In this document: in pieces, positions 1 to 64,000 of the stretch
How the letters are laid out: each line of letters begins with the position of its first letter
How positions within the stretch are numbered: the first letter of the stretch is position 1
Virus record (IMG/VR): IMGVR_UViG_3300009031_000221
Location: 384,001 to 448,000 of that record
DNA: 64,000 nucleotides
Strand: one strand, 5' to 3'
From: a virus
Lineage: Duplodnaviria > Caudoviricetes
Program-made: the position numbers and the translations under genes
Notes under the pieces: generated by a model
Database searches by the model: none
Told to the model about the DNA's origin: nothing
Seen by the model: only the letters and a program-made list of their open reading frames with translations

Positions 1-2
1 CG

Positions 3-221
3 GATCTTGAGGATCTACTAGCATTCGCAAATGCTTTTAATAACCTTGGGGATGCCGTCCAGGATCAATTCCGGGAATTGCTGGAAGGATATACTGGAGG
101 ATTCCTTGCGGACATGGAGTTGAATCCCCATGCCGTAAAGATGATCAAGATGAAGATGGGCAATATGCATGGCGGGATTCGTGCCGCATGTATCGCATGG
201 GAAACTCGTCCAGGCGCTTAG
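3..221 (+). CDS. 3' end of a hypothetical protein truncated by the window edge
   Basis: Open frame DLEDLLAF...WETRPGA ending TAG 219-221; not in ORF track because it has no start. Confidence 0.6.
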   Translation, partial: DLEDLLAFANAFNNLGDAVQDQFRELLEGYTGGFLADMELNPHAVKMIKMKMGNMHGGIRAACIAWETRPGA

Positions 222-1024
222 GGTTCCCAACGTAGACGATACTTCCCGTTCAGGATAGGAACGACCTGCATAGTGATATCATGCGTCCCCTTGGCACGGT
301 GAATCAATCCGAATCCATTTTGCCAGTTGGGACAAGGAGACCCGGGGACAATCCCATCCAAGCGGGCGAGAGTGCCGGGTGACATTGAATGGATGATTTT
401 AGTACCCTCGTATGTGTGAATTGTCCTACTCGCCATCTCTGTCCGGTGAATATGCCCGAAGCACGTATGGAACGGGCGGGATTGCAGCCTAGCCGCAACA
501 GTCTGCCCACCCTGACTGCGTACCAAATCCCCGTGTGTGCATTCGACTCCATTTGCACCCCATAGCCAGTAGGCCGCCCCATAAGGGCCGATGTACTGGA
601 CGTTAACCGCTGGGGCGTCTAATGCCATCAGGGAGGGAATGGATAGAGCGGAATACTTAGAACCTACAGGGGTCAACCCCATAGCCTCAGGTGCCATCGC
701 CATCAAATACTTCTGGATCCGTTGCTCGTGATTACCCTCGAGCCAGATAATGGGAACGGTACGACCTACAATAGCCCGAAGGCGTACCAACCATTCTCGT
801 AGCGTAATCATCGCCAACTGCGTCGTTGCCCTGTCCTCAGGACTGACAAGAAACTTCGTTGACCAGGATGCAAGGTCAAGGTTGTCCCCTAGCATGATAA
901 CTTCGCTCGGCTTGACAGCCCTTGCTGCGTCTAACACTGCCTCCATTGCTGCCGTATCGTGTAGGGGCTCAGAGCCATGAAATCCGACATGAATATCGGG
1001 TACAATTAGTGCGACCTGTCGCAT
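218..1024 (-). CDS. Calcineurin-like metallophosphoesterase
   Basis: Motifs DIHVG, GDNLD, GNHE, HGD, GHIH. Confidence 0.85.
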   Translation of the reverse strand: MRQVALIVPDIHVGFHGSEPLHDTAAMEAVLDAARAVKPSEVIMLGDNLDLASWSTKFLVSPEDRATTQLAMITLREWLVRLRAIVGRTVPIIWLEGNHEQRIQKYLMAMAPEAMGLTPVGSKYSALSIPSLMALDAPAVNVQYIGPYGAAYWLWGANGVECTHGDLVRSQGGQTVAARLQSRPFHTCFGHIHRTEMASRTIHTYEGTKIIHSMSPGTLARLDGIVPGSPCPNWQNGFGLIHRAKGTHDITMQVVPILNGKYRLRWEP

Positions 1025-1077
1025 CCGTTCCGCCTATTAGCCCAAAGTGAAATAGGGCCATATTTGCATATACGTCG

Positions 1078-1105
1078 AACCATACCCATCAAGATGGGTA
1101 TGGTT
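1078..1105. repeat. Perfect 13-bp inverted repeat with 2-nt centre
   Basis: aaccatacccatc-aa-gatgggtatggtt in intergenic DNA. Confidence 0.85.
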
Positions 1106-1135
1106 GCGATTATTGTAGCTGATCGATAGAAACAT

Positions 1136-1160
1136 TTGAACCCTTACGTTAGGGATTCAA
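1136..1160 (-). terminator. Hairpin just downstream of 1163..1582, possible terminator
   Basis: ttgaaccct-tacgtt-aggg(a)ttcaa; no strong U tract. Confidence 0.35.
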
Positions 1161-1162
1161 CA

Positions 1163-1582
1163 CTATTTCAAAGGGGCGCCTGAAGACGGGTTTGCAAGCA
1201 TCCCTTCGTTCAGATTGTTCAAGAAATCCGCAGCCATGTCAATATGCTTTGCTACGGTAAGTTCTCGCAATTCGCGAACTGCGAACATCTGGCAGGCCCG
1301 TAGCAACTGGTAGTACGCTACAATGCCGTCCTCATTATTGTGATTTGCTACAAGGTTACGGGCATGGAGGAGGATAGATGCAGGCGTGCCCATCTCCGTA
1401 GCTGCCTTCTCGAGCAACGGACGGATATGAGGGCGTAGCTCAGGATTCGTTGTCCCAAGCTTGATCAATTCTTCCCGTAGATCACTCGAAGCCCGCTTGC
1501 CCCGAATCAAAGGACGAATGTGGGGACGCAGTTTCGGATGGGTTGTGCCTAATTTGATTAGGTCTTCACGCAAGTCGATCAT
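1163..1582 (-). CDS. Hypothetical protein with two tandem ~26-aa repeats
   Basis: DLREDLIKLGTTHPKLRPHIRPL / DLREELIKLGTTNPELRPHIRPL; AGGAAC RBS. Confidence 0.8.
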   Translation of the reverse strand: MIDLREDLIKLGTTHPKLRPHIRPLIRGKRASSDLREELIKLGTTNPELRPHIRPLLEKAATEMGTPASILLHARNLVANHNNEDGIVAYYQLLRACQMFAVRELRELTVAKHIDMAADFLNNLNEGMLANPSSGAPLK

Positions 1583-1649
1583 GTTAGGTTCCTCGATAAG
1601 TCCTACGGGAGTAGCCCTATAGGGACTCTAACGGGATCCTAATTCCCAT

Positions 1650-2852
1650 CTACCCCTTGGTCAGTGCATTCATGGCAGTGTCACTAAGGAATGTGGTTTC
1701 CGCACCCCAAATGATAACCGCCAGCAATCCGAGGTAGACGATACCCACAATGGCACGATCCCGCTTGGAAATCTCGTAGTAGCTAGGACTAGGGTCACGT
1801 GCTTTCATCTCCATGATGCCCACAATTGCCATGATGGCAAGCAACACGCTATGGAAGTAGATCGTTGCAACCACCCCGAATCCGAATCCGAACTTGATGA
1901 ACCGCTGAGACAATGCCTGCACAATTCGACCCCCGTCCATCGGAAGCATGGGCAACATGTTGAACAGGTTGATCACGAACCCAACGTAGGCAATAGCCTG
2001 GAGCATCGGGGAATGGTAGACCATTGCCAGGATCATCGTGACCAGGGCGCCGACAGTGCCTAGCAGCGGACCACCCAGGCCAACCATAGCTTCCTTCCAC
2101 GATGAAGCGGGCATTTCCTTCAAGTCAATGACGGCACCAACGAAAGGGATGAACATAGGAGCGGAGGCCTTGATCCCCATCCGACGAAGGACATAGACGT
2201 GTCCAAATTCGTGAATTGCCAGGAGGATGACAAACCCCGCAGCGAAGGGCAACCCCCAAGTCCAGGCGTAAACCCCGATCATGAACAACATGGACAGGAC
2301 GAACTTGCCCTTGGCCAGGAGCTTGAGGGCAAGGACTGCCGCCAAGGCAAGGTACTGGTAGCCGGGCATCTTTTTCAGGAGGTCGTGGAACTTCCGAATC
2401 AACCAAGCGAACGGAATGGCGACGACGAAAAGTACGAACATCAAGGGTTGAAGCATCCACTTCTTCATGAACTGGAATGCAGGGCTCAGGAATTTCACTG
2501 CCCTCTTGTAGACAGGTTCTACGACATCAATGGCCTTGACCACCTTCCTGAAGACAGCCCGCTCTAGGCGTTTTTCCCATGGGACGTAATTGTACTCAAG
2601 GTCGATCTCGGCGCCCATGCCCTTGAGGATATCCGCATGCCCGAAACCCCTGGTCTTCAGCCACTTGTCATCCTTGTTGAAACGGGCGTTGACGGTGATA
2701 TCCCACTCAGGGGAATCTAGCAGGATGGCAGCCGCCCGTTCGTAGGCAACATTCGCATCCGTAGCCGCCTTCGCGACAATGCCGCTATCGATGACGGTGC
2801 CCGGAGTTACCGCCTTCAGGTTGGTAAAGAACAATTGCTCAGCGGCGTCCAT
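1650..2852 (-). CDS. Site-2 protease (peptidase M50) with soluble N-terminal extension
   Basis: HEFGH zinc motif, NLFNMLPMLPMDGGRI, multiple TM segments; start moved to ATG 2852 (AAGGAG RBS). Confidence 0.9.
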   Translation of the reverse strand: MDAAEQLFFTNLKAVTPGTVIDSGIVAKAATDANVAYERAAAILLDSPEWDITVNARFNKDDKWLKTRGFGHADILKGMGAEIDLEYNYVPWEKRLERAVFRKVVKAIDVVEPVYKRAVKFLSPAFQFMKKWMLQPLMFVLFVVAIPFAWLIRKFHDLLKKMPGYQYLALAAVLALKLLAKGKFVLSMLFMIGVYAWTWGLPFAAGFVILLAIHEFGHVYVLRRMGIKASAPMFIPFVGAVIDLKEMPASSWKEAMVGLGGPLLGTVGALVTMILAMVYHSPMLQAIAYVGFVINLFNMLPMLPMDGGRIVQALSQRFIKFGFGFGVVATIYFHSVLLAIMAIVGIMEMKARDPSPSYYEISKRDRAIVGIVYLGLLAVIIWGAETTFLSDTAMNALTKG

Positions 2853-3144
2853 GGCGGCTCCTTGTCTGTTTGATTGCGGGCATTTTACCGGTGGCAAGCC
2901 ACCATAGGTAATGTCCCTCACATGGGACATACCCTTTGCCGGTTAGAATTGCATGCGTGTGGCGCGGGTTCAGGGTACTTTGCACACGTCGGGGAAGCCC
3001 TTCAAAGGGCGTGCCCTTCAATTTGGCATCAATGAGGTAGAGGATATTGAACTCAACCCCCATGCCGAAACGAATACCACAACACCACGGGATGCCATGC
3101 TTGCGGCCTTCCTTGGCCCAGTCCATGATGTCCCGAATCTTCAT
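2839..3144 (-). CDS. Hypothetical protein
   Basis: ATGA overlap with the upstream stop at 3141-3144. Confidence 0.6.
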   Translation of the reverse strand: MKIRDIMDWAKEGRKHGIPWCCGIRFGMGVEFNILYLIDAKLKGTPFEGLPRRVQSTLNPRHTHAILTGKGYVPCEGHYLWWLATGKMPAIKQTRSRHGRR

Positions 3145-3605
3145 TTGATTGGCACCCATAGCGTATTGGTGTCGTACTTCAGGGGACTCATGGCATCCCG
3201 CAGATCTTTCGGGGCAGTCTTTCGTTTGCCTCGAAGGTAATTCAGGATGTCACACCGTCCGCCATAGGTAGCCGGAATGGCATGAGCATTAGCTAATTGC
3301 GCCGCCAGGAACCGATGATGTCCGTCGATGATGACAGGAGGCCCGATAGTTTCGTACGTGCAATCGTTGTCCAGTTCGATGGGTTCCATGGGGAGCCCTG
3401 ACCACATGCCCTCAGCCAAGTAATGAATCCGTCCCAGGTGCCAAGCCCTACCATCATCCCCGTAGACCTCCGTCCTCCAATGGGACTGGATCGGGGCTGC
3501 CATTACCTCTTCATCGGTAATCGTGCCCAAGCCTAACCGTTCCGCCGCATCGTAGAACTGAGCCAAGCGGTTGACGATGATGTAGTAGACGGGATCCTTA
3601 GCCAT
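3141..3605 (-). CDS. ParB/Srx-like N-terminal domain protein
   Basis: VIIDGHHRFLAA motif. Confidence 0.7.
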   Translation of the reverse strand: MAKDPVYYIIVNRLAQFYDAAERLGLGTITDEEVMAAPIQSHWRTEVYGDDGRAWHLGRIHYLAEGMWSGLPMEPIELDNDCTYETIGPPVIIDGHHRFLAAQLANAHAIPATYGGRCDILNYLRGKRKTAPKDLRDAMSPLKYDTNTLWVPIK

Positions 3606-3611
3606 GACAAC

Positions 3612-3740
3612 CTACTTGGCGGGGTTGCACATCTTCGTGCAGTCGCATTTGGGTGCCGGGATCTGCATCTCCAGGTACAGGAGCAATATGAACAGCCCAG
3701 TACTGAGTTTGTTGTTTCGAACCCAATTCAAGAACTTCAT
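3612..3740 (-). CDS. 42-aa small membrane/Cys protein (not in ORF track)
   Basis: MKFLNWVRNNKLSTGLFILLLYLEMQIPAPKCDCTKMCNPAK*, GGAG RBS, fills the gap exactly. Confidence 0.6.
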   Translation of the reverse strand: MKFLNWVRNNKLSTGLFILLLYLEMQIPAPKCDCTKMCNPAK

Positions 3741-4269
3741 GATGTTGTACTCCTACCCGTTGATCCAACGGATGTTTTGTTCACGTTCCGCTCGTTCGAC
3801 CTGAGCCTCATCGGCGAGGCGCATTTCCAGGGCACTCGAGAAGCCCTGACGGGTTGCCTTAGCATCCTCGGCATCCATACGGAACTGTTCAGCGATGGTT
3901 TCCGCCGCGCCAACCCAAGCCTTGGGCGAACGATCGCCCACCGGCAACAGGTCGTAGCATGCGGGATTGAAATTGCCCGTGAACCCGTGCCGGAACGCCA
4001 TGGAACGAAAGACCTCAAATGCCTGACGCCACATTTCCAAGGAGTGGCGCTTCATGTCGAACACGGCTTCTTTATCCTCGGGATGTGGCACGCCGATACC
4101 ATGGGTCTTGCAACGATGCCACGTATCGAACGGGGACAGGAGCCAACCGCCACGGCAAGGGCACGTGTCCGGACGAATCTCGTTCCAAGCGCCCGATTCC
4201 AGTTCACGGTAGATGTCAGCGTTCATCGTAGGTTCCTTCGGGGGCGTCGTCTGCGTCCCCCTGTAGTAT

Positions 4270-4296
4270 ATCTACGCTGCTATCGTGGAAAGTAAG
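4270..4296 (-). promoter_or_regulatory. Conserved promoter motif + leader hairpin
   Basis: CTTACTT-N12-GCGTAGAT; loop CAGACGA. Confidence 0.8.
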
Positions 4297-5466
4297 TCCA
4301 GGCTAGCTATTTGCCGTTTCCTTTGCCGGTTCTTTTGGCGAAATCCCGTAGGCGGCATCCAGCATATGGTCACAGAGGGACCGCACCTTCACGTCGAAGG
4401 TGTCATCCCAACCGGACATCGTACGCCCACGTTCAGCGCGTTCCTCGGCAATGAGTACCTTCAGTCGTTCCGCAAGACTCTGAATTTCATCCATTCGGTG
4501 TGCCATGATTCGCTCCTATACCAAGTTCAGCATGAAGGGTGCCTCAACGGGCTGCAGGTAGAAGGCAACCTGCCCTCCGCCAACCGGGATTTCATTCCAC
4601 ATTTCCCAGTCTTCCCATAGGGTCTGGCTGAGGAGTTGTGCGTTATCCAGGGAACCGAATTGCCCTTCCGCATCCAGGTAATCGCCGTTTCGGTCTACGA
4701 CCGCGTAGCGGAGGTTGATGTTCGTGAACAATGTAGACGCATTGGGGCCGGCGGGCTCTTCCTTGCACTCGGGCCAGATCGTGTACATCAGGTCGATGCG
4801 TTGCCCAAGCGTCAGGTAGTTCCATTCCGCACGGGTCTGCGCCCCATCCGGGTTCACGTACTCGCACCACAGGTTCCAATCGTTGGCAATTTGGAGGTTC
4901 ATCGGACGGGATCGCATGGGTGCTCCTTACAGGGTGTTGTAGAACTGGACGGCTCCATCCCAATCATGAGCCTGTGTACTCAGTACCTGATAGATAAGCC
5001 CTTCCGCGTCTGTATTCTTGACCACCCATAGGGAGTTATAGGCGTCAAGGACAAGGAACTTCATCCGTCCACTGGAATTTTGACCGCACGCAGCAACGAT
5101 ATGCTGCTGCGTATGCCAGTTGAAGATGTCATGCGGCTGAAGGACGTGTCGGGTATCGCGGCTCATGGGTGCTCCTTTAGACTTGCCAAGCCGGGGGCTT
5201 GGGCATTGGGGGAGTCGGTTCCGACCACCACCAACCCGCCCAGTCGATTTCGTTGGCCATCTTGACATTGGTCGTCAATTCGCCGTCAACGATCATGACC
5301 ACGATTTCATGTGCCCGAAGGCCGTCCTGGGTAGCGGTCTGGTAGCGACCCGGCTTGGTCGGCATTTCCTTCTGCCAGTGTCCATCCAAGTACTTCTGCC
5401 ACAAATCTTTCAGCGAAGACGATCCCATGTCCGGTTCCTTCAGGCATCGTTCGTGCCCTGTGATTC

Positions 5467-5493
5467 ATCTACGCTGGAAGGATGGAAAGTAAG
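5467..5493 (-). promoter_or_regulatory. Conserved promoter motif + leader hairpin
   Basis: Exact; GGCA-CGAACGA-TGCC. Confidence 0.8.
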
Positions 5494-6141
5494 TCAATGG
5501 TCATTGACCAGGGTTGCTGCCAACCCAATGGCAATCAGGTTGATGGGGTGTACACGATAGGCGTAGTGCGCCGCCCAGGCATGCTCGAACGGGGTTTCGG
5601 GCTTTCCGCCCTCTGGAACCCGTGCTTCCCGAAAGGCTGCTCGTGCCGCCATTTGCATAGTGCGATTCTTCTCGTCGTATCCTGCCAGAAGCATTGCGAC
5701 TTCGATTTCTTCGAGGTCGCGGTCACCAGCGATCCACTTGTCCGCCCAGTTATGCAGGTCTCCATCCGAAACCCCACCGTGGCATGCTTCCTTGGCACAC
5801 AGGATGCCGAACTTCACGCACTGTTCGTTCGTAGGCTTGGCGAACCCGACGATCTCACGGATCAAGGTCAGTTCCGTAGAACCTCCACGATAGCCGTACT
5901 CGATTCGGGTATCCCCGGAAGCTTCCGCCTCAAACATCCGCATGTTGTTCGATTGAACCTGGTGGTGTTCCGCCATCGGGTTCATGAGGAGGGCAAGCAT
6001 CGGGTCAGGATACCAGTGCAACCAACCCGGGCCGCAAAGGTTTCCTTCACCGCTAGTCGTCGCCTTTTCCCCCAAGGTCCATTGGAACTTGTTGCAAGTT
6101 TGCATGTTCTTGTCGGTCAACTTGTAAACTCGCATGCCCAT
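5494..6141 (-). CDS. Phage protein related to the DUF7666-like paralogues at 32760-34072
   Basis: LCGPGWLHWY...MFEAEASG...STELTLIRE, then KFGILCA...WADKWIAGD. Confidence 0.5.
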   Translation of the reverse strand: MGMRVYKLTDKNMQTCNKFQWTLGEKATTSGEGNLCGPGWLHWYPDPMLALLMNPMAEHHQVQSNNMRMFEAEASGDTRIEYGYRGGSTELTLIREIVGFAKPTNEQCVKFGILCAKEACHGGVSDGDLHNWADKWIAGDRDLEEIEVAMLLAGYDEKNRTMQMAARAAFREARVPEGGKPETPFEHAWAAHYAYRVHPINLIAIGLAATLVNDH

Positions 6142-6750
6142 ACCCTTCTAGTAGTTTGCGTTGTGGTAGACGACATTGACGGCATCAGCCACGGTCATGG
6201 CCTCATAGGGACTCACGTAGCCATGGTATTGTTCCTTGACGAGTTGGTTCAACCGATCCGCTTCGATGACGGCTTCCTCACGGGTCGTGGAAATGAAATC
6301 GAAGGACGTATCATCACATTGCATGACGGTGAACAATTCGGAAGCCGATGTCTTCATGGCGCTACTCCTTGGCCCAGGACTCTGCGGGTTCGTCGGACTT
6401 GGGATCGTTTGCCTTCATGGCATCGGGCATCAACGCCTTGATCCTCACGTTCAATGCGTCGCGCCGCCGCAGCAAATCCCGCATCTCTGCGTCGATAATC
6501 AACGAGTCCTTGCGGGCGTAGAACGCATCGGAGAAGTCCTTTCCGAATAGGTCTGCCAAGAAGCCAATGCGTTCCGCTTCGCAACGTTGCTGCGTGTAGG
6601 CGTCGTAGGCAGCAAACTCCCAATTGGTCATTTCCTCCGCTTTGTCGAAGTAGTTGATCCGCAGGCTACCGGCAGATCTTCCTTTCACAATCAGGTCCGC
6701 ATTCTTCATCGTCAGTTCCTATCTAGGGATCATTCGTCCCCACGCGAAGT

Positions 6751-6777
6751 ATCTACGCTGGATTGCCTGAAAGTAAG
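6751..6777 (-). promoter_or_regulatory. Conserved promoter motif + leader hairpin
   Basis: Exact; GGGA-CGAATGA-TCCC. Confidence 0.8.
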
Positions 6778-7955
6778 CTAACCCGACAAAATGGATGTGG
6801 AGGTTCAGACTCCATGTCAAACGGGGTGCTGATGAATGCCCTAAGTGTGTCGAATAATGATGATCCGGTTGATTCCGCCGTCTTAAAAACCAGTTCCCAG
6901 AATTCTACTTCCGGCAAGAATTCATACCGATCCACAGGGCAAAGGTATCGTATGTAAGGAATGCATCGCCCATCATTACGTGCCTCAAAGGCCCATTCAA
7001 TCAGGGTTGCTTTGTTGGCAAATGCGAAGGCTTCCTTCCACCATGGAAAGTAACTATGTTCCCATAGGAAATGCCGCCCTTGGACGGACAATAGTTGGTA
7101 TTTCTCCCAGAGGGTTGTTTGATCCATGACCTTAGACCACAACCACGGTGCGGAACTTCTTTCCCGCTTGAACCAAGGCGAATGCGAATCCTGAACCCTC
7201 CACGGTAACAAGCATGTCCGCTACCTTGGTATCCAGGCTGATATGCCCGACTGGCACACCGTTGATCTTGACTCCAGGCAATCCCTTCTTCGCATCCCCT
7301 CGGGAATCGAACGGGAACACGGCGAGGTTGCTGAACCCGAACTTTTGACCGTTGATGGTCATCGGTGCCTTGTCGATGTCCTGTTTGACTAGGAGATCCG
7401 CCAACGTCATGTCCTCCGCTTCCTTGTCATGGATCCATGCCGCCCCAACCTTCAGCAAGGCTAGGAGGGTATGGATATGCCATGTAGCGGTGGTAGCCAT
7501 GATCTAATAGCACTCCCGAAGTGTTCCGACGGTCTCGCCCGTTTCCTTGTCAACCACCGCCTGATAGTTGCCGTCCGCGTCCCCCGTAGGAACAACGTCC
7601 GCCTTGTCCAGGAGGGCGCTGGCCTCGTCGATACCCAGAGCACGCCGCATGGCCTCCCAGGTGGACTTGCCGCCCGACTGACGGCCATCTTGATGCTTGT
7701 AGACGTACATGGTTCAATTCCCCCGATAGACGGGCAGGTTGTACTCCGCGGCGAATTCCTCGGCTTCCTGCTTCGTGTTGAAGAAGTCTAACCAGAAGTC
7801 CGTGCCATCGACCTGAACGGCCCAACCGGCTTCTCCGTTCTCATCCGTGGGGTAGATGCGAACCATCACATGTTGGTCCATGTAATTCTGGCGCTGTTGC
7901 ATGACTTCAGTGATGCGCATGGAAGTTCCTTTGTAGGGATCCTCGTCCCTACTTT

Positions 7956-7982
7956 ATCTACGCTGCTAGGGACGAAAGTAAG
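7956..7982 (-). promoter_or_regulatory. Conserved promoter motif + leader hairpin
   Basis: Exact; GTAGGGA-CGAGGA-TCCCTAC. Confidence 0.8.
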
Positions 7983-8029
7983 CCTTCGCGGGTAACATAC
8001 GCATCATGCTCCCATAGGAGCAATAACAG

Positions 8030-8266
8030 ATGAGGTTCCCGATGTCCGCATTTCTAACCGCTATCGCAATGACATTGGCTGTTTTCAGCCCCGCCGATTC
8101 AGAATACGTGCCTATGACGTGTACGCAGCGGCATTGTAACATCGACACGAACTGTAGCTTTCGCTACAGCGCTTGGGCATGCATGTGTTGCCATTGCTGG
8201 ACGGATCACTGCGTTCCCGTGTCCCCGTGCCAGCCTGATCAGGGCTCATCTCCCGCATGTGATTAA
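8030..8266 (+). CDS. Small Cys-rich, probably exported protein
   Basis: Hydrophobic N-terminus plus 10 Cys. Confidence 0.45.
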   Translation: MRFPMSAFLTAIAMTLAVFSPADSEYVPMTCTQRHCNIDTNCSFRYSAWACMCCHCWTDHCVPVSPCQPDQGSSPACD

Positions 8267-8334
8267 TAGCTTCTCATGGGTAATGTATGTTACACGTTCC
8301 AATGATGGTGACGTGATACACACAGAGGTTACCT

Positions 8335-8589
8335 ATGGCTATGAATGCTTATGAAATCCGCTATGCGGTATTGTGCGATGCCCGTCAGATGCTTCAGGAT
8401 CAGTGGCACGTTGCCGTTGACTATGCCCAGTCGAAAGGCCCTAGTCGTTTTAGCTCCGGTGGAGTTGAAGCGGAAATTGACGAACCGTTGCCGCCTGCTC
8501 CGACCATTGAAGCTATCATGAAGTTGGCGAACGAAATGTACGATTTCGTACAGCAGTCCGCGCCGCCTCGTGCCCCTGTCAAGGGCTAG
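8335..8589 (+). CDS. Conserved phage hypothetical protein
   Basis: MNAYEIRY...PTIEAIMKLANEMYDFV pattern; GAGGT RBS. Confidence 0.65.
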   Translation: MAMNAYEIRYAVLCDARQMLQDQWHVAVDYAQSKGPSRFSSGGVEAEIDEPLPPAPTIEAIMKLANEMYDFVQQSAPPRAPVKG

Positions 8590-8927
8590 ACTTTGACGGC
8601 GAATGGGTGCGGCGGGTCTAGTGACCGTTCAAATGGTGCGAATGCCATCCTTTTGAACGCATTCAACCTCGATACCTTCCATTCCTTTGCCTTGGCAAAC
8701 ACCATTGCCCATAGTTCATCTTCGGGCATGAGCGTGTATCCATCAAACTGGGGAGGGATGCGTTTAATGTAGATGGGGTCACCCGCATTAAACGCATCCT
8801 CATCCAGGATGGACATGACGACATCCCTTTTGTTCATCCATGGGTACTGCCAAGCGTGCCAGATCTTGTGGCGTCCTGCCTTGGTTCGCATGAATTGAAT
8901 CAGGAATGTGTCAAGTTTGGGACTCAT
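8586..8927 (-). CDS. Hypothetical protein
   Basis: ATGA-coupled to the CPBP gene. Confidence 0.6.
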   Translation of the reverse strand: MSPKLDTFLIQFMRTKAGRHKIWHAWQYPWMNKRDVVMSILDEDAFNAGDPIYIKRIPPQFDGYTLMPEDELWAMVFAKAKEWKVSRLNAFKRMAFAPFERSLDPPHPFAVKV

Positions 8928-9643
8928 GCAAACAATGTCTTGACCAGGGGGCGAACCAAGGCAAGCACCAGCATGTCGTAGGCGAAGTGGACGAAGATGG
9001 CGGCGGGCAGACCATAGGTGAACATGACCCAGAACAGCGCCATGCCGATGAACCAGGAGTTGATGACCCCCAGGATTCCTTGGTACTTGTGCCCGTCACG
9101 GAAGAAGGCGTTCGCAGTCAGCATCGCAGCGCCAACCTGCCAACCAGCCGGATGGAACAGGTAGCCGTGCAGATGCTCCCCGGTCGTCCAGTTCGCCAAC
9201 GGTCCCCACGCATGCATGTGGAACCATTCAGCGATGCCGAAGCCCGCCCACTTGAAGAACAGGAAGTTGCCGAAGACCAAACCACCGATGACACCGTAGA
9301 AGGCGATCCAACGGAAGTAGATCTCCTCGAAGATACCAGCCAGGACGGAAACGATGGTGCCCTGCACGAACATCGACCCCACGGAATCCTCGGCGTCGAA
9401 GATGCGGTTGTAATTTCCCCGCGTGGCGTAGTGCCAGAACGCCCCCAGGAACGCGAGAGTGCCGCCCCAGGCGAAGATAGGCCACACGGACTTGCACCAC
9501 TCGCTGACGGTGCCACGGGAAGTCCACACGCCAAAGACGTGCCATGGAAGAAGTTCCGGCCACCACGTGTGGACGATCAAGATCATGATGGCCGCACCCA
9601 CAACGGTTGGCCCTTTCCAAGATGTGTTCTCGCTATCGCTCAC
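8924..9643 (-). CDS. CPBP family (CAAX/Abi) intramembrane metalloprotease
   Basis: EEIYFR, FxxGH, VHFAYD motifs; GTG start after GGAGGT. Confidence 0.85.
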   Translation of the reverse strand: MSDSENTSWKGPTVVGAAIMILIVHTWWPELLPWHVFGVWTSRGTVSEWCKSVWPIFAWGGTLAFLGAFWHYATRGNYNRIFDAEDSVGSMFVQGTIVSVLAGIFEEIYFRWIAFYGVIGGLVFGNFLFFKWAGFGIAEWFHMHAWGPLANWTTGEHLHGYLFHPAGWQVGAAMLTANAFFRDGHKYQGILGVINSWFIGMALFWVMFTYGLPAAIFVHFAYDMLVLALVRPLVKTLFA

Positions 9644-9681
9644 GGCATACCTCCTTGCCCACACATACGGGGGCTCGGAGC

Positions 9682-9708
9682 ATCTACGCCGATTACGCTA
9701 GAAGTAAG
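9682..9708 (-). promoter_or_regulatory. Conserved promoter motif
   Basis: Exact. Confidence 0.8.
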
Positions 9709-9725
9709 TCACTAAGCGGACTTGA

Positions 9726-9788
9726 TTACCACTCCCCACGCATATAGGACTTCAGGTTCCACTTCTTTCCCGTCACATGGTCATTCAT
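9726..9788 (-). pseudogene. Displaced remnant of a release-factor 3' end
   Basis: MNDHVTGKKWNLKSYMRGEW* aligns without gaps to the RF C-terminus HHVTGKRTTAARYMKG. Confidence 0.65.
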
Positions 9789-9821
9789 GTTTCGGTAATG
9801 TCATTATAGCCGAACGCTAAC

Positions 9822-10511
9822 ATGATTACATGCACATATTGCCAAATAGATCACATTGGGCCAGGTAAACTATGTCCTAAATGTGCGGTTGACCGACGAG
9901 ATGCTGCAAAAAGGCATCGGGAAAAGCTAATCCAAGCAGGATTATGTATTCGATGCGGTAAAAACCCGCCCCGACAAGGGCACAAAACATGTATATGTGC
10001 CCCAGAATACATGAAATCACGGTCGGATCGCCTTGCTAAATCTAAGCAATGTGTTGGATGTGCAGCCCCTCTACCCAAAGATGATACGCGGAAATGGTGC
10101 TCTGAATGTAGATCTGATGATGTTGTGCGAAATCAAGAACGCCGAAAGCAGCGCATAACGTCAGGTGTTTGTTTACGCTGTGGAGAAGACAGGCAAGGGA
10201 ACACTGGTTGGTGCCCTAATTGCCGTAGAAAGCTCCGGGATGAGGAACGCAACCTGAAACTTCAAGTTATTGCGGCTTATGGTGGGGCTTGTTCATGTTG
10301 CGGGGAATTGGATCCCAGATTTCTTACAATCGATCATGTGGAAGGGGGAGGATCCAAACATCGTGAGGAAATTAAAGGGAAATTGTATCGTTGGGTGCGG
10401 AACAATAATTTCCCATCCAGCCTTCAAATACTATGTTTCAATTGCAACTGCGGCAGATCCGTCAATGGAGGGGTTTGTCCACACAAGGATCAGCACAAGT
10501 CTTCGATATAG
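9822..10511 (+). mobile_element. HNH endonuclease with N-terminal CxxC repeats, antisense to neighbours
   Basis: CSCCG...LTIDH...LCFNCN; 3' end overlaps the RF 3' end. Confidence 0.85.
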
Positions 10512-11171
10512 CCTTTCATATACCGTGCAGCTGTAGTGCGTTTTCCGGTAACGTGATGGACTACAATATCGTCCTGCATTCGTATGGTGATTGTCTTATC
10601 CCCTCTTGCGCCCCCACCTATCTGACCTTTCCGCACTCCATTAGTTTTATTGTGCCCCTCGGATTTCTGGGATTCTGCTAATCGTGCCCTCAATAGCTGC
10701 ATAGCAGTTACTTTGTTCTGAGTTTGGCTACGCTCTGATTCACACCGGACAAGAGTTCCAGTGGGGATGTGTAACAGCTGAACTGCGGAATCGGTCTTAT
10801 TCACGTGCTGGCCTCCTTTTCCCCCAGCCCGACAATAAGTCCATCGTAGGTCCTTATCCGCTATAGATTGTTCTTTGTCCGAAGGGACAACCAAAATAGC
10901 AACCGTTATCGTAGACGTATGTACCCTGCCCCGCTTCTCCGTAGGAGAAATACGTTGCCATCTATGGCCACCTGGTTCATTCTTGAATAGGTCAGAAGCA
11001 TTTTTCCCGGTCACGCGAATGACGACAATGCCGGGACGATCTTCTACGAGTTCGAGGTCAAAGGAAGTTCCGTTCTGCGTACCGGACATAGATGCCTAGC
11101 TGGTCATAAACCAAACCCTTCGCATCTGCACCACCTTCCCCCGATCTCACTTCAACGATTATAGTTTCCAC
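10490..11171 (-). CDS. Short class I peptide chain release factor (no domain 1), requiring a +1 frameshift at 11061/11060
   Basis: GTG 11171 after AGGGGG gives METIIVEVRSGEGGADAK...YVRYAERNFL, then TGA; the +1 frame continues DLELVED...HRWQRISPTEKRGRVHTS...GGKGGQHVNKTDSAV. Confidence 0.85.
11057..11063 (-). promoter_or_regulatory. Candidate programmed +1 frameshift site CTT TGA C
   Basis: Same heptamer as the bacterial prfB shift site, exactly at the junction of the two RF-homologous frames. Confidence 0.75.
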
Positions 11172-11180
11172 GTTACCCCC

Positions 11181-12131
11181 TTAGATTCCGAGACGCTTGC
11201 ACACCCACCATGCCCAACTCTTGGACATTTTGAAGTGCTTGTTCAGTTGCGATGCTGTCAATCCAGCGGATCGAAGCTGCTTGAATTCTTCCTCCACGGT
11301 ATCAATTTGGCATGATGCTTTATGTTTGATGTTTAGCTTGTATTGGAAACACGGTGGACAAAATGGGCGGATCATTCTTACCAGGTCATTCCGTTGTCCC
11401 ACACGTGCCAAAGTCAAAATGAAGCCCCTTTGATCTGATCTACGATTCACTTTTGGAGTCCACCCATACAAATCATGTAGACGATCACGCAAAAATATGA
11501 CATCGGTCTCATCGAATCCATCCGTATGAAATACCATTCGATAACCGTGGTTGGATGTTGCACCATCACCCCAATACCAGTGGGCTAGGGAGATAGGGTT
11601 AAGGTCTACATCCTTTGGAATGCACTTCACTCCATCTGGGTACCACCGTTTACGTTGCTCTGTAAAGGGTTGGTATTTTCGGGTACGCAACATAACTGTC
11701 CCTTTGCCCTTAACGATGTTTCCATTGATTTGGCTATATCGAGGTTTTCGGATGCTCCGTGTACACTGAATGCCCGCGTTTATGAGTGCCACTTCCACAG
11801 CATCAACCCAACTTTCGTGTACGGGCGTTTGTTCTAGGCATAATCGACCCTCGCTATTTGCACTCAATTCAATCCAAGCATCCCCAAGCAACAAGCCATC
11901 TATAATACTTAGGAGATTCGGATCTATCAGAAATGTCTTATGCCGACCCAGATTTGACGCTTCTGTGGGTGTCCGCAGATCAACCCCCATATTAACCAAC
12001 CTGCGATGTATCGTTGTTCTTCCGACACCAAGTTTTCGACTGATCTCCGCTTCTGAAGATCCCTCGAGGTACATCGCTTGGATGTGATTATCAGGCAGTT
12101 GTTTACTTGGCCTTCCAACAGGATTAGACAT
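11181..12131 (-). mobile_element. LAGLIDADG-family endonuclease with N-terminal HTH
   Basis: IIDGLLLGDAWI and LAHWYWGDG motifs, HTDGF. Confidence 0.85.
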
Positions 12132-12152
12132 GACTTCCCCCCTCAGGCGCCC

Positions 12153-12181
12153 ATATTATCAGGTACTGAGATTCATGTCAA
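12153..12181 (-). promoter_or_regulatory. Sigma70-type promoter
   Basis: TTGACA-N17-TAATAT upstream of the LAGLIDADG ATG, with a GGGGGG RBS. Confidence 0.7.
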
Positions 12182-12224
12182 CACAATTTCAGTGTGCATT
12201 ATTTACGCTAATATGTGTTATTGG

Positions 12225-12542
12225 CTAAAGGTGCTTGTCAAGCAATTCAATGAGGGAAGCCTTGGGCTTTGCCCCAAAGGTCTTCTCCACTTCCTTCCCA
12301 CCCTTGAAGACCAGCAATGCCGGAATCGAGGCTACTCCGTAGGTATGGGTGATTGCTAAATTGTCATCAACATTCAACTTGCACACCTTCACACGCCCGG
12401 CGTATTCATCCGCTAGTTGATCCACAATGGGGGACAACATACGGCATGGGCCACACCAGGGCGCCCAGAAGTCGACTAGGACAGGCAAGGTGGAATTGAG
12501 GACTTCGCTTTCAAAGTTCTCGGATGTAACTACAACACTCAT
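12225..12542 (-). CDS. trxA: Thioredoxin
   Basis: VDFWAPWCGPC. Confidence 0.95.
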   Translation of the reverse strand: MSVVVTSENFESEVLNSTLPVLVDFWAPWCGPCRMLSPIVDQLADEYAGRVKVCKLNVDDNLAITHTYGVASIPALLVFKGGKEVEKTFGAKPKASLIELLDKHL

Positions 12543-12581
12543 GACACTCTCCTAGCACGGTAATTCTAGCACACTACTTCA

Positions 12582-12905
12582 TTAGGGTACAAGCTCTTCC
12601 TCAGTGCAATTTTCTTCCCAACGATCATTCCACTGAACATGCAACTTGATGTCCACCAAGACTCCGGCCACATCCTTATGGTCATACCGATTCAGACGAA
12701 GCATCCCGGAGAACAACCGTGCCATGGCCTGCTCGAGGGGATCCTTGGATTCTGTTGCGAGGACATCCAACTCAGTGATTGCTTCTAGATCGCAATCCTT
12801 GGGCTCCGGATGTTCAAACCAATTCCGGGTTACGGTGAGGGCTACTCGTTCCCGTTCGTGCCGAAAATGATAGTTCGGTGTCGATACCTCTAAAGGAATA
12901 CTCAT
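12582..12905 (-). CDS. Hypothetical protein
   Basis: Coupled to upstream gene; start moved to MSIPLEV. Confidence 0.55.
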   Translation of the reverse strand: MSIPLEVSTPNYHFRHERERVALTVTRNWFEHPEPKDCDLEAITELDVLATESKDPLEQAMARLFSGMLRLNRYDHKDVAGVLVDIKLHVQWNDRWEENCTEEELVP

Positions 12906-12906
12906 G

Positions 12907-13623
12907 TTACTCCGGTTGAACAAAGGGCTTGCACTGCTCCAGGATGGAACGGCATGCCGCCAAGTCAAACTTGTCATCCGCGGTACGAACCCCGGATTCC
13001 ATGTCAATCCAGAACGGGGCGTCTACGGGTCCAATCTCTTTGAGGACTTCTAGGACATTTGCGGGCTTGATTCCGCCAGCATAGCCCATGGTCACGCCCT
13101 GAGGGTTCACAGGCCACTTGAAGGTCTCGATACCACGCCCGCCGGAAGGATCATAGAGAAGGCTGGCCTTTCCGGTATTGAACTGAACGTTGATCAATGC
13201 GGCATCGGTAGCGGCAATTTGCAGTTGGTCTTCCTTACGAACCTGCAAAATGAACTCGAGTGGCCATAGGCGAGCCATGCCAATGAACGCCTTGTCTGCC
13301 GGGGCGTTGTATCCATTGAGTTGGATTCTGTCGAACTCAATCTTGTCTTGTAGCCAATTATCCTTGCCCGCAAGCGTATCCCGTGCTATTTGGCCGCAGA
13401 AGTGTGCTGCCAAACGCATCTGAGGTTTGTTGTTGACAAAGCTCTTGCGCCAAAGATCACGGAGCTTCGCAACCCATTCTGCCGATGGATAACGAGGCGA
13501 GCCTGTCCGTTTCGGGGAGAACAGAATCGCCCACTCGACAAACGGAAACTCCAGGCTCAAGGCCAGGAGATCTTCGGGATTGATGAGGTCATCGGCACCC
13601 GTCAGAGAAACTTTAGTCAACAT
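12907..13623 (-). CDS. Phosphoribosylanthranilate-isomerase-like TIM-barrel protein
   Basis: VSLTGADD, GYAGGIKPANV, WIDMESGVRT...KFDL. Confidence 0.6.
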   Translation of the reverse strand: MLTKVSLTGADDLINPEDLLALSLEFPFVEWAILFSPKRTGSPRYPSAEWVAKLRDLWRKSFVNNKPQMRLAAHFCGQIARDTLAGKDNWLQDKIEFDRIQLNGYNAPADKAFIGMARLWPLEFILQVRKEDQLQIAATDAALINVQFNTGKASLLYDPSGGRGIETFKWPVNPQGVTMGYAGGIKPANVLEVLKEIGPVDAPFWIDMESGVRTADDKFDLAACRSILEQCKPFVQPE

Positions 13624-13628
13624 TGTTG

Positions 13629-14048
13629 TTACCTTGTAATTTGGAGCTTCCTCAGCCCCTTGAGATTTCCACGGCCTCCACAGATCCAAAGGGCTTGCTG
13701 TTCATCCCCGAATCCCAGGAGATAATGATTCCGCACATAGTAGAACGAGTAGCCTGTGTTGCCGTCCTCACTATTAGCCAAGAAACTATCCCCATCGCCC
13801 TTGGTGACTTGCACCATGACAATACCACCCCACAGCGTATCGAGGAATAACCACGTTCCGATCTTGATGCCCTCGATGTCCCGGATGACATGAGCCGGGG
13901 TCATGAGGGACTCGGCTTCCTCTCGCGTGTGTTCCGCAGGAACAAATCCCTCGGGCACAAGGTAGACAGGAGAACCGATATTCTCATATATCTTGAGGCC
14001 GATAACAGGGCGATTCGGATCATCCGGGCCTAGAACAACAGCATCCAT
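13629..14048 (-). CDS. Hypothetical protein
   Basis: ORF between flanking genes. Confidence 0.6.
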   Translation of the reverse strand: MDAVVLGPDDPNRPVIGLKIYENIGSPVYLVPEGFVPAEHTREEAESLMTPAHVIRDIEGIKIGTWLFLDTLWGGIVMVQVTKGDGDSFLANSEDGNTGYSFYYVRNHYLLGFGDEQQALWICGGRGNLKGLRKLQITR

Positions 14049-14060
14049 GATGTGAAACCT

Positions 14061-15056
14061 TTAGTTGACTCGCGAACGGGTCTTGGGGGTAGTGAAACCG
14101 TAGTCAATTGTCTTCGGATCTTCATACCCCAAAGCGGGAGTATTCAGCTTAGCGCCGATGTCATCCCACACAGCCTGATCGGTAGCATCCACACCATTCA
14201 TGGAACCCCGAACCTCAGCCGCCATGACAACATCATCCACACCGTTATCAAATGACGAGGTATCCATCATGAGGGCGGAATCTAGCAGCGTCCCCGCTTC
14301 TGAGGCGCCTGAAGTACGAACCTGCGTGCAGATGGATTCGATATGCTGTGCAATGCCATCCGCCTGTGAACCCGCCAAGGCAATCCGCTGCTCCATCTTG
14401 GGGATGGAATCTACCTTGGACTTGATGGCACGAAGGCGCTCCCCCATAACGATCTGAGCGGTCTTGTCATCTTTGTTGGATGCAGCCTGTGCCTTTTGCA
14501 GTTTGTTGAATTCGCTCGCCAAGGACTGAGGGGCAAGTTGACGAAGGCTTTCCTTCGTGTTTTGGACCATAGACAGGATGCTGAGCCACCCGTTGATCAT
14601 CTCATCTAGGCGAAGGATTTGGTCATCTGAAATAGCTTCCGGCCGAACGCCCTGAAGCTCCCGCATCTCCGCAACCAACTTTGTCAAGCGGCTGAATGCG
14701 GATACCTGATCCGAATAATCACCGTATGCCCGGTAGTTACTTGCAACATCAGCCCAATTCACCGCACCCTTGACAAACAGATCAAGCGGGGAATCGATTC
14801 CCGGCTTGTCAATCTTCCACAAGGACTTGAGGTAGTACCAACGTTGCCGTTCGATACGTGCCGCCCGCCCAGATGCGGTCAAGGACTGTTGGACGCCCGG
14901 CATGCTAGGCAGGACGTATAGCGCCATACCTTCTAGCAGAAGGCCCAATCCAAAGGCCTCCCACCCGAAGGCGAGACCGCTAATCCCAATCCCCGCCAAG
15001 GAAACCAGGTTCATCCAGTGAGTGAATAGCGCAGATGTGTAATTGGTCTTGTTCAT
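14061..15056 (-). CDS. Membrane-anchored coiled-coil protein, probably from a leaderless mRNA
   Basis: Two N-terminal TM helices, long helical region; ATG directly after promoter 15062-15088. Confidence 0.75.
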   Translation of the reverse strand: MNKTNYTSALFTHWMNLVSLAGIGISGLAFGWEAFGLGLLLEGMALYVLPSMPGVQQSLTASGRAARIERQRWYYLKSLWKIDKPGIDSPLDLFVKGAVNWADVASNYRAYGDYSDQVSAFSRLTKLVAEMRELQGVRPEAISDDQILRLDEMINGWLSILSMVQNTKESLRQLAPQSLASEFNKLQKAQAASNKDDKTAQIVMGERLRAIKSKVDSIPKMEQRIALAGSQADGIAQHIESICTQVRTSGASEAGTLLDSALMMDTSSFDNGVDDVVMAAEVRGSMNGVDATDQAVWDDIGAKLNTPALGYEDPKTIDYGFTTPKTRSRVN

Positions 15057-15061
15057 GTCAT

Positions 15062-15088
15062 ACCTACGCGAATAAGGGTAGAAGTAAG
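15062..15088 (-). promoter_or_regulatory. Conserved promoter motif (variant)
   Basis: CTTACTT-N12-GCGTAGGT. Confidence 0.75.
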
Positions 15089-15092
15089 TCCG

Positions 15093-16049
15093 CTAGACGC
15101 TAACCCGAATGTTGCCTGCGCCCTTATTTCCATTGGCCTCACGAATCGTCTGAAGGATGCTAGCCTCCAGTTGTGCATGCTCTGGAGAAGCCGCCCATTC
15201 CGCCGTTCGTTGCTCCTGTGGGGGCAGATGAATGTCCGAGAGAATGGTTGCAGGGCGGGTAGACAACACAATGATACGATCCGCCAAGTCCAAAGCCTCA
15301 CCCACATCATGTGTCACGAACAGGATGAGGCATTGGTATTGCTTCTTCAACGCCTTGACCAAGTTCCGCATTTCGATGCGGATTGACGGGTCAAGGGCGG
15401 AGAATGGTTCATCCATGCACACGATCTCTGGGCGGACTACCAACGATGCCGCCAAAGCCGCACGTTGCTTCATACCCCCAGACAACTGCCGTGGAAACTT
15501 GTGCAAGGCATCCCCCAGGCCGACAGCCTCGAGGATTGCGATAGCCTTCTCCTCTACTTCCCGATGGGGCGCCGAACATGGAATCTTGCCACGCAATGCC
15601 GGGATGCGATCCGCCACGGACTTCAGCATGTCCTGAAGGAATTCCCACGGCCAACGGATGCGGGGACCATAAATCAGGGGTTTGAACATCAGCGTGACGT
15701 TGCCCAGGACGGTAAGCCAACGGACAAGCACCGGGGTTTGGAATACCGTGATGGTTTCATCCCGTGGCCCAGTGACCTCCTCCCCATTGATGAGGCACTG
15801 CCCCGCCGTGGGCATGTGCGTATTGGGAGGATACATGCCCGAAACCATGCGGAGGATCGTGGATTTGCCGCAACCCGAAGGCCCCAGGATTGCGATGGTT
15901 TCGCACCCTTCCGTCTTGAACGTAATGTTCTTGACGACTTCCTTCAGTCCTTCATCATCCTCAAATGACTGGCAGCACCCCTTGAATTCCACCGTCAAAG
16001 TGGGCTTGGCAACTGCCGCAGCGCCAACACCGTCTACTGATGCAATCAT
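15093..16049 (-). CDS. ABC transporter ATP-binding protein (NitT/TauT type)
   Basis: GPSGCGKST, LSGGMKQR, VCMDEPF, FVTHD. Confidence 0.95.
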   Translation of the reverse strand: MIASVDGVGAAAVAKPTLTVEFKGCCQSFEDDEGLKEVVKNITFKTEGCETIAILGPSGCGKSTILRMVSGMYPPNTHMPTAGQCLINGEEVTGPRDETITVFQTPVLVRWLTVLGNVTLMFKPLIYGPRIRWPWEFLQDMLKSVADRIPALRGKIPCSAPHREVEEKAIAILEAVGLGDALHKFPRQLSGGMKQRAALAASLVVRPEIVCMDEPFSALDPSIRIEMRNLVKALKKQYQCLILFVTHDVGEALDLADRIIVLSTRPATILSDIHLPPQEQRTAEWAASPEHAQLEASILQTIREANGNKGAGNIRVSV

Positions 16050-16051
16050 GG

Positions 16052-16933
16052 TTATTCTCCTTCGGGGCTAAGCAAGTGGTGCTTCTGGCACAATTTGAAT
16101 CCGTAAATGGTCACGACACCAAGGATGATGACCTGAATGATGCCTGCGTAGATTCGTGGGCCGTTCTGCACACGGCAAGCGCCCGCAATGATGGCCCCTA
16201 GACCATTGGTGACATTGACGGTTTCCGCCGCCACAATGTATGTCACCGCAATGCCCGCACAGATGCCGACACCCTCAAAGATTCTAGGGGCTGCAGCAGG
16301 GATGACAAAGTAGAACAGGGCACTGAGCCGCCGGAACCCTGCATCAACCGCACGATCCTTGATCGCGGGGTCAACATTCCGAACAGCGTCGAATGTCGTC
16401 GGGATGATGTAGACCAGCGTGCCCAATGTCAAGAAGTTGACCTTTAGAGCCTCTGAAATGCCCCATACCAACATGAACAACGGCAGGAATGCCGTGATTG
16501 GCGCATTCCGCATCGGAGGAATCAGGAAGGCGAAGAAGGCTTCGATTGTACCAAATGCTCCCATGAGGATTCCCAGAGGGATCCCAATGAGGCATGCCCG
16601 TAGCACGGCACTCGCGATCCGGCTGACCGATGCCATCGTGCCTTGGACGCCACTGGAATACTTGAAGGACTCCCAACCCCAAGCCGGATTGATTGGCCGA
16701 AGCTGCCCGGTGACTGCATCCGGGATCCTGGCAGGGGCATCGTGAAACATCTCAATGTATGCGACTGCCGTAGGCCCCGGGCCGGGGAGGAAGTTGGGGT
16801 TGACGATCTTCGCATCCGTGAACATCGACCATGCCATGATGAAGGTCACCAAGCCTGCGATGGGCAGGACGTACTTGGCAGTTCCCGTGGCAGGAGTGCA
16901 AATAGGGTGTGCATGCTGGTGGTTACTGCTCAT
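16052..16933 (-). CDS. ABC transporter permease (NitT/TauT type)
   Basis: TM segments, GIPLGILMG, EAA-like loop DRAVDAG. Confidence 0.9.
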   Translation of the reverse strand: MSSNHQHAHPICTPATGTAKYVLPIAGLVTFIMAWSMFTDAKIVNPNFLPGPGPTAVAYIEMFHDAPARIPDAVTGQLRPINPAWGWESFKYSSGVQGTMASVSRIASAVLRACLIGIPLGILMGAFGTIEAFFAFLIPPMRNAPITAFLPLFMLVWGISEALKVNFLTLGTLVYIIPTTFDAVRNVDPAIKDRAVDAGFRRLSALFYFVIPAAAPRIFEGVGICAGIAVTYIVAAETVNVTNGLGAIIAGACRVQNGPRIYAGIIQVIILGVVTIYGFKLCQKHHLLSPEGE

Positions 16934-17207
16934 TGGCCCCTCTCTGTGCGTAGTAGGTGTCCATTTGTTCCCGGTTCGCCCGCACGGATGGATTGGCCTG
17001 GATGTAATCAACAAGCCCGTCAATCGTGTCCGTCTCAACCATCAGGCCATAGGGTGCGAAGGTCATGTATCGCATGTCCGCCCGCAACCCTGCACCACTG
17101 CGGGATACATAGGAACGGGGGTCACGGATCCCTTCGGGGACAACCAAGGCGAAGTACGACCCGCCCTCATCCCACAACACCCACACAGATTTGAGTTTAT
17201 CAGTCAT
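16923..17207 (-). CDS. Hypothetical protein
   Basis: Overlaps permease start; operon-like packing. Confidence 0.6.
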   Translation of the reverse strand: MTDKLKSVWVLWDEGGSYFALVVPEGIRDPRSYVSRSGAGLRADMRYMTFAPYGLMVETDTIDGLVDYIQANPSVRANREQMDTYYAQRGANEQ

Positions 17208-17209
17208 GT

Positions 17210-18310
17210 TTATGCCTTCCTACGCTTGACAGCAAATCCCATGGTGGGGGTGACGAAACTATCGACCTTCGTGATAGCGAGGATGCCGCCAATGAATTCC
17301 ATGGGCATCTCGCCACCGAGGTACTCCCAGGTGAAATTTACGCGGCTGAGGTGGCTGGGGACGGCAGTGCAGTCATAACCGCTGTACCGGGTAAGCCCCT
17401 TCTCCCAATCGTAGAGCTTAGCATCCTTGGGGATGAACTTGTTGTCATCCTTCAAGGTGTAGTTCAGGAAGGCGGTAATCCATCCCGTCATGTCATCCGT
17501 GCCCGAACCCGACAGGTGCTTGTAGATGGATGACCAGAAATCATTGTCAAACGGAGCCCCATTCGCCTGTGCCGCGATCGTGTAGAGGACCGGAATCAGG
17601 TGATTGAAGTATTCTCCCAGGTGCTTCGGGAACATAGGCGCCAAGGCGATGCACGAATTCAACAGCTTGACGTAATCCTCCGGCTGGCCCAGCAAACGAA
17701 TCCGAGGAATGCCGCAACAGGTCATCACCCGGTAATCGTAGTAGGGGCTAGCCGCATCCATGAACGCCACCATCGATGCCGCACGACTCACGGGGGTATG
17801 CGTGCTGAAGGATGGGAGGGCGTTCGTCAACACGGTAGACGGCACAAGCTTGCCCATCTCCGTCTCAAACATCGGCAGCACGTCCAACCATGCGGTATCG
17901 GAATGTCCGGGCACAAGGCCGTCATGACGAACCCGAATGATTTCCTTCTCCGCCGAGGTGGTGAACAAATCCCGGTATTCATCCGGGTTTTGCTTGACCG
18001 TGACAGCAACCTCATGAAGCACGAGGTACATCAGCACTTCGGGGGACAATGCCAAGGGGTAGTGATTCGCGAAGCACGCATGAACTGCATGGAAGAACAA
18101 ACTGCCCTTGTTGTTGTGGTGCATTTCCAGGGTGTTCAACGGCATCCGGCATTCAACCAACCCCGAACCCGTAATGGCATTCAGGAAATGGTCTACTGGG
18201 ATCATCTTACTGGGGGCGGCGTTCTCCTTGACCTTCTTACGGCTATAGGAGTCATGAATGGTAACGTCAAAATCACAAGGCATGGGGGTCTCCGGTGCGA
18301 ATGGTCGCAT
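17210..18310 (-). CDS. DUF4419-like protein (start may be the MPCDF ATG)
   Basis: ACFANHYPLALSP, CGIPRIRLLG, SGTDDMTGWI. Confidence 0.75.
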   Translation of the reverse strand: MRPFAPETPMPCDFDVTIHDSYSRKKVKENAAPSKMIPVDHFLNAITGSGLVECRMPLNTLEMHHNNKGSLFFHAVHACFANHYPLALSPEVLMYLVLHEVAVTVKQNPDEYRDLFTTSAEKEIIRVRHDGLVPGHSDTAWLDVLPMFETEMGKLVPSTVLTNALPSFSTHTPVSRAASMVAFMDAASPYYDYRVMTCCGIPRIRLLGQPEDYVKLLNSCIALAPMFPKHLGEYFNHLIPVLYTIAAQANGAPFDNDFWSSIYKHLSGSGTDDMTGWITAFLNYTLKDDNKFIPKDAKLYDWEKGLTRYSGYDCTAVPSHLSRVNFTWEYLGGEMPMEFIGGILAITKVDSFVTPTMGFAVKRRKA

Positions 18311-18313
18311 TCA

Positions 18314-18340
18314 ATCTACGCAATGGAAGGGGGAAGTAAG
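18314..18340 (-). promoter_or_regulatory. Conserved promoter motif
   Basis: Exact. Confidence 0.8.
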
Positions 18341-18344
18341 CGCA

Positions 18345-18377
18345 GGATGCCGGGGGAAAACGACTCCCCCGGCATCC
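18345..18377 (-). terminator. 13-bp GC-rich hairpin after the OmpA gene (no U tract)
   Basis: ggatgccggggga-aaacgac-tcccccggcatcc. Confidence 0.5.
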
Positions 18378-18387
18378 CGCTCAGGAA

Positions 18388-20154
18388 CTACTTGGCGGAC
18401 ACGAACACGATGTCAGTGCGACGGTTCTTCGCACGGCAATCGGCGGTCTTCAGGTTGCACACCGGGCTATCCGGGCCATTGCCCTGAGCCACAACCCGAT
18501 TCTCAGCCAATCCCTGCGAAATCAGGAACTGGCGGACTTCCTCTGCCCGTTGCTGGGACAGGGTGATGTTGCTAGCCTTGCTACCCACGTCATCCGTGTT
18601 GCCCTCGATACGGAAGCCCATGCCCTCTACCAGGCCAACCTGCGTCATGACCTGGGCCTTGAGGATGGAGCGTGCCCCGATGTCAAGCGACTTGGAACCC
18701 GTATCGAAGTTGATCGTAACCGGCTTGACCAGCTTCGGCTCCGCATTGGCAATCACGGTCGGGTTGTAGACGGGCTTCTCCGCCTCAATCGGAACCGCAA
18801 CCGTGCCCGTTGCCTGTGCCGCAGCCGCCCGGTGAGACTTCTCATCCTCGTAGATGGCCTTGATGATGCTACCGTTGCGGAGCTTGCTAGGCACGAACCG
18901 CTGCGTCAGGGCAGGCGAACCATCCGGCTCCGTGTACTCGGACCAGATGCTATCCGCCTGCTTGTAGACCGTATCGAACTTCGGGGCGGATCCGTCAATG
19001 CCGAAGTAGGCGACGTTATCACCCAAATCGTTCCACTTGACCCACTCCAGGGATGCTAACGTAGCGTCGTACTTCAGTTCATCGCGGAAGCGGGGTTCAA
19101 CCGTGGAGATCAACCGTGCCGCCGCCTTCTTGTCCGCGTTGCCGATGCGAGCACCCTCGAGGAAGATGCGGGCAATCTTCTCAGCCACGTCCGGATGTGC
19201 CGCCAAGAAGTCGCTACGAACCAACAGGTTATCGGCAACCAACGTATCCGCCTCCTTCGTGGAGAACACACGGTAGGCACCGGGACGGCAAGCAATCGCC
19301 AAGGACACATCCGGCTCCCACAGGCAAGCCACGTCGATCTTGCCCTGGCAGAACAGGTTCCGGGCGTACGTGTAATCGTCCATGCTGAATGACATGTTGC
19401 CCCGTGCCTTTTGCAGTTCCGTCGGGTTCAAGTCGCCATTGGTCAGCCACATTTCGAAGACCGTGTGGTCAGGCGAGTACTTGAGGACGGCGCCCTTGTG
19501 CGTCAGCATGTCCCGTGGGGACTTGACGGACTTGTCTGCAACGCAAGCGTCACCGCCACGCGACCAGTCGATCTGCATGACCGACACGGCATCCACAAGC
19601 GCCTTGGCGAAGCCCGGCAAGTTGATGGGAAGTTCGTCCGTCGTAGACCAGATGAAGTCCGCCGAACCCGACTGGAGGGCGGCGTTCTTCTTATCCGGCT
19701 CTTCGATAAAGATGAACTCCACGTTCAGGCCCGGGCCACTCTCCGGCTTGAGCACCGAACGAACCGTATTGCAAAAGGAACCTGCCTGGGGCGTCAAGCC
19801 ACCGCAAGCCAGGATGCCCGCCGAGTGACCGGGCCACTGCGACAGGGCAACCTTGCACGGACGCTGGCTGGCGCTACCACAGGAACCGGCAACGCCGGCG
19901 GGGACATTGGCTGCCACAGGCGCCGCAACCGGGACATTGACGACCTTGGTTTCCGGCTGACCCGTGGTTGCGTTGATGACCGGCTTGCCGGCGGCATCCA
20001 GCACGGGAACGGTCTGTTGTACCACCGCTGCCGCTGGCGCTGCAGCCTTGTCGAGGAACTTGGGGCGAACGACGAAGTAGTAAAGGGACGCCACAACGGC
20101 AACAAAGGCAATGCCGAGAACGGCTCGGCCCGCAGGTTGGATCTGAATAGCCAT
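18388..20154 (-). CDS. ABC substrate-binding protein fused to a C-terminal OmpA-like domain
   Basis: N-terminal TM anchor; WPG-type SBP; INFDTG...IEGNTDDVG...LSQQRAEEV...KNRRTD. Confidence 0.9.
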   Translation of the reverse strand: MAIQIQPAGRAVLGIAFVAVVASLYYFVVRPKFLDKAAAPAAAVVQQTVPVLDAAGKPVINATTGQPETKVVNVPVAAPVAANVPAGVAGSCGSASQRPCKVALSQWPGHSAGILACGGLTPQAGSFCNTVRSVLKPESGPGLNVEFIFIEEPDKKNAALQSGSADFIWSTTDELPINLPGFAKALVDAVSVMQIDWSRGGDACVADKSVKSPRDMLTHKGAVLKYSPDHTVFEMWLTNGDLNPTELQKARGNMSFSMDDYTYARNLFCQGKIDVACLWEPDVSLAIACRPGAYRVFSTKEADTLVADNLLVRSDFLAAHPDVAEKIARIFLEGARIGNADKKAAARLISTVEPRFRDELKYDATLASLEWVKWNDLGDNVAYFGIDGSAPKFDTVYKQADSIWSEYTEPDGSPALTQRFVPSKLRNGSIIKAIYEDEKSHRAAAAQATGTVAVPIEAEKPVYNPTVIANAEPKLVKPVTINFDTGSKSLDIGARSILKAQVMTQVGLVEGMGFRIEGNTDDVGSKASNITLSQQRAEEVRQFLISQGLAENRVVAQGNGPDSPVCNLKTADCRAKNRRTDIVFVSAK

Positions 20155-20203
20155 GATGTACTATGCTCCTTTCCAGGGTGACTCGCACCCGGCTGATATC
20201 GAC

Positions 20204-20830
20204 CTAATGGCCGAAGAACTTGATGAGCGCCTTGTAGCGCTCCACAGCGGTAGAAATCGTCTGACGAACACCATCCGCCCGAAGATTCACCGCTTTTGCC
20301 TGCTCCTCGGCCGCCTGTTTGGCTGCCGCCGTATCCTGAACAGCGCCCTCACGGCGCGCCTTCAAGGATGCGATTTGTGCATCAAGATCCACAATGAGGG
20401 CATCCAACTCCGCCTTCCGGGAATCGAATGCCACATTGAGCGCCTTGACACGATCCGCCTCGTCCGATGCGACGAGACCCGTGTACTTATCGAGGATTGC
20501 GACGCGCCGATTGGCGTCCGCCATGACGTGTTCCTCGTCCCAGGTGTTATCCACCGCATCCATTGCCCGCACCATCGCCAACTGCTGCTCCGGGGAGAAT
20601 GGAGCGAGGCTAGCACGCAAAGTGATGACGGTTTCCGCCGAGTTACGCCCGGCTTCCGCACCACCCGCGGCAAGGATCTCCTCCAAAGTCCAATCCAAAG
20701 GCGTCCGCTTGACAGCGGTAGCCGCAGGAGCGGGAGCATCCCCAGTCGGGGCCTCGGGCGCCTCCGGAGCTTCCGATGTAGCGGAATCCGTTGCTGGTGT
20801 AATGGTTACAAGTTTGTCCCAAAAAGCCAT
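20204..20830 (-). CDS. Hypothetical coiled-coil protein, first gene of the ABC operon
   Basis: GAGGT RBS, MAFWDKL start, helical C-terminal half. Confidence 0.7.
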   Translation of the reverse strand: MAFWDKLVTITPATDSATSEAPEAPEAPTGDAPAPAATAVKRTPLDWTLEEILAAGGAEAGRNSAETVITLRASLAPFSPEQQLAMVRAMDAVDNTWDEEHVMADANRRVAILDKYTGLVASDEADRVKALNVAFDSRKAELDALIVDLDAQIASLKARREGAVQDTAAAKQAAEEQAKAVNLRADGVRQTISTAVERYKALIKFFGH

Positions 20831-20884
20831 GTGAACCTCATAAGGATACGTTAGGTCCTTCCCGTACATGGGATGACCCGTCCT

Positions 20885-20911
20885 ATCTACGCAACGATGA
20901 TGAAAAGTAAG
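20885..20911 (-). promoter_or_regulatory. Conserved promoter motif
   Basis: Exact. Confidence 0.8.
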
Positions 20912-20925
20912 TCTAGGCTAGAGCA

Positions 20926-21363
20926 TCAAGTCTCAGGCAGTGTTCTATGCAGTGCCCTACGGGCGGCTGCGATGATGCCCATAGCCTTCACACCGTACTC
21001 ATACTTGTTAGGGCCTGAATTGTAGGCTATCAAGGCACGGCACGAATTAATGTCCCTTGTTTTCCGGCAATAGCTCAAGGCCTCCTTCGACGCACTGGAC
21101 AAACCTACAGCACGGATCCTATTCCGAAGAGATATAACTCCAATGTGGATACACCGTTCGGCACCCTTCTCCCTAGCCATCTTCCCATAGCATCCACGGA
21201 CACCCATGGGGTTATTCTCGTGCAAACCGCTTTCCATGACCCCGATAGACAATGCCATCATCGGATCTACTTCCTGTTGGATTGCTTCCTTCTCGATTTG
21301 CGAGGCAATCTGTGGATCGCCCTTACTGCAAATAAGAAGAATCGCTACAACAAATGGACTCAT
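20926..21363 (-). CDS. Lytic transglycosylase (SLT)-like protein
   Basis: DPMMALSIGVMESG, IAYNSG. Confidence 0.65.
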   Translation of the reverse strand: MSPFVVAILLICSKGDPQIASQIEKEAIQQEVDPMMALSIGVMESGLHENNPMGVRGCYGKMAREKGAERCIHIGVISLRNRIRAVGLSSASKEALSYCRKTRDINSCRALIAYNSGPNKYEYGVKAMGIIAAARRALHRTLPET

Positions 21364-21541
21364 TCACGCCTCATGCCGAAACCCGTTCGGCGTTTGCCTC
21401 CTAGCCCTATATGGACTGAGGGTCAAAAATTGGATGATCCGTCAGAACCTGCATCGTTGATCATCCAATACCCCATCTAAGGTAAGAACGATCTACGCGG
21501 GATGGATCAAATTCACGTTCGCTATCCAAATGGAATCCAAA

Positions 21542-21982
21542 ATGAACCCTTTGATTACAGTCATTGCCAACCGCTATCTAAAGGCATTTGGTATAGCACG
21601 AATCGAACAACACCTGATTGACATTCAGGGAATTGCCAAGAACCTTCGCTCGTATCTAGACCTAGTTGAAGACCTAATTGCGGCCGGAGAACGGCGGCGT
21701 GTAGGTCGGGTATCCGATATCAACGTAGGTCCAATTCGCTTTGATGGTCAAAAGGTTGAAGCCAAAGTGGCAGGTACTACCGGCAGCTACGATACCAGGA
21801 TTACAGTATTTCCGCAACGGGGTCACCACTGTACTTGTGTCGATTGGGAAAAGAATGGAAAGAAGGTTGGCCCTTGCAAGCATGTCCTAGCTTTGGGCAT
21901 TGCCTGGAAGACAGAATCTCTAATGCCTACCGTAGATAACATTGACGACACTCTCAAGGAAATCGTAGACCGGGGGATCTAA
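21542..21982 (+). CDS. SWIM zinc-finger protein
   Basis: CTCVDW...PCKHVLA. Confidence 0.85.
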   Translation: MNPLITVIANRYLKAFGIARIEQHLIDIQGIAKNLRSYLDLVEDLIAAGERRRVGRVSDINVGPIRFDGQKVEAKVAGTTGSYDTRITVFPQRGHHCTCVDWEKNGKKVGPCKHVLALGIAWKTESLMPTVDNIDDTLKEIVDRGI

Positions 21983-22233
21983 TCGTCATCCGGGACAAGG
22001 GTGTAGCCGTTCTTCGGGGCCTTCGGTACTTCTACTGGCGTATCGTCCGTCTCATCCTTGGGATCGATACAACCAGCAATGACCTTAGCCATTGCGACAC
22101 AATGGTCGTTCGTGCAGCAACGAATCATGCTGAGCCCATACACGACCTCTTGGGTCGCGGGTTCCGTGCTGCACACGATACATTCATCCTTCTGGAACGG
22201 GGACTTGGGCCTGATGGTCATCTTACGGGACAT
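21979..22233 (-). CDS. Small Cys-containing hypothetical protein
   Basis: CIVC...CCTNDHC. Confidence 0.55.
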   Translation of the reverse strand: MSRKMTIRPKSPFQKDECIVCSTEPATQEVVYGLSMIRCCTNDHCVAMAKVIAGCIDPKDETDDTPVEVPKAPKNGYTLVPDDD

Positions 22234-23365
22234 TGTTTCCTCGCTCAATCGCAATGATGGCTTCCCGCAATGCCTCGAAGTCTTGATCTGAATTGTGCCG
22301 CTGCACGGCCTTGCGGTAGGCCTCATCGGTCGTATCCCAGTTGCCGAAGCACGATGCCGTGGAAGTTGTCAAGCCCTCGTTGTTGAGTCCCACAAAGATC
22401 GGCAAATTTGATCCCCGTTGACGGCAGCATTCGATGACACGATAGGTATCCCGCAAGGTTGGCGGCGTGTAATTCGATGCCTCAAACTGCTTGTAAAGCT
22501 CCGAACCAATGGCAGCAAATGCCGGATTGAGCCTAATGGATACCGGAAGCCCATAGAACTCCCCAAGCTTGTCCAAGTGGACGATCGTTTCCGTAGCCTC
22601 CGCAATGGCTTCCGAATCGGTCATGCCGGCGGCAGGCTTGAGCATGACATATTCATCCAACATGATGGGATATCGCGGAACATGAAACGCATGCGTATCG
22701 GCATACATGACTTGTTCACACAGGGCGAAGAAGTCCTGCACATGGTTCTCCGCATAGCCCTTGAACAGGATGGCATTGCGGAGGTACGGGTCTTGTGTTT
22801 CGTATCCCCCAGAGAACTGCAGGCTGATCTTCTTGAGGGGCATGGAGGTGCGGATGCAATCGTAGACCCATCCGATAACTTCCGCAGTGACGGTCTCGAA
22901 CCGTGTCTCCAAGCAAATAACCTTCAGGTCAGGGCAATTGGCTATCGCTTGTCTAATGGCGAATTCGAGGCATACACGGGGCATTGTATCCCCGTCAAGG
23001 ATACTCCCGTTGTTGGACAGGAATACCCGTTGCACCTGACTCAGTTGTGCCTCATCCAGGGCATCGAATGCCTGCGTCACCTGATCATTGATCTCAACAG
23101 GAGCCAATGCTACTGGCGATGATTGCGAGGGCAACGTACAGAAAGAACACCGCTTCCATCGGCAGGGCTTCGTGTAGAGGGCAAGGAAGATCTCTTTGCC
23201 CAAGGGCGTGTCCTGGAACCATGAGAAGATCGGAGTGCGGTGGTTATGCTGTGTGTCGCCCGCTATGTTGACAGCAGGCACCGTCCCTGTAACACGAATC
23301 AACTTGGTGTGGTCCAACACGCGAACGGTGGGGACAGGAAGATGAGCGGTTTCGATATGGTGCAT
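22223..23365 (-). CDS. Radical SAM protein resembling the TIGR01210/RaSEA group
   Basis: TKPCRWKRCSFC, NNGSILD, ETRFE, GYETQD...KG, YVMLKP. Confidence 0.7.
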   Translation of the reverse strand: MHHIETAHLPVPTVRVLDHTKLIRVTGTVPAVNIAGDTQHNHRTPIFSWFQDTPLGKEIFLALYTKPCRWKRCSFCTLPSQSSPVALAPVEINDQVTQAFDALDEAQLSQVQRVFLSNNGSILDGDTMPRVCLEFAIRQAIANCPDLKVICLETRFETVTAEVIGWVYDCIRTSMPLKKISLQFSGGYETQDPYLRNAILFKGYAENHVQDFFALCEQVMYADTHAFHVPRYPIMLDEYVMLKPAAGMTDSEAIAEATETIVHLDKLGEFYGLPVSIRLNPAFAAIGSELYKQFEASNYTPPTLRDTYRVIECCRQRGSNLPIFVGLNNEGLTTSTASCFGNWDTTDEAYRKAVQRHNSDQDFEALREAIIAIERGNNVP

Positions 23366-23372
23366 GTGTTCC

Positions 23373-23843
23373 TTAGAGTTCCAACTTCAAGCCAATACCC
23401 AAATGACCCGGCAACAAGTCCCACTTGCCGATCTTTTTCAGTTCCTTTTCGATCAAATGCCAATCCGTGGCACCTTCAAAGCCCGCCTTGTCATCCAACA
23501 GCACGTTGAAGTAGAACTTCTTGCTGAAGTTGCACATTTCCGTGTCCGGGCATTCGGGATTCTCGTTGATGTAATCGAACTTGACGCCCTGATCCGCCAA
23601 ACCCGCAAGGACATCCTTGGTGGCATCATCATACGAACATGACCAGAGGATCAGGCGGACTTCAGGGCGCTTTGTCCATTGCCGCAGCACTTCCAAAGCG
23701 TTGGGCATGTACTGCGCCCCGACATTGTGTCGGTTGTACTTCCCCTCCAGGATGACATCATGCACGTCGATGCAGATATAGATGGTGTCCCATCCACGGG
23801 GGATCATATCATCGTATGCCCGTTTGATATTGAAGAGGTTCAT
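23373..23843 (-). CDS. HAD-superfamily phage protein
   Basis: ICIDVHDVI, LLDDKAGF. Confidence 0.7.
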   Translation of the reverse strand: MNLFNIKRAYDDMIPRGWDTIYICIDVHDVILEGKYNRHNVGAQYMPNALEVLRQWTKRPEVRLILWSCSYDDATKDVLAGLADQGVKFDYINENPECPDTEMCNFSKKFYFNVLLDDKAGFEGATDWHLIEKELKKIGKWDLLPGHLGIGLKLEL

Positions 23844-24553
23844 GCCACCACCATGCAAGTAGGTTTGATGCCAAAGGTATTGTGCGACCACCAATGCTCC
23901 AGGCCACTTTGGACAACCAGCATCGTGACCTGATAGGCCAGGATGGACATCCATGGGACGAACCCAAGCAATGCGAACAGAGCCGTGGTCATGACGAAAG
24001 CCGACACGCCTCGATAGGTCAAGGTCTTGAGGATGATACGCTTATGTGCGACATGATCCGAATCGTCGATCCCGTAGTTCGAATCGTGCCAAATCCGCTC
24101 ATGGACGAACCCGAATGCCGCCATCAGCAAGGCATATCCGGTCAGCATCCACAGGCCAAGCCCAAGGCTATGCAGCACCAACCAAAAGCAAGCGAGGCTA
24201 CTGATGCGGTAGCTGAATACCTTGAACATGGAACGCCATGATGTGGAATGCGCCGAACGATCGGGTTCCCACGGCTCCCGCCCCTTGTAGCGATCCCATG
24301 TCCTGAATGCCCACAGGAGAACGGGGTAGACGATCGGCTCGAAGTGGAATATGAGGAACAGCGGAATCAGTTGCGGGGCGCCCATCTTCCATGAGATCAG
24401 GGGCAGGATAATGTCCTCGATGCACTCCCAGATCACGGCAGCGATCACGAACCGACGACCGTACTTCTTCCCCAGGCCCTTGATCTCACGCCATGTTCCC
24501 ATGACGTTGATCTTTTCCCAGGCCTCTTCCGCAGCCCATTTCAGGATGTTCAT
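23840..24553 (-). CDS. Membrane protein with two DUF2061-like repeats
   Basis: KVFSYR...HERIW and KTLTYR...EHWW. Confidence 0.55.
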   Translation of the reverse strand: MNILKWAAEEAWEKINVMGTWREIKGLGKKYGRRFVIAAVIWECIEDIILPLISWKMGAPQLIPLFLIFHFEPIVYPVLLWAFRTWDRYKGREPWEPDRSAHSTSWRSMFKVFSYRISSLACFWLVLHSLGLGLWMLTGYALLMAAFGFVHERIWHDSNYGIDDSDHVAHKRIILKTLTYRGVSAFVMTTALFALLGFVPWMSILAYQVTMLVVQSGLEHWWSHNTFGIKPTCMVVA

Positions 24554-24780
24554 GACTTGATCCCCCGATCCAACCATGCCTGGGTATGTGCATGTCGCTC
24601 TGCCCGGGTTGTTGGGGGGTGCTTGTATTGCATATCCGCATGGTGGGTCCACAAGGCCCACACGATCTTGTTGGCTCGATTCTCCACGAAGCGCTTCACG
24701 TGATGAATGCCCCGGAGGTAGTAATGCCAGAACTTCCGATTCAGATACGGCAAGTCCTTCGGCCCGTCATGTTGTTCCAT
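24550..24780 (-). CDS. Hypothetical protein, first gene after promoter 24816
   Basis: AAGGAAC RBS. Confidence 0.7.
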   Translation of the reverse strand: MEQHDGPKDLPYLNRKFWHYYLRGIHHVKRFVENRANKIVWALWTHHADMQYKHPPTTRAERHAHTQAWLDRGIKS

Positions 24781-24815
24781 GGTAGTTCCTTAGGCATCAT
24801 CTGTGCCCGTAGATT

Positions 24816-24842
24816 AGCTACGCTGATTATGTGGAAAGTAAG
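24816..24842 (-). promoter_or_regulatory. Conserved promoter motif (variant) + hairpin
   Basis: GCGTAGCT; GGCA-CAGATGA-TGCC. Confidence 0.75.
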
Positions 24843-24844
24843 TC

Positions 24845-25318
24845 TTAGAGATTTGCAACCAAGTACTTCAACACGTATTCAGTGACATACTGTTGAACGG
24901 CTACCCGATCAAGACCTTCGGGGACGGAGACAAGCCCTCCATCAACGTAGCCCGCATTGTCAGCAATGGCGAAGTAGGCAAAGGGTTCCTTGATATTTCC
25001 ATCCGGCCAGAGTTCCGCATAGCCCGTGGTAGCAACGCCAATGTCCGAATCGAACAACTCGCGAACGCCCATAGCCATTTGCGATGCAACCCCCAAGGAA
25101 ACGCAGTTGCATATCTTGGCGTCTTCCTCATTGACCCAGAGCAGCTTGACCTTTGCTTCCAGGCAGTAGGCAGTCACGCCTCCACGGAAGTAGGCGGATG
25201 ACCCGGACACGGAGGAGAAAGCAGCCTGGAGGTTGCCCGCGGTGATGCTCTCCGCCACGGCGATAGTGATGCCGTTGGGCTTGAGCCTTTGACCGATGGT
25301 TGCAGCGTATTCGTTCAT
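24845..25318 (-). CDS. pncC: CinA C-terminal / NMN deamidase
   Basis: AVAESITAG...SGSSAYFRGGVTAY...ATTGYA. Confidence 0.9.
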   Translation of the reverse strand: MNEYAATIGQRLKPNGITIAVAESITAGNLQAAFSSVSGSSAYFRGGVTAYCLEAKVKLLWVNEEDAKICNCVSLGVASQMAMGVRELFDSDIGVATTGYAELWPDGNIKEPFAYFAIADNAGYVDGGLVSVPEGLDRVAVQQYVTEYVLKYLVANL

Positions 25319-25343
25319 GTGTCTCCCCTGAGGCTTTTTCTTA

Positions 25344-25370
25344 GACTACGCCCTACGGAGTAGAAGTAAG
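25344..25370 (-). promoter_or_regulatory. Conserved promoter motif (variant)
   Basis: GCGTAGTC. Confidence 0.75.
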
Positions 25371-25886
25371 TCCCCCAGGAACCGAACACATGTCATGTGC
25401 CAACTGCGTCATGCCACACTGGACGCACGTTCTTGTCTCGCCTATCCACAAGTCGGTTGATTCCATTTGGACGCCCCAGACGTGACCACAGGAGTTTTCA
25501 TCGCCACCCTGCCTACATGTACACTGGCAATCAATCGCGACACTATCCTGACACTTTCCCGACAATGTGTCGGGATTACTGTCGCGATTACTGTCGGGTT
25601 CCTTGCCCTCATAGATGTGCAGAATCCGTTGCCCGCCCCAGAACGTTGTCGTTCCCAGGTACACCCACAACCCTTCCGGCAAATCCGAGTAGGATGCAGC
25701 GACGTAGATATGTCGCTTGACTAGTTCATCTTCGGGGTCGCATTCATACCATAGGCATACATGGGAACCAATGTTGCCAACGGTACGAAACGTCGAGTAC
25801 CTTGGAAGTTCAATCTCGTTCCAATGGTCGCACTTGTCGGATACAGAATAGCTGATGAGACGACGGGGTGCCATGAGATCCTCCAC
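25353..25886 (-). CDS. DUF7352-like phage protein
   Basis: VCLWYECDP...KRHIYV...YLGT...LHIYE. Confidence 0.45.
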   Translation of the reverse strand: MEDLMAPRRLISYSVSDKCDHWNEIELPRYSTFRTVGNIGSHVCLWYECDPEDELVKRHIYVAASYSDLPEGLWVYLGTTTFWGGQRILHIYEGKEPDSNRDSNPDTLSGKCQDSVAIDCQCTCRQGGDENSCGHVWGVQMESTDLWIGETRTCVQCGMTQLAHDMCSVPGGLTSTP

Positions 25887-25913
25887 AATAGGAGGCCCAC
25901 AATACCCATCAGA

Positions 25914-26519
25914 TCATCGGGAGGGATCCGGGTAGATCGCACCTTCCCAGGGAAAGAGCGCATTGATGCGATCCCCTTGAATGATCGAAGCACATGCGTT
26001 CAACGCCCGTTTGCGGTATGCCGTCCGTGGGGGTTTTCCTGCTTCGGTCAGGAAGCGGGCTTTCATGGGTACCGTTTCCATGTCTATTTTGCCCCTAGTT
26101 GCAAGATCCCGAACATGAATGAACTCCATCCGCGTCATTGACGCGAAATAATTCAGCGTTATCTGTTTGGAGGACGCAATCAACCATTCCAGGTCGTCAC
26201 TGTCCAGACGAACCCTGCAAAATGCACTATTTGACCGTTCCCGTTCGATTGGCCGGGGAGGTCGACTGAGGATCCATAGATCCTCCCTTTCAATAGGTTC
26301 CCCCGATTCCCCGCAAGGGACATAGATGTACATAGCCATCTACTTGTCCTTGAGGCGATTCCAGTAGTGGGTAATCGCCAGGAACACCCGCTGCATGCGG
26401 TTCCTGCCAACGTGGGACTGCCTTTCCCAATACAAATCCTCAGCCATAGCCTCCGGACTACGGATGACTTTGACCTTTGGCGTGGCACACTTGCAATCAG
26501 TACACTTATGGCAACTCAT
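25914..26519 (-). other. Two hypothetical CDSs: 25914-26339 and 26340-26519 (59 aa, not in track)
   Basis: Abutting ORFs; the second reads MSCHKCTDCKC...RLKDK*. Confidence 0.6.
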
Positions 26520-26996
26520 CTAACCCTCCGCAATTGTCCCGGTGAACCACTTGGCCATGTCGGGATCGTTGTATGTGTCAATTCCAAAATGCCCGAGCTT
26601 CGTTTTGCCCGTCATCGGTGGGGGCAACTCCATCGGCAGCCCCGGATTGTGATTCGCCGGTTTGAGATTCGCCGGGTTCGGAGGAATGTCCTCCTCGTAC
26701 GTCTCCATCATCTTCCCGTCTTGGACAAATCCAACCACGGCCTCCCACGGGATGACAACCTTGCCAAGCTTCCCGCCGAAGGACAGGCCCGCTTCGATGC
26801 ATTCATCCGTCACTTTGAATCCCGGCATGTGGAATTTGTGGGAGAAGTTCAGCATCATGGCCTTGTATTGCCCTGGTTCCCCCGCAACACGCCCAGGCAA
26901 TACCACTCCCGGTGCGAATTGATTGAGAAATACAGCGGTTTTGCCCATGCCCAGGAGCGTCTCGAAGGCGAGACGCTTTTCAACGTTCGTTGCCAT
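26520..26996 (-). CDS. sspB: SspB-like ClpXP adaptor
   Basis: PGVVLP...LNFS...GLSFGG...VIPWEAV. Confidence 0.7.
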   Translation of the reverse strand: MATNVEKRLAFETLLGMGKTAVFLNQFAPGVVLPGRVAGEPGQYKAMMLNFSHKFHMPGFKVTDECIEAGLSFGGKLGKVVIPWEAVVGFVQDGKMMETYEEDIPPNPANLKPANHNPGLPMELPPPMTGKTKLGHFGIDTYNDPDMAKWFTGTIAEG

Positions 26997-27004
26997 GTTC
27001 TGCC

Positions 27005-27821
27005 TCACTTATTGTAGGTTGCACACGTTGGAATGCAGTTCGTCTGAGCGGTCTTGGCGCACTGGGTCAAGCACAGATCCACACGGTGGTTCTGGCAACC
27101 CTGAACCACCGCCGTATTGCACACGTAGAACAGCGCAATCCAAAATATGGCGTAGACGATATTGAGAGTGATGTCATCCCAAGTACGAATGTTGAGAGGC
27201 TTGATGGGGACATCGGAATCGCTCATGAATCACTCCTACCAGGGCAAACGGGCTTGCATTCCCATGACGTGTCTTCCCCACAGGAAGAACAGTAGCGACC
27301 GGAACCGGTATGCCCACCAGGCTTCTTGCGTCGTTCCCGCACAATGAGGCCCAGGGCAAGCAAAAGCAGGCACCCCAGTCCCCCGAACAATATGGTTTCA
27401 GCCGTCATGGTGTCCTATGAGTGAAGCCCTGAGTCACAGGGCTCCTGCTTGGAACGATCCGCCCCGCAGATGTGGCAAAACCGTCCCGCAGCCGGATGTT
27501 GGTAGGGGGGCGCTACTACAGCCTTGGGGGCATAGCGATTGGTCAAGTATTTCCCCAATAGCGTCATCAACATGCCAAGGCTTACTAGGAAAACCCCGCC
27601 GAAGAACAGGAGTGCGAAGAGCGTGCCCATGGTTAATGACCCCAGGTGAACGTGGAAGGGAAGGGTGCCTTGCAAGCCGTGATGCAGGTAGCATCCGTGC
27701 CGCACTTGTCGATGCATTGCTGCATCATCTTGTCCTGGTCACACCCGCGACCGAGGACGCAAAGCCCGAGGATTAGGATGACAATGAACGCGCCTTTGGC
27801 GATTTCAAGAATGTGGGGCAT
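27005..27821 (-). other. Four single-TM, Cys-rich mini-proteins: 27005-27226, 27223-27408, 27415-27630, 27633-27821
   Basis: Each has an N-terminal TM helix then a Cys cluster. Confidence 0.7.
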
Positions 27822-28048
27822 TACTTGCTCGCCTTGGGGTCGAAGTGCGGGCGATGGCACTTGACGCAGAGGTGGTTGCCATCGGGGGAGAAGCGAAGGG
27901 TGTGGCCTTCCTCGCACTGGATGTTCAGGCGGATGACCTGGAGGTTCCGCATCGTCCGCAGCTTCTCGCTCAGGGAGAGCGGCTGGCGCAGCTTGGCCGG
28001 CAGGGTGCGGGAGAGAACCTTGGCACGATTGAAAGCATTGAGCGTCAT
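27821..28048 (-). CDS. Small zinc-ribbon-like protein
   Basis: CEEGH...CVKC; follows promoter 28095. Confidence 0.6.
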   Translation of the reverse strand: MTLNAFNRAKVLSRTLPAKLRQPLSLSEKLRTMRNLQVIRLNIQCEEGHTLRFSPDGNHLCVKCHRPHFDPKASK

Positions 28049-28094
28049 GGTGTCCGATTCCTTGAGGGCTGGTTGTTCGCGTGCCCTACCCCCT

Positions 28095-28121
28095 ATCTAC
28101 GCTGAACCTTAGGAAAGTAAG
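28095..28121 (-). promoter_or_regulatory. Conserved promoter motif
   Basis: Exact. Confidence 0.8.
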
Positions 28122-29038
28122 TCCCGATGGCAGCCCCTTGTGACGATTGGCACCATATCCAAGGGACTAAAACGACTTCCCCTGGAACGGTCGCTTCCGC
28201 CGATAGTCGGCCCGCAACCCCAATGGACGCCTCCGCCTTCCGTTTCATTGGCCTCATCGCACACGCCTTGCACGCTAAACGGCACGCCCTCGGAAAGGCG
28301 CTGAACCGTGTACGTCCAGTTGCCATCGTCCCGCTGACGGGCAAGCAGCCATGCCGTGTGGCCATTGTTGACCATCTTCATGCGGGCACGGTAGCCAATC
28401 TCTTCCGCGATGATCCAACCCTCCCCATGTGCCAGGATGTTGTACCGGTCATCCGCCTTGCACTTGCCGCCACGTCCCATCAGGTGCTGGCGAATCCGCA
28501 GCCCCGAGTCCGTCATGATGCGAAGGTAATCCTCGGGGTCCTTGCGATCCAACGTACCGTCCAATCGGGCGATGAAGTAGGGTTCGAAGCACCAATCGTA
28601 GGTTTCCAGGTCCATGTCCATGGGGAACGGATACGTGCCGCCCGTCGTATCCAAGTAGTCACACATCTGGATCAGGCGATTCAGTTGCGGATTGACAACG
28701 CTGACTACCTCAGCCATGTTCTCCAGCAGCCATACCGCCAACCGCACGTCAGGATCTACGTCATTGACGTAGACGTGCATGGCACGATCACCCTTGTCAT
28801 CAACCCAGGAATCGAACACGTGCATGCGAATGGCAAGCGCCACCTGTGCAGCCGTCGCACGAGTAGCAAGACGGTTGACGCCAACGTGGTGGTCGAAGTT
28901 GGCCCATCCAGCAGGATCGAAGATGGGTGCCGCGTCGCAGTATCCATCAATGGCTACGGAACCCTTGGGGTGCGTAGCCTTGAACTCCGGGAAGGTCATG
29001 GGCTTGGTATGCGGGCATGCGTGCAGATAGACTCTCAT
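28109..29038 (-). CDS. DHH-like phosphoesterase-related protein
   Basis: AIDG, FDHH, NDVDPD. Confidence 0.45.
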   Translation of the reverse strand: MRVYLHACPHTKPMTFPEFKATHPKGSVAIDGYCDAAPIFDPAGWANFDHHVGVNRLATRATAAQVALAIRMHVFDSWVDDKGDRAMHVYVNDVDPDVRLAVWLLENMAEVVSVVNPQLNRLIQMCDYLDTTGGTYPFPMDMDLETYDWCFEPYFIARLDGTLDRKDPEDYLRIMTDSGLRIRQHLMGRGGKCKADDRYNILAHGEGWIIAEEIGYRARMKMVNNGHTAWLLARQRDDGNWTYTVQRLSEGVPFSVQGVCDEANETEGGGVHWGCGPTIGGSDRSRGSRFSPLDMVPIVTRGCHRDLLS

Positions 29039-29105
29039 TGAGGTGCCTCGACCTGAACATTCAGGTTCATACCGTGGAGGATAGGATCCTTATCACGGCC
29101 ACCTG

Positions 29106-29132
29106 ATCTACGCTAGATTTGCGAGAAGTAAG
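29106..29132 (-). promoter_or_regulatory. Conserved promoter motif
   Basis: Exact. Confidence 0.8.
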
Positions 29133-29134
29133 CT

Positions 29135-29722
29135 CTAACAGCCCAGGTCGTACCGGGTGAACCGACGAATGACAATGTTCTCACCCGTCTTTGCGATGTA
29201 CCCTGCCAGATACTCATAAACCGTATGCTTGTCATCCTTCACGTAGGGCTGATTCATAAGGCATACGTCCGCATACCAGGCATTCATTTTGCCCGCTACG
29301 ATCTTCATCTTAATCTCCGCAGGCTTGTCCTTTGGACAGTCGAAAACGAATTCGTCATATTTCCTAGCACCGTATTCTGTTGGAATATCCGATTCCGTTA
29401 CGTACTTCGGCCCCATGGCGACGATTTGCAAGCCAATGTTGCGAACCAGTTCCTCGAACTCCGCCGTATTCGCAACGAAGTCCGTTTCACAGTTCACTTC
29501 AAGGATGCACCCCGAATGTCCATCGTGATGGATGTAGGAAGCAATACGTCCCTCAGGAGCCTTGCGTTCAGCCCGTCCTCCCGCCGCGGACAGGTTATGC
29601 TCCCGAATCCACTCGACTGCAGAATCTTGGTCGTCTTGACATACCGTCAAGGCATGCCTGCAATCGCTATATGCAGCCCCGGTACGTTCCCGCAATTTCT
29701 TGACACCCTCAATGCTTGGCAT
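29135..29722 (-). CDS. tsf: Elongation factor Ts, short form (195 aa)
   Basis: VKKLRERTGA..DC..AL, EVNCETDFVA, GENIVIRRF. Confidence 0.95.
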   Translation of the reverse strand: MPSIEGVKKLRERTGAAYSDCRHALTVCQDDQDSAVEWIREHNLSAAGGRAERKAPEGRIASYIHHDGHSGCILEVNCETDFVANTAEFEELVRNIGLQIVAMGPKYVTESDIPTEYGARKYDEFVFDCPKDKPAEIKMKIVAGKMNAWYADVCLMNQPYVKDDKHTVYEYLAGYIAKTGENIVIRRFTRYDLGC

Positions 29723-29723
29723 T

Positions 29724-30422
29724 TTATTCCTCGAATTCTCTGAGCCTTTGAATGTGTTCAGCCCACGCCGTTTCTTCTTCCGTGGTCAGAACGAAACCCA
29801 ACTCCAATACCCGTAGACGCATAGCAATGCACCCATCTACGGAGGGCGTGAAGCGTTCTACCGTGAACGGACTCATGTCGATGTCAATGCCGAAGAAATG
29901 ATGAAATGAACCATTGCATTCCAACGCCTCATCCTTCTTGGTAATATCGGCGAATTGTTCCCAGGTGCAATCCGGGGGCAACGGAATCGTGAAGTTCTTC
30001 ACACGGCCAGCCCACCAGCCCTTGACACGCCCCGCCTCAAATAACTCCCGAACTTGGGTGTCATCATCAACATCATGGTAGAAAAACGGGGACAGGTTGT
30101 TGAGGTGCGTGTAATCTTGCATGGTCAGGATGACATTTTTCTTCATGTCCCATACAACCAGCCCATAGCTTACAGGTGCCAGGAGCGGGTACGGAGCATA
30201 TTGCAACGTCATGGGATGCTTGGGAGGGTTGCCGTTCAACAGGTGTTCCGCATAATCCTTCCGCATATCCCGCCATTGCTTCAGGACATCACGGAGGTGC
30301 TTGGGATCCTTCTCAAAGGTTCCTTTGCTCATCAATGCCCACGGCAAGATGTTAGTCCACCGAGTCATGCGATGCTGCTTGCCGCCCTTGGTCCGAATGG
30401 TAAATCCTACAGTTCCACCCAT
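29724..30422 (-). CDS. Hypothetical protein
   Basis: Operon-like packing. Confidence 0.7.
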   Translation of the reverse strand: MGGTVGFTIRTKGGKQHRMTRWTNILPWALMSKGTFEKDPKHLRDVLKQWRDMRKDYAEHLLNGNPPKHPMTLQYAPYPLLAPVSYGLVVWDMKKNVILTMQDYTHLNNLSPFFYHDVDDDTQVRELFEAGRVKGWWAGRVKNFTIPLPPDCTWEQFADITKKDEALECNGSFHHFFGIDIDMSPFTVERFTPSVDGCIAMRLRVLELGFVLTTEEETAWAEHIQRLREFEE

Positions 30423-30425
30423 GGT

Positions 30426-31199
30426 CTATTCCTCCCAGATCTTTGCGAATTGTTCCGGCGTCCAGCCTACGATGTCTGATACCTGTCCGTCCCCGATCTC
30501 CACAACCACAGGTACTTGAGCCCCGTCCATCGACATTGCAATGTCAATGGAATAGAACAAGGCCGGGATTAGTTTAGCTACGTCGTGGGCAAGGGCGACA
30601 TAGGATACATCGCTGAACGAATGGACATGGTGGTGAACTTTGCCGTTCAGGACAAAGAACCGTAGCTCATGGTTCGTTGGGACGAACCGGCGTACGCACA
30701 GTCCCCCCTCGATATGCCCACGAAACTTCACCATCTCCGCTACGATGTCAGGTGCCTGATCCGGTCGACTCACAACGGATCCCAAGGCAGACTTGTTGGA
30801 CTTTACGTAGTCCTTGATGAATACCCAACCCCAATCCAACTTGGTGATTTCGGCTTCAATGTCGCAACCCTTAGGGAAGAACGCGGTTTCAGGCGTCAAT
30901 CCTTTGAGGTAGGGATACCAGTTCGGCAGATGATGGCACGATAGGTAATCAAGCATGGACGTGAATGGATGACCGCCAGCGGCGTAGATCGCATCGCACA
31001 GCCTGCCATACGTAGTGGCATCCATCATCCAACCACGGTAGACAACCTTGTGCCCTACAAGGGAATCCCCTGTGATTTTATTCTCGTTGATAATGGCACA
31101 CGGATGCCCGGCAGCCTTCAACGCGGCGTACTGGTCGGCGAAGGCCTCATCAACCTTGCTGGTTAGCATGGACTTGGGGAATAGGAATGCGTAGCTCAT
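30426..31199 (-). CDS. ATP-grasp protein (R2K-like clade)
   Basis: YRGWM, FIKDYVKS, ELRFF, SIDIA, VEIGDGQVS. Confidence 0.8.
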   Translation of the reverse strand: MSYAFLFPKSMLTSKVDEAFADQYAALKAAGHPCAIINENKITGDSLVGHKVVYRGWMMDATTYGRLCDAIYAAGGHPFTSMLDYLSCHHLPNWYPYLKGLTPETAFFPKGCDIEAEITKLDWGWVFIKDYVKSNKSALGSVVSRPDQAPDIVAEMVKFRGHIEGGLCVRRFVPTNHELRFFVLNGKVHHHVHSFSDVSYVALAHDVAKLIPALFYSIDIAMSMDGAQVPVVVEIGDGQVSDIVGWTPEQFAKIWEE

Positions 31200-31807
31200 T
31201 TGTAGGCCCCCTGCAATACGGCAAACAAACGCTCGATCTCAAGGTGGGTCTCAAGGAGGGTGCCACGGTTGTCGATGAAGAATGTCGCATATTTCATGCG
31301 TTCCTCGTTGGACATTTGGGCGTGGATACGTTGCAGGGCGGCTTCCCTATTCAAACCGTTACGTGCCATGAGCCGCTGGATCTGCGTTTCCACTTCGCAT
31401 TTGATGACAATCACGAATTCGCAAAGGTTCTCTGCCTGACCGGACTCAACCAGCATTGCATTGTCAATGATGATGATGGGCACGTTGTCTTGTTGTGCTT
31501 CCTGAATCTTGGATTGCGTGATCGCATCAATGTGCGGATGCAGGATTTCCTCGAGCACTCGCATCGAACGGGGATCCGCGAATACCACAGCGCCCAGTTT
31601 GGATCGATTCAGGGTGCCATCAGGCAGGAGGTATTCCCGTCCGAAGGCCTCAATGACACCCTCAAGGCCTGGGGTGCCAAGTTTGACAGCTTCCCTGGCT
31701 ACGAGGTCCATGTCGATGATGCGTACACCGGGCTTCGTCGCAAGGATCGAAGACACGTAGGACTTCCCACTCGCGATGCCGCCTGTTAGACCGATGATGA
31801 CACTCAT
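31196..31807 (-). CDS. coaE: Dephospho-CoA kinase
   Basis: IGLTGGIASGKS, LNRSKLG, RLMARNG. Confidence 0.95.
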   Translation of the reverse strand: MSVIIGLTGGIASGKSYVSSILATKPGVRIIDMDLVAREAVKLGTPGLEGVIEAFGREYLLPDGTLNRSKLGAVVFADPRSMRVLEEILHPHIDAITQSKIQEAQQDNVPIIIIDNAMLVESGQAENLCEFVIVIKCEVETQIQRLMARNGLNREAALQRIHAQMSNEERMKYATFFIDNRGTLLETHLEIERLFAVLQGAYK

Positions 31808-31825
31808 AGCATGACCTCCGGATGA

Positions 31826-31852
31826 ATCTACGCGGGGAATGCTAGAAGTAAG
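31826..31852 (-). promoter_or_regulatory. Conserved promoter motif
   Basis: Exact. Confidence 0.8.
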
Positions 31853-31855
31853 TGC

Positions 31856-32020
31856 TTAGGAGACTTTCTTACTCCGGGGGATCAACCATTTGATAATCAG
31901 GGTGATTAGCCAGAATGGGGATGTCACGAAGTACAAATAGCGCATTTCCCGCGAAGGGCTGCTACGCACCCAGTAGGCAGTGACCAAGGCGCCCGCAATA
32001 ATGTAAAATAGCAACCACAT
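31856..32020 (-). CDS. 54-aa two-TM protein (not in ORF track)
   Basis: MWLLFYIIAGALV...WLIPRSKKVS*. Confidence 0.55.
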   Translation of the reverse strand: MWLLFYIIAGALVTAYWVRSSPSREMRYLYFVTSPFWLITLIIKWLIPRSKKVS

Positions 32021-32763
32021 TACATATGCATCCACTGCAGGATGAGGTGTGCTAGCTTGAAGTAATCCCCTTCCCCATCAAGATCGATGTCGGCATACCC
32101 CTTCCTGATAAGGGTGCCACAACGAAGGGGGTAATTCTCCAGGGTGTTGCAGAACACAGCATCCGCCCCGGAACGATCCATCAGGTGTTCCGCAGCGGCT
32201 ACCAGTTGCTCCTCAGTAGCATTGGACAGAAACTTGAACCCTAGGAGGGATGCGGTAGGGCAAACCTTCTTGACAACATCGATGACCTTGGGCGTCGGGA
32301 ACAACTTGATGGTCAACGAATTGTCAATGTCGGGGCCGACATAATTCGGGTCATCTGGCATATCAGGAAGTCCCGGACAGAATTCATAAGTAGAGTGGAT
32401 CTTCCCATCTACCTTGACAGGTGCGAAGTCCGCCACGGCTGCAGCACAAATGACCACATCAGGATGCCTGTTCCGGCACTCCCGTTCCAATGCTTTGGCC
32501 ATTTCATTGGCAGACACGACGGGAATCATCGTCACGCTTCCGCTGATCCATTCCTGAGCGCAAGTAGAACGCGGGATTTGCCTGAGATACTTATCTTCCA
32601 TGGGAGCATGGATGAACACGACATGGTTGTCCTTGCACAGGGCATTGGCCATTGCGGCAGGCAAGGCCCCCGTGGCATGGTTCGCAATGAACCGCACATT
32701 GTCGATGTACTCTCGAGTCCCGCCGGCGGTGATGATGTAGGTCTTGGGTTCGGATTTACTCAT
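32020..32763 (-). CDS. coaB: Stand-alone phosphopantothenate-cysteine ligase (CoaB-like)
   Basis: ITAGGTREYIDNVRFIAN.ATG, AAAVADF, GFK. Confidence 0.85.
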   Translation of the reverse strand: MSKSEPKTYIITAGGTREYIDNVRFIANHATGALPAAMANALCKDNHVVFIHAPMEDKYLRQIPRSTCAQEWISGSVTMIPVVSANEMAKALERECRNRHPDVVICAAAVADFAPVKVDGKIHSTYEFCPGLPDMPDDPNYVGPDIDNSLTIKLFPTPKVIDVVKKVCPTASLLGFKFLSNATEEQLVAAAEHLMDRSGADAVFCNTLENYPLRCGTLIRKGYADIDLDGEGDYFKLAHLILQWMHM

Positions 32764-33464
32764 GGCGTGTTGGCCTCCGCAGCGGCAAATGCTGCATCTA
32801 CGAGTTCTTGAAGCTTGGTACGTTGTAGGGCTTCCATAGGAGAACGAAGTTCCTCCCGTTTCCCCGTGTCCAAGACAGAATTGAAATAGGATTGTGCGGC
32901 TTCTATGGAGGATTGGCGAATCAGCCATGCGGCATCGGAGGAATTTGTAGCCACTTTATATGCCGTATACGCCGCAACATCATGACTTATCACGTAGTAC
33001 GCCGAATAATAGGCACGGGATGAACCGAAATGCGAATCCAGGGTTGAAATATTCCGTGCAACGCGAAATGCTTCCTCCCGGATGGATTCGTCCCCCGTTT
33101 CCAAATATTGCCTGACGATGGTAGGGCATTGCCACAGATCAACAACCTGAAGGGCGCACCATCGAGCGAATTCACTCAACAAGGCATTGGCATCAATGCG
33201 ATTCAAATGCGTCCGTTGGCTTGCAACGTGCTTATCAGGTACGAATCCTTCGGGATGCGCTACGATAAACCCGTCCAGTTCCACAAGATCCAATGAGAAT
33301 CCTCCGCACATGTATTGGAGGGCGTCAAAAGGATGAACCGAAGCGTGGAGCCCATTGATGCATGGACGGATTTCCCCCTCTTGGATGTAGGGTTCGGGAC
33401 GAACATCGTATACGTTCGTTCCCCACTGGGGTTTGCCGTTGCTGCTGAACCAATAGGCTCTCAT
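32760..33464 (-). CDS. DUF7666/Imm5-like paralogue A
   Basis: PCINGLHAS...DKHVAS...FARWCAL...YLETGDES. Confidence 0.65.
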   Translation of the reverse strand: MRAYWFSSNGKPQWGTNVYDVRPEPYIQEGEIRPCINGLHASVHPFDALQYMCGGFSLDLVELDGFIVAHPEGFVPDKHVASQRTHLNRIDANALLSEFARWCALQVVDLWQCPTIVRQYLETGDESIREEAFRVARNISTLDSHFGSSRAYYSAYYVISHDVAAYTAYKVATNSSDAAWLIRQSSIEAAQSYFNSVLDTGKREELRSPMEALQRTKLQELVDAAFAAAEANTP

Positions 33465-34072
33465 GGAGTTCCCTGGGCAAATGCTGCATCTACGAGTTCT
33501 TTGAACTTGGCACGTTGCATATTTCTAATCTCATTATTGGTCGATTTGGCAGCAGTGCGTGCCCCATAGTAGGCAGCATTATGAGGGTTGTATGCCGCAA
33601 CCTGATAGGCAGCCCCAGATGCATAATATGCATATGCATGGGAACGGCTATTTAGGAGGCCATTGGCGGCATATGCCGCATCTCTTGCTTCGTCCCGAAG
33701 AGATTCGTCACCTGTTTCCAGGTATTTCCTGACGACATCTGGGCATTCCCAAAAGTGAACTACGCTCAAAGCACACCATCGAGCGTACTCCATCAATAGA
33801 TTGGATGCGTCGATCCGTTTGATGTGTGTACGTTCAGAAGCGGCGTGCTTGTCCCCATTGCTACCGACGATGGTTCCGCCTAGTTCTACTAGGTCTAGTG
33901 TAGTATTATCGTGGATGGAATAGAACAAAGCGTCAGAAGGATGTTCCGAAGCATGCAATCCGTTATCGCAAGGGTGGATTTCCCCTTCAACATTGTAGGT
34001 TTGTCCTACTAGGAAAGGTACGAAATCACCATGCTGTGCAACACCATGGCTACTGAACCAATAGGCCTTCAT
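33461..34072 (-). CDS. DUF7666/Imm5-like paralogue B
   Basis: PCDNGLHAS...DKHAAS...YARWCAL...YLETGDES. Confidence 0.65.
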   Translation of the reverse strand: MKAYWFSSHGVAQHGDFVPFLVGQTYNVEGEIHPCDNGLHASEHPSDALFYSIHDNTTLDLVELGGTIVGSNGDKHAASERTHIKRIDASNLLMEYARWCALSVVHFWECPDVVRKYLETGDESLRDEARDAAYAANGLLNSRSHAYAYYASGAAYQVAAYNPHNAAYYGARTAAKSTNNEIRNMQRAKFKELVDAAFAQGTP

Positions 34073-34650
34073 CGGACTACCCCTTCTTGATGCCCGCCTT
34101 CTTGGCCTTGTCACGTGCCGTCTTGCCCGGAGCACGGACGAACTGCTTGGCCTTGTTCCCGCCCCCATCACGGCGGCTATCACGCTCGAACTGCTGCTCC
34201 GAACGCTGTGCAAAGTTCCACTGCATGTCCAAGACCGCGAACTCCTGTGCCTGACGGAGGAGTTCAGGAAGGATAGCCAAGTAGTCCACTTCCAACTCGA
34301 ACGTGGCAATGTTCCGCTGCGTACGGAACTGCAGGTTGGTGTTCACGAATCCATCATCCCGCACACGCCCAACCTGGAAGCTGAACAAGGGGTTGATGCC
34401 CACGGACTTGCTGACGATGACTGCAACGCCACTCTTGGGGTCGCTGAACGTCTTTGCCACGTTCCACTGAACCTTCGCCCGCTCCGGGCGATTGTCCCGA
34501 CGGTCATTCCGGGGAGGACGACCATTCATGGTCGAAGTCGCCAACATGCCGTGCGGCAGTTCAGGGAGCGTGGCAACCAAATCATTGAACTGCTTCTGTG
34601 CAACGGGCTTATCCATGTTCGTATTCCTCTGTGTAGTGTTTCCTAGTAGC

Positions 34651-34677
34651 TTCTACGCATTCTAGTAAGGAAGTAAG
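34651..34677 (-). promoter_or_regulatory. Conserved promoter motif (variant)
   Basis: GCGTAGAA. Confidence 0.75.
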
Positions 34678-35849
34678 CCTAGCTGACGGCATTTCACGAT
34701 TCGCAAGGCTTCCGTGAATTCTAGGGCAGCCCATGGGGCCTTATCCACTCGCACAAAGGCTTCTTCAAGAAGAGACTCGTAGGCATCGGGTTCTACCGTG
34801 CCATCCATCAGAATATCCGCGATCTCCGTCGCTTTCCGGCGAAGATGTTCTTCTACATGGATATGCCATTCTGCATGTACCTTTGCATACACGCCATTGG
34901 GGGAATCCTCCCCGCATATGTCACAGTGCAATGGATACGGAAATAATGTCATCTGTGTCATGGCTATCCCTGAGTGCGAGGCTTCTTGGTCGGGTGCCCT
35001 TCACAGGCAACTGCTGGCGTAGGCATGGCGAAATGCACACGCTCCAATTCCCCCGTCTCCGGATTCATACCGTGCATGCGAACACTGGCGCCAAAGGGAT
35101 TGGAAAGTTCTACCAGGATCCCTTCCCCACCGTTCTTCTTCATGTGTGCATGTCCACAAGTGAAGTACGCCCTATTCGGACAGTCCCCGCACAACAGCAT
35201 GAATTGCCCAGGTTCGCCCATTCCCCATGGAACCTGCTGATAGCAGCGGGGATGATCGTCAATCTTCTTTTGGCAAGGCGAATCGTCATTGTCGCCACGG
35301 CAAACGATGAACACATTGCCGGGTTCCGGCTTGTCTTGTTCATCGCATTCCTGCCACATGCGGAAGGTGCAAATGTCATTCGAGGTATGCCCACACAACT
35401 GGCACTTATTCCAGGGATGCGGGGCATACTTGATTTCATCGGTCAGACGGGGGACTGCCATTGGTTATTCCTTGCCCTTCTTGGGCTTCTTGGGCTTCTC
35501 GGTCGTGTACGTAACCGTGGTGATAGGGTACACCCGTTCACAAACCACTTCGTCACCCTTGGTGTACTCGAAGGGTTTGCAGTCTTCGCCGACCTGCGAC
35601 ATGTAGTAACTGTTCATCTTGTGAAAGATGGCTTGGTAGAAGTGGCCTTCGAATGCGATGTCCTGAAATACCGCCCGGTACTGATCGTGCAGTTCCGAAT
35701 CCGGCATGCCTCGGGCATATCCAAACTTCTCCGCAAACACGACGCAAGTGGTTTCTTCCCCGTCGAGGAAGTCCTTCAACTGCTCCGTGAGGAATTCCTT
35801 GTCAAATGCTTTGGTATCTGCCATGTCCGTATCCTCCTGCTTGGGATGA

Positions 35850-35876
35850 GTCTACGCACTAGGGGACAGAAGTAAG
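35850..35876 (-). promoter_or_regulatory. Conserved promoter motif (variant)
   Basis: GCGTAGAC. Confidence 0.75.
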
Positions 35877-37654
35877 CCTAACAAGCCTAACGGGTCAACG
35901 CTTCGTAGAATCCCGGCAGATCTTCCTTCGGGGTCTCGAACTGCTTCAAGTGTTCCTTGACAGCATCCTCAATCTTGTCCTCTTGGAACCCATCAATGCA
36001 CCTATGGCCACATGACGTGCACTGGCGTACGTCTACCATCGCCGTCAGTATCGCATGACGCGGATGCCCATCAGGTGCATACTCAAACTTATGAGGCTGC
36101 GGCCCGTCCATCCAGGTCATGGATCCATCACAATCAGGGCACCGAAAATCTATTAGCATTTCTTCCTCCAATTATCGTACATGACTTGTATTTCCCGTGC
36201 ATTGTCCAGATTCTGTGTCTCAGGATGCTCCCAGTCAATATCGATGGCATCGAACAGATTGAGCGCCTCTATCATATACTTCCGTTTGCCCTTGACCAGA
36301 AACTTCCCCGATACCACATGAACAACCTGCCATGTGTCCGGTTCCAATGGATCCTCTACAACCGCTAGCCATCCCTTCTGCTGTGCCTGCTTGACCGTCA
36401 TAGCAGGGCCGGGAATATTAAATGCATCCTCCGGGAATTGGTAGGTTTGATCATCTACCTCAAACCCTTCAAGAAAGTCTAGGAAGTCCATATGCCCCCT
36501 AACCGTTCGTAAATGGAACCCCGAGGGCCTTCGACACTAGATACGCGAACCCGAAAAACAGTAGGGTGCCGATGCATGATGGAAGCAACACACATAATAG
36601 GAATAGCCCTATTTCGCCAATGGCATAGCATGTGGCACACAGGTACATCCATTGTGTGTGAATCTTGTTCCTAAGATTCATCCTTATGTGCCCCCATCCA
36701 GAAGTCCTGATAGCTCTTCATCATGTCCGTAACACCCTGGAACTCATCTGGAGCCTGCTCATGGCTGCATTCAGGGCAAGTAAAGTATGCCGTCTTCCAA
36801 GATCCATGCTTGGAGGTAGCCTTCTTGGTGTAGCAGTCCTCTACGTCAACCAGCAACAGAGCGGTGCAATTGCTACACCGGATTTGGCACGGGATGACTT
36901 TTGTGGATTTCCCTGGTTCAAGCACCTTCATTGCTGCTTTCTCCCCGTGCCGCCTTCAAGTCCGCTACCAGTCGACGCAACATGTCAATGGTGGTGTACG
37001 CACATTCAGAATCCCCACCGGGCATGAACCCATCGAATTGCTCCTGTGTGTACTTCTCCAAGTAGCACGTATGGAAAAGGATGTATTCCAAGTCGGTTTC
37101 GGTCAAGGGCCCTGCCTTAGCGGGGTCGTTGAACACCGTGAGGGGGCGGTCATAGCTAGTAACGTCATAGGTCAGGAATACCGTCACCCAATGGCAAGGA
37201 ATCCCATTCTCCCGGATAAATTCACGCATTCCGGTCTTGGACGGGTCGTCGCGGCACAATTCTTCATCCTCAAACAATTCGGCGCCCTCAAGCGGTCCCC
37301 AGGCCTTAGGATCTGTAACACAGTCACACCTATGGTAGTACTGCTTTGCTTCATTCTGGAGCGCATACATCGCGATTTGCATCGGTTACTTCTTTAGGGC
37401 CTTGGCCTCATCGTAAAGGAATTCTGTGATGCGGCTATCCGCTTTTGCCATTGCACCGTCCCACCCTTCACCGTAGATGTAGTGGAGGATGCCAGTATTG
37501 TAATCGTAGAGCGTCCACATGGTGGGGATTTGCTGTGGGGATGTTTGAAACAACACGAACCGGGGAGGATCCTCAGGAAGGTATGCCCGAACAGGGACTT
37601 TCTTCCTTCCCTGCTGTGCATCTTGAATTTCGCTCCAGGCCATTGCCGAGTCCC

Positions 37655-38458
37655 CTAATTCACCAGCGCCCAAGCGTCATCACGGTCGATGATCAGCGTG
37701 GTGCTGGACTTGTTGTCCCGAACCGCCTTGAGCTTGCCGGAGTTGGCCTTCTTGTCTTCCGCCACAAGGTAGGTCAGCGTCTTGCCCGCCGAATCCTTGA
37801 CCGTGCCGCCCTGCTTCTCAATGGCGTCCTTCAAGGAAGAGTCACGGAAACCCGTGAAACAGAAGGACATTCCCAGGAGTTTGCCGCTAGCCTGCTGGAT
37901 GGTGATGCCGGCTTCGCCAATCAGTTTGCCGATGAGCCCCGCCTTCTCCTGGAAGCCCATGACAAAGGCCTCCGCCGTCGTCTGGCTGAAGCCAGGGATT
38001 GCGGCGATTTCGGAGATACGGGCCTTCATCATCTTCGAGAGGGTGTTGAACCCGGCATCCGCAATCGACTGGGCCATCGAACGGCCAATCATCGGGATGC
38101 CAAGCGAACCCACGAAGGTGCTAAGGGAAAGGATTTTCTTTGCGTTCAGGTTGGTAACCGCCTTGTCACCGGAACCGCCAACGCGACGGCCACCGATTTC
38201 CAGGTCGGCAACCGCAACCGGGTCAAGCAGGTAGAGGTCAGCGATGTCCGTCACGAAACCCGCCTCAATGAGCGCCTCGATCAGGGTATCGCCAACGTGC
38301 AGGACGCCAATCTTCTTGACCCAGCGCTTGATGGAGCCGGAGGCCTGTGCCTCGCAGTCATCGTTGCGGCAAACCAAGTATTCGCCGTCCCGCGTCAAGT
38401 TGCCCTTGCAGGAGGGGCATTGCGTCGGAATCGTGAAGTATGCACGCGTGGTTGTCAT
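37655..38458 (-). CDS. ligA: NAD-dependent DNA ligase, C-terminal half (Zn finger, HhH, BRCT)
   Basis: PTQCPSC...CRNDDC, LGIPMIG, IPGFS, GMSFCFTG...GGTV..S...LTYLV. Confidence 0.9.
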   Translation of the reverse strand: MTTTRAYFTIPTQCPSCKGNLTRDGEYLVCRNDDCEAQASGSIKRWVKKIGVLHVGDTLIEALIEAGFVTDIADLYLLDPVAVADLEIGGRRVGGSGDKAVTNLNAKKILSLSTFVGSLGIPMIGRSMAQSIADAGFNTLSKMMKARISEIAAIPGFSQTTAEAFVMGFQEKAGLIGKLIGEAGITIQQASGKLLGMSFCFTGFRDSSLKDAIEKQGGTVKDSAGKTLTYLVAEDKKANSGKLKAVRDNKSSTTLIIDRDDAWALVN

Positions 38459-38498
38459 CGTATGAGTCCTTGAGGAGATCGTCTGTCCCCTGTGATGT

Positions 38499-38525
38499 AT
38501 CTACGCGGAACGGAGGAAAAGTAAG
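38499..38525 (-). promoter_or_regulatory. Conserved promoter motif + hairpin, drives ligase C-half
   Basis: Exact; GGGGA-CAGACGA-TCTCC. Confidence 0.8.
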
Positions 38526-38575
38526 CCCGTCAAGGTTGAACAATTTCGTGCTCAACATAGTACTCGAATGATACG

Positions 38576-38980
38576 CTAGTTGATCTCCGGAGAAATGGTG
38601 AGATTTTGACGCTGGTCAAAGGCTACAATGACGGTTTGGTCATCATTAATGATGTGACCATAGGCGGTCAAATCATCTAATAGCATATCCTGACATTTCG
38701 CGAATCCTTCCAACGTTTTTTCAGTGACGGATCCTGTCCACTTCACCTCGCGGAATGATTGACACACGTAGCATTCAATGTCATCGGGGTCTCCTCCCAT
38801 GGGGGCATCTGTGAAAGTTACTAGCCGACTCCCCTTAGGCAGTGGATCCGGTATTGCCTCCAATTCAGGTACGGGATCAACATCTACACGACCTCGCAAA
38901 GGGGTATACCGATGCTGATAACATATTCTCAAATATGCCATGGTTAATTCTCCAATGCGGATAATGCTAACATTGTCCAC
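38576..38980 (-). CDS. Hypothetical protein inside the ligase split
   Basis: GTG-start ORF overlapping the endonuclease 3' end. Confidence 0.45.
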   Translation of the reverse strand: MDNVSIIRIGELTMAYLRICYQHRYTPLRGRVDVDPVPELEAIPDPLPKGSRLVTFTDAPMGGDPDDIECYVCQSFREVKWTGSVTEKTLEGFAKCQDMLLDDLTAYGHIINDDQTVIVAFDQRQNLTISPEIN

Positions 38981-39765
38981 GCTTTGTGTTCCATACGCTC
39001 GATCCTATCAAGGGATAGGACACCACTATTCATGTTGTGCGTTGCGGCATACTGATGCAACGCCTCAATCTTCACTTTAGTCTTGGGATCATTTAGGAAT
39101 TCCTTGGGTTTGATTTCCCAAAGCTCCTGAATCCCACCCTCAAGTGTCACCAATAGATCAGGGATGTATTGGTGCTGCTGTCCCTCAAATGTGTACGGGA
39201 TCGCAAAGGGTTCGACTTCTACTTCTTCTACTTCATCGTATTGATCCAGAACCCAAAGCACCCGCCGTTCCCAGGATGATCGAACGTAGACCATCTGATC
39301 GGCTTTCACTGATAAAACCCACCCGGCATGGAACTTTTGATTTCGCACCCAATCTGGATGAGCCCGGATGTAATCCATAGTTCGTTGAGAGCATGCTGCC
39401 CGAAAATCTGGATTGTTCCGATGAACATTGTACTGGGCGATGGTTTCGGGGGTATGCCTCATACCTCGGCGTTTCGTAGCGGCTATTTCTGAAGAATTAG
39501 CGGATCTCAAGCTATCCATGCCAAAGGCCTTCTTGAAGGACTCCGCATCAGGGTAGCCATGCTTCTTGTAATGATGCGCTGAAATGCAATTAAGTTTCAC
39601 CTGACATACCGGGCATGTCAATGCATCCGATGCTAATGTAACACACCGATTCTTACGTCCTCGTATTAGGGGCTGGAGGGCTTGACATGCAGAGCACCAC
39701 TTAGGGTGGCTAAATTTGGTTCGCTTGGTTATATCCGCCCCGCAAGGGCATTTCAATTCATCCAT
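38944..39765 (-). mobile_element. TnsA-like PD-(D/E)xK endonuclease with Zn-finger/NUMOD3-like N-terminus (homing endonuclease candidate)
   Basis: YVRSSWE, EPFAIPY, YIPDLLV, WEIKP; GMRHTPET. Confidence 0.75.
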
Positions 39766-39766
39766 G

Positions 39767-40774
39767 TTAGTAGTCCCGATCGGACTTCCCGAATAACGTT
39801 ACCTCCAAAGGGGTCATTACATCCGAATCCTTGCGGCGACGCCCCGCATTGATTGCCCCCTGAATAGACTTGATGATGCCGATATGCCCAACTTTCAAAG
39901 TATTATTCTGCCCCAAGGCGGCACTGATCGTATCCGAATGCTGGACAAACAAGGGCACGAGCCTATCGGCAGCCAAGCTGGTATTCAGCTTATCTTGGTT
40001 CTCGTTCCAGATCAGAAATATGATGGGCATGATGTTAATACCCCAAAGCGGCAACTTGGTGGCGCCTTTCGTTGAAAGGGTTCTCGTTGCAATAGGATTC
40101 CACCAATTTAGGAAATTTGCCATCTTCTGGAACTTAGAAGGATCATCGATATACATCATGTCCTCCGTAGCATTCCGAGAAACTACCATCTGTGTGATTC
40201 GTTTCTTGGAAATACAATCATCAAGCCGCACTTGCATGTTTATTACGGAAGTCAGACTGGCAGGCCCAGGCTTCTGAAAGGCATTATTGGTATCCAGCAA
40301 CCCCGCTTTCTTGAATACCGGAGTCCATTTGCACTCCCCTGATCGTTGCCCGATCTTTGCACTAGCCCCTGCCGTTAAGATCGAACCGGCATTCTTGCTA
40401 TTGAGCGCATAGAAGTAACGATGCACCGCATTGCGGCTACTGCAAGCCGTAAGGGTAACTGGAAAGTCATTGATGGTATCATGAATCGTAGCGGTCATAA
40501 CTCGATCAGATTCGGTAACATCATTGGATTCCGACAAGCAGTAAATGCGGTGTTGCCCATCAACAATAATGTATTCGTCTTTGTTCTTCGGGTGCTTGAG
40601 GAGTACCAGATCGCCCTTGATGCGAACGATGTCCCACGATGACCCTAATGCTACAGCCCGTTTCTTTGCGATAGGCCGATTGACGAATCCAAACCCATGT
40701 TCAAGCTTGAACAGGTGGAATTTCGTCCCCAGGGATCCCTTCTCGATAGATATATTGCACTTTGTAGTAGCCAT
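39767..40774 (-). CDS. DGQHR (ParB/DndB-like) domain protein
   Basis: IIVDGQHRI. Confidence 0.65.
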   Translation of the reverse strand: MATTKCNISIEKGSLGTKFHLFKLEHGFGFVNRPIAKKRAVALGSSWDIVRIKGDLVLLKHPKNKDEYIIVDGQHRIYCLSESNDVTESDRVMTATIHDTINDFPVTLTACSSRNAVHRYFYALNSKNAGSILTAGASAKIGQRSGECKWTPVFKKAGLLDTNNAFQKPGPASLTSVINMQVRLDDCISKKRITQMVVSRNATEDMMYIDDPSKFQKMANFLNWWNPIATRTLSTKGATKLPLWGINIMPIIFLIWNENQDKLNTSLAADRLVPLFVQHSDTISAALGQNNTLKVGHIGIIKSIQGAINAGRRRKDSDVMTPLEVTLFGKSDRDY

Positions 40775-40886
40775 TGATGATATCCTTGATGTGCGGGTGA
40801 AATTACCCGGTAGATGATCTACCCGGCTAAGGGATCAAATTAACCTACCCTTAGCACTAAATCAAGGAATAAATTTCGAAGGCCCT

Positions 40887-42041
40887 TTAGATGTCATTCA
40901 CGATGCCTTCATCAACATTGGCTTCCAAGCGCGGAATAACGTCGTTCCTCTTGGAAACCAGGACGTTGCATCCTGGGAACAACTTGAGATGCTCGACTTG
41001 GCGAACTCCCGCAAGGCTAGCACGGGTAACCTTGGCCCCGCCAAGAATGACCTCATCAAAGATCGCAACGGGGGTGATTCGGCCCGAGTTGCCAACCTGC
41101 CATTGGATATCACGGATGATCGTCCGCTTTGCCTCGAAGGGAAACTTGTAGGCGATCGAACCCTTAGGGCGCCCGCCCAAATCTCCGTGGATTTCCCGGA
41201 TAACCGTATCGTCAATCTCGACAACGAGACCATCAATTTCGTATCCGATCGCCTTCCGCTTGCTCGCACAGTAGATCTGGTATTCCGCCTGAACTTCAGC
41301 CAAGGCTTTCCATACCGACCATTTCGGCGTTTGGAACCCCATGTCTTCCAATGCCAGGAGTTCCGTGGACTTCGATGCCATGGACACGCCTTGCGGCATC
41401 AGGTTGTAGCTCTTGAATGTCAAGTAGGAGCACTTGGCGAAATCGGTCTGCCGCATCAACGTGCCCGTGGCAGAGTTACGTGGGTTGGATTCACCCGGGA
41501 AATGCCGTGCAAAGTCCGTGTGCATGATGATGACTTCGCCCCGAACCCAAACATTGGCGGGAGTCGGATTGCCATCAGGCAGGAATGGGGGAAGCATCTT
41601 CACAACGCCCTGCATCAACATGGCATTGCGAGTAACTTCCTGGCCAATGGAACCATCGCCACGAGTCACTGCCTGAACCAGCACCCTATTGAGGTAATGC
41701 ATGCTCAAAGAGCAACCGTCAAGCTTGTCCATGACGATCAGGGATGATTGAGCGCTGCAACTCGTTACCCAGGCCTGCATGTCCTCGAAGAGCTGTGCCT
41801 TGTTCAGGGAACTCATCGGGATGGTGTGCTTGACCTTGGGCCAACCACCGGCAGTCGGACCTTGCGACACGGGAGCGCCGATGGTCTTCAGGAATGCGTG
41901 GTTAGGATCCAACTTGCGGAGGTCATCCTCAACAGAGTCGTAGACCGGATCGCTGACCAGAGGGGTTCCGGCGTAGTATGCCGCTTTCCACTTGGTCAGA
42001 TTGGCAACCATCTGATCGATTTGTGCTTGGTTCGCGTTCAC
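40887..42041 (-). CDS. ligA: NAD-dependent DNA ligase, N-terminal half (Ia, adenylation, OB)
   Basis: YYAG.P.VSD..YD, KLDG, VRGEV, IDGLV, WQVG.SGRITP, NDVIP; GTG start. Confidence 0.92.
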   Translation of the reverse strand: MNANQAQIDQMVANLTKWKAAYYAGTPLVSDPVYDSVEDDLRKLDPNHAFLKTIGAPVSQGPTAGGWPKVKHTIPMSSLNKAQLFEDMQAWVTSCSAQSSLIVMDKLDGCSLSMHYLNRVLVQAVTRGDGSIGQEVTRNAMLMQGVVKMLPPFLPDGNPTPANVWVRGEVIIMHTDFARHFPGESNPRNSATGTLMRQTDFAKCSYLTFKSYNLMPQGVSMASKSTELLALEDMGFQTPKWSVWKALAEVQAEYQIYCASKRKAIGYEIDGLVVEIDDTVIREIHGDLGGRPKGSIAYKFPFEAKRTIIRDIQWQVGNSGRITPVAIFDEVILGGAKVTRASLAGVRQVEHLKLFPGCNVLVSKRNDVIPRLEANVDEGIVNDI

Positions 42042-42084
42042 TGGGGGCTCCCTCTATAGGACATCGTCTGTGCCCTTACGTACG

Positions 42085-42111
42085 ATCTACGCTAAAAGAG
42101 GCAGAAGTAAG
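42085..42111 (-). promoter_or_regulatory. Conserved promoter motif + hairpin, drives ligase N-half
   Basis: Exact; GGGCA-CAGACGA-TGTCC. Confidence 0.8.
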
Positions 42112-42349
42112 TCTAGACCTACCGTGGGAATTCTATCGAATCGGCACCATTATCACACCACTTCCGGCATGAAATATTTCTACGAGGATCCCCGTTTTCG
42201 CAACGCTTGGTGCATCGTTGAACACTGCTGGCTTGGTTGCCCAGGTATACGCCAACGGAAGCCCCCGCAATACAAATCAACACAAAAGCTACAATCAACC
42301 ATCCCTTTGCGGACATTCTATCCTCCATACGAAGTTGCCTCTACATCAC

Positions 42350-42376
42350 ATCTACGATGTACCCTCGAATAGTAAG
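42350..42376 (-). promoter_or_regulatory. Conserved promoter motif (two mismatches)
   Basis: CTTACTA-N12-TCGTAGAT. Confidence 0.6.
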
Positions 42377-43858
42377 TCTAGCGCTGAACGATGTGCCACC
42401 CTTGGTGAATCACATTGGAGATTTCCTCAGCCAACGCGGGGTCAAGGACTCGTACCAGTTCACGCAATGAATGAAGGTCAAAGGATTGCGTCTCCTTGAC
42501 CGTCCATCCAAGGACTTTCGCGATTCGTTCGTGCATGGCGCTCTCCCCTAGTCGTCCCAATGAATCAGTTGTTCCACCGTGTAATCCTCGGGAAGGGTTT
42601 CAAAGGGATCCAGTTCTTCCCACTGTGCCTCCGAAATCGTATCCCCCTGGGCATAACTCTGGGTGTGTTCCTTGCCTTCATTCCACCGCACACTACCATC
42701 CTCGAACAGGAAGATGGTGTAGTCCACGTCGTACGTCAACGAATCATCAGAGCTATCGTCTCCGTAATGGAATGCATACAAGAACCCGAATGTTCGTTTG
42801 ATTGTCCTCATTCTACCCCCAGGTGACTTCCCATTTGTGATAATGGGCGTAGGTCACAAGTTCTTCCAGGTCTTCCAACCTACGGATGGTTTGTTCATCC
42901 GTGTTGCCGCAGTCGATAACCTTGCAACCCATTTCAATCTTGCCGACATCGCCCTTCTCCCCCGCAATGGCACGAACCGCTTGGCTCATGGAGGGTTCAC
43001 GGACAAGGTGTTGGCGAGTGGACTCCCGATTCTTGGTCTGCATGAGCAAGTGCTTGATCGTGGGCAAGTGTTCCACGTCCCACGATCCGCACATATCATT
43101 GGTATCCTCACACAGGATACGCAAGATGTCACGGGCATTGCTATTGGCGAAGTTGCATTCCGGCGCCTCGGAAACCCGGGCGATATCAAAGCCATCCTTG
43201 CAGTAGCCGCAACGGGCACCCTCGACGCATCCGGGGAAATCGCAAGCCTGAACCTGATTGTGAACCGGGGCTTGGGGGCAACCGAATGTGATCGACATGA
43301 CGGGCTCCTAATTCACAGAGGGTTCGTAGGGTTCAATGACGCATTTCGCGGCCCAACCCTTGTCTTTGGCCTGGAGGAACCGTTGAGCAGCGGCTTCGGT
43401 CTTCCAATGCTGGGCTTGTGTCGGATTGGTCGTGTAGGGCTTACGGTTGGGTTGCCCCTTGGTCACGTATGCCGTGGTATTCCCGTCCCATTTCCAGTTG
43501 ATGACGTAAACCATTGGAGCCCCTACAGCTTGATGGATGGAAGATCCTCGATCCGATCTACCCATTTCCAAGCGTTGAGGGCGTTGCACATCATCTGGGC
43601 CACGCTGCCCTTGGTGGGGTAATAGACACGAACTTCAGCCGTACCGTAGAAGGTGCGATCCCAGTCAGTGATGTCACCTTCATCCAGCATTCGGTCCAAT
43701 TCCGCAGAGCGTGTACGAGCCGCTTCTTTGACGCCCTTCTTGGTGGTTGCCCACACGGTGTCGATCTCGGTGTCCGACTCGCTGATTCGCTGCCACGTAA
43801 TCTGGTAAATCTTCGTCATCGTAGGTTCCTAAGGGTATCGTCTGCGCCCCGGTAGTAC

Positions 43859-43885
43859 ATCTACGCTGGCACAAGGGAAAGTAAG
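43859..43885 (-). promoter_or_regulatory. Conserved promoter motif + hairpin
   Basis: Exact; loop CAGACGA. Confidence 0.8.
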
Positions 43886-44615
43886 TATCTAGGACTTGAT
43901 AATCTTGATGCGGGACCACTTGGCTACGGATCCATCGGATTTGCCCTGCTGGTAGTAGGATGTCCGATAGGTTTGACCCGCCTTGATGCCGGTGTTGGCA
44001 TTGTCTGTCTTGGCGGTATGAATCCGCGTCCGTAGGAGTTGTTTGGGGCTATCCCGTTTCGGGGCCTTGGTGTCCAGAGCTTGATACATGGACTCAGCAC
44101 AATCATAGCCCGTCATTTCGGCCAGATCTTCATCTGAGCAAATCAAATCTTCATCGTGTCCGTAACCCATGGTAAATCCTTGTTAGGACAGTTGCGTGCC
44201 GCAGGTGCAAGATGATTGGAAGTTGTGTTCGCCTCGGGCTTCCGGATGGCAGCACCAAAGGCAAAGCAGCACGCCCGTCTTCTTGGAATGCGGAAGCGGG
44301 TTCGGAGCGATCTCATGGTTGGCTTGCGCCCGCTGGGCCTGCCGGGCGTTCCACTGGGCAATGCCATAGTCTTCAACGCACTTCGCCAAGTCCGCATCCG
44401 CACAGTCATCCGAAACGGCACCCATCAACGTGTACGCCCCAGGGGCGTTCAAGTTTTCGCATGCCCCTACCCGCCAAAGCCCGCCGCCGTAGATGATGTA
44501 CAAGCATTCACCAATCTGCAATGCCTGGCCAAGGCGATTGATTTTCGAGTTCGTCATGGAGTACCCCTGAAACAGCAACGAGTTTCTTGAGGACATCGTC
44601 TGTGCCCTACACATC

Positions 44616-44642
44616 ATCTACGCTACAATCGGCGGAAGTAAG
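44616..44642 (-). promoter_or_regulatory. Conserved promoter motif + hairpin
   Basis: Exact; GGGCA-CAGACGA-TGTCC. Confidence 0.8.
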
Positions 44643-47483
44643 TCCCAGTAGGTGATGAATTCGTCTTGAGTCCATGCACCGCTTTCCCTAGCCGGCCAGT
44701 TCTTCGCGTCCCATGGAATGGTTTTGTAGGGCATCATCTGCTTCATGTCCAGAAGGTCAATGGCGTCCCCTTCCTCGAACTTCTGTTCCCCTTCCTTGCC
44801 GTAGTTCCAGAATACGTAGATGGAGTTGATGATGAACACCGTGTAGTGAACATCTAGACCATCCGCATCCTTCTCAGGGTACAGAAACTGGACTGTCTTT
44901 GTGATTAGCATGCGATTTCCTTGAGATCTGAAGGGTGCAGTTGATTGAATACATTTTCCACGATTCTCGCCCGAATACGATAGCCCCACCCGTAGTCCAC
45001 AGAATCATCCAACCCTTGGCAAGGATGCTGGGGTTATCCACGCATCCCAAGTAAATGGCACCGATCCCGAATGCCACGCTCAGGAGCGCAACAACAAGAA
45101 TGAGGCGAGGATGAAACATCATGTCAGGGTTTCGGTTTAGCATTAGTCCGTGTGTTTGGCCCGAAATTCCGCCATCTGGCCTTCCTTAGTGTAATGAGCG
45201 CTATAGGAGTAGATCTCGTCATAGCGATTGCCGCCCCGAATCAACTCGGCACAACGATCCTCAACCTTGTCCGCCGGCATGATGTATACCGGAAAGTTCT
45301 CATGGTCGAAGTCATCGTAGCCGATGATCATGTGGGTAGCGCCCATGCGAACGCCCTCATCGTACCAGCTACTTAGATCATCGCGACTAGCACTCATCGA
45401 TCCATCCTCTGGCGAAGTAATTCGCCAAATCTATAGGGGTTGTCAAGGTAAACAGGGCTTTGGCATCGGGGTTCCAACCCTGATCAATGCTTCCCGTAAT
45501 GATCGTCTCGATATCCTTTGGCGTAATCGATGGTTGACGATAACGATCGTAGGCATCAAATTCCCAAGGTTCAGGTTCCGATAAATGTTCCTTGACGCCG
45601 ATGCCTACACGTAGCGTCCCCTGTGTAGTACGCTGAACGGGACGAACTTCGATACCCCTGAGGATGAAATGCCACCGGAAGGGGCGTCCGTTGACTACGA
45701 TATTTCGTCCGCCTTTCATCATGGTCTAGACCTCATCGTAGCTAGATGCCTGTGCCCGGATGATCTCTTCCGCTTCCCGGCATTTGGCTCGAGCCGTGGC
45801 CTGATAGCGCTCCAGGTATTCGACCGCCTTTGCGGTTTCAGCGGGGTCGTTGTACTGCAGCAACATGACCGCATACTCCATGGCACCCAAGCAAGCGCAA
45901 GCGGCTTCCGAATACAGGACGATGGGCTTGACCCGTGGAGCGGGCTTAGGCTCCGTCTTGATGGGGTTGTCGATATGGAATGTCACGGCTTCGATGATGG
46001 TGTTCAGTTCTTCGCTGATGGTTTCTTGTTTCGCCTGACGGCGCTGTGCCAAGGGGATGAGGACTTCCGTCAATAGTCCCCCAAAGAGCACCCCGAGGAT
46101 GGTTCCAACGGTTACGCCAGTGGCGCATACCGTAAACAGGAATCCAAGGGATGCCCCTAGCCATGTACTGCCTATCCAAATTGCAATCTTCTGATAGGGA
46201 TAGTCCATGTTCTTACCCCACTCTGTCTTTGGATCTTTCAATCCATACAGGCCGATCAATATCCCCAAGACTAATCCGACACCAAGACCGACAACAGCCC
46301 CAAACGCATCCTTCGTAATAGAAACCCCGACCAGCATCCCTATCATCCCCATGGGAATGCTGATTGCCGCGAAGTAATTCATGTTTCTACCCCACTCCGT
46401 TCAGGACGCGATCCACGCCAAAGCGCAGCTTGATCCAGGATTCCAATCGTTCGTAGGGCATATCATCGGCCCGCCAGTAGAACTTGTGCAAGCACTGACC
46501 GCATCCCGTTCCCATGACGTAGAATCCGATGTGCTTGGTGTATTTGGGGTTCCCACATTCGGTTTTCTCTCCCACGTCCCTCCCGTTGTAGTCAATGCAC
46601 ATGTTCCAACGGTTCGGGTCGAATTCCCCACGGATGTAATCATCTACCAGGTTTTGCAGCGTGTAGGGCTGGGCGGCAACCGGAACCTGCGGCACCATGT
46701 CCGCCGGCTCTTCGGGAAAAGAGGGTCGGGCGTTTGGCAGTTCGATGGCCTGCATGAATTCGTGCATGACGTTGTAGGGAACATTGAATCCCCCCGTCCC
46801 GTCATCGCATTGGAATACAATTCCTTGACCCCGCCATTCCATGCATCCTTCATTGTTGGACAAGCAAGAAGCCGTCACAACGTCCGGGGCATTCGCGAAC
46901 TTGGTGATGGTGATACGCCACCCTTCCAGTTCGCAGTGCTCATGCCCGTACTTGTCCGTCGTCCAGCCCATTACATCCCCCGTGACATGGTGGGGTCAAC
47001 CACCTCATCATCGTCAACCATTTCCACGGTGATTTCCTTGATGTAGACCGTCAAGTCCTGCTCCATGCGGATGTCCGCCAGGATGGGAGCGTTGCCCATT
47101 TCCGTGACGCGGGCCGACTTGCTGAAGAACACTTCCTGACCCAGCCAGTGGCCTTCCAGGACAACGGTGAAGATCAGGTTGCCGTTCTCAGTCTCGGTTT
47201 CCCGAACCAATTCAACCAAGTGCGTCGTGTGCTTCCGGGCACCCTCGGGGCAAACCGCGTGGAAGTCCGCGATGCGGGCTTGGCAAGGCACCTCATCCGC
47301 AACCGCTTTCTGCATGAACAAACGAGCCGCCGCCTTCGCACCCTTGCGGCTTGCGAACTTCTCGTTCTCGCCAACCTTGATCGGCGTGTTCAAGCCACTG
47401 GAGTACGTTGCGGTGAAGTAGGTAAACTTGGTCATCGTAGGTTCCTCAGGGCTAGTCGTGCCGTAGCAGCCGCCCTATGTATG

Positions 47484-47510
47484 ATCTACGCCAGAGTTTG
47501 AGAAAGTAAG
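47484..47510 (-). promoter_or_regulatory. Conserved promoter motif
   Basis: Exact; longer GGGC...GCCC leader stem. Confidence 0.8.
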
Positions 47511-47864
47511 TCCTCAGTCCTTCTTCGCCTTCCAGTTCTCCTCAAGCCACACGATGCCGATTTCCCCGCCCCATTCTCGGGGTTTACGCCAAATGTTCTC
47601 GGGCGTAACGCGGATCTGGGCGCACAATTCATCCAAGCTTTTGTGCGCTTCTTCCAAGTTGATGAAGCCCCCCGTGTGGTGCATCTTGGACTTCAAGCGG
47701 ACGATCTTGACATCTTGGACATCCGCGACCGACCCCGGCATCGGGGCTTCCTCGAAGAAGGCCGGATGGTACTTGCCCGTCGTCACGTCATGCAATACGC
47801 AAAGCACGTCCAAAGGGCCCCCGGTAAAGGTTCCATCACCGTTCTGAATCATCATGGCGTCCTC

Positions 47865-48353
47865 CTAAGCAGGAATGCGTTCCAACACCTTGAGGGTTTC
47901 GCCGTCCATGACCTTGGAGGCGTAATCCATCTTCATGTCCGAGGTCATGCGGGTATCCATTTCGACGAGGGAAATTTCGGATTCCCGGATGCGACGGCGA
48001 GTGGCGGGATCGAGTTCGCTGAACAACTTGCCGTTCAGGGCGGGGAAATACTTTGATCCCTGTGCCTTCCATCCATCCTTCAGGAAGGAATCGAGCATGC
48101 TGATTCGTGCAGCACCATCGACCAACCGATCATGCGAAACGTACTTCCCATCTTCCAGGACAGGATTGCCCATGACAACCAGGAGGTTACCGATTCCCGC
48201 ACGCAGGATGAGGCACTCGACAAGACCCGTGGCCCAGATCACGCCGCTGCTGCGAACTTGAGGCATGAGGAGGCTGCCCTTGTCCAGGGCCTCAACGACA
48301 CCCTCGAGGCTGCAAGTATTGCGGTAGATGCGGAAGGTACTGGGATCGAACAT
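47865..48353 (-). CDS. DUF262-like (ParB/Srx fold) protein
   Basis: LVDGAARI...FLKD...LNGKLFSELD; AGGAATCTACG-ATG leader. Confidence 0.65.
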   Translation of the reverse strand: MFDPSTFRIYRNTCSLEGVVEALDKGSLLMPQVRSSGVIWATGLVECLILRAGIGNLLVVMGNPVLEDGKYVSHDRLVDGAARISMLDSFLKDGWKAQGSKYFPALNGKLFSELDPATRRRIRESEISLVEMDTRMTSDMKMDYASKVMDGETLKVLERIPA

Positions 48354-48391
48354 CGTAGATTCCTGATGCGGGCATCCGTGCCCTGCTATCA

Positions 48392-48418
48392 ATCTACGCT
48401 GCCGCGACGAAAAGTAAG
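48392..48418 (-). promoter_or_regulatory. Conserved promoter motif + hairpin
   Basis: Exact; GGGCA-CGGA-TGCCC. Confidence 0.8.
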
Positions 48419-48648
48419 TCCATCATTCGATGCCCTGCATCCGTCCGATAGTACTTCGCTAGGTTGCGAGCTAGCTATACAGGCTCCCGTCAACATCCGA
48501 CCCTTTGCCTTACGGCAAGCCTTCAAGTGATCACGATACTCGGATTGCATTCCCGCATCATCCGTTTCCTGAATCACAGAAACCCAGACGTACGCCGCAA
48601 GTGACCAACGCTTGTTCTTCTCCGCATCCAATGCTTCTTCAAGTAGCG

Positions 48649-49530
48649 TCATAGCACTATCACCAATTTGCCACGCATAGCCCAACGGAATCCCGCATCG
48701 TATGCTTCCTGAGGCGGCTCTTGACTCGTGTGTGCCAAGTAGGTCTTGTTGCGAAGTTCCTCAGGCAAAGCCGCCAGGGCGCTATAGGGACAATGGACAT
48801 GCTTGCCGTCCTTCCCATCCGAATAGAACTGGCAATCGTGGAACATGATATCCGCGTCTTTCCACCAGCCCGAATGCGTAACTGCCGTGTCCCCACTGAA
48901 CACAACCACGCTCTTGCCAACACGGACAATGTATCCGTACGAAGGGAACTTGGTCCCATTCAAGTCCATGACGATGTTGTGGTCTACCACATTCGCAAGA
49001 ACCTCGAAGTCCTCATCCTTTGTCCCGTGGTAGTAGGCACAATCAAAGTAGTCTTGCAATCTAAATGTGCCATGGTTTGCCGCAGTGGATGCCGGGTTGT
49101 GATACCGCAACTCATCCAGTTGTTCAGCAAGCATGTTCCACACATCAGGAGGGGCTACCAAGACAGGCTTGAACTGTTCGATGAACTTGACCCGCCATGC
49201 CAGGGAAGCCAATCCCCCGCAATGATCCGCATGGGCATGCGTGATGCAGATGCCCTTCAGGTTGTGGACAACGGACTCGTATCCAGGCATGCACCCACAG
49301 ATTTGCAGCATCGTTTCCGGGCCGCAGTCAATGAGCCAGAACTTGTGGCTTTCCAACAGCGTGTAGTTATTTGCAGGGAATACCGTGAAGGTACGATCCT
49401 CTGAAGGATACGATGTAACCTTCGGGATGCTATCAACATCCAAGTTCGGGATGATTGCGAAGTTGGTATTGCCGAAGTGTCCCATAGGGACGCCACCACC
49501 ATGACCGAATACGTAAATTCCTGTTGCCAT
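48649..49530 (-). CDS. Metallo-beta-lactamase fold hydrolase (RNase Z-like)
   Basis: LIDCG, THAHADHCGG, FSGDT, HDC, YLAH. Confidence 0.85.
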   Translation of the reverse strand: MATGIYVFGHGGGVPMGHFGNTNFAIIPNLDVDSIPKVTSYPSEDRTFTVFPANNYTLLESHKFWLIDCGPETMLQICGCMPGYESVVHNLKGICITHAHADHCGGLASLAWRVKFIEQFKPVLVAPPDVWNMLAEQLDELRYHNPASTAANHGTFRLQDYFDCAYYHGTKDEDFEVLANVVDHNIVMDLNGTKFPSYGYIVRVGKSVVVFSGDTAVTHSGWWKDADIMFHDCQFYSDGKDGKHVHCPYSALAALPEELRNKTYLAHTSQEPPQEAYDAGFRWAMRGKLVIVL

Positions 49531-49531
49531 G

Positions 49532-50349
49532 TTAATCAATCTCCAAGTCGCGAAACCGTTTACCATCCGGGGTCAAATCCCCCTTGACGGGCTTCTTTCC
49601 CTGAACGGAACCTTGAATGTCGTTCGCCAGTTGCCAATCCCGACCTTCCAACCGGGGCTTCGTGGATGCTACCGCGGGGACATCCTCCGGAATCAATGCT
49701 AGATAATCCCCAAGTTGGAAAAATGCAAGCTCTGCTTGACGCAAGGCCTGCGTAGCCAGATTGGGCAATGCCCTTATTTCTCTCCGTTCATGCGCCAAAG
49801 CCTCTCGTTCTTGCCGCGTGCCTTCCCGAAGTTTCGCCATAGCATTACGGAGATCCGTGTTTTGCTTCCGTAGATCCTTGTTGGATGCCATGAGGTCGGC
49901 GTTTTCTTCAGTCGGGCTGCGGGTTAGAAGTTTGTTCTTTTCCTTCAGGCCATTGATGACCCTTTGCGAATGCGCCACATCATCCATATGTCACTTTCGA
50001 GTTTTGCAATCCGTTTCAGGAGGAACTCTTTGCTATTTACGTCAATCGGAGGAGGCATGACCCGCTTGGCTGACGTGTAGGATGCATTGTTAGGAGTACG
50101 AGGGAGAATGGAATTCGCTTCGGGAAACACCTCACCTTGCACCTCCCATCCAGATGTATACGACCGAGTGACATACTTACGGGCATTTATGACTTCAGCC
50201 ACTTCGCCATTATCCGCATCTACAACAGTTATGGCTACCTGTTCAAGGTCTTCATCCCCTGGATCGTCCATCTCGGCTTCCCAGAACGCATCTATCGAGG
50301 CATCCTCCCGGTAGACGGAACGGGCTTTGTTTGTACGCTTCGGAGGCAT
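49532..50349 (-). other. Two hypothetical CDSs: 49532-49987 (coiled coil) and 49945-50349
   Basis: ORF track plus packing. Confidence 0.55.
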
Positions 50350-50357
50350 GACGGGCT

Positions 50358-51467
50358 CTACTTCTCCTTGGCGAGGTACTGCGGAGAACGCTGCTTGAGG
50401 ATGAGCCGGCGGTTGCTACCGTTGGGCCACAGAACGGTCTGTTCGACCATCGGCTTGATGACAATGCCTTCCCGCAGACGGTTGGGATCCAGGACGGACT
50501 TGCCGTTGCTGGCTTCCGCAATCGTACGCCCCGCCAGCCAATCCCGTAGGGTCACACCCTGAGCGAGAACGGGGACACGACGGGCTTCCGGGATGTACCG
50601 TAGCCAATCATCCACACTCAGGTAATCCGTGCCGACCTTGATGTCGAAGCACCGGAGTTCCGCCGTCTTCAGCCCGTAGATGTTCTTTTGGACGCCAGGG
50701 CCGATGAGTTCGGAACGGATGGCAACGGCAGCAGCCGGGAACGTCGGAGCCGGAATGTCCTTGACAACATCCAGGAACCCGGACTTGCGGGCGCAATCCC
50801 AGTAGGTGTTCGGTTCCCCCGGGATTTCCTCGATTTCGCAGGTACGGGTCAGGACGGCAAGCCGACCATCATCCGTACGGACGCAAGCCGTGTTCGTGCC
50901 CTCGAGCTTCTCCGTGACGCACACGGGGATATCCATCAGGAGGTCAACAATCTCCAGGTAATTGTCCGCCCCCTCCAGGTCGTACACGCCAACGCATTCG
51001 ATCATAGGGTGCATGACGGCACCGGGGAACATGGATTCCGGGGCATCGTACTTGCGAACGCCTAGCAGGAGGGTTACGTCCGTCCCGATCAAGGTATCCG
51101 CATCGATGATGGGGAGTTCCTTCGCCGGAGCGATCATGCCCTGGGAAATCTCCCCACGCATGACGCATGTTCTCAGACGGTTTTGTTCCACACCGACCAG
51201 CATGGTCTTGGTGACACGACCCATATCGTCACGGGTGACAACACCCGCTTCATCCTTGCCCCACAGGCCAAGGGCGTCGATGATCCACTGGGGCAGGAGG
51301 CTGTCAACGGGGAAGTAGACAACACGTTCGCCCTCAGTGTAGACGCCCTTTTGGATGCAGAACTGGTAGGCCAGCCCCTTCACGGACGCCAGTTCAAGGC
51401 GGTCAGCGGAAGGGTGCGGCCAAATACGGTCGATGGTACGAAGGGTGACTTGGAACGTGCTTGCCAT
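50358..51467 (-). CDS. RNA ligase, DRB0094-like family
   Basis: PHPSADRLELA N-terminal domain, TEKLEGTN, ELIG, REGIVIKP, LILK. Confidence 0.88.
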   Translation of the reverse strand: MASTFQVTLRTIDRIWPHPSADRLELASVKGLAYQFCIQKGVYTEGERVVYFPVDSLLPQWIIDALGLWGKDEAGVVTRDDMGRVTKTMLVGVEQNRLRTCVMRGEISQGMIAPAKELPIIDADTLIGTDVTLLLGVRKYDAPESMFPGAVMHPMIECVGVYDLEGADNYLEIVDLLMDIPVCVTEKLEGTNTACVRTDDGRLAVLTRTCEIEEIPGEPNTYWDCARKSGFLDVVKDIPAPTFPAAAVAIRSELIGPGVQKNIYGLKTAELRCFDIKVGTDYLSVDDWLRYIPEARRVPVLAQGVTLRDWLAGRTIAEASNGKSVLDPNRLREGIVIKPMVEQTVLWPNGSNRRLILKQRSPQYLAKEK

Positions 51468-51476
51468 ATTTACCTC

Positions 51477-51734
51477 TCAGATGTCGTCTTGACATTCTTG
51501 CCGACATGCTTTGCAGCACCGGCACAGGGTTTTCTTGTTGTTGACATCCATGGAGTACGGGCACGTGTGCTCATCCTCCGTGCCTTCCTTTCCGCACTTG
51601 CAACGAGGCGTGCTAAAATGATCAGGGATCCCCCGTGTCTGCCGGGACGGAATTCCTCGAGTCTTGTTGGAAGGGATCCCCCGTGTCTTGTTGTCTGGGA
51701 TGCCTCGAGTCTGATTGTTCGGACGGTCATTCAT
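51477..51734 (-). CDS. Small protein with four xxTRGIP repeats and a C-terminal Cys cluster
   Basis: QTRGIPDN-KTRGIPSN-KTRGIPSR-QTRGIPDH; HTCPY...CRCC..C..EC. Confidence 0.7.
   Translation of the reverse strand: MNDRPNNQTRGIPDNKTRGIPSNKTRGIPSRQTRGIPDHFSTPRCKCGKEGTEDEHTCPYSMDVNNKKTLCRCCKACRQECQDDI
51618..51713 (-). repeat. Four 24-bp imperfect tandem repeats (A-B-A-B)
   Basis: Units 51618-51641, 51642-51665, 51666-51689, 51690-51713. Confidence 0.85.
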
Positions 51735-51771
51735 AAGGGTGCCTATCACCCATCGTCTGTGGGCGTGACCT

Positions 51772-51798
51772 ATCTACGCTCCTAATGGCGAAAGTAAG
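51772..51798 (-). promoter_or_regulatory. Conserved promoter motif + hairpin
   Basis: Exact; CCCA-CAGACGA-TGGG. Confidence 0.8.
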
Positions 51799-51800
51799 TC

Positions 51801-53591
51801 CTAGCGATGTGCTTCCAATGTGCCCAGATCCGTAGAATGGTAGCAATTGCAATTGGCATTATGGAATATCGAATCCATCGGCTTCCACACCATCAATGAG
51901 GTCCACAGAATCTTCCCCAAGGGTACGTCATTAATCAATCGGGGATTCACCAAGTTCGTATCCGGGTGTGCCTTCTGACATGCTACCTGGCATGCAGGTA
52001 TGAACTCTCGACTGAGATTCTGAAGATCCGTGGTACGAATCGATACCACCTGGATCAGAATCACGATAATGGCAATCAAGGTCAAAGACCCGTAATCCTT
52101 GAGCCACTTCTTTACCCTTTCCATATCTATTCCTCCAAGTCTGGGCCAATCAGGGATGCGACACGGCTTTCCCCAATATGAAATGCTTGATCCCTCAGAT
52201 TCTGTGCAGCACGGCGAACGATATCGATGTTCCCCTTACCCCGAATAACGTACTTCCCACTTAGGACATGCTGTGGCACAGGAGTACTTCCCGTTCCATG
52301 CTTAGTGGATACCACAGCTTCCCAGGACTTTCGCCAACATGCCTTGTGCAATTCAAAGGCTTGCTCAACGAACTCTAGGGGGATACCCCATTCGTCAGCA
52401 TAGTGTTGCGTAGGGTGCGGCTTCTCCATGGAAGCCTTTACCCGCTAGACAGGAAAAGACTGGCTAGCGATCCAGGCAGACACTTTGCGCTGAACGGAAG
52501 GGATGGCTTGGAATGAGTACAGATCATGGAATGATGTTGGACCCAAAGCAGCCATACGCGGACCCCAAACGGCCTGAAGATATGCGGGATTGATATTGAC
52601 GATGTGATCCGGCACGTAGATTGTCACGCCATCGGTATCCATTTCCATCTCATCGAAGCGGATGCCATCTGCTTGAAGCATAGCCTGCAGCATGTCCCCG
52701 TCTTCCCTTCCCATCAAAGCCGTTTCGTCACCTGTGAGGTAATCCGCCAGATCAACCGTTGCCACGTCATTCTCCTGTATTGAGTGCATTCAAGAAACCC
52801 TCTAAACAATACCCAAGTTATTCGCCGAATGGGCACGCTTCCTTGAGGTGGTAAGTCATATCGCCTTCTTCAGGACGAAAACTCTCAGGGTCAGCATCGT
52901 AACGAGCTTCTACCCGGGTCATGTCCCCAACGATAGGAAGCATGAGCAGTACCTTCGTAGGACATCGCTCTGCCCCCATGGCATGACCATCCCCAAGGGC
53001 GATAGCAGCCGTACAAATCCGGTATCCCGTGTGAACGTGAACGGTAGATCCCTTGGTAATCATGCCGCTGCCGCCACTTCGCGAAGGTCAAGGTGCTCAT
53101 CGCTGTAGGGACGGTCGATGGATGCCATGCCGGAGTTCGTACGGCAGTGGATGTCAACCGTGGGGCTTTGCATGAGGTACGCCAGGGGCAACTCATAGGT
53201 TTCCACCATGAGTGCAGCACCAGGGCTGGTCGTACCGATGCAGGTTGCCATGATGTGTGGGCGTGCCATCTTGGCATACACGGCACCCTTGGAATCGGGA
53301 GCGGTGAATCCAAGGATGATCGCATCACTGTACGCATCCAATGCAACACGAATGGTCTGCCCCGCCTGGAAAACCCGGCCGTCAGGAGCAATCACGGATG
53401 TCTTGCTGTAGGACTCGCTCATGATGTCCAATCTCCTACTTGGTGGGGGTGCAAACCTTTTGTGCCGCAATCAGTTCCCGAATTTCCACCCGGGTGACGT
53501 AACCTTGAAGGGCTAGGGTTGCAACAATACCGATTGCACACATGCACATTGCAAACTTGATGTCTTTCAGTTCTTTCAGAATGGCATCCAT
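51801..53591 (-). other. Run of ORFan CDSs: 51801-52124, 52127-52429, 52445-52789, 52818-53063, 53060-53422, 53436-53591
   Basis: Dense packing. Confidence 0.6.
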
Positions 53592-53624
53592 CGTCGTTCC
53601 CCTGGGAATCCGTTCCCGCACCCT

Positions 53625-53651
53625 ATCTACGCTGCTTGTTTGGGAAGTAAG
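53625..53651 (-). promoter_or_regulatory. Conserved promoter motif + hairpin
   Basis: Exact; GGGAA-CGGA-TTCCC. Confidence 0.8.
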
Positions 53652-54169
53652 CCCCGCTGATACAAACAAGCATGTACCCTGGATTGAATAGACGTTTGCA
53701 CCAAGTCCCACCCATACCGAGTCAAATCAGGCCGTTTGTGAGGAGACATAATCAGGATTGCGGGAGACACACACCCTAGTTGATGAAGCAACATCGGCAT
53801 CCAGGATGGATCAAGCAAATGCATCGCATAGCTGCAGCACGCCAAGGAATAGCTACCCGTAATCCCGTTCGATGCGATGGATTGGAAGGACAACGGAATG
53901 GCATCCTGTCCCGTTCGTTCCTTGTAGGCTTGCCCTGTGTAGGGATCTATCCCGGTGGCATGTCCCCCGAGGGATTTCACTTCTAGCGTGATTTCCCCCG
54001 AACCGCAAGCCAAATCCAGCACGTTGGTCAAATCGAGATTCCAATCTTGGACGCATTGCCGAAAGCATGCACGGACAATAGCCTCATGCGGGTTCCTATA
54101 GGTTCCACCATCCTTTTGGTAGAACCCAGCGACACCCTGTTGCACGTACTGGCTCCGAATGCTATTCAT
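53627..54169 (-). CDS. Class I SAM-dependent methyltransferase
   Basis: VLDLACGSGE, GIDPY. Confidence 0.8.
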   Translation of the reverse strand: MNSIRSQYVQQGVAGFYQKDGGTYRNPHEAIVRACFRQCVQDWNLDLTNVLDLACGSGEITLEVKSLGGHATGIDPYTGQAYKERTGQDAIPLSFQSIASNGITGSYSLACCSYAMHLLDPSWMPMLLHQLGCVSPAILIMSPHKRPDLTRYGWDLVQTSIQSRVHACLYQRGLLPKQAA

Positions 54170-54938
54170 TGCTGGGGAACCCTTGATTCATATGTTGCGC
54201 CGTTCGAGTTATCCAACTTTTGAATTGATCTACGGACATTGTTCCTTTGCCCCTATTGCATGTAATGCAGCATGAAACAACATTTCCTAGTTCATATCCT
54301 TTATCGTTGTCTACACGATCAATCCCTGTGTAAACAATGCCGCCGTTCCGACCGTGTTTTGATGGTATTACATTTGCTGGAGGAGCCCCACAGTAGTAGC
54401 ATAATCCGCTAACAAGCTCCTTAAACTCCAGAACCCCCAATGTGAATGCTAAATGTCGTTTTCTAGCACTTGCTCTATAAGTGCCAAGCAATGCGTTCCA
54501 CGCGGCTACTCCTTTAGGCAATGACCGGGATGAATTTTGGGCTTGGATTCGGGCTCGTTGAAAACATCCGCAGCTTAGAGTCGCCCCAGAGGCTAAATGC
54601 GTAGTTCGAATTCCTACCTCAGATCCACAATCACATTTACACCACCATACTATCCGGGGCTTTGGCACTTTGTCGGACATCTTTTGAACTTCCCGGCGCA
54701 ATACAACAAGTTTGCCAAACCGGTGACCTGTTAAGTCAGTATAAGGCTTCACTCCAATATCCGCCCGAAGACACCCACAACTCTTAGTTCGTCCGATCCG
54801 CAGGGAATTCATGAATACAACGACATGATTGCCGCAGTCGCACGCACATTCCCAGTAGGCCACCCCTTTACGGGGGATTCGTTCTATCGCAACTAATCGC
54901 CCAAATCGTTGCCCCGTTAAGTCCTTAACTTTCCGCAT
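54162..54938 (-). mobile_element. HNH homing endonuclease with two DLTGxRFG...CxCDCG...SCGC repeats
   Basis: CYYCG, GIDRVDNDKGY..GNVVSCC..CN. Confidence 0.85.
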
Positions 54939-54996
54939 TATGAACTCCGCACATACCTTTATTAGGTTGTCCGCTAATGGACGTGCGATAACTCCA

Positions 54997-56612
54997 CTAT
55001 TGGAAAGATTCAGGCACCAAACGCCGCATTCTAGCGTAAGTGGCTTGAATTGCAAACATTTGTCTTTTCACATGATCGTCCGTCATCGAGGTACTCCAGG
55101 CTGGCCACGTCAATTTCTTGCGTAGCCCTTCGTAGGCGGCAGCCGCAATCGCTTCCTGTGCATTCAGGTGCCGAACGTAGCCCAAGGCCGTGGCATTCCA
55201 CTTGGCCATCTCGATCCAGCGGGTATGTGCGTTGGTCACACGCTTGATGATTTCCTTGGCACGAGGGCTCAAGGTGGGATCATCTACCGCTTTGGGCACG
55301 CGATTGTCTTCGATGAAGTAGTGGAATGCGTTTCCTGTCATGGGCTCCTCACAAATCAAGGGTGCAGAACTCCACCTGAACCTTGGAATCATCCTCGGCA
55401 AAGGTGTAGGCGTTCTTACCGGGCAAGTAGGGATGCGGGACGATGCCCGTCACGGTGCCGACCTGGAGGTTGGACTTGAAGGGCTTGCCGGAGATCTTGC
55501 GAACCCGCTGTCCAACCTCAACCAAATTCTTTTCACGTCTCGGCATGGTTTCCATCTCCCTGTTCAATCTACGCGGGTTGCGTACGAAGTAAGTCTAGAC
55601 CAAGTAGGCGATGACAGCGATGGACGGCACCACGTTGAAGCGCTTGTAGGATGCGTGATGGCACACCTCCGTCACGCGGAGGAACACGCAGTTCCCGTCT
55701 TGAAACTTCAGCAAGGACTCCGGCAAGAGCGGGTTTCCCACGCCGAAGAAGAGGAGTTCCCCCTTCGCGGGCTTCTCGGCGAGTTCCAACTCGATATCGC
55801 CGAATTCGATGATCCCACGAAAGAATGACATTTTACGCACATTGACGCTGACCTTGACCATGATGTTGAACTCCTACTTGGCCTTGGGGGCCTTGGTGGA
55901 TTTGCCCATGGCAGCCTTGACGGCAGCCACGACGAAGGTCTTCTTGTGGGTCTTCAGGCCGATGCCGAAGGCCAAGCAGAGGACAGCCTGCAAAAGGGTG
56001 TGATACGTTTCCGCATTGTCCCCTTCCAGTTCACCCGGATCCCCGATCCCGTCCATCTTCGTCGCCATGCTCAGCAAGAGCTTGCGAACTTCGGGGTCTT
56101 CATAGCCCTCGGCCTCGATCATCGGGACGATGCGTTGGCTGTCCATCGCCAAGTCAAGAAAGTTTTTCAACACAGGCTGCTTCATGTTCATGCTCCTCGA
56201 GGGGTTAGACCGCCTCGTCAATTCGCAGATCCGCACCGGAGTAGCCGTCCGTGGACACCCGGCAATTCAGGCCTTCCAGGCAAACCAGTTCGCCCATGGC
56301 CACTTCCTGGACGGTCTTGCCACGCTGGGCGTACCGTTCCGACATCGTGAGGCGGTCATCCGCGATGATGACGCATTCCTCGGACAGGCCGAAATCCTTG
56401 CCGCCAACCTCGCGATTGTGCGCCTTGAAGGTATCCAGGCTCAAATCCCACGGGGCGGGCTTGGAGAAGTTCGCATCCGGCCACCGGGCCTGCGAGGCCT
56501 TCAGGGATTCCTGCGAATCCTTGTAGAAGCCGCCGATGGTGTAGGCGCGATACCAACCGCGTCCCTGGATGTGGAGGATGTCACCGTGATTGAGGGTCTT
56601 GAGGTCACTCAT
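54997..56612 (-). other. Run of ORFan CDSs: 54997-55341, 55349-55549, 55595-55861, 55874-56185, 56205-56612
   Basis: Dense packing, two promoter copies. Confidence 0.6.
55567..55593 (-). promoter_or_regulatory. Conserved promoter motif
   Basis: Exact. Confidence 0.8.
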
Positions 56613-56656
56613 GTTCGTCTCCAGGCGGGCTAGTCGTTTGCAGCCCCCTATGTATC

Positions 56657-56683
56657 ATCTACGCTGATGGAGGCGAAAGTAAG
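56657..56683 (-). promoter_or_regulatory. Conserved promoter motif
   Basis: Exact; GGGGCT...AGCCC leader stem. Confidence 0.8.
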
Positions 56684-57220
56684 TCACGCCTCAACCGATT
56701 TGAAGCATTCTTTGTGATACAAACGGCTTACGCTCAGCTTAAGCCGCGTATCGGCATCCTTGCCCCGAATCCACACGGCAGGGGCATCCACGTCAATGTA
56801 CTTGCCGCATGCACCACAGGCAGTCATGGAATTGCACGTAATGTCGATGGCGACATGGTTCAGGATCTTGGGCTGCGGCTTGGGCGCCTGACGCATTTCC
56901 ATCATCCGTTCAATGGATTGCAAACCCCGCCTCATCTTGTCGCCCTCGGTGGTATTCGAGGTGTGGATGCGAATCACCGGCGGCATGTAGGTAGAGCATG
57001 TGGCAACCTGCTCCTCAATCCACAGGAACACGGCATAGCCCTCACGGGGGCGCCCGTCCGCATCGGGAGGCAAACCCAGGTCGTTGTCCAAGCTGATCTC
57101 GTCAACCAGGCCAGGAACCTTCAGCAATTCGATGGTTGCCTCAGGCGTGTAGGTACGCACCCAATCCAGGGTGACACCCGCTGCCTCCGGGGTACGCTCA
57201 TCATCAAGGAACAACTTCAT
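56684..57220 (-). CDS. Cyclic-phosphate-processing receiver-like domain protein
   Basis: KLFLDDER, EISLDNDLG, IRIHTSN. Confidence 0.75.
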   Translation of the reverse strand: MKLFLDDERTPEAAGVTLDWVRTYTPEATIELLKVPGLVDEISLDNDLGLPPDADGRPREGYAVFLWIEEQVATCSTYMPPVIRIHTSNTTEGDKMRRGLQSIERMMEMRQAPKPQPKILNHVAIDITCNSMTACGACGKYIDVDAPAVWIRGKDADTRLKLSVSRLYHKECFKSVEA

Positions 57221-57435
57221 TTCGAATCCTCCGTTCGTTCCACGATTTCCAGGTTCGCACATAGGCATTCGCAATCACCCATCTTGTCCAGATAGGCGTA
57301 TGCCTTACCTTCCACCTTCTCGATCCGGTTCGTCTTGATGACGAACGTATGATCCCTGACCTTCAAGGCGGCAAGGTAGGCCTTATCGATATCCCCACGT
57401 GCCGTGAATGTTGCACGTTCCATTCTCTCTTCATG
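57217..57435 (-). CDS. Hypothetical protein, first gene of the leftward unit
   Basis: GAGGAA RBS after promoter 57468. Confidence 0.6.
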   Translation of the reverse strand, partial: HEERMERATFTARGDIDKAYLAALKVRDHTFVIKTNRIEKVEGKAYAYLDKMGDCECLCANLEIVERTEDSK

Positions 57436-57467
57436 TCCATTCCTCGAGGGCATCGTGCCTACGTTCT

Positions 57468-57494
57468 ATCTACGCTGTTCCCACAAGAAGTAAG
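57468..57494 (-). promoter_or_regulatory. Conserved promoter motif, leftward member of the divergent pair
   Basis: Exact; GGCA-CGA-TGCC. Confidence 0.8.
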
Positions 57495-57508
57495 TGTCCT
57501 ATGCGTGA

Positions 57509-57535
57509 CTTACTTTCCTACCCATCAGCGTAGAT
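57509..57535 (+). promoter_or_regulatory. Conserved promoter motif, rightward member of the divergent pair
   Basis: Exact; GGGCG-ATGA-CGCCC. Confidence 0.8.
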
Positions 57536-57940
57536 GATACATGGGCGATGACGCCCTCCTAAAGGAACGACGATGAACACGGGAAGCTTGGTCAATCTCC
57601 TCACGGCGAATACTCCCAACACCGTCAAGCCGGAACCCGGTGTCGGCGCAACCCTCCTGTCCTGGACGGATCGCCACGCTGGAACCATCGAGAGGGTCGA
57701 GGGAAAGCGTCTTTGGTGGAAGCGGGACACTGCGACCCGCACGGACAGCAACGGCATGTCGGAATCGCAGGCATACACCTTCGAGCGCAACCCCGATGCC
57801 TCCGAGCAACTGTTCACCCTGCGTCCGAATGGTCGTTGGGTTCAGAAGGGTTCGCCCATGAAGTCCGGGTGTTGCCTGTCCATCGGACACCGTTCCCAGT
57901 ACTTCGATTACAGCTTCTAAAGAATTCTTTCCGAAGGGCA

Positions 57941-57967
57941 CTTACTTTTCCCATCGACAGCGTAGAT
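57941..57967 (+). promoter_or_regulatory. Conserved promoter motif
   Basis: Exact; identical to the copy at 60325. Confidence 0.8.
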
Positions 57968-58588
57968 GGTATGTGGGCACCGAACGCCCCTCAACACACA
58001 CAAGGAACCTGACACCATGAAGAACCTCAAGAACGTCACCCCCCGCGGCAGCAACGACAACGACCAGGGTCGCAAGAACAGCGGCAAGAAGTCATTCGAC
58101 GGGGGCATCCATCGCGGTTGCACCAAGCCCACGAAGTTCAAGGATCGTCGCGTTGTCGAGTGGCGCTAAGCCGCAAGGCCTTACACGGAACCTGGGAGAC
58201 GACCGATGAATGATGAATTGTGGACGAAGCGGGACGGGACGACCATCAAGGTGTCCGAAATGACGGAAGACCACTTGCGGCGTACCGTGAAGATGGTTTC
58301 CAACAACCGGCGCTTCGACCTGGTGGTCGATGAAATGTCCGTGGAAATGTGTCGCGGATGGCTGTGCGATTACCTCAAGACCAAGCGGGAATTGGTGGAA
58401 TCGATCGATGCCTTGATGTTCGCCTTGTTGGAGGTAACGGGAGAGGTTGCTTACGCATAGAGGAACGTCATGAAGGCACACGCCAAGAATCGCCGTGATA
58501 CCAAGACCAACAACAGCCCCGTTCGTGGGGCTCGTGGCGGGGATCGTGCCGCTGCCAAGCGTGCCATCCTGGCGGATGTACGGTAGCA

Positions 58589-58615
58589 CTTACTTTCCCT
58601 TCTAGCAGCGTAGAT
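58589..58615 (+). promoter_or_regulatory. Conserved promoter motif + hairpin
   Basis: Exact; loop CGAAAGA. Confidence 0.8.
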
Positions 58616-59065
58616 GTAATACGGGACGCGAAAGACGCCCCAAGGAACCTACGATGCAACTTTCCCGATACAAAATCCTCACGGGGCCGCTGGCGGGTCA
58701 AATCGTGACGGCTCATCAACTTGAGCGTCGGGCTACCCCCACGTCGGAACTGGACAACGCACTAGGGAGCGGTATCTGGATCCCTTCATTGGGCGTGCGG
58801 GTTGCTGCGGATCAGGACGCCTACAGCGTTCCCTCGGCATATGTGGATCTGGTTGTCCCCTTTGACCGATTCAATCAGGAAATCTTCATCGGGGATACCC
58901 TTCATGCGGCATCGAAAGCAGCCGTCATTCGGGTCAAGGTTACGGGAATTGGCAAGTCCCATTGGGATAGCGGGCACAAGCGGAAACTCCGTGTCCAAGA
59001 CATCGACTCCGGGGCCACGTTGACCATCAACAACCCCGCCCACTGCATCAAGATTGTCTAGGGGA

Positions 59066-60076
59066 ATGATCATGGATCAAGCAGTCACAACTGAATCACA
59101 CGGCAAGTTGGCTTGCCTCAACTGGCAGACCCTGTCGGATGAGCGTGCCGCAACCGTCAAAGCCAATGGGAAGCTCCGTAGGGCTGCCCTCATCATGACG
59201 GGCAAATGCAACTTCGCATGTCCCTACTGCAAGACCCTGGGCGGGGACAGAGCCCCCACACGAACGAAATTCGATACCATGGCCAAGGTCATGAACATGA
59301 TCAACCACGGTCTCAAGGAACTCCGCCTGTCCGGTGGTGAACCTACGATGATTTCATGGTTGCCCGAGTTGGTTGCCATGGCTCATAGCAATGGCGTTCG
59401 CGTTGCCGTATCCTCCAATGGCTATGCTCCCGTCCGTATCTACGCAGCCCTGGTCAACGCCGGGGTTGCGGAGTTCTCGATTTCATTGGACTCCACGGAT
59501 CCCGAGGAAGCGGATCGCCTTGCCGGCGGACGAAAGAACGTTCTGGCCCGGGTCGAACGTACCATCAAGGCAGTGACGGACATGGGTGCCAAGGTCTACA
59601 TCGGCATGACGTGCTGTGCATCTCGTCGGAATCCCGAGGAAATGAAAGCCATCATTGACCGGGTTGCAGCCTTGGGCGCTACGGATGTCAAAATCATGTC
59701 CCTGGCTCAGGAAGGAACCATCGTTGATATGTCATGGCTGGATGATGCCACGGCAAAGCGGTTCCCCTTCCTTGCATGGCGGGCACACAACTTCAATGAC
59801 GGTCGGGATGTTCGGGGACTCCGTGAGGGTGATTCGCCCCGTTGTTCCCTTGTCCTGGATGACGTGACGATTGCGGGAGATAAGCACTTCCCCTGCAACG
59901 TGTACTTCCGTGAGGGAGGGGAAGCCATCGGGGACGTGAAGGATTCCGCTACCATGTTGGCGGATCGTGCGGTGTGGGCTGAAAACCACAACAGCCTTTG
60001 TGACCCGATCTGCAAGTCCATGTGCATGGATCTGCTCCGTACGTACAACAACCGCGTTGAGGAATTGAACACATGA
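59066..60076 (+). CDS. Radical SAM protein with C-terminal Cys cluster
   Basis: CNFACPYC, SGGEPT, SSNG, SISLD. Confidence 0.9.
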   Translation: MIMDQAVTTESHGKLACLNWQTLSDERAATVKANGKLRRAALIMTGKCNFACPYCKTLGGDRAPTRTKFDTMAKVMNMINHGLKELRLSGGEPTMISWLPELVAMAHSNGVRVAVSSNGYAPVRIYAALVNAGVAEFSISLDSTDPEEADRLAGGRKNVLARVERTIKAVTDMGAKVYIGMTCCASRRNPEEMKAIIDRVAALGATDVKIMSLAQEGTIVDMSWLDDATAKRFPFLAWRAHNFNDGRDVRGLREGDSPRCSLVLDDVTIAGDKHFPCNVYFREGGEAIGDVKDSATMLADRAVWAENHNSLCDPICKSMCMDLLRTYNNRVEELNT

Positions 60077-60649
60077 AACTGCAATGGTTGCCCAGACCTT
60101 CGACGGATCCCTATGGTTGTGGGTGGGAACTCGCAACCAATGACCGTCAATACCTCACCTATGATGGATTCGATCGCTTCGGGGACATCCGGGCCACTGT
60201 CATGGAAGAATCCACGGACAAATGGGTCGCGTACATTACATGGAAGGTCGATGAGAATCCTCCGAATGCCGAATGCAAGAAGGATGCGATGCTTTTGGCG
60301 GAAAGCAAAATCGAAGACGAGTGACTTACTTTTCCCATCGACAGCGTAGATGATACATGGGCACGGACGATGCCCTAGGACGCAGACGATGAACCCACAC
60401 ATGCCGCGATGCCAATGTGGCCACAGTTTCCTCAACCACTGGGCACCCCCTGACCGTTTCCGCCCTGCCAACACACCTTGTAAGGATTGTGATTGCGCCA
60501 GCTACCGCGGGGTGGTAGACGCAGAGCACCTGGCCCTCCTGCAACCAGAACTGCAACGACGCGGCGTGACGCCAAAATGTGATTGCAACGTACAAATCCA
60601 AGCGTTGGAAAAGAGAATTCAGGCCCTTGAAGCCCGACTGGCTCGATAA
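60073..60649 (+). other. Two hypothetical CDSs: 60073-60324 and 60389-60649 (Cys-rich)
   Basis: ATGA overlap; promoter plus leader. Confidence 0.6.
60325..60351 (+). promoter_or_regulatory. Conserved promoter motif + hairpin
   Basis: Exact; GGGCA-CGGACGA-TGCCC. Confidence 0.8.
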
Positions 60650-60659
60650 GGAAACTACG

Positions 60660-61238
60660 ATGTACAAGACTGGCTCCGGCCCCCTCAAGCGCGGCGAACT
60701 TCACGAGGTTCCCCCGGCAGCGGAAAACATGGGCATCCGTGCCCTGCGGGAAATCCCTTACCTCAGCTGCACCTCCGTTGACATCAACGAGGTTGACCAC
60801 ATCGGCCACGATGAGGGCGGTGTGGACATGGATCCCGCCTACCAGCGTGGGCACGTGTGGGAACCCGCTCAGGAGTCCGCGTTCGTTGGCTACCTGCTCA
60901 AGGGCGGCAAGGCTGGCCCGATTTGGGTCAACCGCTACGAGGATGCGACCACGGGCGGCGCCAACTGGTTCGACCTCCCCGTCACCATCATCGATGGCAA
61001 GCAGCGCCTGACCGCCCTCATCCACTGGACGCAGGGGGAAATCCCCGCGACCCTGAACGGAAAGGACATCTGGTACAAGGACTTGTCCATCATCGACCGT
61101 CGCATGCTCCCGCACCTGGATGTGTGCTACGTCAACATGACCGAGAACGACCAGATGCGGCTCTACCTGAACCTCAACAGCGGCATCGCCCACACCACGG
61201 ACGAACTCGACCGGGTTCGCGGCTTGCTGGCGGAATAG
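60660..61238 (+). CDS. DUF262 domain protein
   Basis: PAYQRGHVW, IIDGKQRLTAL, YLNLN. Confidence 0.85.
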   Translation: MYKTGSGPLKRGELHEVPPAAENMGIRALREIPYLSCTSVDINEVDHIGHDEGGVDMDPAYQRGHVWEPAQESAFVGYLLKGGKAGPIWVNRYEDATTGGANWFDLPVTIIDGKQRLTALIHWTQGEIPATLNGKDIWYKDLSIIDRRMLPHLDVCYVNMTENDQMRLYLNLNSGIAHTTDELDRVRGLLAE

Positions 61239-61241
61239 GCA

Positions 61242-61268
61242 CTTACTTTCGCCCCTAGCAGCGTAGAT
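61242..61268 (+). promoter_or_regulatory. Conserved promoter motif + hairpin
   Basis: Exact; GGGCA-CGGATGA-TGCCC. Confidence 0.8.
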
Positions 61269-61306
61269 GTAATGCGGGCACGGATGATGCCCCGAAGGAA
61301 CCGGAC

Positions 61307-61537
61307 ATGGCATACCTTGATGAAGAGCGGTACGAGCGGGAAGTGGATCGCTGGGCGGGTTACGAACAGTTCGCCAATCCGGGTGGCAATTCCGCCCTCC
61401 GCAAGGCTACCCGTTCCAACCCCCGTATCCACCCTTGCCCGACCTGCAAGCAGCCGAATCGTCTGACGGCCAAGGACAAGGCACATGGCTATTGCTGTGA
61501 CCCGTGTGCGGATCGCACCGAACGAGGCGGCTACTAA
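61307..61537 (+). CDS. Small zinc-finger protein
   Basis: PCPTC...CCDPCAD. Confidence 0.65.
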   Translation: MAYLDEERYEREVDRWAGYEQFANPGGNSALRKATRSNPRIHPCPTCKQPNRLTAKDKAHGYCCDPCADRTERGGY

Positions 61538-61540
61538 TCT

Positions 61541-61942
61541 ATGTATGGTAAAGGATCCAAGATTATAGCGAAAACCTACATGAAAGCCCTGCGGGATCGT
61601 ACGGTTTGCGCTATATGTGGTCGGCAGCCTGTAGACTTTCACCATAAAGATCCCGACGCCAGTAAAGATAGATGGATAGCACACCTTACGGTCTTAGGGT
61701 TTCCAATCCCACGAATTGAAGCCGAACTAGCGGTATGTGAACCCCTTTGCCGCTCATGTCATATGAAACAGGATGGTAGATTAGCATTTCTGAACGCCAA
61801 CAAACCGTTTCCTAAAGGGGTGCAGTTACCTCCGAAGCCCTGTACGTCATGTGGTATCCCCGCCAAGCCCCTGCGTAAAGGGCTGTGTAATAAGTGCAAT
61901 CACCAAAAGCGTAGGGATAGCAAACGTAATGCTATCCTATAG
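61541..61942 (+). CDS. HNH-like endonuclease
   Basis: CAICG...DFHHKDP...LCRSCH. Confidence 0.7.
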   Translation: MYGKGSKIIAKTYMKALRDRTVCAICGRQPVDFHHKDPDASKDRWIAHLTVLGFPIPRIEAELAVCEPLCRSCHMKQDGRLAFLNANKPFPKGVQLPPKPCTSCGIPAKPLRKGLCNKCNHQKRRDSKRNAIL

Positions 61943-61969
61943 CTTACTTTCGGCTCTATCAGCGTAGAT
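61943..61969 (+). promoter_or_regulatory. Conserved promoter motif
   Basis: Exact. Confidence 0.8.
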
Positions 61970-62002
61970 GATACATGGGCACGATTCCCAAAGGAACCTA
62001 CG

Positions 62003-62221
62003 ATGAACACCTCCCTTATCACGTTGCCCCGAATCATCACCGTACCGGGTCGCTACGTCACGCGAATCGGTGAGACCGTCACCATTGGCATCATGGGGAA
62101 GCGTCGTTTCTACGGGGCGTGTGGGCACTATCCCAATGGCGTCCCGGAGAAGTGGGACGTGTCGGGACGCCTCCTGCCCTTTTCGTTGTCGGACAACGAT
62201 ATCGTTCGGGCGGCGAACTAG
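62003..62221 (+). CDS. Hypothetical protein
   Basis: AGGAACCTACG-ATG leader. Confidence 0.7.
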   Translation: MNTSLITLPRIITVPGRYVTRIGETVTIGIMGKRRFYGACGHYPNGVPEKWDVSGRLLPFSLSDNDIVRAAN

Positions 62222-62227
62222 GCATGA

Positions 62228-62254
62228 CTTACTTTTCGTTCTAGCCGCGTAGAT
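62228..62254 (+). promoter_or_regulatory. Conserved promoter motif + hairpin, drives PARP
   Basis: Exact; GGGCA-ACG-TGCCC. Confidence 0.8.
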
Positions 62255-62298
62255 ACCACATAGGGCAACGTGCCCTCCAAACGAGAGGAACAAAGAAC

Positions 62299-63855
62299 AT
62301 GGCACCGAATATCACCGAATCCGTTACCCTGAACTTCACGGATCTGACCGGCGACAAGACCGGTTGCACGACCCTGGGTTCGAACAAGTTCTGGAAGGGC
62401 TGGGTCGAAGACCTTGGCGGCGGACTGGCGAATTTTGAGTGCCGTTGGGGGCCGACTGGTACGCCCGGTTCGGACAAGGGTTCCGTGCGTGGCACGAGCC
62501 TGTCCTCCGCCTCCGAGCAACTCCGCAAGAAGGTTCGGGAGAAGGAGAACAAGGGCTACACCAAGCTCGAGACCCGCACGGACAACGAGGAAATGACGAA
62601 GGCGGCGGCAAAGGGCGTTGTCATCGCTGCCCTGCCCGCCACGACCACGAAGGTGGCGGCGGTCGCTCCCACCACGTTCCATCCCGAGGTTGGCCGTTTG
62701 CTGAGCACCATCTACGGATCAACGGCACAGACCGTCCGTGCGGGCTTGTCGGCACAGGCGGGTGCGACGGCGGACAACCCGATCGGCAACCTGTCGGATC
62801 GCCAACTGGATCTCGGCGGCGCCATCCTGGATGAGATTGCGGAGGAATTGCAGCGTACCTTCGGGCACGAAAGCGCCGCGAATCGCAGCACGTTGCTGCC
62901 GCTCTCCGGCGGCGTTCCCCGCAACGAAATCATCCAACTGACCAACCGCTTCATGTCCAACATCCCCCGCGAGATCGGGCGGGACATGCGGGGCCGTGAG
63001 AACCTTCACCGCCTCGTCCTGTCCAGCTATGAGCGCTTGGATGAGCAGCGGACGTTCCTTCAGTTGCTCCGTGACGCCCACTTGACCCAGGACGTGTTCA
63101 AGGCGGCGGGCGCTCAGGTCACGACCGGCGGCAAGGAACACGTTTGGTACGATGGCCTGAACTGCGACATCGACCTGTGTGATGTGGGAAGTGTCGATTT
63201 CAAGCGGGTTGCCGACATCTTCAACACGGCACAGTCCAAGAACAACGCCAATTGGTGGCGGAATGGCAAGCCCAGTGTCCGGGTGGCCCGTGTGTTCAAG
63301 TTCACCCGCAAGGGCACGAGCAGCCGGTTCGATACCTACGCTTCCAAGGTACTGTCCAAGCCCAATGCCGTGGGCAAGATCATGGCATTCCACGGCACAA
63401 GAACGGAAAATTTGCTGGGCATCGGCAAGTCCGGCCTCTTGATGCCGGAGAACTTGCCCCGTGGCGTGACGATTAGTGGCAAGGCCTTCGGGAAGGGGAT
63501 TTACCATGCTCCTGCCTGGAATGCGACGGGACACAAGATGATTGGGCGGCATAAGGTTGATGGTTTCAACGGGGCTTTCAAGTCGCTCAACTATACTTCG
63601 GCTCGCGGCGCCTACTACGGAGCGGGCAACACGTCCCCTTCCGCCTACATGTTCCTTCAGGAAGTCGCCCTTGGCTTGGCGGATGTCCACACGACGGCTT
63701 GCTGGGACAAGCATCGCCCCGATGGTTGGCCGATGAATGACTTCATCTTTGCCGCTGGCTCGGCCAACCAGGGCGGGTTCGTTCACGACGAACTGGTTAC
63801 GTTTGACCAGGATGCCCAGGTGTTCCGCTACTTGATGGAAATCGAGTGCATCTGA
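62299..63855 (+). CDS. WGR-domain PARP-like ADP-ribosyltransferase
   Basis: WGR-like NKFW...RWGPTG; regulatory-domain-like PIGNLSDRQL...LTNRFMSNIP; catalytic FHGT, GKGIYHA, HDEL. Confidence 0.88.
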   Translation: MAPNITESVTLNFTDLTGDKTGCTTLGSNKFWKGWVEDLGGGLANFECRWGPTGTPGSDKGSVRGTSLSSASEQLRKKVREKENKGYTKLETRTDNEEMTKAAAKGVVIAALPATTTKVAAVAPTTFHPEVGRLLSTIYGSTAQTVRAGLSAQAGATADNPIGNLSDRQLDLGGAILDEIAEELQRTFGHESAANRSTLLPLSGGVPRNEIIQLTNRFMSNIPREIGRDMRGRENLHRLVLSSYERLDEQRTFLQLLRDAHLTQDVFKAAGAQVTTGGKEHVWYDGLNCDIDLCDVGSVDFKRVADIFNTAQSKNNANWWRNGKPSVRVARVFKFTRKGTSSRFDTYASKVLSKPNAVGKIMAFHGTRTENLLGIGKSGLLMPENLPRGVTISGKAFGKGIYHAPAWNATGHKMIGRHKVDGFNGAFKSLNYTSARGAYYGAGNTSPSAYMFLQEVALGLADVHTTACWDKHRPDGWPMNDFIFAAGSANQGGFVHDELVTFDQDAQVFRYLMEIECI

Positions 63856-63998
63856 TAGGCGGCAATCTTGCGAACGTGATCTAGGAATTCTACTTCGGTA
63901 TGGTCACTCTTGGCATTGTTGCATGTCCAACAAGCAGGGTGACAATTCCCAGGAACGTATCCTTCGGAGCTACGAATCCGGTCAATTCCCGTATACCT
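63828..63998 (-). mobile_element. 3' end of an HNH endonuclease truncated by the window edge (not in ORF track)
   Basis: TGIDRIRSSEGYVPGNCHPACWTCNNAK...SIK*, similar to 54162..54938. Confidence 0.8.
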
Positions 63999-64000
63999 GA

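Follow-up and report, generated by a model that had tools for sequence, protein, structure and literature searches.

The boxB hairpins of lambdoid phages, which are bound by the N protein, have a five-base GNRA-like loop and a boxA partner and occur in two copies per genome, in long operons, and the coat-protein operators of MS2 and PP7 include the start codon of the gene that they repress, occur once per genome, and are read by a dimeric protein. In T4-type phages, PeSL cassettes carry a stem-loop that lies between the -35 and -10 elements or over the -10 element and terminates upstream transcription (Arbiol et al., 2010, PMC2839356; Comeau et al., 2014, PMC4122927). Stem-loops at the 5′ terminus stabilise bacterial mRNAs, and RppH requires unpaired 5′ nucleotides (reviewed in PMC3997798, in which Emory et al., 1992, is cited on the stabilisation of mRNAs by 5′ stem-loops).

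The window examined here, 64,000 nucleotides in length, comprises bases 384001-448000 of a 536-kb groundwater phage from IMG/VR. The promoter CTTACTT-N12-GCGTAGAT occurs in 123 copies genome-wide, compared with one in a reversed-sequence control, and 31 of the copies lie within the window. The cassettes, which run from promoter through hairpin and AAGGAAC-type ribosome-binding site to start codon, are mostly located upstream of small ORFs without Pfam matches. The transcription units are very short. A G+C-rich hairpin is found at 69 of the 123 promoters, about half of the promoters being without one, and begins 6-9 nt after TAGAT in 63 of these 69 cases; no convincing copy distant from these promoters was found in the genome, in agreement with the tie to a single promoter class claimed in a preliminary description of this DNA. 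All eleven hairpins listed in that description are present, nine of them on the minus strand (the plus strand showing the reverse complement), and each was indeed located between promoter and ribosome-binding site, 6-9 nt downstream of the former and upstream of the latter. The statement that about half of the leaders carry the hairpin was a fair one: approximately 23 of the 31 promoters in the window have a start-site hairpin (Table 1), 13 with a seven-base loop or near form and approximately 10 with short or other loops. The hairpin ends 1-8 nt upstream of the ribosome-binding site and approximately 11-17 nt upstream of the start codon, covering neither.

Table 1. Hairpins in the leaders of the window and the promoters that precede them
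Hairpin	Position	Strand	Promoter	Score or energy	Remarks
Long stem with bulged A, loop CAGACGA	4240..4261	-	4270-4296	16.5 bits	
GGGCA-CGAACGA-TGCCT	5442..5458	-	5467-5493	24.1 bits	
TGGGGA-CGAATGA-TCCCTA	6724..6742	-	6751-6777	25.4 bits	
TAGGGA-CGAGGA-TCCCTA	7934..7951	-	7956-7982		Six-base loop variant
GGGCA-CAGATGA-TGCCT	24792..24808	-	24816-24842		Promoter with TAGCT variant
AGGGC / GCCCT	28065..28087	-	28095-28121		Divergent, 13-base loop
AGGGGA-CAGACGA-TCTCCT	38473..38491	-	38499-38525		One G-U pair; precedes C-terminal half of split DNA ligase
AGGGCA-CAGACGA-TGTCCT	42058..42076	-	42085-42111		One G-U pair; precedes N-terminal half of split ligase
GGGGCG-CAGACGA-TACCCT	43832..43850	-	43859-43885	13.5 bits	Imperfect, 5/6 pairs
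AGGGCA-CAGACGA-TGTCCT	44590..44608	-	44616-44642		
Long 35-nt hairpin	47445..47479	-	47484-47510	-14.1 kcal/mol	Same position, unrelated loop
GGGCA-CGGA-TGCCC	48370..48383	-	48392-48418	13.4 bits	Short-loop variant
CGCCCA-CAGACGA-TGGGTG	51747..51765	-	51772-51798		Stem G->C swap, pairing kept
GGGAA-CGGA-TTCCC	53604..53617	-	53625-53651		Short-loop variant
Extended hairpin, loop CAAACGA	56622..56650	-	56657-56683	-13.8 kcal/mol	Loop closed by G-C, bulged T
GGCA-CGA-TGCC	57449..57459	-	57468-57494		Minimal variant
GGGCG-ATGA-CGCCC	57543..57556	+	57509-57535		Short-loop variant
GGGC-ACCGAAC-GCCC	57975..57989	+	57941-57967		Seven-base non-motif loop
GGGACG-CGAAAGA-CGCCCC	58623..58641	+	58589-58615	14.1 bits	One A-C mismatch; loop position 5 is A
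GGGCA-CGGACGA-TGCCC	60359..60375	+	60325-60351	24.9 bits	
GGGCA-CGGATGA-TGCCC	61276..61292	+	61242-61268	24.1 bits	
TGGG-CACGATT-CCCA	61976..61990	+	61943-61969		Non-motif loop
GGGCA-ACG-TGCCC	62263..62275	+	62228-62254		Precedes PARP-like gene

The mean folding energy over nt 6-36 after TAGAT was calculated to be -6.95 kcal/mol, lower than that of shuffled sequences (-4.99 kcal/mol; P 6e-11) and of random genomic 31-mers (-4.59 kcal/mol; P 3e-14), and the dip is confined to this offset. Individual hairpins are weak (-5 to -10 kcal/mol), with z-scores that are not significant on their own; the signal is recurrence at a fixed position, not the stability of a single hairpin. In hairpin-less leaders, the Shine-Dalgarno sequence appears as early as 6-8 nt after TAGAT and the start codon 16-20 nt after it, which would place the start of transcription ahead of the hairpin, at most about 6 nt from TAGAT; a Y-R-T-R pattern at nt 5-8 after TAGAT is compatible with a start region. 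From this promoter geometry and these very short leaders, the hairpin is predicted to lie 0-4 nt from the transcription start. A phage RNA polymerase gene was looked for in the phage and none was detected. Neither a U-tract nor a T-run follows the hairpins, the purine-rich ribosome-binding site coming next, and an assignment as intrinsic terminators was rejected for a G+C-rich hairpin of this kind. A scan for terminators over 20 kb of the window gave 14 sites compared with 17.7 expected, none of them a listed promoter-proximal leader hairpin. A search of the window against Rfam returned nothing at gathering scores; for 57400-62400 there was likewise no hit at E<=1.

The stems vary in sequence while pairing is kept, as had been proposed. 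Among 30 copies from six phages, 87% of the cells scored for pairing are paired compared with 62% in shuffles, and the covariation score is 0.74 compared with 0.25 (0 of 500 shuffles reaching 0.74, and slid registers giving 0.11-0.25), the seeds in this case having been picked for pairing; the unbiased versions are a test of the flanks of the loop word and a search for loops by structure alone. In the 30 nt that follow promoters there are 38 occurrences of the loop word, compared with 5 expected, and at least four of six flanking pairs are present in 29 of these 38 occurrences, compared with 15% of the 1369 other occurrences. By structure alone, 18 of the 22 seven-base loops found are C-R-R-A-Y-G-A.

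Half-sites such as GGGCA, GGGGA, CCCA, TCCGAG, and CCCGCC are unrelated in sequence and yet remain complementary to their partners, and a duplex operator would display the opposite of this conservation of an asymmetric spacer between unrelated half-sites. Action at the level of DNA—that is, through an operator in which a dimeric repressor binds an inverted repeat across the start site, or through a hairpin extruded from single-stranded DNA as in N4-type promoters—is thus very doubtful, although GGGCA-N7-TGCCC is palindromic and sited where repressors act; the stems also differ in length, some with bulges, and in N4-type promoters the hairpin has a 3-nt loop and precedes the start. A wobble test of G-U against A-C revealed no strand asymmetry (17 versus 14; 35 versus 32) and gives RNA no advantage over DNA; the case for action as RNA is therefore built on three points: the loop is asymmetric, the orientation is fixed, and the operator model fails.

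The claim that the loop is conserved holds for the seven-base loops defined by structure, but not for the hairpins as a whole, with approximately 30 of the 69 having other, unrelated loops. In four other phages, the orthologous leaders of the PARP-like gene have the hairpin with different stems and loops, unrelated to the motif, so the loop is not obligatory and is dispensable at least in these leaders. Such same-position hairpins with unrelated loops, together with the exchange of whole hairpins between phages in the PARP leaders, the identical spacer common to five promoters, and the standing of 5′ hairpins as known stabilisers, would suit a purely structural 5′ stabiliser or insulator in which the stem alone matters, the loop being common through a single ancestor and homogenising recombination between the conserved flanks (promoter and ribosome-binding site), a process that has been suggested for PeSL cassettes. 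This explanation is considered rather unlikely. The central positions of the adjoining N12 promoter spacer are near random (approximately 0.2 bits), yet C1, A4, G6, and A7 of the loop are fixed and positions 2, 3, and 5 vary mostly by transitions. With spacers near random and downstream genes that are not paralogous to one another (just one paralogous pair among 120 proteins), recent duplication does not explain the motif, and shared ancestry of the leaders appears unlikely as its source.

The loop is also kept across lineages with different stems and different -35 boxes. Phages L127, L132, and L133 have the same promoter and the same loop class. In the G006/L129 lineage, in which the -35 box is entirely different (GGGATCATC), the hairpin occurs at 12 of 25 promoters (in eight cases with CAAATGA) and is likewise 9 nt from GTAG, its distance to the -10 box being equal to that in the present genome. 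A single orthologous leader from four phages retains the loop class as CGAATGA, CAGAAGA, CAAACGA, and CAAATGA. Furthermore, C-R-R-A-Y-G-A is tied in the present genome to promoters with A, not T, two bases before CGTAGAT: it accompanies 22 of the 57 promoters that have A before GCGTAGAT and 1 of the 40 that have T (Fisher P 2e-5), and the same trend appears in G006, where the numbers are small (9 of 15 versus 0 of 5).

In CsrA/RsmE targets, as in the CGGAYGA copies here, a loop GGA lies near the ribosome-binding site, and the GGGCA-CGGAYGA copies fit the CANGGANG core; the partial CsrA/RsmA resemblance noted in the preliminary description is limited to the CGGAYGA copies. A host CsrA/RsmA-type site, with GGA in a hairpin loop tuning translation, is nevertheless highly improbable. 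R-R-A takes the place of the conserved GGA: AGA, GAA, and AAA occur and are equally accepted, GGA is present in less than one third of the own-genome motif loops among the copies listed, the commonest form in this genome is CAGACGA, and CAAATGA is dominant in G006. A second GGA site over the Shine-Dalgarno sequence is absent, and a search of the phage with PF02599 (CsrA) gave no match, the positive controls having matched, so that csrA is absent from the phage.

A boxB-like or put-like element, through which the nascent hairpin, by itself or together with a small protein of the phage, would modify the polymerase during elongation (antitermination, anti-Rho), has also been weighed. Like the lambda/P22 nut boxB, which is read by its shape and loop sequence, the hairpin here would be a promoter-proximal RNA with a five-pair G/C-rich stem and purine-rich loop directly after the promoter; some loops end in GAAGA or GACGA, and every unit has its own copy. 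However, the loops have seven bases or are 3-4-base variants rather than five-base and GNRA-like, and the boxA partner, two-copy arrangement, and long operons are all absent, the sole conserved neighbour being AAGGAAC at Shine-Dalgarno distance from the start codon. With terminator-like sites not enriched in the 20 kb scanned, the transcription units leaving little to antiterminate, and many promoters lacking the hairpin, this function is quite improbable.

We tentatively propose that the hairpin, which appears to be under selection, acts in cis as the RNA module of a cassette made up of promoter and leader: a class-specific 5′-terminal mRNA stem-loop that would protect the 5′ end and dock a putative factor. 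Transcription would be initiated within approximately 6 nt after TAGAT by the host RNA polymerase, using a sigma factor of the host or a very diverged one of the phage, and such a start would leave 0-4 unpaired nt ahead of the stem-loop, at the very 5′ terminus of the mRNA. The paired 5′ end may then hinder 5′-end-dependent decay (by RppH/RNase E, or RNase J), and in the promoter sub-class in which the loop is held to C-R-R-A-N-G-A, the loop may serve as the docking site for a putative trans-acting factor, giving the class a common stability or translation fate and so affecting expression. No candidate binding protein was found in the phage, which is without CsrA, S1, or bS21. A bolder and somewhat doubtful extension is that a putative phage-encoded protein reads C-R-R-A-N-G-A at the 5′ end of one temporal mRNA class as a lineage-wide tag of the phage's own messages and couples it to selective protection or translation during shutdown of host messages. 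If so, viruses of bacteria would possess an equivalent of the 5′ RNA signals of the TAR or boxB type, one that acts on dozens of transcripts in each genome and was retained despite replacement of the -35 box.

Membership of the CsrA, boxB, PeSL, or Rfam classes was rejected. PeSL cassettes are likewise numerous and compact, with a conserved promoter, G/C-rich stem-loop, Shine-Dalgarno sequence, and start codon, and precede small genes without annotated function in plastic genome regions, where the conserved flanks could mediate shuffling; unlike theirs, the present hairpin begins 6-9 nt past the -10-like box, would be inside the transcript, has no U-tract, and has a conserved loop. RNAfold draws the loop with a C1-G6 pair closing an RRAY tetraloop and A7 bulged, an outline like the short stem, bulged A, and small conserved loop of the MS2/PP7 operators; the latter, however, include the start codon and are single, whereas here the copies are many and the start codon is outside, and classical phage translational operators cover the ribosome-binding site or start codon, which this hairpin does not. 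The 5′ stem-loops of ompA, papA, and B. subtilis aprE lie a few nucleotides from the 5′ end, as is predicted for the present hairpin, with a ribosome-binding site close behind, as here, and a block to RppH/RNase E or RNase J would be expected in both (PMC3997798). Those stabilisers belong to single genes and have no common loop sequence, whereas the hairpin described here is carried by a whole promoter class, with one loop motif conserved across phage lineages.

The source record is a single 536,053-bp IMG/VR virus rated complete, of which the window (bases 384001-448000, G+C content 54%) showed no megablast match to GenBank phages. The promoter CTTACTT-N12-GCGTAGAT, with TAGAT in its -10-like box, occurs 31 times in the window. 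Genome-wide, 94 exact copies were found versus none in a back-to-front control, and 123 copies with at most one mismatch per half, at invariant spacing, versus one in the reversed sequence. Only nine of the 123 lie in the first 210 kb, where the portal, the terminase, and structural-type ORFs of very large size are encoded, so this promoter class is one for non-structural genes. The -35 box is often abutted by the stop codon of the gene upstream (TAG or TGA immediately 5′ of CTTACTT). Between window positions 42001 and 62000, neither sigma-70-type promoter-like sites (9 versus 13.9 expected) nor terminator-like sites (14 versus 17.7) are enriched, so one transcription unit may run on into the next. 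A search of IMG/VR with the exact promoter pattern gave 34 single, chance-like matches only, and a ligase half used as query found no relatives.

All 11 leader hairpins of the preliminary description were recovered at their coordinates, nine of them on the minus strand, and their proposed placement between promoter and ribosome-binding site held throughout: each site consists of the box, 6-9 nt, the hairpin, a few nucleotides, an AAGGAAC-type ribosome-binding site, and the start codon. In a structure-only search, a G+C-rich stem-loop was found to start 5-10 nt after TAGAT at 69 of the 123 promoters, and at 6-8 nt in 58 of these. The mean folding energy of nucleotides 6-36 after TAGAT was -6.95 kcal/mol, compared with -4.99 for shuffles (P = 6 × 10−11) and -4.59 for random genomic 31-mers (P = 3 × 10−14); 31-nt windows placed elsewhere (offsets -120 to -60 and +80 to +200) averaged -4.5 to -6.0 kcal/mol, and the ribosome-binding region (+40) was less structured than average. 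Taken singly, the hairpins have modest folding energies (-5 to -10 kcal/mol, z from -1.4 to +0.3); the evidence lies in their positional recurrence.

The seven-base loop C-R-R-A-Y-G-A, hereafter the heptaloop, fits 18 of the 22 seven-base loops found by structure alone. On stems of at least four pairs, a count over both genome strands gives 39 strict motifs, 21 of them within 20 nt after a promoter, versus eight and none, respectively, for the reversed loop. Regardless of stem, the loop word was counted 38 times in the 30 nt following promoters, versus 5 expected, clustering at 11-16 nt, and at least four of six flanking positions pair in 29 of these 38, versus 15% elsewhere. A covariance model from 30 copies gave no convincing match away from promoters, this model (R1) being too short for diverged or bulged copies and recovering its seeds and little else; such restriction of the hairpin to promoters fits a 5′-end role. 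The one strong extra match was a tandem hairpin that follows the first one behind its promoter at a distance of about 20 nt; every other good copy sits directly at a start site. Separately, an orphan short-loop hairpin lies within overlapping long ORFs with no promoter upstream, and is probably a chance occurrence or a relic.

The claim that stems vary while pairing is kept was borne out in 30 gap-free copies from six phages: 87% of cells were standard pairs, versus 62% after partner shuffling, and the covariation score was 0.74, versus 0.25 for shuffled sets (reached by none of 500 shuffles) and 0.11-0.25 in slid registers. The stems seen include GGGCA/TGCCC, GGGGA/TCCCC, CCCA/TGGG, GGGCG/CGCCC, CCGGG/CCCGG, TCCGAG/CTCGGA, and CCCGCC/GGTGGG. 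Because these seeds were picked for pairing, the unbiased loop and flank counts weigh more. Recent duplication fails to explain the hairpin family, given that the central positions of the N12 promoter spacer hold only about 0.2 bits and that 120 promoter-proximal proteins include a single paralogous pair. G-U and A-C mismatches numbered 17 versus 14 and, in a second count, 35 versus 32, which does not separate RNA from DNA action. A palindrome acting at the DNA level is nevertheless quite improbable, since the loop, which is asymmetric, always sense-oriented, and better conserved than the variable stems, is the reverse of what a duplex operator would present; drift is also hard to invoke for such a loop.

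Protein-family searches of the phage genome found no T7-type RNA polymerase (a search made without a positive control) and no RNA polymerase beta subunit, and sigma-like ORFs in the phage gave very weak signals only; transcription by the host core polymerase is therefore presumed. A clear sigma-70-family protein is encoded by the relative L128 and by another of 530 kb but not by this genome, and that of L128 has no orthologue here. The same searches found no CsrA, bS21, S1, or Terminase_6N, and with no CsrA family match in the phage genome, the reading of the hairpin as a CsrA site is very hard to credit. Where a promoter lacks the hairpin, its Shine-Dalgarno sequence starts 6-8 nt after TAGAT and the start codon follows at 16-20 nt, from which transcription is predicted to begin within about 6 nt of TAGAT; nucleotides 5-8 show a Y-R-T-R pattern. 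The start predicted in this way would place the hairpin 0-4 nt from the transcript 5′ end. A stem-loop so near the 5′ end is an arrangement known to protect bacterial mRNAs from 5′-end-dependent decay (PMC3997798).

A PARP-like gene in the window, with 245 homologues in a graded series, provided the entry point to relatives (see the table). In three of these (L127, from a 520-kb contig, L132, and L133), the PARP protein is 78-83% identical, the promoter is the same, and the hairpin is carried, often on longer, bulged stems, with the loops CGGATGA, CGGACGA, CGAATGA, CGAACGA, CAAACGA, CAAATGA, CAGATGA, and CAGAAGA. L129 and G006 (a 126-kb fragment in IMG/VR), which form a lineage at 69% identity, have a promoter with a different -35 box, GGGATCATC-N14-AGTAG (25 copies versus none in a control). 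Behind 12 of the 25, a hairpin of the GGGG-CAAATGA-CCCC type starts 9 nt after GTAG, the same distance as in this genome; eight loops are CAAATGA, and CGAATGA, CAAAGGA, and GAAAGGA also occur. L134, with a third -35 box, has one copy, CCCGCC-CAAATGA-GGTGGG. The heptaloop is largely or wholly missing in G008, L128, and the complete 315-kb G009, and five records of more distant TerL relatives (48-59% identity) do not use the promoter. Among the related huge phages, the -10-like box (C/A)GTAG and the spacing are kept while the -35 boxes are quite different, which suggests lineage-specific sigma region 4 or activators.

Locations of promoters, hairpins, and neighboring genes in this phage and its relatives
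Feature	Location	Strand	Sequence or detail
PARP-like gene	window 62299-63855
Orphan hairpin	window 60731-60744	-	GGGCA-CGGA-TGCCC
Tandem hairpin	L155:10961-10979 (genome 458861)	+	ACGAGG-CAGATGA-CCTCGT; promoter at genome 458786
Promoter without ORF, this phage	L157:4800-5058 (genome about 492500-492758)	-	standard promoter
Promoter without ORF, relative	L132:1086-1170	+	same-class promoter
PARP leader of L128	L128:9960-10003		six-pair hairpin GGGTGT/ACACCC
cas set of L129	L129:581-8839		type I-C-like (Cas3, Cas5d, Csd1, Cas7), with a Cas12f/TnpB-like gene
-35 box, this genome			CTTACTT
-35 box, L129	L129:9600-21000		GGGATCATC
-35 box, G006	G006 (L164-L170)		GGGATCATC
-35 box, G008			GGGATCATC
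-35 box, L128	L128:10000-12300		GGTTCAGGT
-35 box, L134	L134:1200-17400		GGCTTAG

In one orthologous gene family, the loop class persists in four phages (CGAATGA, CAGAAGA, CAAACGA, CAAATGA) on different stems, and in another pair of orthologous leaders, a stem G-C pair is exchanged for C-G. The orthologous PARP leaders always have a hairpin, but with differing loops (ACG, GCTTGA, ACACCGC, CGAACGA, ACTGAC), and the stem-loop itself is therefore the more general requirement; the heptaloop is a strongly preferred but not obligatory form. A purely structural stabiliser, spread through cassette recombination, is considered rather unlikely. The conserved loop outlasted replacement of the -35 box and, in the favoured reading, would be recognised in RNA by a putative factor shared among these lineages. 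The fold suggested by RNAfold has C1 paired with G6, an RRAY tetraloop, and A7 bulged out. At the orthologous place in L128 (65% G+C), the PARP leader is of a different design, with the Shine-Dalgarno sequence AAGGAG as its hairpin loop, two bases before the start codon. Just upstream of PARP in L129, a 528-kb relative, lie the cas set and a Cas12f/TnpB-like gene; TnpB-like genes are also near PARP in L133 and a 530-kb relative.

Three further candidates were rejected. Wobble pairing to a fixed RNA partner 5′-UCGUUUG, as the source of transition-only loop variation, is contradicted by A or G at loop position 5 in relatives, and a decoy start codon (ATG at the loop/stem border) is lost whenever the stem changes. 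Anticodon arms have U at position 33; in the five pairs plus seven bases taken as their mimic, this position is a purine.

The base before GCGTAGAT divides the promoters: the heptaloop follows 22 of 57 with A versus 1 of 40 with T (P = 2 × 10−5), and any hairpin 43 of 57 versus 14 of 40 (P = 1 × 10−4), with a similar trend, in small numbers, in G006 (9 of 15 versus 0 of 5). The ribosome-binding site is mostly AAGGAAC in hairpin leaders, and GGAGG, almost at the transcript start, in hairpin-less ones. Among the sampled genes with heptaloop leaders are those for an ArdC-like anti-restriction protein and for a homologue of staphylococcal nuclease, with no Pfam match in eight of 10 scanned, and both halves of a split ligase have CAGACGA leaders; sampled hairpin-less genes include those for dephospho-CoA kinase, nucleoside deoxyribosyltransferase, cytidylyltransferase, and an AAA ATPase. 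These differences hint at two temporal or functional gene classes. In this phage, one standard promoter has no ORF behind it; the predicted RNA starts with GTGC-CGGATGAT-GCAC, followed by the tRNA T-arm-like GGGGC-GTTCGATT-CCCC, and neither ARAGORN nor Rfam found anything in the unit; in L132, a promoter of this class directly precedes, in place of an ORF, a tRNA-3′-half-like sequence with the T-arm GTGGG-TTCGAGT-CCCAC and then ACCCCACCA.

Essentially nothing is known of how uncultivated huge phages express their genes, and the cassette is a concrete, testable part of their regulatory grammar: a bipartite promoter with a -35 box differing by lineage, two sub-classes, and, on one, a conserved 5′ hairpin, present on about 29 transcripts of this genome and on many others in related phages. 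Recognition of the loop by a factor would make the hairpin a post-transcriptional switch for a whole regulon in megaphages and would supply a compact RNA-protein pair; as a stabiliser only, it would still flag transcription starts and temporal classes and so aid genome annotation. The nearest described system is the PeSL cassette of T4-type phages, whose stem-loop, unlike that of the present leaders, is placed between the promoter boxes or over them and ends transcription arriving from upstream. The hairpin does not have the hallmarks of nut boxB, of CsrA sites, or of intrinsic terminators, and a boxB- or put-like modifier of the polymerase is improbable. It has no family match in Rfam and is filed as a promoter-linked 5′ leader hairpin of new form, outside any named family.

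Follow-up and report, generated by a model that had tools for sequence, protein, structure and literature searches.

A stranded release-factor 3' end behind an antisense HNH endonuclease gene in a 536-kb phage, and its possible origin in the displacement of a resident release factor

The window analyzed in this study is a 64,000-nt stretch of DNA that spans bases 384001-448000 of an IMG/VR virus record, 536 kb long and rated complete. Identical DNA is present in groundwater metagenomes. A class-I release factor (RF) gene in the window is followed, on the opposite strand, by the gene of a free-standing HNH endonuclease, and beyond the latter lies a short open frame that encodes a second RF C-terminus, here called the remnant (Table 1). 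A sequence-only reading of the window had described this frame at 9788-9726, with the HNH gene lying between the two tails and overlapping the RF stop, and the rechecked coordinates agree. It had also viewed the RF as bracketed by two endonuclease genes; a LAGLIDADG_2 gene is indeed located directly upstream, 9 nt from the RF start, with the HNH gene at the 3' end. Its description of the arrangement as intron-free holds as well: an Rfam scan of 9400-12300 returned no match at E ≤ 1, group I and group II introns included. An intron housing the HNH gene was also considered and rejected, since no Rfam intron model matches and the active RF, with its family-typical tail and stop, is complete.

Table 1. 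Features around the release-factor gene, in window coordinates
Feature	Position	Strand	Evidence or remarks
Membrane protein gene, resident flank	8924..9664	-	weak Rce1-like match; GC3 0.80
RF 3'-end remnant, type B, 20-codon ORF	9726..9788	-	tail HMM E about 3e-8; GC3 0.74
Spacer, 33 nt, from remnant to HNH start	9789..9821		common to the window and L007
Free-standing HNH endonuclease gene, 229 aa	9822..10511	+	phrog_2255 E=1.1e-8; convergent with RF
Active RF C-terminal tail, GDK to stop, type A-HH	10490..10603	-	tail alignment of RF homologues
Class-I release factor, main frame (PCRF and RF-1 domains, GGQ)	10490..11089	-	PF00472 E=2.5e-29, PF03462 E=6e-12
RF first 37 codons, 0 frame	11058..11171	-	end at CTT TGA C (11063-11057)
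LAGLIDADG_2 homing-endonuclease gene, N-terminal HTH	11181..12131	-	Pfam E=4e-25; GC3 0.44

The main frame of the RF comprises 199 codons and is without domain 1. Its scores against the prfA, prfB, and prfH equivalog profiles fall under the cut-offs, so the protein is a divergent short form of class-I release factor. A +1 shift connects the first 37 codons to the main frame; the CTT TGA C motif is kept in the related contig L007, and an upstream ORF of 37-39 aa is called in relatives. The active tail shows KTIT where KRRT is usual and HH where DH is usual, and it is four residues longer than the type B tails described below. No break in composition or divergence separates it from the RF body. 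The RF stop lies at 10490-10492, and the HNH ORF overlaps the RF end by 22 nt, or the last 7 RF codons.

The HNH protein carries several CxxC zinc-ribbon modules in its N-terminal part and the HNH motif in its C-terminal part. In an alignment of 10 HNH homologues, D171, H172, N207, N209, H221, and the cysteine pairs C157/C160 and C205/C208 are invariant. No Pfam or NCBIfam HNH model matched the protein even at E ≤ 10; a confident fold model gave HNH nucleases as the best structural matches, but these were weak. An IMG/VR scan with the single HNH protein as query returned nothing, and relatives were obtained by alignment-based scans. The spacer between the HNH start and the remnant contains TATAAT on the minus strand (9808-9803). 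A promoter consensus scan of 9400-11400 found none, and terminator consensus sites in the same interval were no commoner than in shuffled sequences.

The surroundings of the RF differ from phage to phage. The membrane protein gene on the far side of the remnant is syntenic with L011:5623-6348 (58-60% aa), and a membrane-protein gene neighbors the RF in both the window and L011, while an OmpA-type module does so in L008, L009, and P0003. Pfam/PHROG annotation of the genes that follow the RF in L008-L011 and L016 was uninformative. The LAGLIDADG gene next to the RF was absent from every relative compared, and these relatives were few; no stranded RF 5' end was found anywhere in the genome when one was sought on the upstream side of that gene. 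The comparison with the source groundwater runs covered full-length contigs, and the sole joint reported there, 9103/9464, falls within the membrane-protein gene and away from the HNH gene. Among the public runs listed with matches there was no RNA data set. A search of phage GenBank with a 3.7-kb region gave two short unrelated matches and nothing else. A freshwater run (2025) yielded a single 151-nt piece identical to 9853-10003, the rest being weak pieces; these matches are too sparse for a second habitat or context to be named.

The remnant is a genuine class-I RF C-terminus, as confirmed by a tail HMM built from the C-terminal ~45 residues of 121 RF homologues. This profile found the remnant with E=3.8e-8 among 36,547 six-frame pieces and with E=2.7e-8 in the whole 536-kb genome, where the active tail scored better and the next match had E=2.1. 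The RF-homologous codons number 19 (9785-9729, NDHVTGKKWNLKSYMRGEW) and are followed by a stop at 9728-9726; homology begins at the N at 9785. Both the ATG at 9788 and the HYRN before it are part of the spacer or the junction and do not clearly belong to the RF. Twelve of the last 13 residues are the same as in the tail of an HNH-free relative, P0010, and the remnant resembles tails in other phages more than it resembles the local active tail. The sequence-only reading had recognized a displaced RF 3' end, which the profile search upholds, but it had argued from the 8 of 15 residues identical to the active tail. That count is right; the match itself is not telling. When both HNH flanks were compared in all frames, the best local score was 45, within the range of shuffled sequences (mean 36, maximum 47), and the similarity of the two tails in DNA is no higher than their conserved residues impose.

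The remnant is tied to the HNH gene. It was present in all three RF loci with this HNH and in none of the ~84 loci without it. The latter comprise L008-L011 and 80 IMG/VR RF loci, in which neither an adjacent HNH gene nor a second tail occurs. The presence of the HNH gene varies at the RF 3' end: the window, L007, L016, and L098 have it there, and the ~84 loci do not. The order RF, HNH, remnant is shared by the window and two huge-phage contigs, L007 and L016. L007 has the closest RF (73% aa) and an HNH gene of 229 codons (86% aa), with the 22-nt overlap and a spacer of ~35 nt as in the window. Its remnant is likewise of type B (HMM E=3e-7) and begins earlier, at DKRRT; the contig ends within it. 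In L016, a 273-kb contig, the HNH protein is 48% identical and its gene is also convergent with the RF; a type B remnant of 14 codons, GRRWTYRDYERGDW, abuts the HNH 5' end, and here active tail and remnant do match each other (pairwise score 68; shuffle maximum 52). Two further HNH relatives have a remnant and lack a neighboring RF: L102, with an antisense remnant at the HNH 5' end (E=5e-9), and L015, with a frameshifted remnant just past the HNH stop. In L098, the HNH gene stands behind the RF tail on the same strand. Across these loci, the remnants have three distinct starting codons within the RF, those of L007 and L102 both lying at the KRRT codons. The RF-linked HNHs cluster in the HNH family tree, with one label change that 0 of 500 shuffles matched. 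In a sister HNH lineage (L101, L103), the nuclease gene is located between stranded and working copies of the first dozen codons of the downstream gene, indicating that duplicated gene ends are a habit of this nuclease family.

Base composition separates the remnant from the nuclease gene. Genome GC3 is 0.57 ± 0.08 (468 long ORFs), and the HNH gene, at 0.37, lies under the genome's 5th percentile; the LAGLIDADG gene has 0.44, and RF body and tail have 0.45-0.47. By GC3 the remnant (14/19) resembles the resident flank and differs from the HNH gene (P=0.0013). At 9750-9790, the G+C content steps from 0.58-0.61 to 0.45-0.48 and stays low onward through HNH, RF, and LAGLIDADG, a block of about 2.35 kb; the junction between cassette and remnant, at about 9789-9790, coincides with this step. 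L016 shows a similar pattern, with neighbors at 0.82-0.90, the RF at 0.66 (P=8e-10), the HNH gene at 0.62, and the remnant at 14/14 (P=0.0012). In L102, the HNH gene has 0.62, the neighbors 0.82-0.98, and the remnant 24/27 (P=0.002). The remnant is thus resident-like and unlike the nuclease gene in three genomes (window, L016, and L102), as measured on 14-27 codons each, and the whole RF sides with the nuclease in two of these three. Because the GC3 of the window RF, 0.45, is just 1.4 sd under the genome mean, a foreign origin of the entire RF is no more than suggested. The exception is L007, which has a native-like RF (GC3 0.63-0.78) and a remnant whose 5' part is HNH-like (7/18), as though it had come along with the cassette.

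Comparison of the window with L007 showed that the nuclease gene and the RF have diverged to different extents. DNA identity is ~62% across the RF, including its tail, and rises to 82-87% over 9790-10512 with sharp edges; past this segment, the cassette, it collapses in the remnants. Since the spacer is common to both phages, it belongs to the cassette. For the HNH gene, pS is 0.55 and dN/dS is 0.08, which indicates purifying selection on a working gene. For the RF, pS is 0.9-1.1 in body and tail alike; the tail is 61-65% identical, and synonymous sites are saturated. The common ancestor of the cassettes must therefore be more recent than that of the RF genes, and the active A-HH tail, which is as diverged as the RF body, did not travel with the cassette. 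By these divergence profiles, the cassette 9790-10512 is a discrete, mobile unit, probably exchanged between phages more recently than the RF. The comparison does not support the earlier proposal that the HNH element supplied only a replacement 3' end: the cassette is 82% identical to that of L007 against 61-65% for the tail, HNH-free relatives also carry A-HH tails, and body and tail pass into each other without a break.

Among the 120 best of 1,868 RF homologues, which were used for tail typing, two kinds of C-terminus were found. Type B tails are short, carry Trp behind the TGK/R position, and terminate in ..RG-W; those of type A have four more residues and terminate in ..EDLW. In the subtype A-HH, HH replaces DH and the RR of GDKRRT is usually lost, the changes thus falling at KRRT and DH. 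In the tree of RF bodies, the window RF is sister to P0003 (100/94 support), which has the same type of tail (81% tail identity) in another genomic context and without HNH. P0004, P0006, and P0007 are also A-HH and have neither HNH nor remnant. The uninvaded P0008-P0010 have type B tails like the remnant, and their RF bodies (71%) are as close as those of A-HH relatives; they nest within an otherwise A-HH clade (99/98). The expectation of the sequence-only reading that uninvaded relatives would resemble the remnant is consequently borne out by P0008-P0010 and not by P0003, P0004, P0006, and P0007, which have the current tail. Well-supported branches of the body tree require that type B switched no fewer than 3 times and A-HH no fewer than 4 times. 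In this RF family, the histories of tails and bodies are in conflict. Recently shared tails were sought through the synonymous divergence of tail versus body at six RF loci, and all were saturated; the single weak hint of a younger tail is a pS of 0.54 between L007 and L010, calculated on 37 codons.

We propose, with a probability of roughly 0.55, that the remnant represents the final 19 codons of an earlier, resident type B RF that was displaced through recombination initiated by the HNH endonuclease. In this scenario, the HNH nuclease or its ancestors would break an HNH-less RF allele within its conserved 3' part, between the codons for GDKRRT and DH, and the break would be repaired from a co-infecting phage whose RF allele ends in the HNH gene. 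On the far side, repair would resolve inside the old tail, or illegitimately, so that the part of the old tail beyond the break would stay stranded behind the nuclease gene. The incoming unit was most likely the entire present RF reading frame, with body and A-HH tail, arriving as a LAGLIDADG-RF-HNH block; the cassette 9790-10512 would have been swapped between phages later still. The unit replaced was probably the whole RF rather than its last 37 codons, because the RF body shows the same divergence and composition as the tail, and because the sister P0003 has the same tail type. We infer the cleavage specificity, the direction of transfer, and the extent of RF replaced.

Several observations count against such a displacement. 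The pattern in L007 is reversed, with a native RF and an HNH-like 5' part of the remnant. DNA identity of the RF to its best relative is ~62%, while published HEG-islands exceed 90% (PMC10448857). An HNH-free variant of the window phage was sought among the 11 contigs encoding an identical RF and was found in none, all 11 carrying the HNH gene. In addition, the remnants of the window and L007 start at different codons despite the common spacer, and the displacement scenario therefore needs a later deletion or independent events. Neither this difference nor the spread of remnant starts over three codons is accounted for by one scenario alone.

Other explanations were weighed against this scenario. 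In the first, a mobile unit consisting of the A-HH tail and the antisense HNH gene entered a type B RF at about GD|KRRT, the body being resident throughout; HNH-free A-HH alleles would then be former hosts that lost HNH and remnant. Such a layout is predicted by the WHO model (PMC7282813). The remnants of L007 and L102 both start at KRRT though their HNHs are only ~45% alike, suggesting an old, fixed insertion point, and the A-HH changes fall exactly at KRRT and DH, where remnants begin, as they would in a resistant allele. The position of the type B P0008-P0010 inside an otherwise A-HH clade is also in line with exchange of tails alone. Nevertheless, tails of the window and L007 have a pS of about 1.0 against 0.55 for the HNH gene, so the tail was not carried by the cassette, and neither composition nor divergence breaks between body and tail. 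The four HNH-free A-HH loci show no trace of an HNH gene or remnant, and the changes of R to hydrophobic residues and of D to H could reflect structural co-variation instead of nuclease resistance. Replacement of the tail alone is accordingly considered unlikely.

In the second explanation, nothing was replaced: the local RF is native, and the remnant is the RF tail of a former host that travels with the cassette as a downstream homology arm. This is rather unlikely, even if it accounts well for L102 and L015, which have HNH and remnant with no RF gene nearby, and for L007, where a remnant of HNH-like GC3 stands beside a native-looking RF. The WHO model likewise regards the fragment as indispensable to the element (PMC7282813), and A-HH tails occur without HNH both in the syntenic L011 and in the sister P0003. 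Against it, the remnants of the window, L016, and L102 are unlike the HNH gene in GC3 and like the resident flanks, and in the window the G+C step sits between spacer and remnant. Moreover, the remnants of the window and L007 differ in start and are alike at only 9-10 of 15-21 nt where they overlap, despite HNHs that are 82% identical.

A local tandem duplication of the phage's own RF 3' end, with the HNH gene landing between the copies later, would place two tails on one strand at either side of the nuclease gene, as observed. It is very improbable, as the two tails are of different family types and no more alike than shuffled sequences, their DNA similarity is limited to that imposed by conserved residues, and the remnant is closer to the tails of other phages. 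Two further readings of the remnant, which has its own ATG and stop, are that the frame is open by chance and that it is an exon joined to the RF by splicing across an HNH-housing intron, the latter raised by the sequence-only reading as something to exclude. Both can be dismissed in view of the genome-wide profile E of about 3e-8, the lack of an Rfam intron match in 9400-12300, and the complete active RF with its family-typical tail.

Beyond the displacement of a single allele, it is possible, though speculative, that the zinc-ribbon HNH lineage is a gene drive dedicated to phage RFs that moves whole alleles between unrelated huge phages, with the stranded tail as a portable homology arm that allows homing into any RF whatever its neighbors. 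If so, nuclease attack would be the main cause of the two-tail polymorphism of RFs, and the RF alleles moved would differ in their C-terminal tails and perhaps in their properties.

The principle behind such displacement is already known from yeast WHO elements, fungal mitochondrial mORFs, and the biology of phage homing endonuclease genes (HEGs). Intronless homing occurs in phages, for example with the seg and mob genes of T4. In fungal mitochondria, mobile endonuclease ORFs carry the C-terminus of the gene they invade, as in atp6 of Allomyces macrogynus. The locus described here is like these mORFs in having a free-standing endonuclease ORF at the 3' end of a gene and a duplicated, diverged C-terminal piece left behind; however, the mitochondrial ORFs mostly share the strand of the host gene or are fused to it in frame, and are of the LAGLIDADG or GIY-YIG type, whereas here an HNH gene is convergent and antisense over the stop. 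In WHO elements of the yeast FBA1 locus, the endonuclease is located between the full-length target gene and a leftover 3' fragment, which marks or serves the downstream recombination site, and the element has been shown to carry the replacement 3' end along (Coughlan et al. 2020, eLife, PMC7282813). Similarly, the HNH gene of the window lies between an intact RF and a 3' fragment, and 3' ends in the family disagree with the rest of the gene; elements sometimes leave the target locus in both systems, here in L102 and L015 (PMC7282813). WHO proteins, unlike the phage HNH, are intein-like LAGLIDADG and zinc-finger proteins that act during the meiosis of a eukaryote. A further difference is that here the active tail far predates the cassette, and that replacement may have involved the RF as a whole.

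HEG-islands, which share more than 90% nucleotide identity between phages, offer another comparison (Barth, Dunham and Seed 2023, PMC10448857). As in those islands, a conserved phage gene stands between two homing-endonuclease genes of different classes, a nuclease gene is found at the edge of the exchanged block, and cognate nucleases are swapped independently of cargo (PMC10448857). In contrast, the HNH gene alone is well conserved here (82%), with an RF cargo at about 62%, and a stranded remnant of the displaced gene is absent from the description of HEG-islands (PMC10448857).

What is new in this case is the target, a phage release factor, together with an HNH lineage that stays with its RF target down to about 45% identity, and the apparently separate histories of the nuclease cassette and the rescued gene end. 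The auxiliary translation genes of huge phages are thus among the targets of selfish nucleases, and the evolution of such genes, including their two tail types and shifting genomic position, may reflect nuclease-driven replacement rather than function. The locus is seen in stages: the full series of RF, HNH, and remnant; nuclease and remnant only; and uninvaded alleles with both tail types. These staged loci form a workable natural system for studying intron-free homing in a gene that must stay intact and the reach of co-conversion between very divergent phages. For annotation, the small ORF at 9788-9726 is explained as a gene fragment and should be marked as such.

A sister lineage of the HNH homing endonuclease, found at two loci (L101 and L103), is flanked by a stranded copy and the working start of a single downstream gene. 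The stranded copy begins MKR[I/V]LVTAGT..., and the working start reads M[K/R][R/H]VLITAGCVY...; in L103, the alignment of the two scored 50, and the highest score among shuffles was 41. By eye, the downstream gene looks CoaB-like. This arrangement is the same gene-end duplication as that at the release factor (RF) gene, and differs from it in being at a 5' end and on the same strand.

Two further loci, L102 and L015, carry a relative of the HNH gene together with an RF-tail remnant, and no RF gene was found within either locus. Either the invasion occurred first and the RF gene was lost later, or the nuclease and the gene fragment relocated to a new site, by analogy with WHO elements, for which such relocation has been reported (PMC7282813).

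Coordinates of the loci with relatives of the HNH gene (positions within each locus)
Locus	Type	Positions
L102	HNH relative with RF-tail remnant	2292-2378, 2390-3145
L015	HNH relative with RF-tail remnant	3001-3822, 3819-3892
L103	Sister HNH	345-506, 531-1154, 1151-2023
L101	Sister HNH	1156-1386, 1271-1885, 1882-3075

The genomic place of the RF gene varies among related huge phages. In L008, L009, and the locus encoding the homologue P0003, it adjoins a gene of about 220 aa and an OmpA-fusion module; in this phage and L011, it lies about 10 kb away from there and adjoins a membrane-protein gene. In the window, the RF gene is at 10490-11171, and the OmpA module (18388-21363) has no adjacent RF gene. 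The GC3 of the window RF (10490-11089) is 0.44-0.49, compared with 0.58-0.79 in 6/6 relatives examined, and pS between them exceeds 0.75; these values point to a compositional shift, and not to age alone.

Codon 37 of the window RF is the site of a +1 shift at CTT TGA C (11057-11063, minus strand), a position that differs from that of the shift in prfB. Relatives retain the motif (L007, 4025-4035) and a short upstream ORF (37-39 aa in L008-L011 and L016), and 12 homologues, such as P0012 and P0018, have an uninterrupted RF frame.

No Shine-Dalgarno sequence was found at the HNH start; strong ones occur at the neighbouring genes. By eye, TTGACA-17 nt-TAATAT (12153-12181, minus strand) precedes the LAGLIDADG start by 22 nt, and this candidate promoter could drive LAGLIDADG and RF as a single transcript. 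A perfect TATAAT also occurs inside the cassette spacer (9803-9808, minus strand), oriented toward the remnant and the downstream membrane-protein gene; its counterpart in the L007 spacer is TATAAA. In a 2025 freshwater metagenome run (X5), where the remaining region was represented by weak pieces only, a 151-nt piece matched a segment of the HNH gene (9853-10003) at every position.

Follow-up and report, generated by a model that had tools for sequence, protein, structure and literature searches.

The release factor (RF) gene considered here lies on the minus strand of a 64,000-nt stretch of phage DNA (the window), in two pieces that stand in different reading frames. The question that it raises is whether these pieces form a single gene, joined by a programmed +1 frameshift of the kind known from prfB, or whether they are two genes, a gene in decay or an error of assembly. 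The prfB frameshift is the textbook example of autoregulatory recoding and has been regarded as specific to RF2; its autoregulatory nature was reportedly described by Craigen and Caskey in 1986. The window belongs to a groundwater huge phage, whose virus record of 536,053 bp is rated complete by CheckV, and the gene is the sole RF-domain gene in that record. In bacterial prfB, the +1 site is composed of an SD-like AGGGGG, a 3-nt spacer and the heptamer CUU UGA C (PMC5009743; PMC12421855). The same heptamer ends the upstream piece of the phage gene (ORF0), and the GGQ motif lies in the downstream piece (ORF1).

The features of the locus are given in Table 1. The start codon (GTG, 11171-11169) opens a peptide of 37 codons, METIIVEVRSGEGGADAKGLVYDQLGIYVRYAERNFL; the start, its AGGGGG ribosome-binding site (RBS) and the number of codons, as proposed in the original prediction, are correct in all their coordinates. 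Motifs of the GGAGG/AGGAG type are enriched upstream of the ORFs of the source genome. An open +1 frame extends from 11095 as far as the stop at 10492-10490, and reading CTTT as a single step gives a 226-aa product (P0001) without further internal stop, with NFLDLELVEDRPGIVVIR as the predicted junction peptide. The ATG at which the ORF track begins the gene is probably not a genuine start.

Table 1. Position of the features of the release factor locus in the window
Feature	Position	Strand	Remarks
RF-tail remnant DHVTGKKWNLKSYMRGEW, then a stop	9726-9788	-	Just beyond the HNH gene; a match to the alternative C-terminal tail seen in P0011 and other relatives
HNH endonuclease gene (phrog_2255, E 1e-8)	9822-10511	+	Antisense to the RF gene, 22-nt overlap with the RF stop
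ORF1, +1 frame	10490..11059	-	GAC (Asp38) to Cys226, stop TGA 10492-10490; rest of domain 2, domain 3 with GGQ, domain 4
GGQ peptidyl-tRNA hydrolysis motif, residues 119-121	10808..10816	-	Invariant in the family alignment (A1)
Recognition tripeptide S75-P-T77	10940..10948	-	Aligned to RF1 P184-V-T186
Shift heptamer CTT TGA C	11057..11063	-	CTT 11063-11061, TGA 11060-11058, C 11057
ORF0	11061..11171	-	GTG start and 36 codons, ending on the slippery CTT (Leu37); first strand and helix alpha-5 tip of RF domain 2
CGGAAC, at the place of the SD-like stimulator	11067..11072	-	Half of the relatives have CGGAGG; followed by the 3-nt spacer TTC, 11066-11064
ATG start of the ORF track	11087..11089	-	+1 frame, 26 nt upstream of the junction; would add 10 residues without homology ahead of it
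GGAD, residues 13-16	11124..11135	-	Equivalent of RF1 G116...E119, helix alpha-5 tip; encoded by ORF0 only; from alignment to the RF1 chains of 4v63/4v7p
RBS AGGGGG	11176..11181	-	4 nt before the GTG start; read from the sequence
LAGLIDADG homing endonuclease gene, N-terminal HTH (Pfam LAGLIDADG_2, E 4e-25)	11181-12131	-	Stop TAA 11183-11181, 9 nt before the RF start codon

Judged by profile models and by alignment to solved structures, the joined product is an RF1-like class-I release factor made of domains 2-4 with GGQ, and not an RF2-like one. Homology to release factors had been claimed to extend upstream of the ORF-track start, and the 37-aa piece taken alone bears this out: it matches the RF1 model at positions 105-137 (E 1.5e-4) and the PCRF model at positions 101-133 (E 4.8e-5), aligns to residues 107-140 of T. 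thermophilus RF1 and scores 46.5 bits against the family HMM (positions 1-36). The 199-aa ORF contains the RF-1 domain and covers positions 157-334 of the RF1 model (E 1.4e-51). When the pieces are joined, residues 4-206 of the 226 aa align to the solved RF1 of Thermotoga and Thermus (E 5e-47 and 3e-40) in an alignment that crosses the junction unbroken, and natural in-frame homologues of 222-227 aa align to the product with no gap where the pieces meet. Both the frames and this unbroken homology agree with the proposed +1 slip at 11063-11057, yielding a GGQ protein of about 226 aa, and the fold of the joined protein is fixed by its sequence match to solved RF1.

Domain 1 is absent from this protein. 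The match to the RF1 model begins at position 105 and that to the PDB chain at residue 107, the gene upstream encodes a homing endonuclease, and relatives share the N-terminal METIIVE. The shift site, at codon 37, corresponds approximately to RF1 residue 140 or RF2 model position 150 and falls within domain 2. RF1 models outscore RF2 models for the joined protein, at scores below the RF1 equivalog cut-offs (NCBIfam NF001859, 175.7 bits for a cut-off of 400; TIGR00019, 166.5 for 423). Equivalents of the RF1 third-base residues Q181 and T194 are present, the tripeptide is SPT and not PxT, and the GGQ of domain 3 is retained. Neither PHROGs nor NCBIfam holds a model specific to the short RF family. 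Two other identities were considered and rejected, namely PrfH (89.1 bits against the TIGR03072 cut-off of 166.65, with no adjoining RtcB gene) and ArfB (46.4 bits against the NF006718 cut-off of 100, the match being confined to the GGQ region in a protein that also has domains 2 and 4).

The change of frame does not stem from one faulty assembly. The identical ORF is found on 11 contigs, and two Logan assemblies match the window exactly over the start and the shift site. Contigs from four runs, with depths of 8, 21, 183 and 226, show neither substitution nor indel over 10400-11400; these are Logan contigs from one groundwater study, which may include the source sample, and the independence of the runs is limited accordingly. 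An indel at 11057-11063, the first check called for by the original prediction, is thus absent from four per-run assemblies (8-226x), and given this limited independence the question of error is settled by the comparative evidence.

That evidence comes from a large family. A search with the 199-aa ORF retrieves 1,890 proteins at E<=1e-10, mostly of 175-230 aa. Among the best 120 of these, 97 are truncated calls whose N-terminus crosses the junction and has F at the slip position, corresponding to a +1 reading of CTT-T, 10 are in-frame and full-length (222-227 aa) and 13 begin after the junction; this protein set is independent of the DNA loci below and agrees with them. The DNA of relatives was drawn from IMG/VR, GTDB genomes, GenBank phages and metagenome assemblies, and the gene halves were located with the family HMM. 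The +1 layout, in which the N-terminal piece stands one frame behind the rest, is present at 81 loci, 74 of which are distinct. Every one of the 74 has CTT-T at the junction. The stop that follows is TGA in 53 cases, TAG in 18 (24%) and TAA in 3 (4%), the base after the stop is C at 59 loci, G at 14 and A at one, and positions -12..-7 read CGGAGG at 37, many more loci having another G-rich hexamer there. A scan of metagenomes with a single protein gave mostly canonical RF1/RF2 and added four classifiable members of the family, three with +1 sites and one in frame.

The heptamer alone is common, but its placement at the junction is invariant in 74 diverged homologues (45-73% identity), which argues against chance; likewise, a device kept in more than 70 diverged relatives points to a genuine recoding signal and not to an error. 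An alignment of homologues had been proposed as a check on the need of the gene for a prfB-style +1 slip, and it came out in favour of the claim: CTT-T followed by a stop is conserved at the frame junction, and the closest relatives (L253-L256) keep CTT TGA C. At the level of sequence comparison, a real and conserved programmed +1 frameshift in an RF1-type factor lacking domain 1 is confirmed.

In a maximum-likelihood tree, whose root was placed on the outgroup and not inferred, the short family groups as a single clade (SH-aLRT 99) that is distinct from canonical RF1 and RF2. In-frame members branch from within it at no fewer than four places, and TGA and TAG swap repeatedly between close relatives. 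Because in-frame members sit among frameshifted ones, the frameshift looks ancestral and appears to have been lost several times; from the distribution of sequences it looks like the ancestral state of a large family of about 1,900 database proteins. The idea that a shift device was re-acquired elsewhere in an RF gene is thereby divided: the site is indeed at a non-homologous place, at codon 37 in domain 2, but its acquisition is not a one-off event in this phage.

The +1 loci are carried by huge phages and, at about ten loci, by Myxococcota assemblies, including the finished chromosome of Archangium gephyra (L095). There, RF1, RF2 and an ArfB-like gene are also present, which makes the copy the fourth RF-domain gene; its neighbours encode a glycosyltransferase and a beta-propeller protein, and neither a phage hallmark nor an informative partner was found in its neighbourhood. 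Variation in the family also touches the junction and the recognition loop themselves. Two related loci of huge phages (L011:1311-1313 and L014:1311-1313) have an in-frame stop at the shift-site codon (TAT TAG ATG and CTA TGA CTG, respectively), and would require readthrough or a reassigned stop instead of a frameshift. In the frameshifted L001, L064/L068 and L066, the recognition loop is shortened and has no tripeptide (for example QRTSNGRIHSS or QEKSGGRMQTS), and to judge from these sequences stop-codon reading may be altered or lost.

The locus is very probably one gene, encoding a 226-aa RF1-type class-I factor without domain 1 and expressed through programmed +1 frameshifting. Ribosomes would initiate at GTG 11171 and translate 37 codons. 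At the site, CUU with its tRNA-Leu would then occupy the P site and the weak stop UGA-C the A site. At this point, either a release factor would terminate translation and liberate the 37-aa peptide, or the peptidyl-tRNA-Leu would re-pair from CUU to UUU, after which GAC (Asp38) would be decoded and translation would continue to the stop at 10490. Only the shifted product combines the helix alpha-5 tip encoded by ORF0 with the recognition loop and GGQ encoded by ORF1, and frameshifting would therefore be obligatory for function. The alpha-5 tip reads U1 of stop codons (PMC11903333); since it is encoded in ORF0, a protein begun inside ORF1 would miss a recognition element. On the model of prfB (PMC5009743, PMC12421855), the shifted fraction would be expected to rise when termination at UGA-C is slow, that is, at low RF2 activity in a standard bacterium, and the output of the gene would in this way be regulated by the rate of UGA termination.

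Several explanations would do away with the frameshift altogether. In one of them, the gene is split, the 37-aa ORF0 peptide and the ORF1 protein from ATG 11089 being made separately and either associating or acting alone. Gene callers do give two ORFs here and in relatives, and the ATG is present in the +1 frame; this organization is nevertheless very improbable, as no RBS precedes ATG 11089 and the in-frame relatives have a single uninterrupted chain of equal length. Upstream of the junction, moreover, the open part of the +1 frame can be as short as 9 nt; ATG, GTG and TTG are all lacking from it in 34 of the 74 loci, and ATG in 56, which argues against ORF1 as an independent cistron; nor would two independent cistrons account for the invariance of CTT-T and the stop. 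A decaying pseudogene, inactivated by a 1-nt insertion, would fit a place between HNH and LAGLIDADG homing-endonuclease genes, with a displaced RF tail downstream. It is even less credible than a split gene, given 226 codons without any other stop or frameshift, catalytic and recognition motifs that are all intact, and an interruption at the same codon that recurs in 74 loci of 45-73% identity. As for an indel of assembly or sequencing, or a frame restored by transcriptional slippage, the short T run (TTT) at the site could lend itself to either, but the probability is negligible: four per-run assemblies, of up to 226x, agree without indel, and the site is kept in other phages and in the finished chromosome of A. 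gephyra. Three T are too few for efficient polymerase slippage.

The alternative that deserves most attention accepts the frameshift and denies that it responds to anything. The site would then be an attenuator of fixed ratio, giving a low and constant yield of the factor, perhaps with the 37-aa peptide as a further product, and the stop would serve merely as a slow A-site codon. This would agree with the fact that any of the three stops fills the site, with interchange between close relatives, that the shift-site stop is unlinked to the recognition tripeptide and that the stimulator is dispensable in the L253-L256 subclade. It is unlikely all the same, as TAA, which is read by both host factors, is strongly avoided at the site (3/74) yet favoured at the ends of the same genes (43/74), a contrast that suggests selection at the site for stops read by one host factor only. 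The weak +4 C, in addition, is kept in 59 of the 74 loci, and together the two properties render the site responsive to how much of one release factor is present, as in prfB. Of the two readings of the regulatory role, sensing of the host's capacity for termination and attenuation at a fixed ratio, the avoidance of TAA and the retained +4 C thus favour the former.

Whether a sensor of this kind would also be autoregulatory depends on the stops that the product reads. In RF2, the F207T change (SPF to SPT) is reported to lead to recognition of all three stops, and S205P (PPF) to attenuate the recognition of UGA (PMC11903333). By this tripeptide rule, the SPT factor of the window could read UGA besides UAA and UAG, and if SPT reads UGA a prfB-like feedback loop would close. 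By the same rule, PPT relatives would read UAA and UAG only, and their TGA sites would report host RF2 alone. The tripeptide of relatives is mostly PPT or PPN (PPT, PPN or PKT in the closest ones, P0003-P0010), and SPT occurs sporadically across the family, alongside TGA, TAG and TAA sites. No covariation of the shift-site stop was seen with the recognition tripeptide, PPT being found with both TGA and TAG, or with the GC content of the locus. A stop that does not track the tripeptide, together with the swaps between TGA and TAG, argues against strict autoregulation as the selected function of the family, and simple autoregulation across the family as a whole is doubtful on these sequences. 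A bolder reading, which must be regarded as distinctly unlikely, makes the product an omnipotent UAA/UAG/UGA factor, RF3-independent without domain 1, whose synthesis would be controlled by the speed of UGA termination in the infected cell and which would take over when host RF2 falters; the family would then represent a set of stop-specific sensors (TGA for RF2, TAG for RF1) placed on a spare factor.

One element of the prfB cassette is deficient here. The original prediction had described the upstream stimulator (CGGAAC) as weak, and it is: the 14 nt preceding CTT are predicted to pair with the anti-SD sequence at -3.5 kcal/mol, where the family median is -9.75. The site ranks 66 of 74 and lies within background, since 32% of random windows in the same genes pair at least as well. 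In the family, 64% of the sites pair more strongly than the 5th percentile of background. The resemblance of the element to AGGAAC, proposed as an RBS of this genome, holds in part; AGGAAC is enriched upstream of ORFs (19 observed for 2.6 expected), but the prevailing motifs are GGAGG and AGGAG. The four closest relatives for which DNA could be compared (L253-L256, 63-72% identity) read C/TGG AAC TGY CTT TGA C, and the weak SD-like element is thus a stable trait of the subclade. Folding around and downstream of the site showed no compensating RNA structure beyond that of shuffled sequences (z 0.57). The SD-like element is a major determinant of prfB shifting, and without it the efficiency of the shift may here fall short of that in most relatives.

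The RF gene is bracketed by two selfish genes, the HNH and LAGLIDADG endonuclease genes of Table 1. The LAGLIDADG gene is missing at the corresponding place in the closest relatives, and the relative L253 has the same HNH gene with a longer RF-tail remnant. It looks as if a homing element and a new 3′ end, replacing that of the RF gene, came in together.

The rest of the source genome is rich in translation genes. It uses the standard code, with TGA, TAG and TAA closing 226, 195 and 158 ORFs, respectively, of a crude ORF set. Among its 68 tRNA-like genes is a tRNA-Leu(GAG), the decoder of CUU. A tmRNA gene lies outside the window (G000:C1:225791-226190), as do two genes for the RNA ligase RtcB (G000:C1:234779-236017 and 463333-464388), neither of which adjoins the RF gene, from which they are about 160 kb and 69 kb away. 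With two RtcB genes, a tmRNA and 68 tRNA-like genes, the phage invests heavily in translation repair. Two of its tRNA genes are unusual. One, reported by ARAGORN, is a class-II tRNA of 90 nt with the anticodon UUA, of the ochre suppressor type (G000:C1:483473-483562, minus strand); it has a regular cloverleaf and is isolated, far from the tRNA arrays at 208-259 kb, and many ORFs of the genome still end on TAA despite its presence. The other is a tRNA-like gene with an anticodon loop of 8 nt (read as UGAA; Ser or Phe type) that closes a tRNA array (G000:C1:213498-213586, plus strand).

Shortened and phage-borne release factors have been described in several systems. PrfH (RFH; PMC1586002, PMC6514570) likewise has no domain 1 and keeps domains 2-4 with GGQ, but the present factor differs from it in keeping the RF1-type recognition residues and in having no RtcB neighbour, and a frameshift for PrfH is not mentioned in the literature searched. 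Phage-borne RF1/RF2 in large genomes rich in translation genes have also been reported for huge and recoded phages (PMC7162821; bioRxiv 10.1101/2021.08.26.457843); these reports list RF genes without mention of a frameshift, and the source genome here uses the standard code. The closest viral precedent for recoding is the class-I release factor gene of Mimivirus and Megavirus, which needs both a frameshift and readthrough (Jeudy et al. 2012, PMC3521657), the Mimivirus eRF1 gene being cited as a viral case of recoding in a termination factor (Atkins et al. 2016, PMC5009743). There too, a viral termination factor depends on recoding at internal stops; unlike the present gene, that of Mimivirus and Megavirus is of the eRF1 type, serves in a eukaryotic host and requires two recoding events, and both its sequence family and its signals are unrelated.

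A frameshifted RF1-type or phage release factor was not found described in the published literature, and none appears in the huge-phage, RF evolution, GeneTack or 2025 prfB surveys or in a jumbo-phage overview. A counterpart of the prfB device with UAG and RF1 genes was stated to be unknown in the 2016 review (Atkins et al., PMC5009743). The short family places the prfB cassette in a non-homologous position within a large RF1-type family of huge phages and myxobacteria, in UGA, UAG and UAA versions. In many phages and MAGs, the gene is annotated as a truncated protein of 175-230 aa. The family offers a natural series of variants, in which all three stops are represented and the SD element is present or absent, and in which the contribution of every element can be tested, and it raises the question of whether phages monitor the termination capacity of their hosts.

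The comparison with prfB itself remains the most instructive. The two systems share the heptamer CUU UGA C, the re-pairing from CUU to UUU, the weak +4 C and a class-I release factor as product, and most members of the short family also have a GGAGG-type element 3 nt upstream, whereas the window is without an SD element. They differ in that the phage gene is RF1-like and that its site lies at codon 37 in domain 2, as opposed to about codon 26 in domain 1 of prfB, a domain that is absent here; short-family relatives use UAG and UAA besides UGA, and feedback by the product is putative. The combination of SD element, CUU, stop and C has thus either arisen twice or been transplanted from one gene to another.

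Follow-up and report, generated by a model that had tools for sequence, protein, structure and literature searches.

A huge groundwater phage encodes its NAD+-dependent DNA ligase in two genes, with a TnsA-fold candidate homing nuclease at the break

The window analyzed here, a 64,000-nt stretch of a Caudoviricetes virus record (IMGVR_UViG_3300009031_000221, positions 384,001 to 448,000), comes from a 536-kb groundwater phage that carries its sole DNA ligase as two separate genes. Both ORFs lie on the minus strand, at 40887-42041 and 37655-38458, exactly where a first-pass annotation had placed them, 2.4 kb apart. Instead of encoding LigA as one polypeptide, the first gene stops after the OB fold, and the C-terminal half is a separate gene 2.4 kb downstream. 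The ligase genes and their upstream elements are as follows.

40887..42041, minus strand: LigA N-half, 384 aa, with domain Ia, NTase (KxDG lysine K106), and OB fold
37655..38458, minus strand: LigA C-half, 267 aa, with Cys4 zinc finger (C14, C17, C30, C35), HhH, and BRCT
42085..42111, minus strand: N-half phage promoter, CTTACTT at 42105-42111, 19-nt spacer, GCGTAGAT at 42085-42092
42058..42076, minus strand: N-half 5' leader hairpin, CAGACGA loop on a 6-bp stem, upstream of an AGGGAG ribosome binding site (RBS) and a GTG start
38499..38525, minus strand: C-half phage promoter, CTTACTT at 38519-38525, GCGTAGAT at 38499-38506
38473..38491, minus strand: C-half 5' leader hairpin, CAGACGA loop on a 6-bp stem, upstream of an AAGGA RBS and an ATG start

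In Pfam, the N-half matches DNA_ligase_aden (PF01653; 7e-39) and DNA_ligase_OB (7e-18), and the C-half matches HHH_5, HHH_2, and BRCT; the OB fold, Cys4 zinc finger, HhH, and BRCT domains occur in LigA order, with Pfam matches to PF03120, PF14520, PF12826, and PF00533. Along the 656 positions of the PHROG LigA profile, the N-half covers 2-383 and the C-half covers 388-635. This complementary coverage, also seen with Pfam and NCBIfam, indicates that no part of LigA is missing or duplicated. The PHROG and NCBIfam LigA profiles match the N-half from position 2-3, in domain Ia; PF22745 (Nlig-Ia) is recorded in most relatives of the N-half, and the domain Ia residues Y22, D31, and D35 are invariant among 42 N-halves. 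In the adenylation motif KxDG of the 42 N-halves, D108 and G109 never vary and K106 is conserved in at least 90%, while all four zinc ligands, C14, C17, C30, and C35, are invariant among 54 C-halves. These results bear out the original description of a LigA made as two polypeptides: the cut falls at a domain boundary, in the OB-zinc finger linker, and both halves keep their motifs. The genome contains one LigA adenylation domain, and a domain search of it returned no ATP-dependent DNA ligase domain. Four DNA runs of one groundwater study contain the whole stretch with 0 differences, but these may be its source and so do not count as independent support.

Each half was also said to have its own promoter, CAGACGA-loop hairpin, and RBS, and all of these were located. 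CTTACTT-N19-GCGTAGAT stands upstream of both ligase halves. The window has 32 copies of GCGTAGAT where 1.1 would be expected (28-fold over chance), and the whole genome holds 94 full promoter motifs (CTTACTT..GCGTAGAT). ACAGACGAT, noted together with the CAGACGA-loop hairpins, has 4 occurrences against 0.42 expected. The two hairpins are no more stable than shuffled sequence (z of -0.3 and +0.2), and the N-half leader, with an MFE of about -10 kcal/mol, does no better than its shuffles. Support for the hairpins therefore comes from position and sequence conservation rather than from energy: the leader hairpin is kept in place at most of the phage's promoters.

The 2.4-kb gap between the halves is low in GC and holds three ORFs.

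39767..40774, minus strand: ORF335, DGQHR-motif protein with a predicted ParB/Srx-like fold, GC 47.8%, no canonical phage promoter
38944..39765, minus strand: ORF273, TnsA-fold PD-(D/E)XK nuclease, CxxC...H...H finger at the N terminus, plus a NUMOD3-like region
38576..38980, minus strand: ORF134, orphan ORF (121-aa version from an ATG at 38941), GC 46.4%

The insert is foreign, with a GC3 of 46-56% against 67-78% in the ligase halves. No homologue of ORF134 was found in any library or locus searched. In ORF335, the DGQHR motif is invariant across 15 relatives, and comparisons with TIGR03187 and TIGR04172 gave E values of only ~0.008, far below both cutoffs. Its best 25 fold matches are all ParB-type (KorB, Noc, ParB, PadC) and rank ahead of sulfiredoxin and SspE, with all of these matches weak (best E 8e-3). 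Homologues of ORF335 lie in the ligA gap of the relatives L169 and L178, and a DGQHR/ParB-fold gene sits next to the nuclease in three loci, in both gene orders; ORF335 appears to be cargo that travels with the nuclease. Another relative carries an intein-bearing methyltransferase with duplicated promoters in its gap.

ORF273 matches the Pfam family Tn7_TnsA-like_N (PF08722) at 2.9e-11, with 44.2 bits against a curated cutoff of 26.5, and 19 of the 20 members of its family have a TnsA_N match. The top PDB matches of its AF2 model (pLDDT 88) are TnsA (Foldseek E of 1.5e-6 to 1t0f and 1f1z, ~128 aligned columns), and the E..PD..ExK residues are conserved: E185, D203 (at least 90%), E214, E217, and K219. 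The catalytic fold is thus that of Tn7 TnsA; unlike TnsA, which has its own C-terminal domain, ORF273 has an N-terminal half made of a zinc finger and a NUMOD3-like DNA-binding region. NUMOD3 matched in six of the 20 family members (best E 1e-4) and not in ORF273 itself, which has 6- and 12-residue deletions in the NUMOD3-like region compared with most relatives. This suggests that the window's copy may be impaired.

The location of the nuclease ties it to ligA. Its relatives lie between ligA halves in all seven contigs looked up and in L178, which was found via ORF335, so that with the window the nuclease is at the ligA break in nine of nine loci and was found nowhere else. It is the sole gap gene in four of the eight other contigs and abuts or overlaps the halves in lineages without the promoter cassette; in L172, its start overlaps the 3' end of the N-half and its stop overlaps the start of the C-half. 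We regard ORF273 as a candidate ligA-specific homing endonuclease. A Tn7-like transposon, which would bring TnsB/TnsC partners and transposon ends, was considered and judged unlikely: the gap genes are ORF335, ORF134, and other small ORFs, and no gene called in the gaps has a Pfam match to a transposase family.

The break itself is widespread. N-halves in at least 63 protein clusters of relatives end at the same spot within a few residues, which contradicts the earlier notion of a one-off rescue, and stand-alone C-halves number about 90. Where relatives have adjacent halves, these are 72-79 nt apart and share the same internal promoter, while seven further huge-phage contigs have the C-half on the opposite strand, upstream of the N-half. 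The two-gene architecture is kept down to 38% identity. The per-half dN/dS comparison proposed in the first-pass annotation gave 0.13 for the N-half and 0.20 for the C-half (L169 vs L171, unsaturated dS of ~0.7), with a range of 0.09-0.20 across both halves; both ligase halves are under purifying selection. The split is old and under selection.

The N-half gene is a mosaic, and its last codons differ in history from the rest:

40887..41012, minus strand: split-type 3' segment of the N-half, last ~40 codons plus an E-A-N-(L/V)-D tail and stop

In trees of 90%-identity cluster representatives from metagenomes, where some "fused" and "split" forms may stem from very different phages, the split/fused label needs 34 changes over the front ~310 aa, at least 16 of them forced. 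Holding the split forms together there costs 1263 lnL (p-AU 3.9e-8), which rejects a single origin of the split forms for the first ~310 codons. Over the last 60 aa, by contrast, split and fused forms separate in 1-2 changes vs ~39 in shuffles, and 61 of 63 split forms carry the tail signature, which none of the fused forms (0 of 56) has. The split-type 3' segment thus appears to have one origin in all split forms, although some of the residues shared there could reflect adaptation to a free C-terminus (last 60 aa). The switch can be seen in one pair: P0044 (split) and P0085 (fused) are 79% identical and agree until ..ASLH, after which P0044 turns split-type. On the other side of the break, no downstream co-conversion tract was detectable in the C-half (39 and 37 changes vs 44 in shuffles), and the pattern of co-conversion was found on the upstream flank only.

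Close relatives differ in the nuclease, with clean boundaries. L005, which lacks it, has the order N-half stop, 2 nt, promoter, hairpin, RBS, and C-half; L170 has the same arrangement plus a nuclease ORF that exactly fills the stop-to-promoter space. Accordingly, the orthologous promoter of the C-half comes straight after the N-half stop in L005 and straight after the nuclease stop in L170. These two share 82% identity in their N-halves and 65% in their C-halves, and the motif upstream of the N-half is also conserved in L005. The internal promoter is ancestral in the window's clade, and the 2.4-kb spacing reflects lineage-specific filling of an older gap. The proposal that a split ligase was rescued locally by acquiring a promoter cassette is not supported, since relatives with adjacent halves already have both the split and the internal promoter.

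A two-chain model of LigA-N with LigA-C scored 0.62, against 0.01 for the best of three controls; 58 of 80 solved complexes and two of 110 mismatched pairs reach that mark. The runs have at least 63% of contacts in common, partner pLDDT is at least 80, and the modeled interface sets OB residues 311-358 against C-half residues 5-41. Because full-length LigA structures exist, the model may simply reproduce the intramolecular contact, and the result indicates likeness, not binding. We infer that the halves assemble and act as a ligase.

In T5-like phages, a LigA in two parts, subunits A and B, has already been annotated (PMC3632103). The T5-like (Demerecviridae) ligA/ligB pair is the same enzyme, with the break in the same OB-zinc finger linker: only 8 residues follow ..VIP in subunit A, and subunit B begins just before the CPxC zinc finger. 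PHROGs includes N-only and C-only families that match the window halves (phrog_3359, 4-324 of 325; phrog_3498, 4-237 of 256). However, the T5-like pair is only about 27-28% identical to the window halves, and its subunit A keeps the canonical ..TLNN, without the E-x-N-L-D tail or the split-type OB segment. This suggests that the T5 split is independent, and common descent of the break with T5-type LigA was rejected on these grounds. The literature searched contained no biochemical study of the T5-like ligase pair. The first-pass annotation had drawn no link between the TnsA-like gap gene and the split, and had also missed the T5-like ligases.

The locus can also be compared with genes-in-pieces that free-standing homing endonucleases have produced, namely, Aeromonas phage Aeh1 nrdA split by mobE, the T4 topoisomerase genes 39/60 with mobA, and phage 25 gene 43 with a seg gene (PMC2988022). 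As in those cases, a nuclease ORF lies inside an essential DNA-metabolism gene whose two products must reassemble, nuclease presence varies among close relatives, and the flanks are mosaic. The Aeh1 precedent, invoked from the outset, is apt because a nuclease gene resides in the break. In contrast to those systems, the nuclease here is of TnsA-type PD-(D/E)XK with NUMOD3-like modules rather than HNH or GIY-YIG, the host gene is ligA, and the split allele extends across dozens of diverged huge-phage lineages, mostly without the nuclease; homing, too, is predicted here.

The split might have come first and be unrelated to the nuclease, in a linker that tolerates a break, with the gap, once it held a stop, a promoter, and a start, colonized later by the nuclease and by other cargo such as the intein-bearing methyltransferase with its duplicated promoters. 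We consider this unlikely, though worth serious thought. T5-like phages split independently at the same linker and, in one record, have a 200-nt gap with no nuclease gene annotated between the subunits; the same caution was raised for phage 25 gene 43 (PMC2988022). Moreover, the nuclease is absent in four of four split relatives sampled via the N-half (not via the nuclease), which suggests that most split alleles persist without it and that the split could predate it. Such a history leaves unexplained why the junction-proximal 60 aa have one origin when the rest of the gene rejects one, why this nuclease subfamily was found nowhere but at the ligA break (nine of nine loci, window included), and why it abuts or overlaps the halves in lineages without the promoter cassette. 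We give still less weight to the idea that the nuclease serves the ligase as a functional partner and is not selfish, forming a co-regulated nuclease-ligase (plus ParB-fold) module for DNA repair or host conflict. The strict linkage to ligA at nine of nine loci (window included), the recurrence of the DGQHR/ParB-fold gene beside the nuclease in three loci and both gene orders, and the codon overlaps in L172, which suggest translational coupling, would all suit a module of this kind. A partner would not be expected to be present or absent among relatives as close as L005 and L170, or to diverge much faster than its flanks (49% identity between L169 and L171, against 87% and 83% for the halves); the nuclease is also foreign in composition, and NUMOD3 modules are typical of homing endonucleases.

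It is very improbable that the halves are rejoined as RNA or protein, by a group I/II intron, trans-splicing, or a split intein, into a mature single-chain enzyme. Introns and inteins do often interrupt phage genes, and inteins occur nearby in relatives. As with the "fractured genes" (PMC2677866), in which split inteins surround a free-standing nuclease gene, a phage-type gene from a metagenome is interrupted here by a nuclease gene; unlike those genes, the window halves carry no intein halves. There is no splicing signal: neither half has a Hint or intein Pfam match, and an Rfam scan of 37000-42600 gave no family at E<=1. The N-half closes with an in-frame stop, the C-half is equipped with a promoter, RBS, and ATG of its own, and seven other phages have the halves on opposite strands. 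The ..VIPxxE motif (5 residues past VIP) and CPxC are only 24 residues apart, and this tail plus leader of 24 aa, matching the 15-23 aa linker of fused forms, leaves no room for intein halves. On this basis, introns and inteins were rejected, and the window's chains would stay separate. Scarcely credible, too, is a broken and decaying gene, with one half or both reduced to non-functional remnants and the host ligase used instead. Pseudogenes often begin with a foreign low-GC insertion in an essential-type gene, but the low dN/dS of both halves, their invariant or nearly invariant catalytic residues and zinc ligands, the architecture kept down to 38% identity, and the intact promoter and RBS of each half argue against decay.

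We therefore favor, as the probable explanation, a two-subunit NAD+-dependent ligase made from two phage genes, with a split allele that spreads together with a homing-type nuclease specific to ligA. LigA-N (Ia-NTase-OB) would provide the adenylation chemistry and LigA-C (Zn-HhH-BRCT) the DNA clamp, each under a CTTACTT..GCGTAGAT promoter of its own. The chains would rejoin, probably on nicked DNA, through the OB/zinc-finger contact that ordinary LigA makes within one molecule. On this reading, the break did not arise locally: a split allele of single origin was moved by recombination into many huge-phage ligA backgrounds. The allele consists of the 3'-terminal ~40 codons of OB with a short E-x-N-L-D tail, then a stop codon and a fresh start for the C-half. 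Its vehicle may be the TnsA-fold nuclease gene that resides only in the ligA break. The nuclease would act as a free-standing homing endonuclease: it would cleave alleles that lack its gene and be copied into them along with the adjoining split segment, and its later loss in some lineages would leave adjacent halves. In the window's clade, the gap, bounded by a stop codon and a promoter, would then be a landing pad for further cargo, here the DGQHR/ParB-fold gene and the orphan ORF, elsewhere the intein-bearing methyltransferase. We rate at somewhat better than even the more specific proposal of an undescribed family of free-standing homing endonucleases for the ligA OB-zinc finger junction of huge phages, with a TnsA-type PD-(D/E)XK core and zinc-finger and NUMOD3-like DNA-binding modules, that has repeatedly turned single-chain ligases into two-subunit ones by co-converting ~40 flanking codons (at least 16 introgressions in the sample). 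If true, a whole phage clade replicates with a ligase assembled in trans, and such assembly works with genes that are kilobases apart and have separate promoters or lie on opposite strands.

In T4-type phages, promoter-stem-loop cassettes (PeSLs) reportedly flank and shuffle genes (Arbiol et al. 2010). The repeated unit of promoter, stem-loop, and RBS before most genes here resembles PeSLs, but in another group of phages and with a different promoter sequence. L166 has a duplicated promoter, one copy on each side of the gene that separates its ligase halves, and the spacers of the two copies are nearly identical; this single duplication suggests that recombination may also take place at these promoter cassettes.

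The window derives from a 536-kb virus that CheckV grades as complete, and the DNA runs place its origin in groundwater. Gene calls give five minus-strand genes between 42041 and 37655:

40887-42041, minus strand: LigA N-half (384 aa), with the LigA adenylation and OB domains
39767-40774, minus strand: ORF335 (335 aa), the first ORF after the N-half
38944-39765, minus strand: ORF273 (273 aa), with a TnsA-like nuclease domain
38576-38980, minus strand: ORF134 (134 aa), between ORF273 and the C-half
37655-38458, minus strand: LigA C-half (267 aa), with HhH and BRCT domains

Against a phage LigA profile of 656 positions, the N-half covers 2-383 and the C-half 388-635, and the NCBIfam LigA model shows the same complementary coverage; by these profiles, the halves together make up a complete LigA with nothing missing. 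LigA is interrupted in the linker that connects the OB fold to the zinc finger. Together, the tail of the N-half and the leader of the C-half amount to 24 residues, compared with 15-23 in fused (single-chain) relatives, which leaves no room for intein halves. An Rfam search of the ligA region gave no match at E<=1, and contigs from the DNA runs contained no joint without the insert. The first-pass annotation had described two halves, each with its own promoter, hairpin, and RBS, and the ORFs, profiles, and upstream motifs all agree.

LigA is the textbook single-chain multi-domain enzyme, clamping around nicked DNA. A single LigA adenylation domain is present in the whole genome, which yielded no domain of an ATP-dependent DNA ligase. 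Sequence comparisons indicate that selection maintains both halves. Across the halves of relatives, little or no variation is seen in the KxDG lysine, the Ia residues, or the four zinc cysteines. For the related ligA loci L169 and L171, the one pair with unsaturated dS (about 0.7), dN/dS is 0.13 in the N-half and 0.20 in the C-half, while the window is saturated against its relatives (dS at least 1.4 or undefined). A two-chain model of the halves scored 0.62, a level that 58 of 80 solved complexes attain, as do 2 of 110 mismatched pairs; the best of three controls scored 0.01. Model runs share at least 63% of contacts, with partner pLDDT of at least 80, and the modelled interface joins OB residues 311-358 to C-half residues 5-41. 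Structures of full-length LigA exist, and the model may simply recall the intramolecular contact, so that it speaks to likeness, not binding.

An N-half search recovered relatives at 45-67% identity in two sizes, about 365-390 aa and about 635-670 aa. The 63 short forms all end at nearly the same residue, in a tail of E-A-N-L-D-E-G-x-x-N-D type, and a C-half search returned about 90 stand-alone C-halves. Fused forms are the majority among the IMG/VR relatives, which were found by an alignment-based scan (a single-protein pattern scan gave none). A megablast of the region against GenBank phages gave no match, and one metagenome scan returned mostly bacterial LigA at about 30% identity and no close relatives. 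The two closest relatives on long contigs have neighbouring halves separated by 79 and 72 nt; the gaps of other relatives are filled differently, one with a 105-aa ORF. Seven huge-phage contigs of IMG/VR (35-436 kb; L051, L061, L062, L063, L070, L073, and L077) carry the C-half on the opposite strand and about 0.7-1.2 kb upstream, an arrangement that excludes cis-splicing there. The N-half tails of these seven have the N-L-D signature and keep the canonical SLHN motif. Judging from this distribution, the split is old and widespread.

Each half in the window is headed by CTTACTT, a 19-nt spacer, and GCGTAGAT, followed by a 6-bp hairpin (CAGACGA loop), an RBS, and the start codon. GCGTAGAT occurs 32 times in the window compared with 1.1 expected, the exact hairpin core ACAGACGAT occurs 4 times compared with 0.42 expected, and the complete promoter motif has 94 copies genome-wide; the cassette is a general gene-head of this phage and is not specific to ligA. 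It stands before most genes (window sites include 4270, 28095, 44616, and 57528), often laid out as a TAG/TAA stop, CTTACTT-N19-GCGTAGAT, a GGGxA-C(A/G)(A/G)A(C/T)GA-TxCCC hairpin, an AGGAAC-type RBS, and ATG. The same promoter motif occurs in relatives at 60% protein identity (L005, L166, and L170). The hairpin is no more stable than shuffled sequence, so its support lies in conserved place and sequence only, and sigma-70 and terminator scans gave no excess over shuffles. The proposal that the cassette was gained together with the window's insert did not hold, since the adjacent halves of L005 already have the same promoter, hairpin, and RBS immediately after the N-half stop, which indicates that the internal promoter is ancestral in the window's clade. 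The gap of L166 holds the gene for an 883-aa N6/N4 methyltransferase (L166:3214-5865) with Hint, LAGLIDADG (intein), and Mrr_cat matches; this gene is bracketed by two copies of the promoter whose spacers are nearly identical, an arrangement suggestive of insertion through recombination at such cassettes.

ORF273 has 22 relatives at 36-54% identity, and all seven that were looked up sit between a LigA N-half and C-half; in L178, found via ORF335, the same gap holds a TnsA-domain gene of 376 aa. The nuclease is the sole gap gene in four loci, and in L172 its start overlaps the N-half end and its stop overlaps the C-half start. Nuclease loci include phages that lack the CTTACTT promoter and whose ligase is just 38-42% identical to the window's. 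In L170, the nuclease ORF exactly fills the space from N-half stop to promoter, and it is absent from L005. The TnsA_N Pfam domain is found in 19 of 20 family members and NUMOD3 in 6 of 20; a CxxC...H...H finger is conserved, and the acidic and lysine catalytic residues are invariant. The AlphaFold model of ORF273 (pLDDT 88) best matches Tn7 TnsA (E 1.5e-6), and none of the genes called in the gaps matched a Pfam transposase family. The 595-kb record LR756511 has a remote relative (34% identity, confined to the catalytic core) that lies away from ligA. Compared with 19 relatives, the window's ORF273 has intact catalytic residues together with 6- and 12-residue deletions in the NUMOD3-like region, and it may be a weakened copy. 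Elsewhere in the same genome, another short stretch that resembles TnsA_N (G000:C1:103551-103739) is interrupted by a TAA stop and is possibly a dead copy. Nuclease calls of 178 aa (L170) and 198 aa (L171) were considered as decaying copies and dropped, as their open frames extend upstream; on translation, the L170 frame has an ATG inside the N-half tail. At L170:4692-4702 and L172:5001-5011, the nuclease start codon lies within conserved N-half tail codons (..AAT GAC.. / ..GAT G..), and tail conservation may partly reflect nuclease translation start, not ligase function.

On a tree of the whole N-half region, the split/fused label requires 18 changes. We divided the protein 60 residues before the ..VIP motif and built a separate tree for each part. 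On the front ~310 residues the label requires 34 changes, and well-supported branches force at least 16 of these; a tree constrained to group the split forms is worse by 1263 log-likelihood units (p-AU 3.9e-8). For the last 60 residues without the tail, 1-2 changes suffice vs about 39 in shuffles. Among split forms, 61 of 63 bear the tail signature; among fused forms, 0 of 56 do. Two cluster representatives, P0044 (split) and P0085 (fused), are 79% identical and run the same until ..ASLH, where P0044 turns split-type. The C-half showed no comparable single-origin tract. N-halves of L005 and L170 are 82% identical and their C-halves 65%; between L169 and L171, identity is 87% and 83% in the two halves and just 49% in the nucleases. 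By these trees and identities, neighbouring parts of the locus have discordant histories.

Read most simply, the mosaic reflects a short junction segment that arose once and has since recombined into many ligA backgrounds. Co-conversion during homing yields this pattern. Convergent adaptation would have to produce the same 60 residues, loop-length difference included, in at least 16 lineages, and is much less likely. The nuclease could also have colonised an already existing split, given that most split alleles sampled via the ligase lack a nuclease; a review voices this caution about gene 43 of phage 25 (PMC2988022). We consider this order of events improbable relative to spread of the junction segment by homing.

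In T5-like phages, LigA is annotated as subunits A and B (PMC3632103), and it is cut in the same linker as the window's LigA. Unlike the window clade, the T5-like subunit A has a tail without the split signature and keeps the canonical OB motif, so the T5-like split is probably independent. The window locus is also like Aeh1 nrdA/mobE, a genes-in-pieces enzyme with a free-standing nuclease; by analogy, it is in kind an Aeh1-type nuclease-associated gene in pieces combined with a T5-type LigA split. A literature search, with subscription journals mostly outside its reach, found neither ligase splitting beyond the T5 annotations nor any description of a TnsA-like homing endonuclease in phages, an absence that is weak evidence of novelty. 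What appears new is the TnsA-type nuclease family and its exclusive link with ligA, the extent of the phenomenon together with the single-origin junction segment, and the gap's use as a slot for cargo behind a promoter that is portable.

These phages would offer dozens of diverged, selected LigA versions with catalytic and DNA-clamp halves as separate proteins. Matched fused relatives at up to 79% identity make a system for studying OB/Zn contact and HhH clamp assembly, and the natural split LigAs could be used for engineering split ligases. The locus may represent a selfish-element process at unusual scale, with one origin for the junction segment and many for the rest of the gene. It is a testable example in which a nuclease gene would have spread a changed protein architecture across phage lineages as well as itself. 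Should its cleavage specificity be confirmed, the homing endonuclease families would gain a TnsA-type member in this nuclease.

GC is 46-48% and GC3 46-56% in the three insert genes, compared with GC3 of 67-78% in the ligase halves, and no canonical phage promoter precedes any insert gene, ORF335 included. PADLOC returned nothing meaningful for the three, and ORF134 is an orphan, without a match in Pfam, PHROGs, NCBIfam, PADLOC, or any fetched locus. ORF335 shares an invariant DGQHR motif with its relatives; its HMM matches are all sub-threshold, and its fold matches, although weak, all point to ParB- or sulfiredoxin-like proteins. Its homologues lie beside the nuclease in the ligA gaps of L169 and L178, in either gene order. 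In L005, which has no TnsA-like gene, a GIY-YIG/NUMOD3 gene of homing-endonuclease type (L005:9058-9879) abuts the C-half 3' end, and nucleases of several families seem to be drawn to the ligase locus. Just downstream of the C-half, L170 (6472-8076) and L178 (8291-10066) have a large N6_N4 methyltransferase with Mrr_cat matches, of the same family as the one in the L166 gap.
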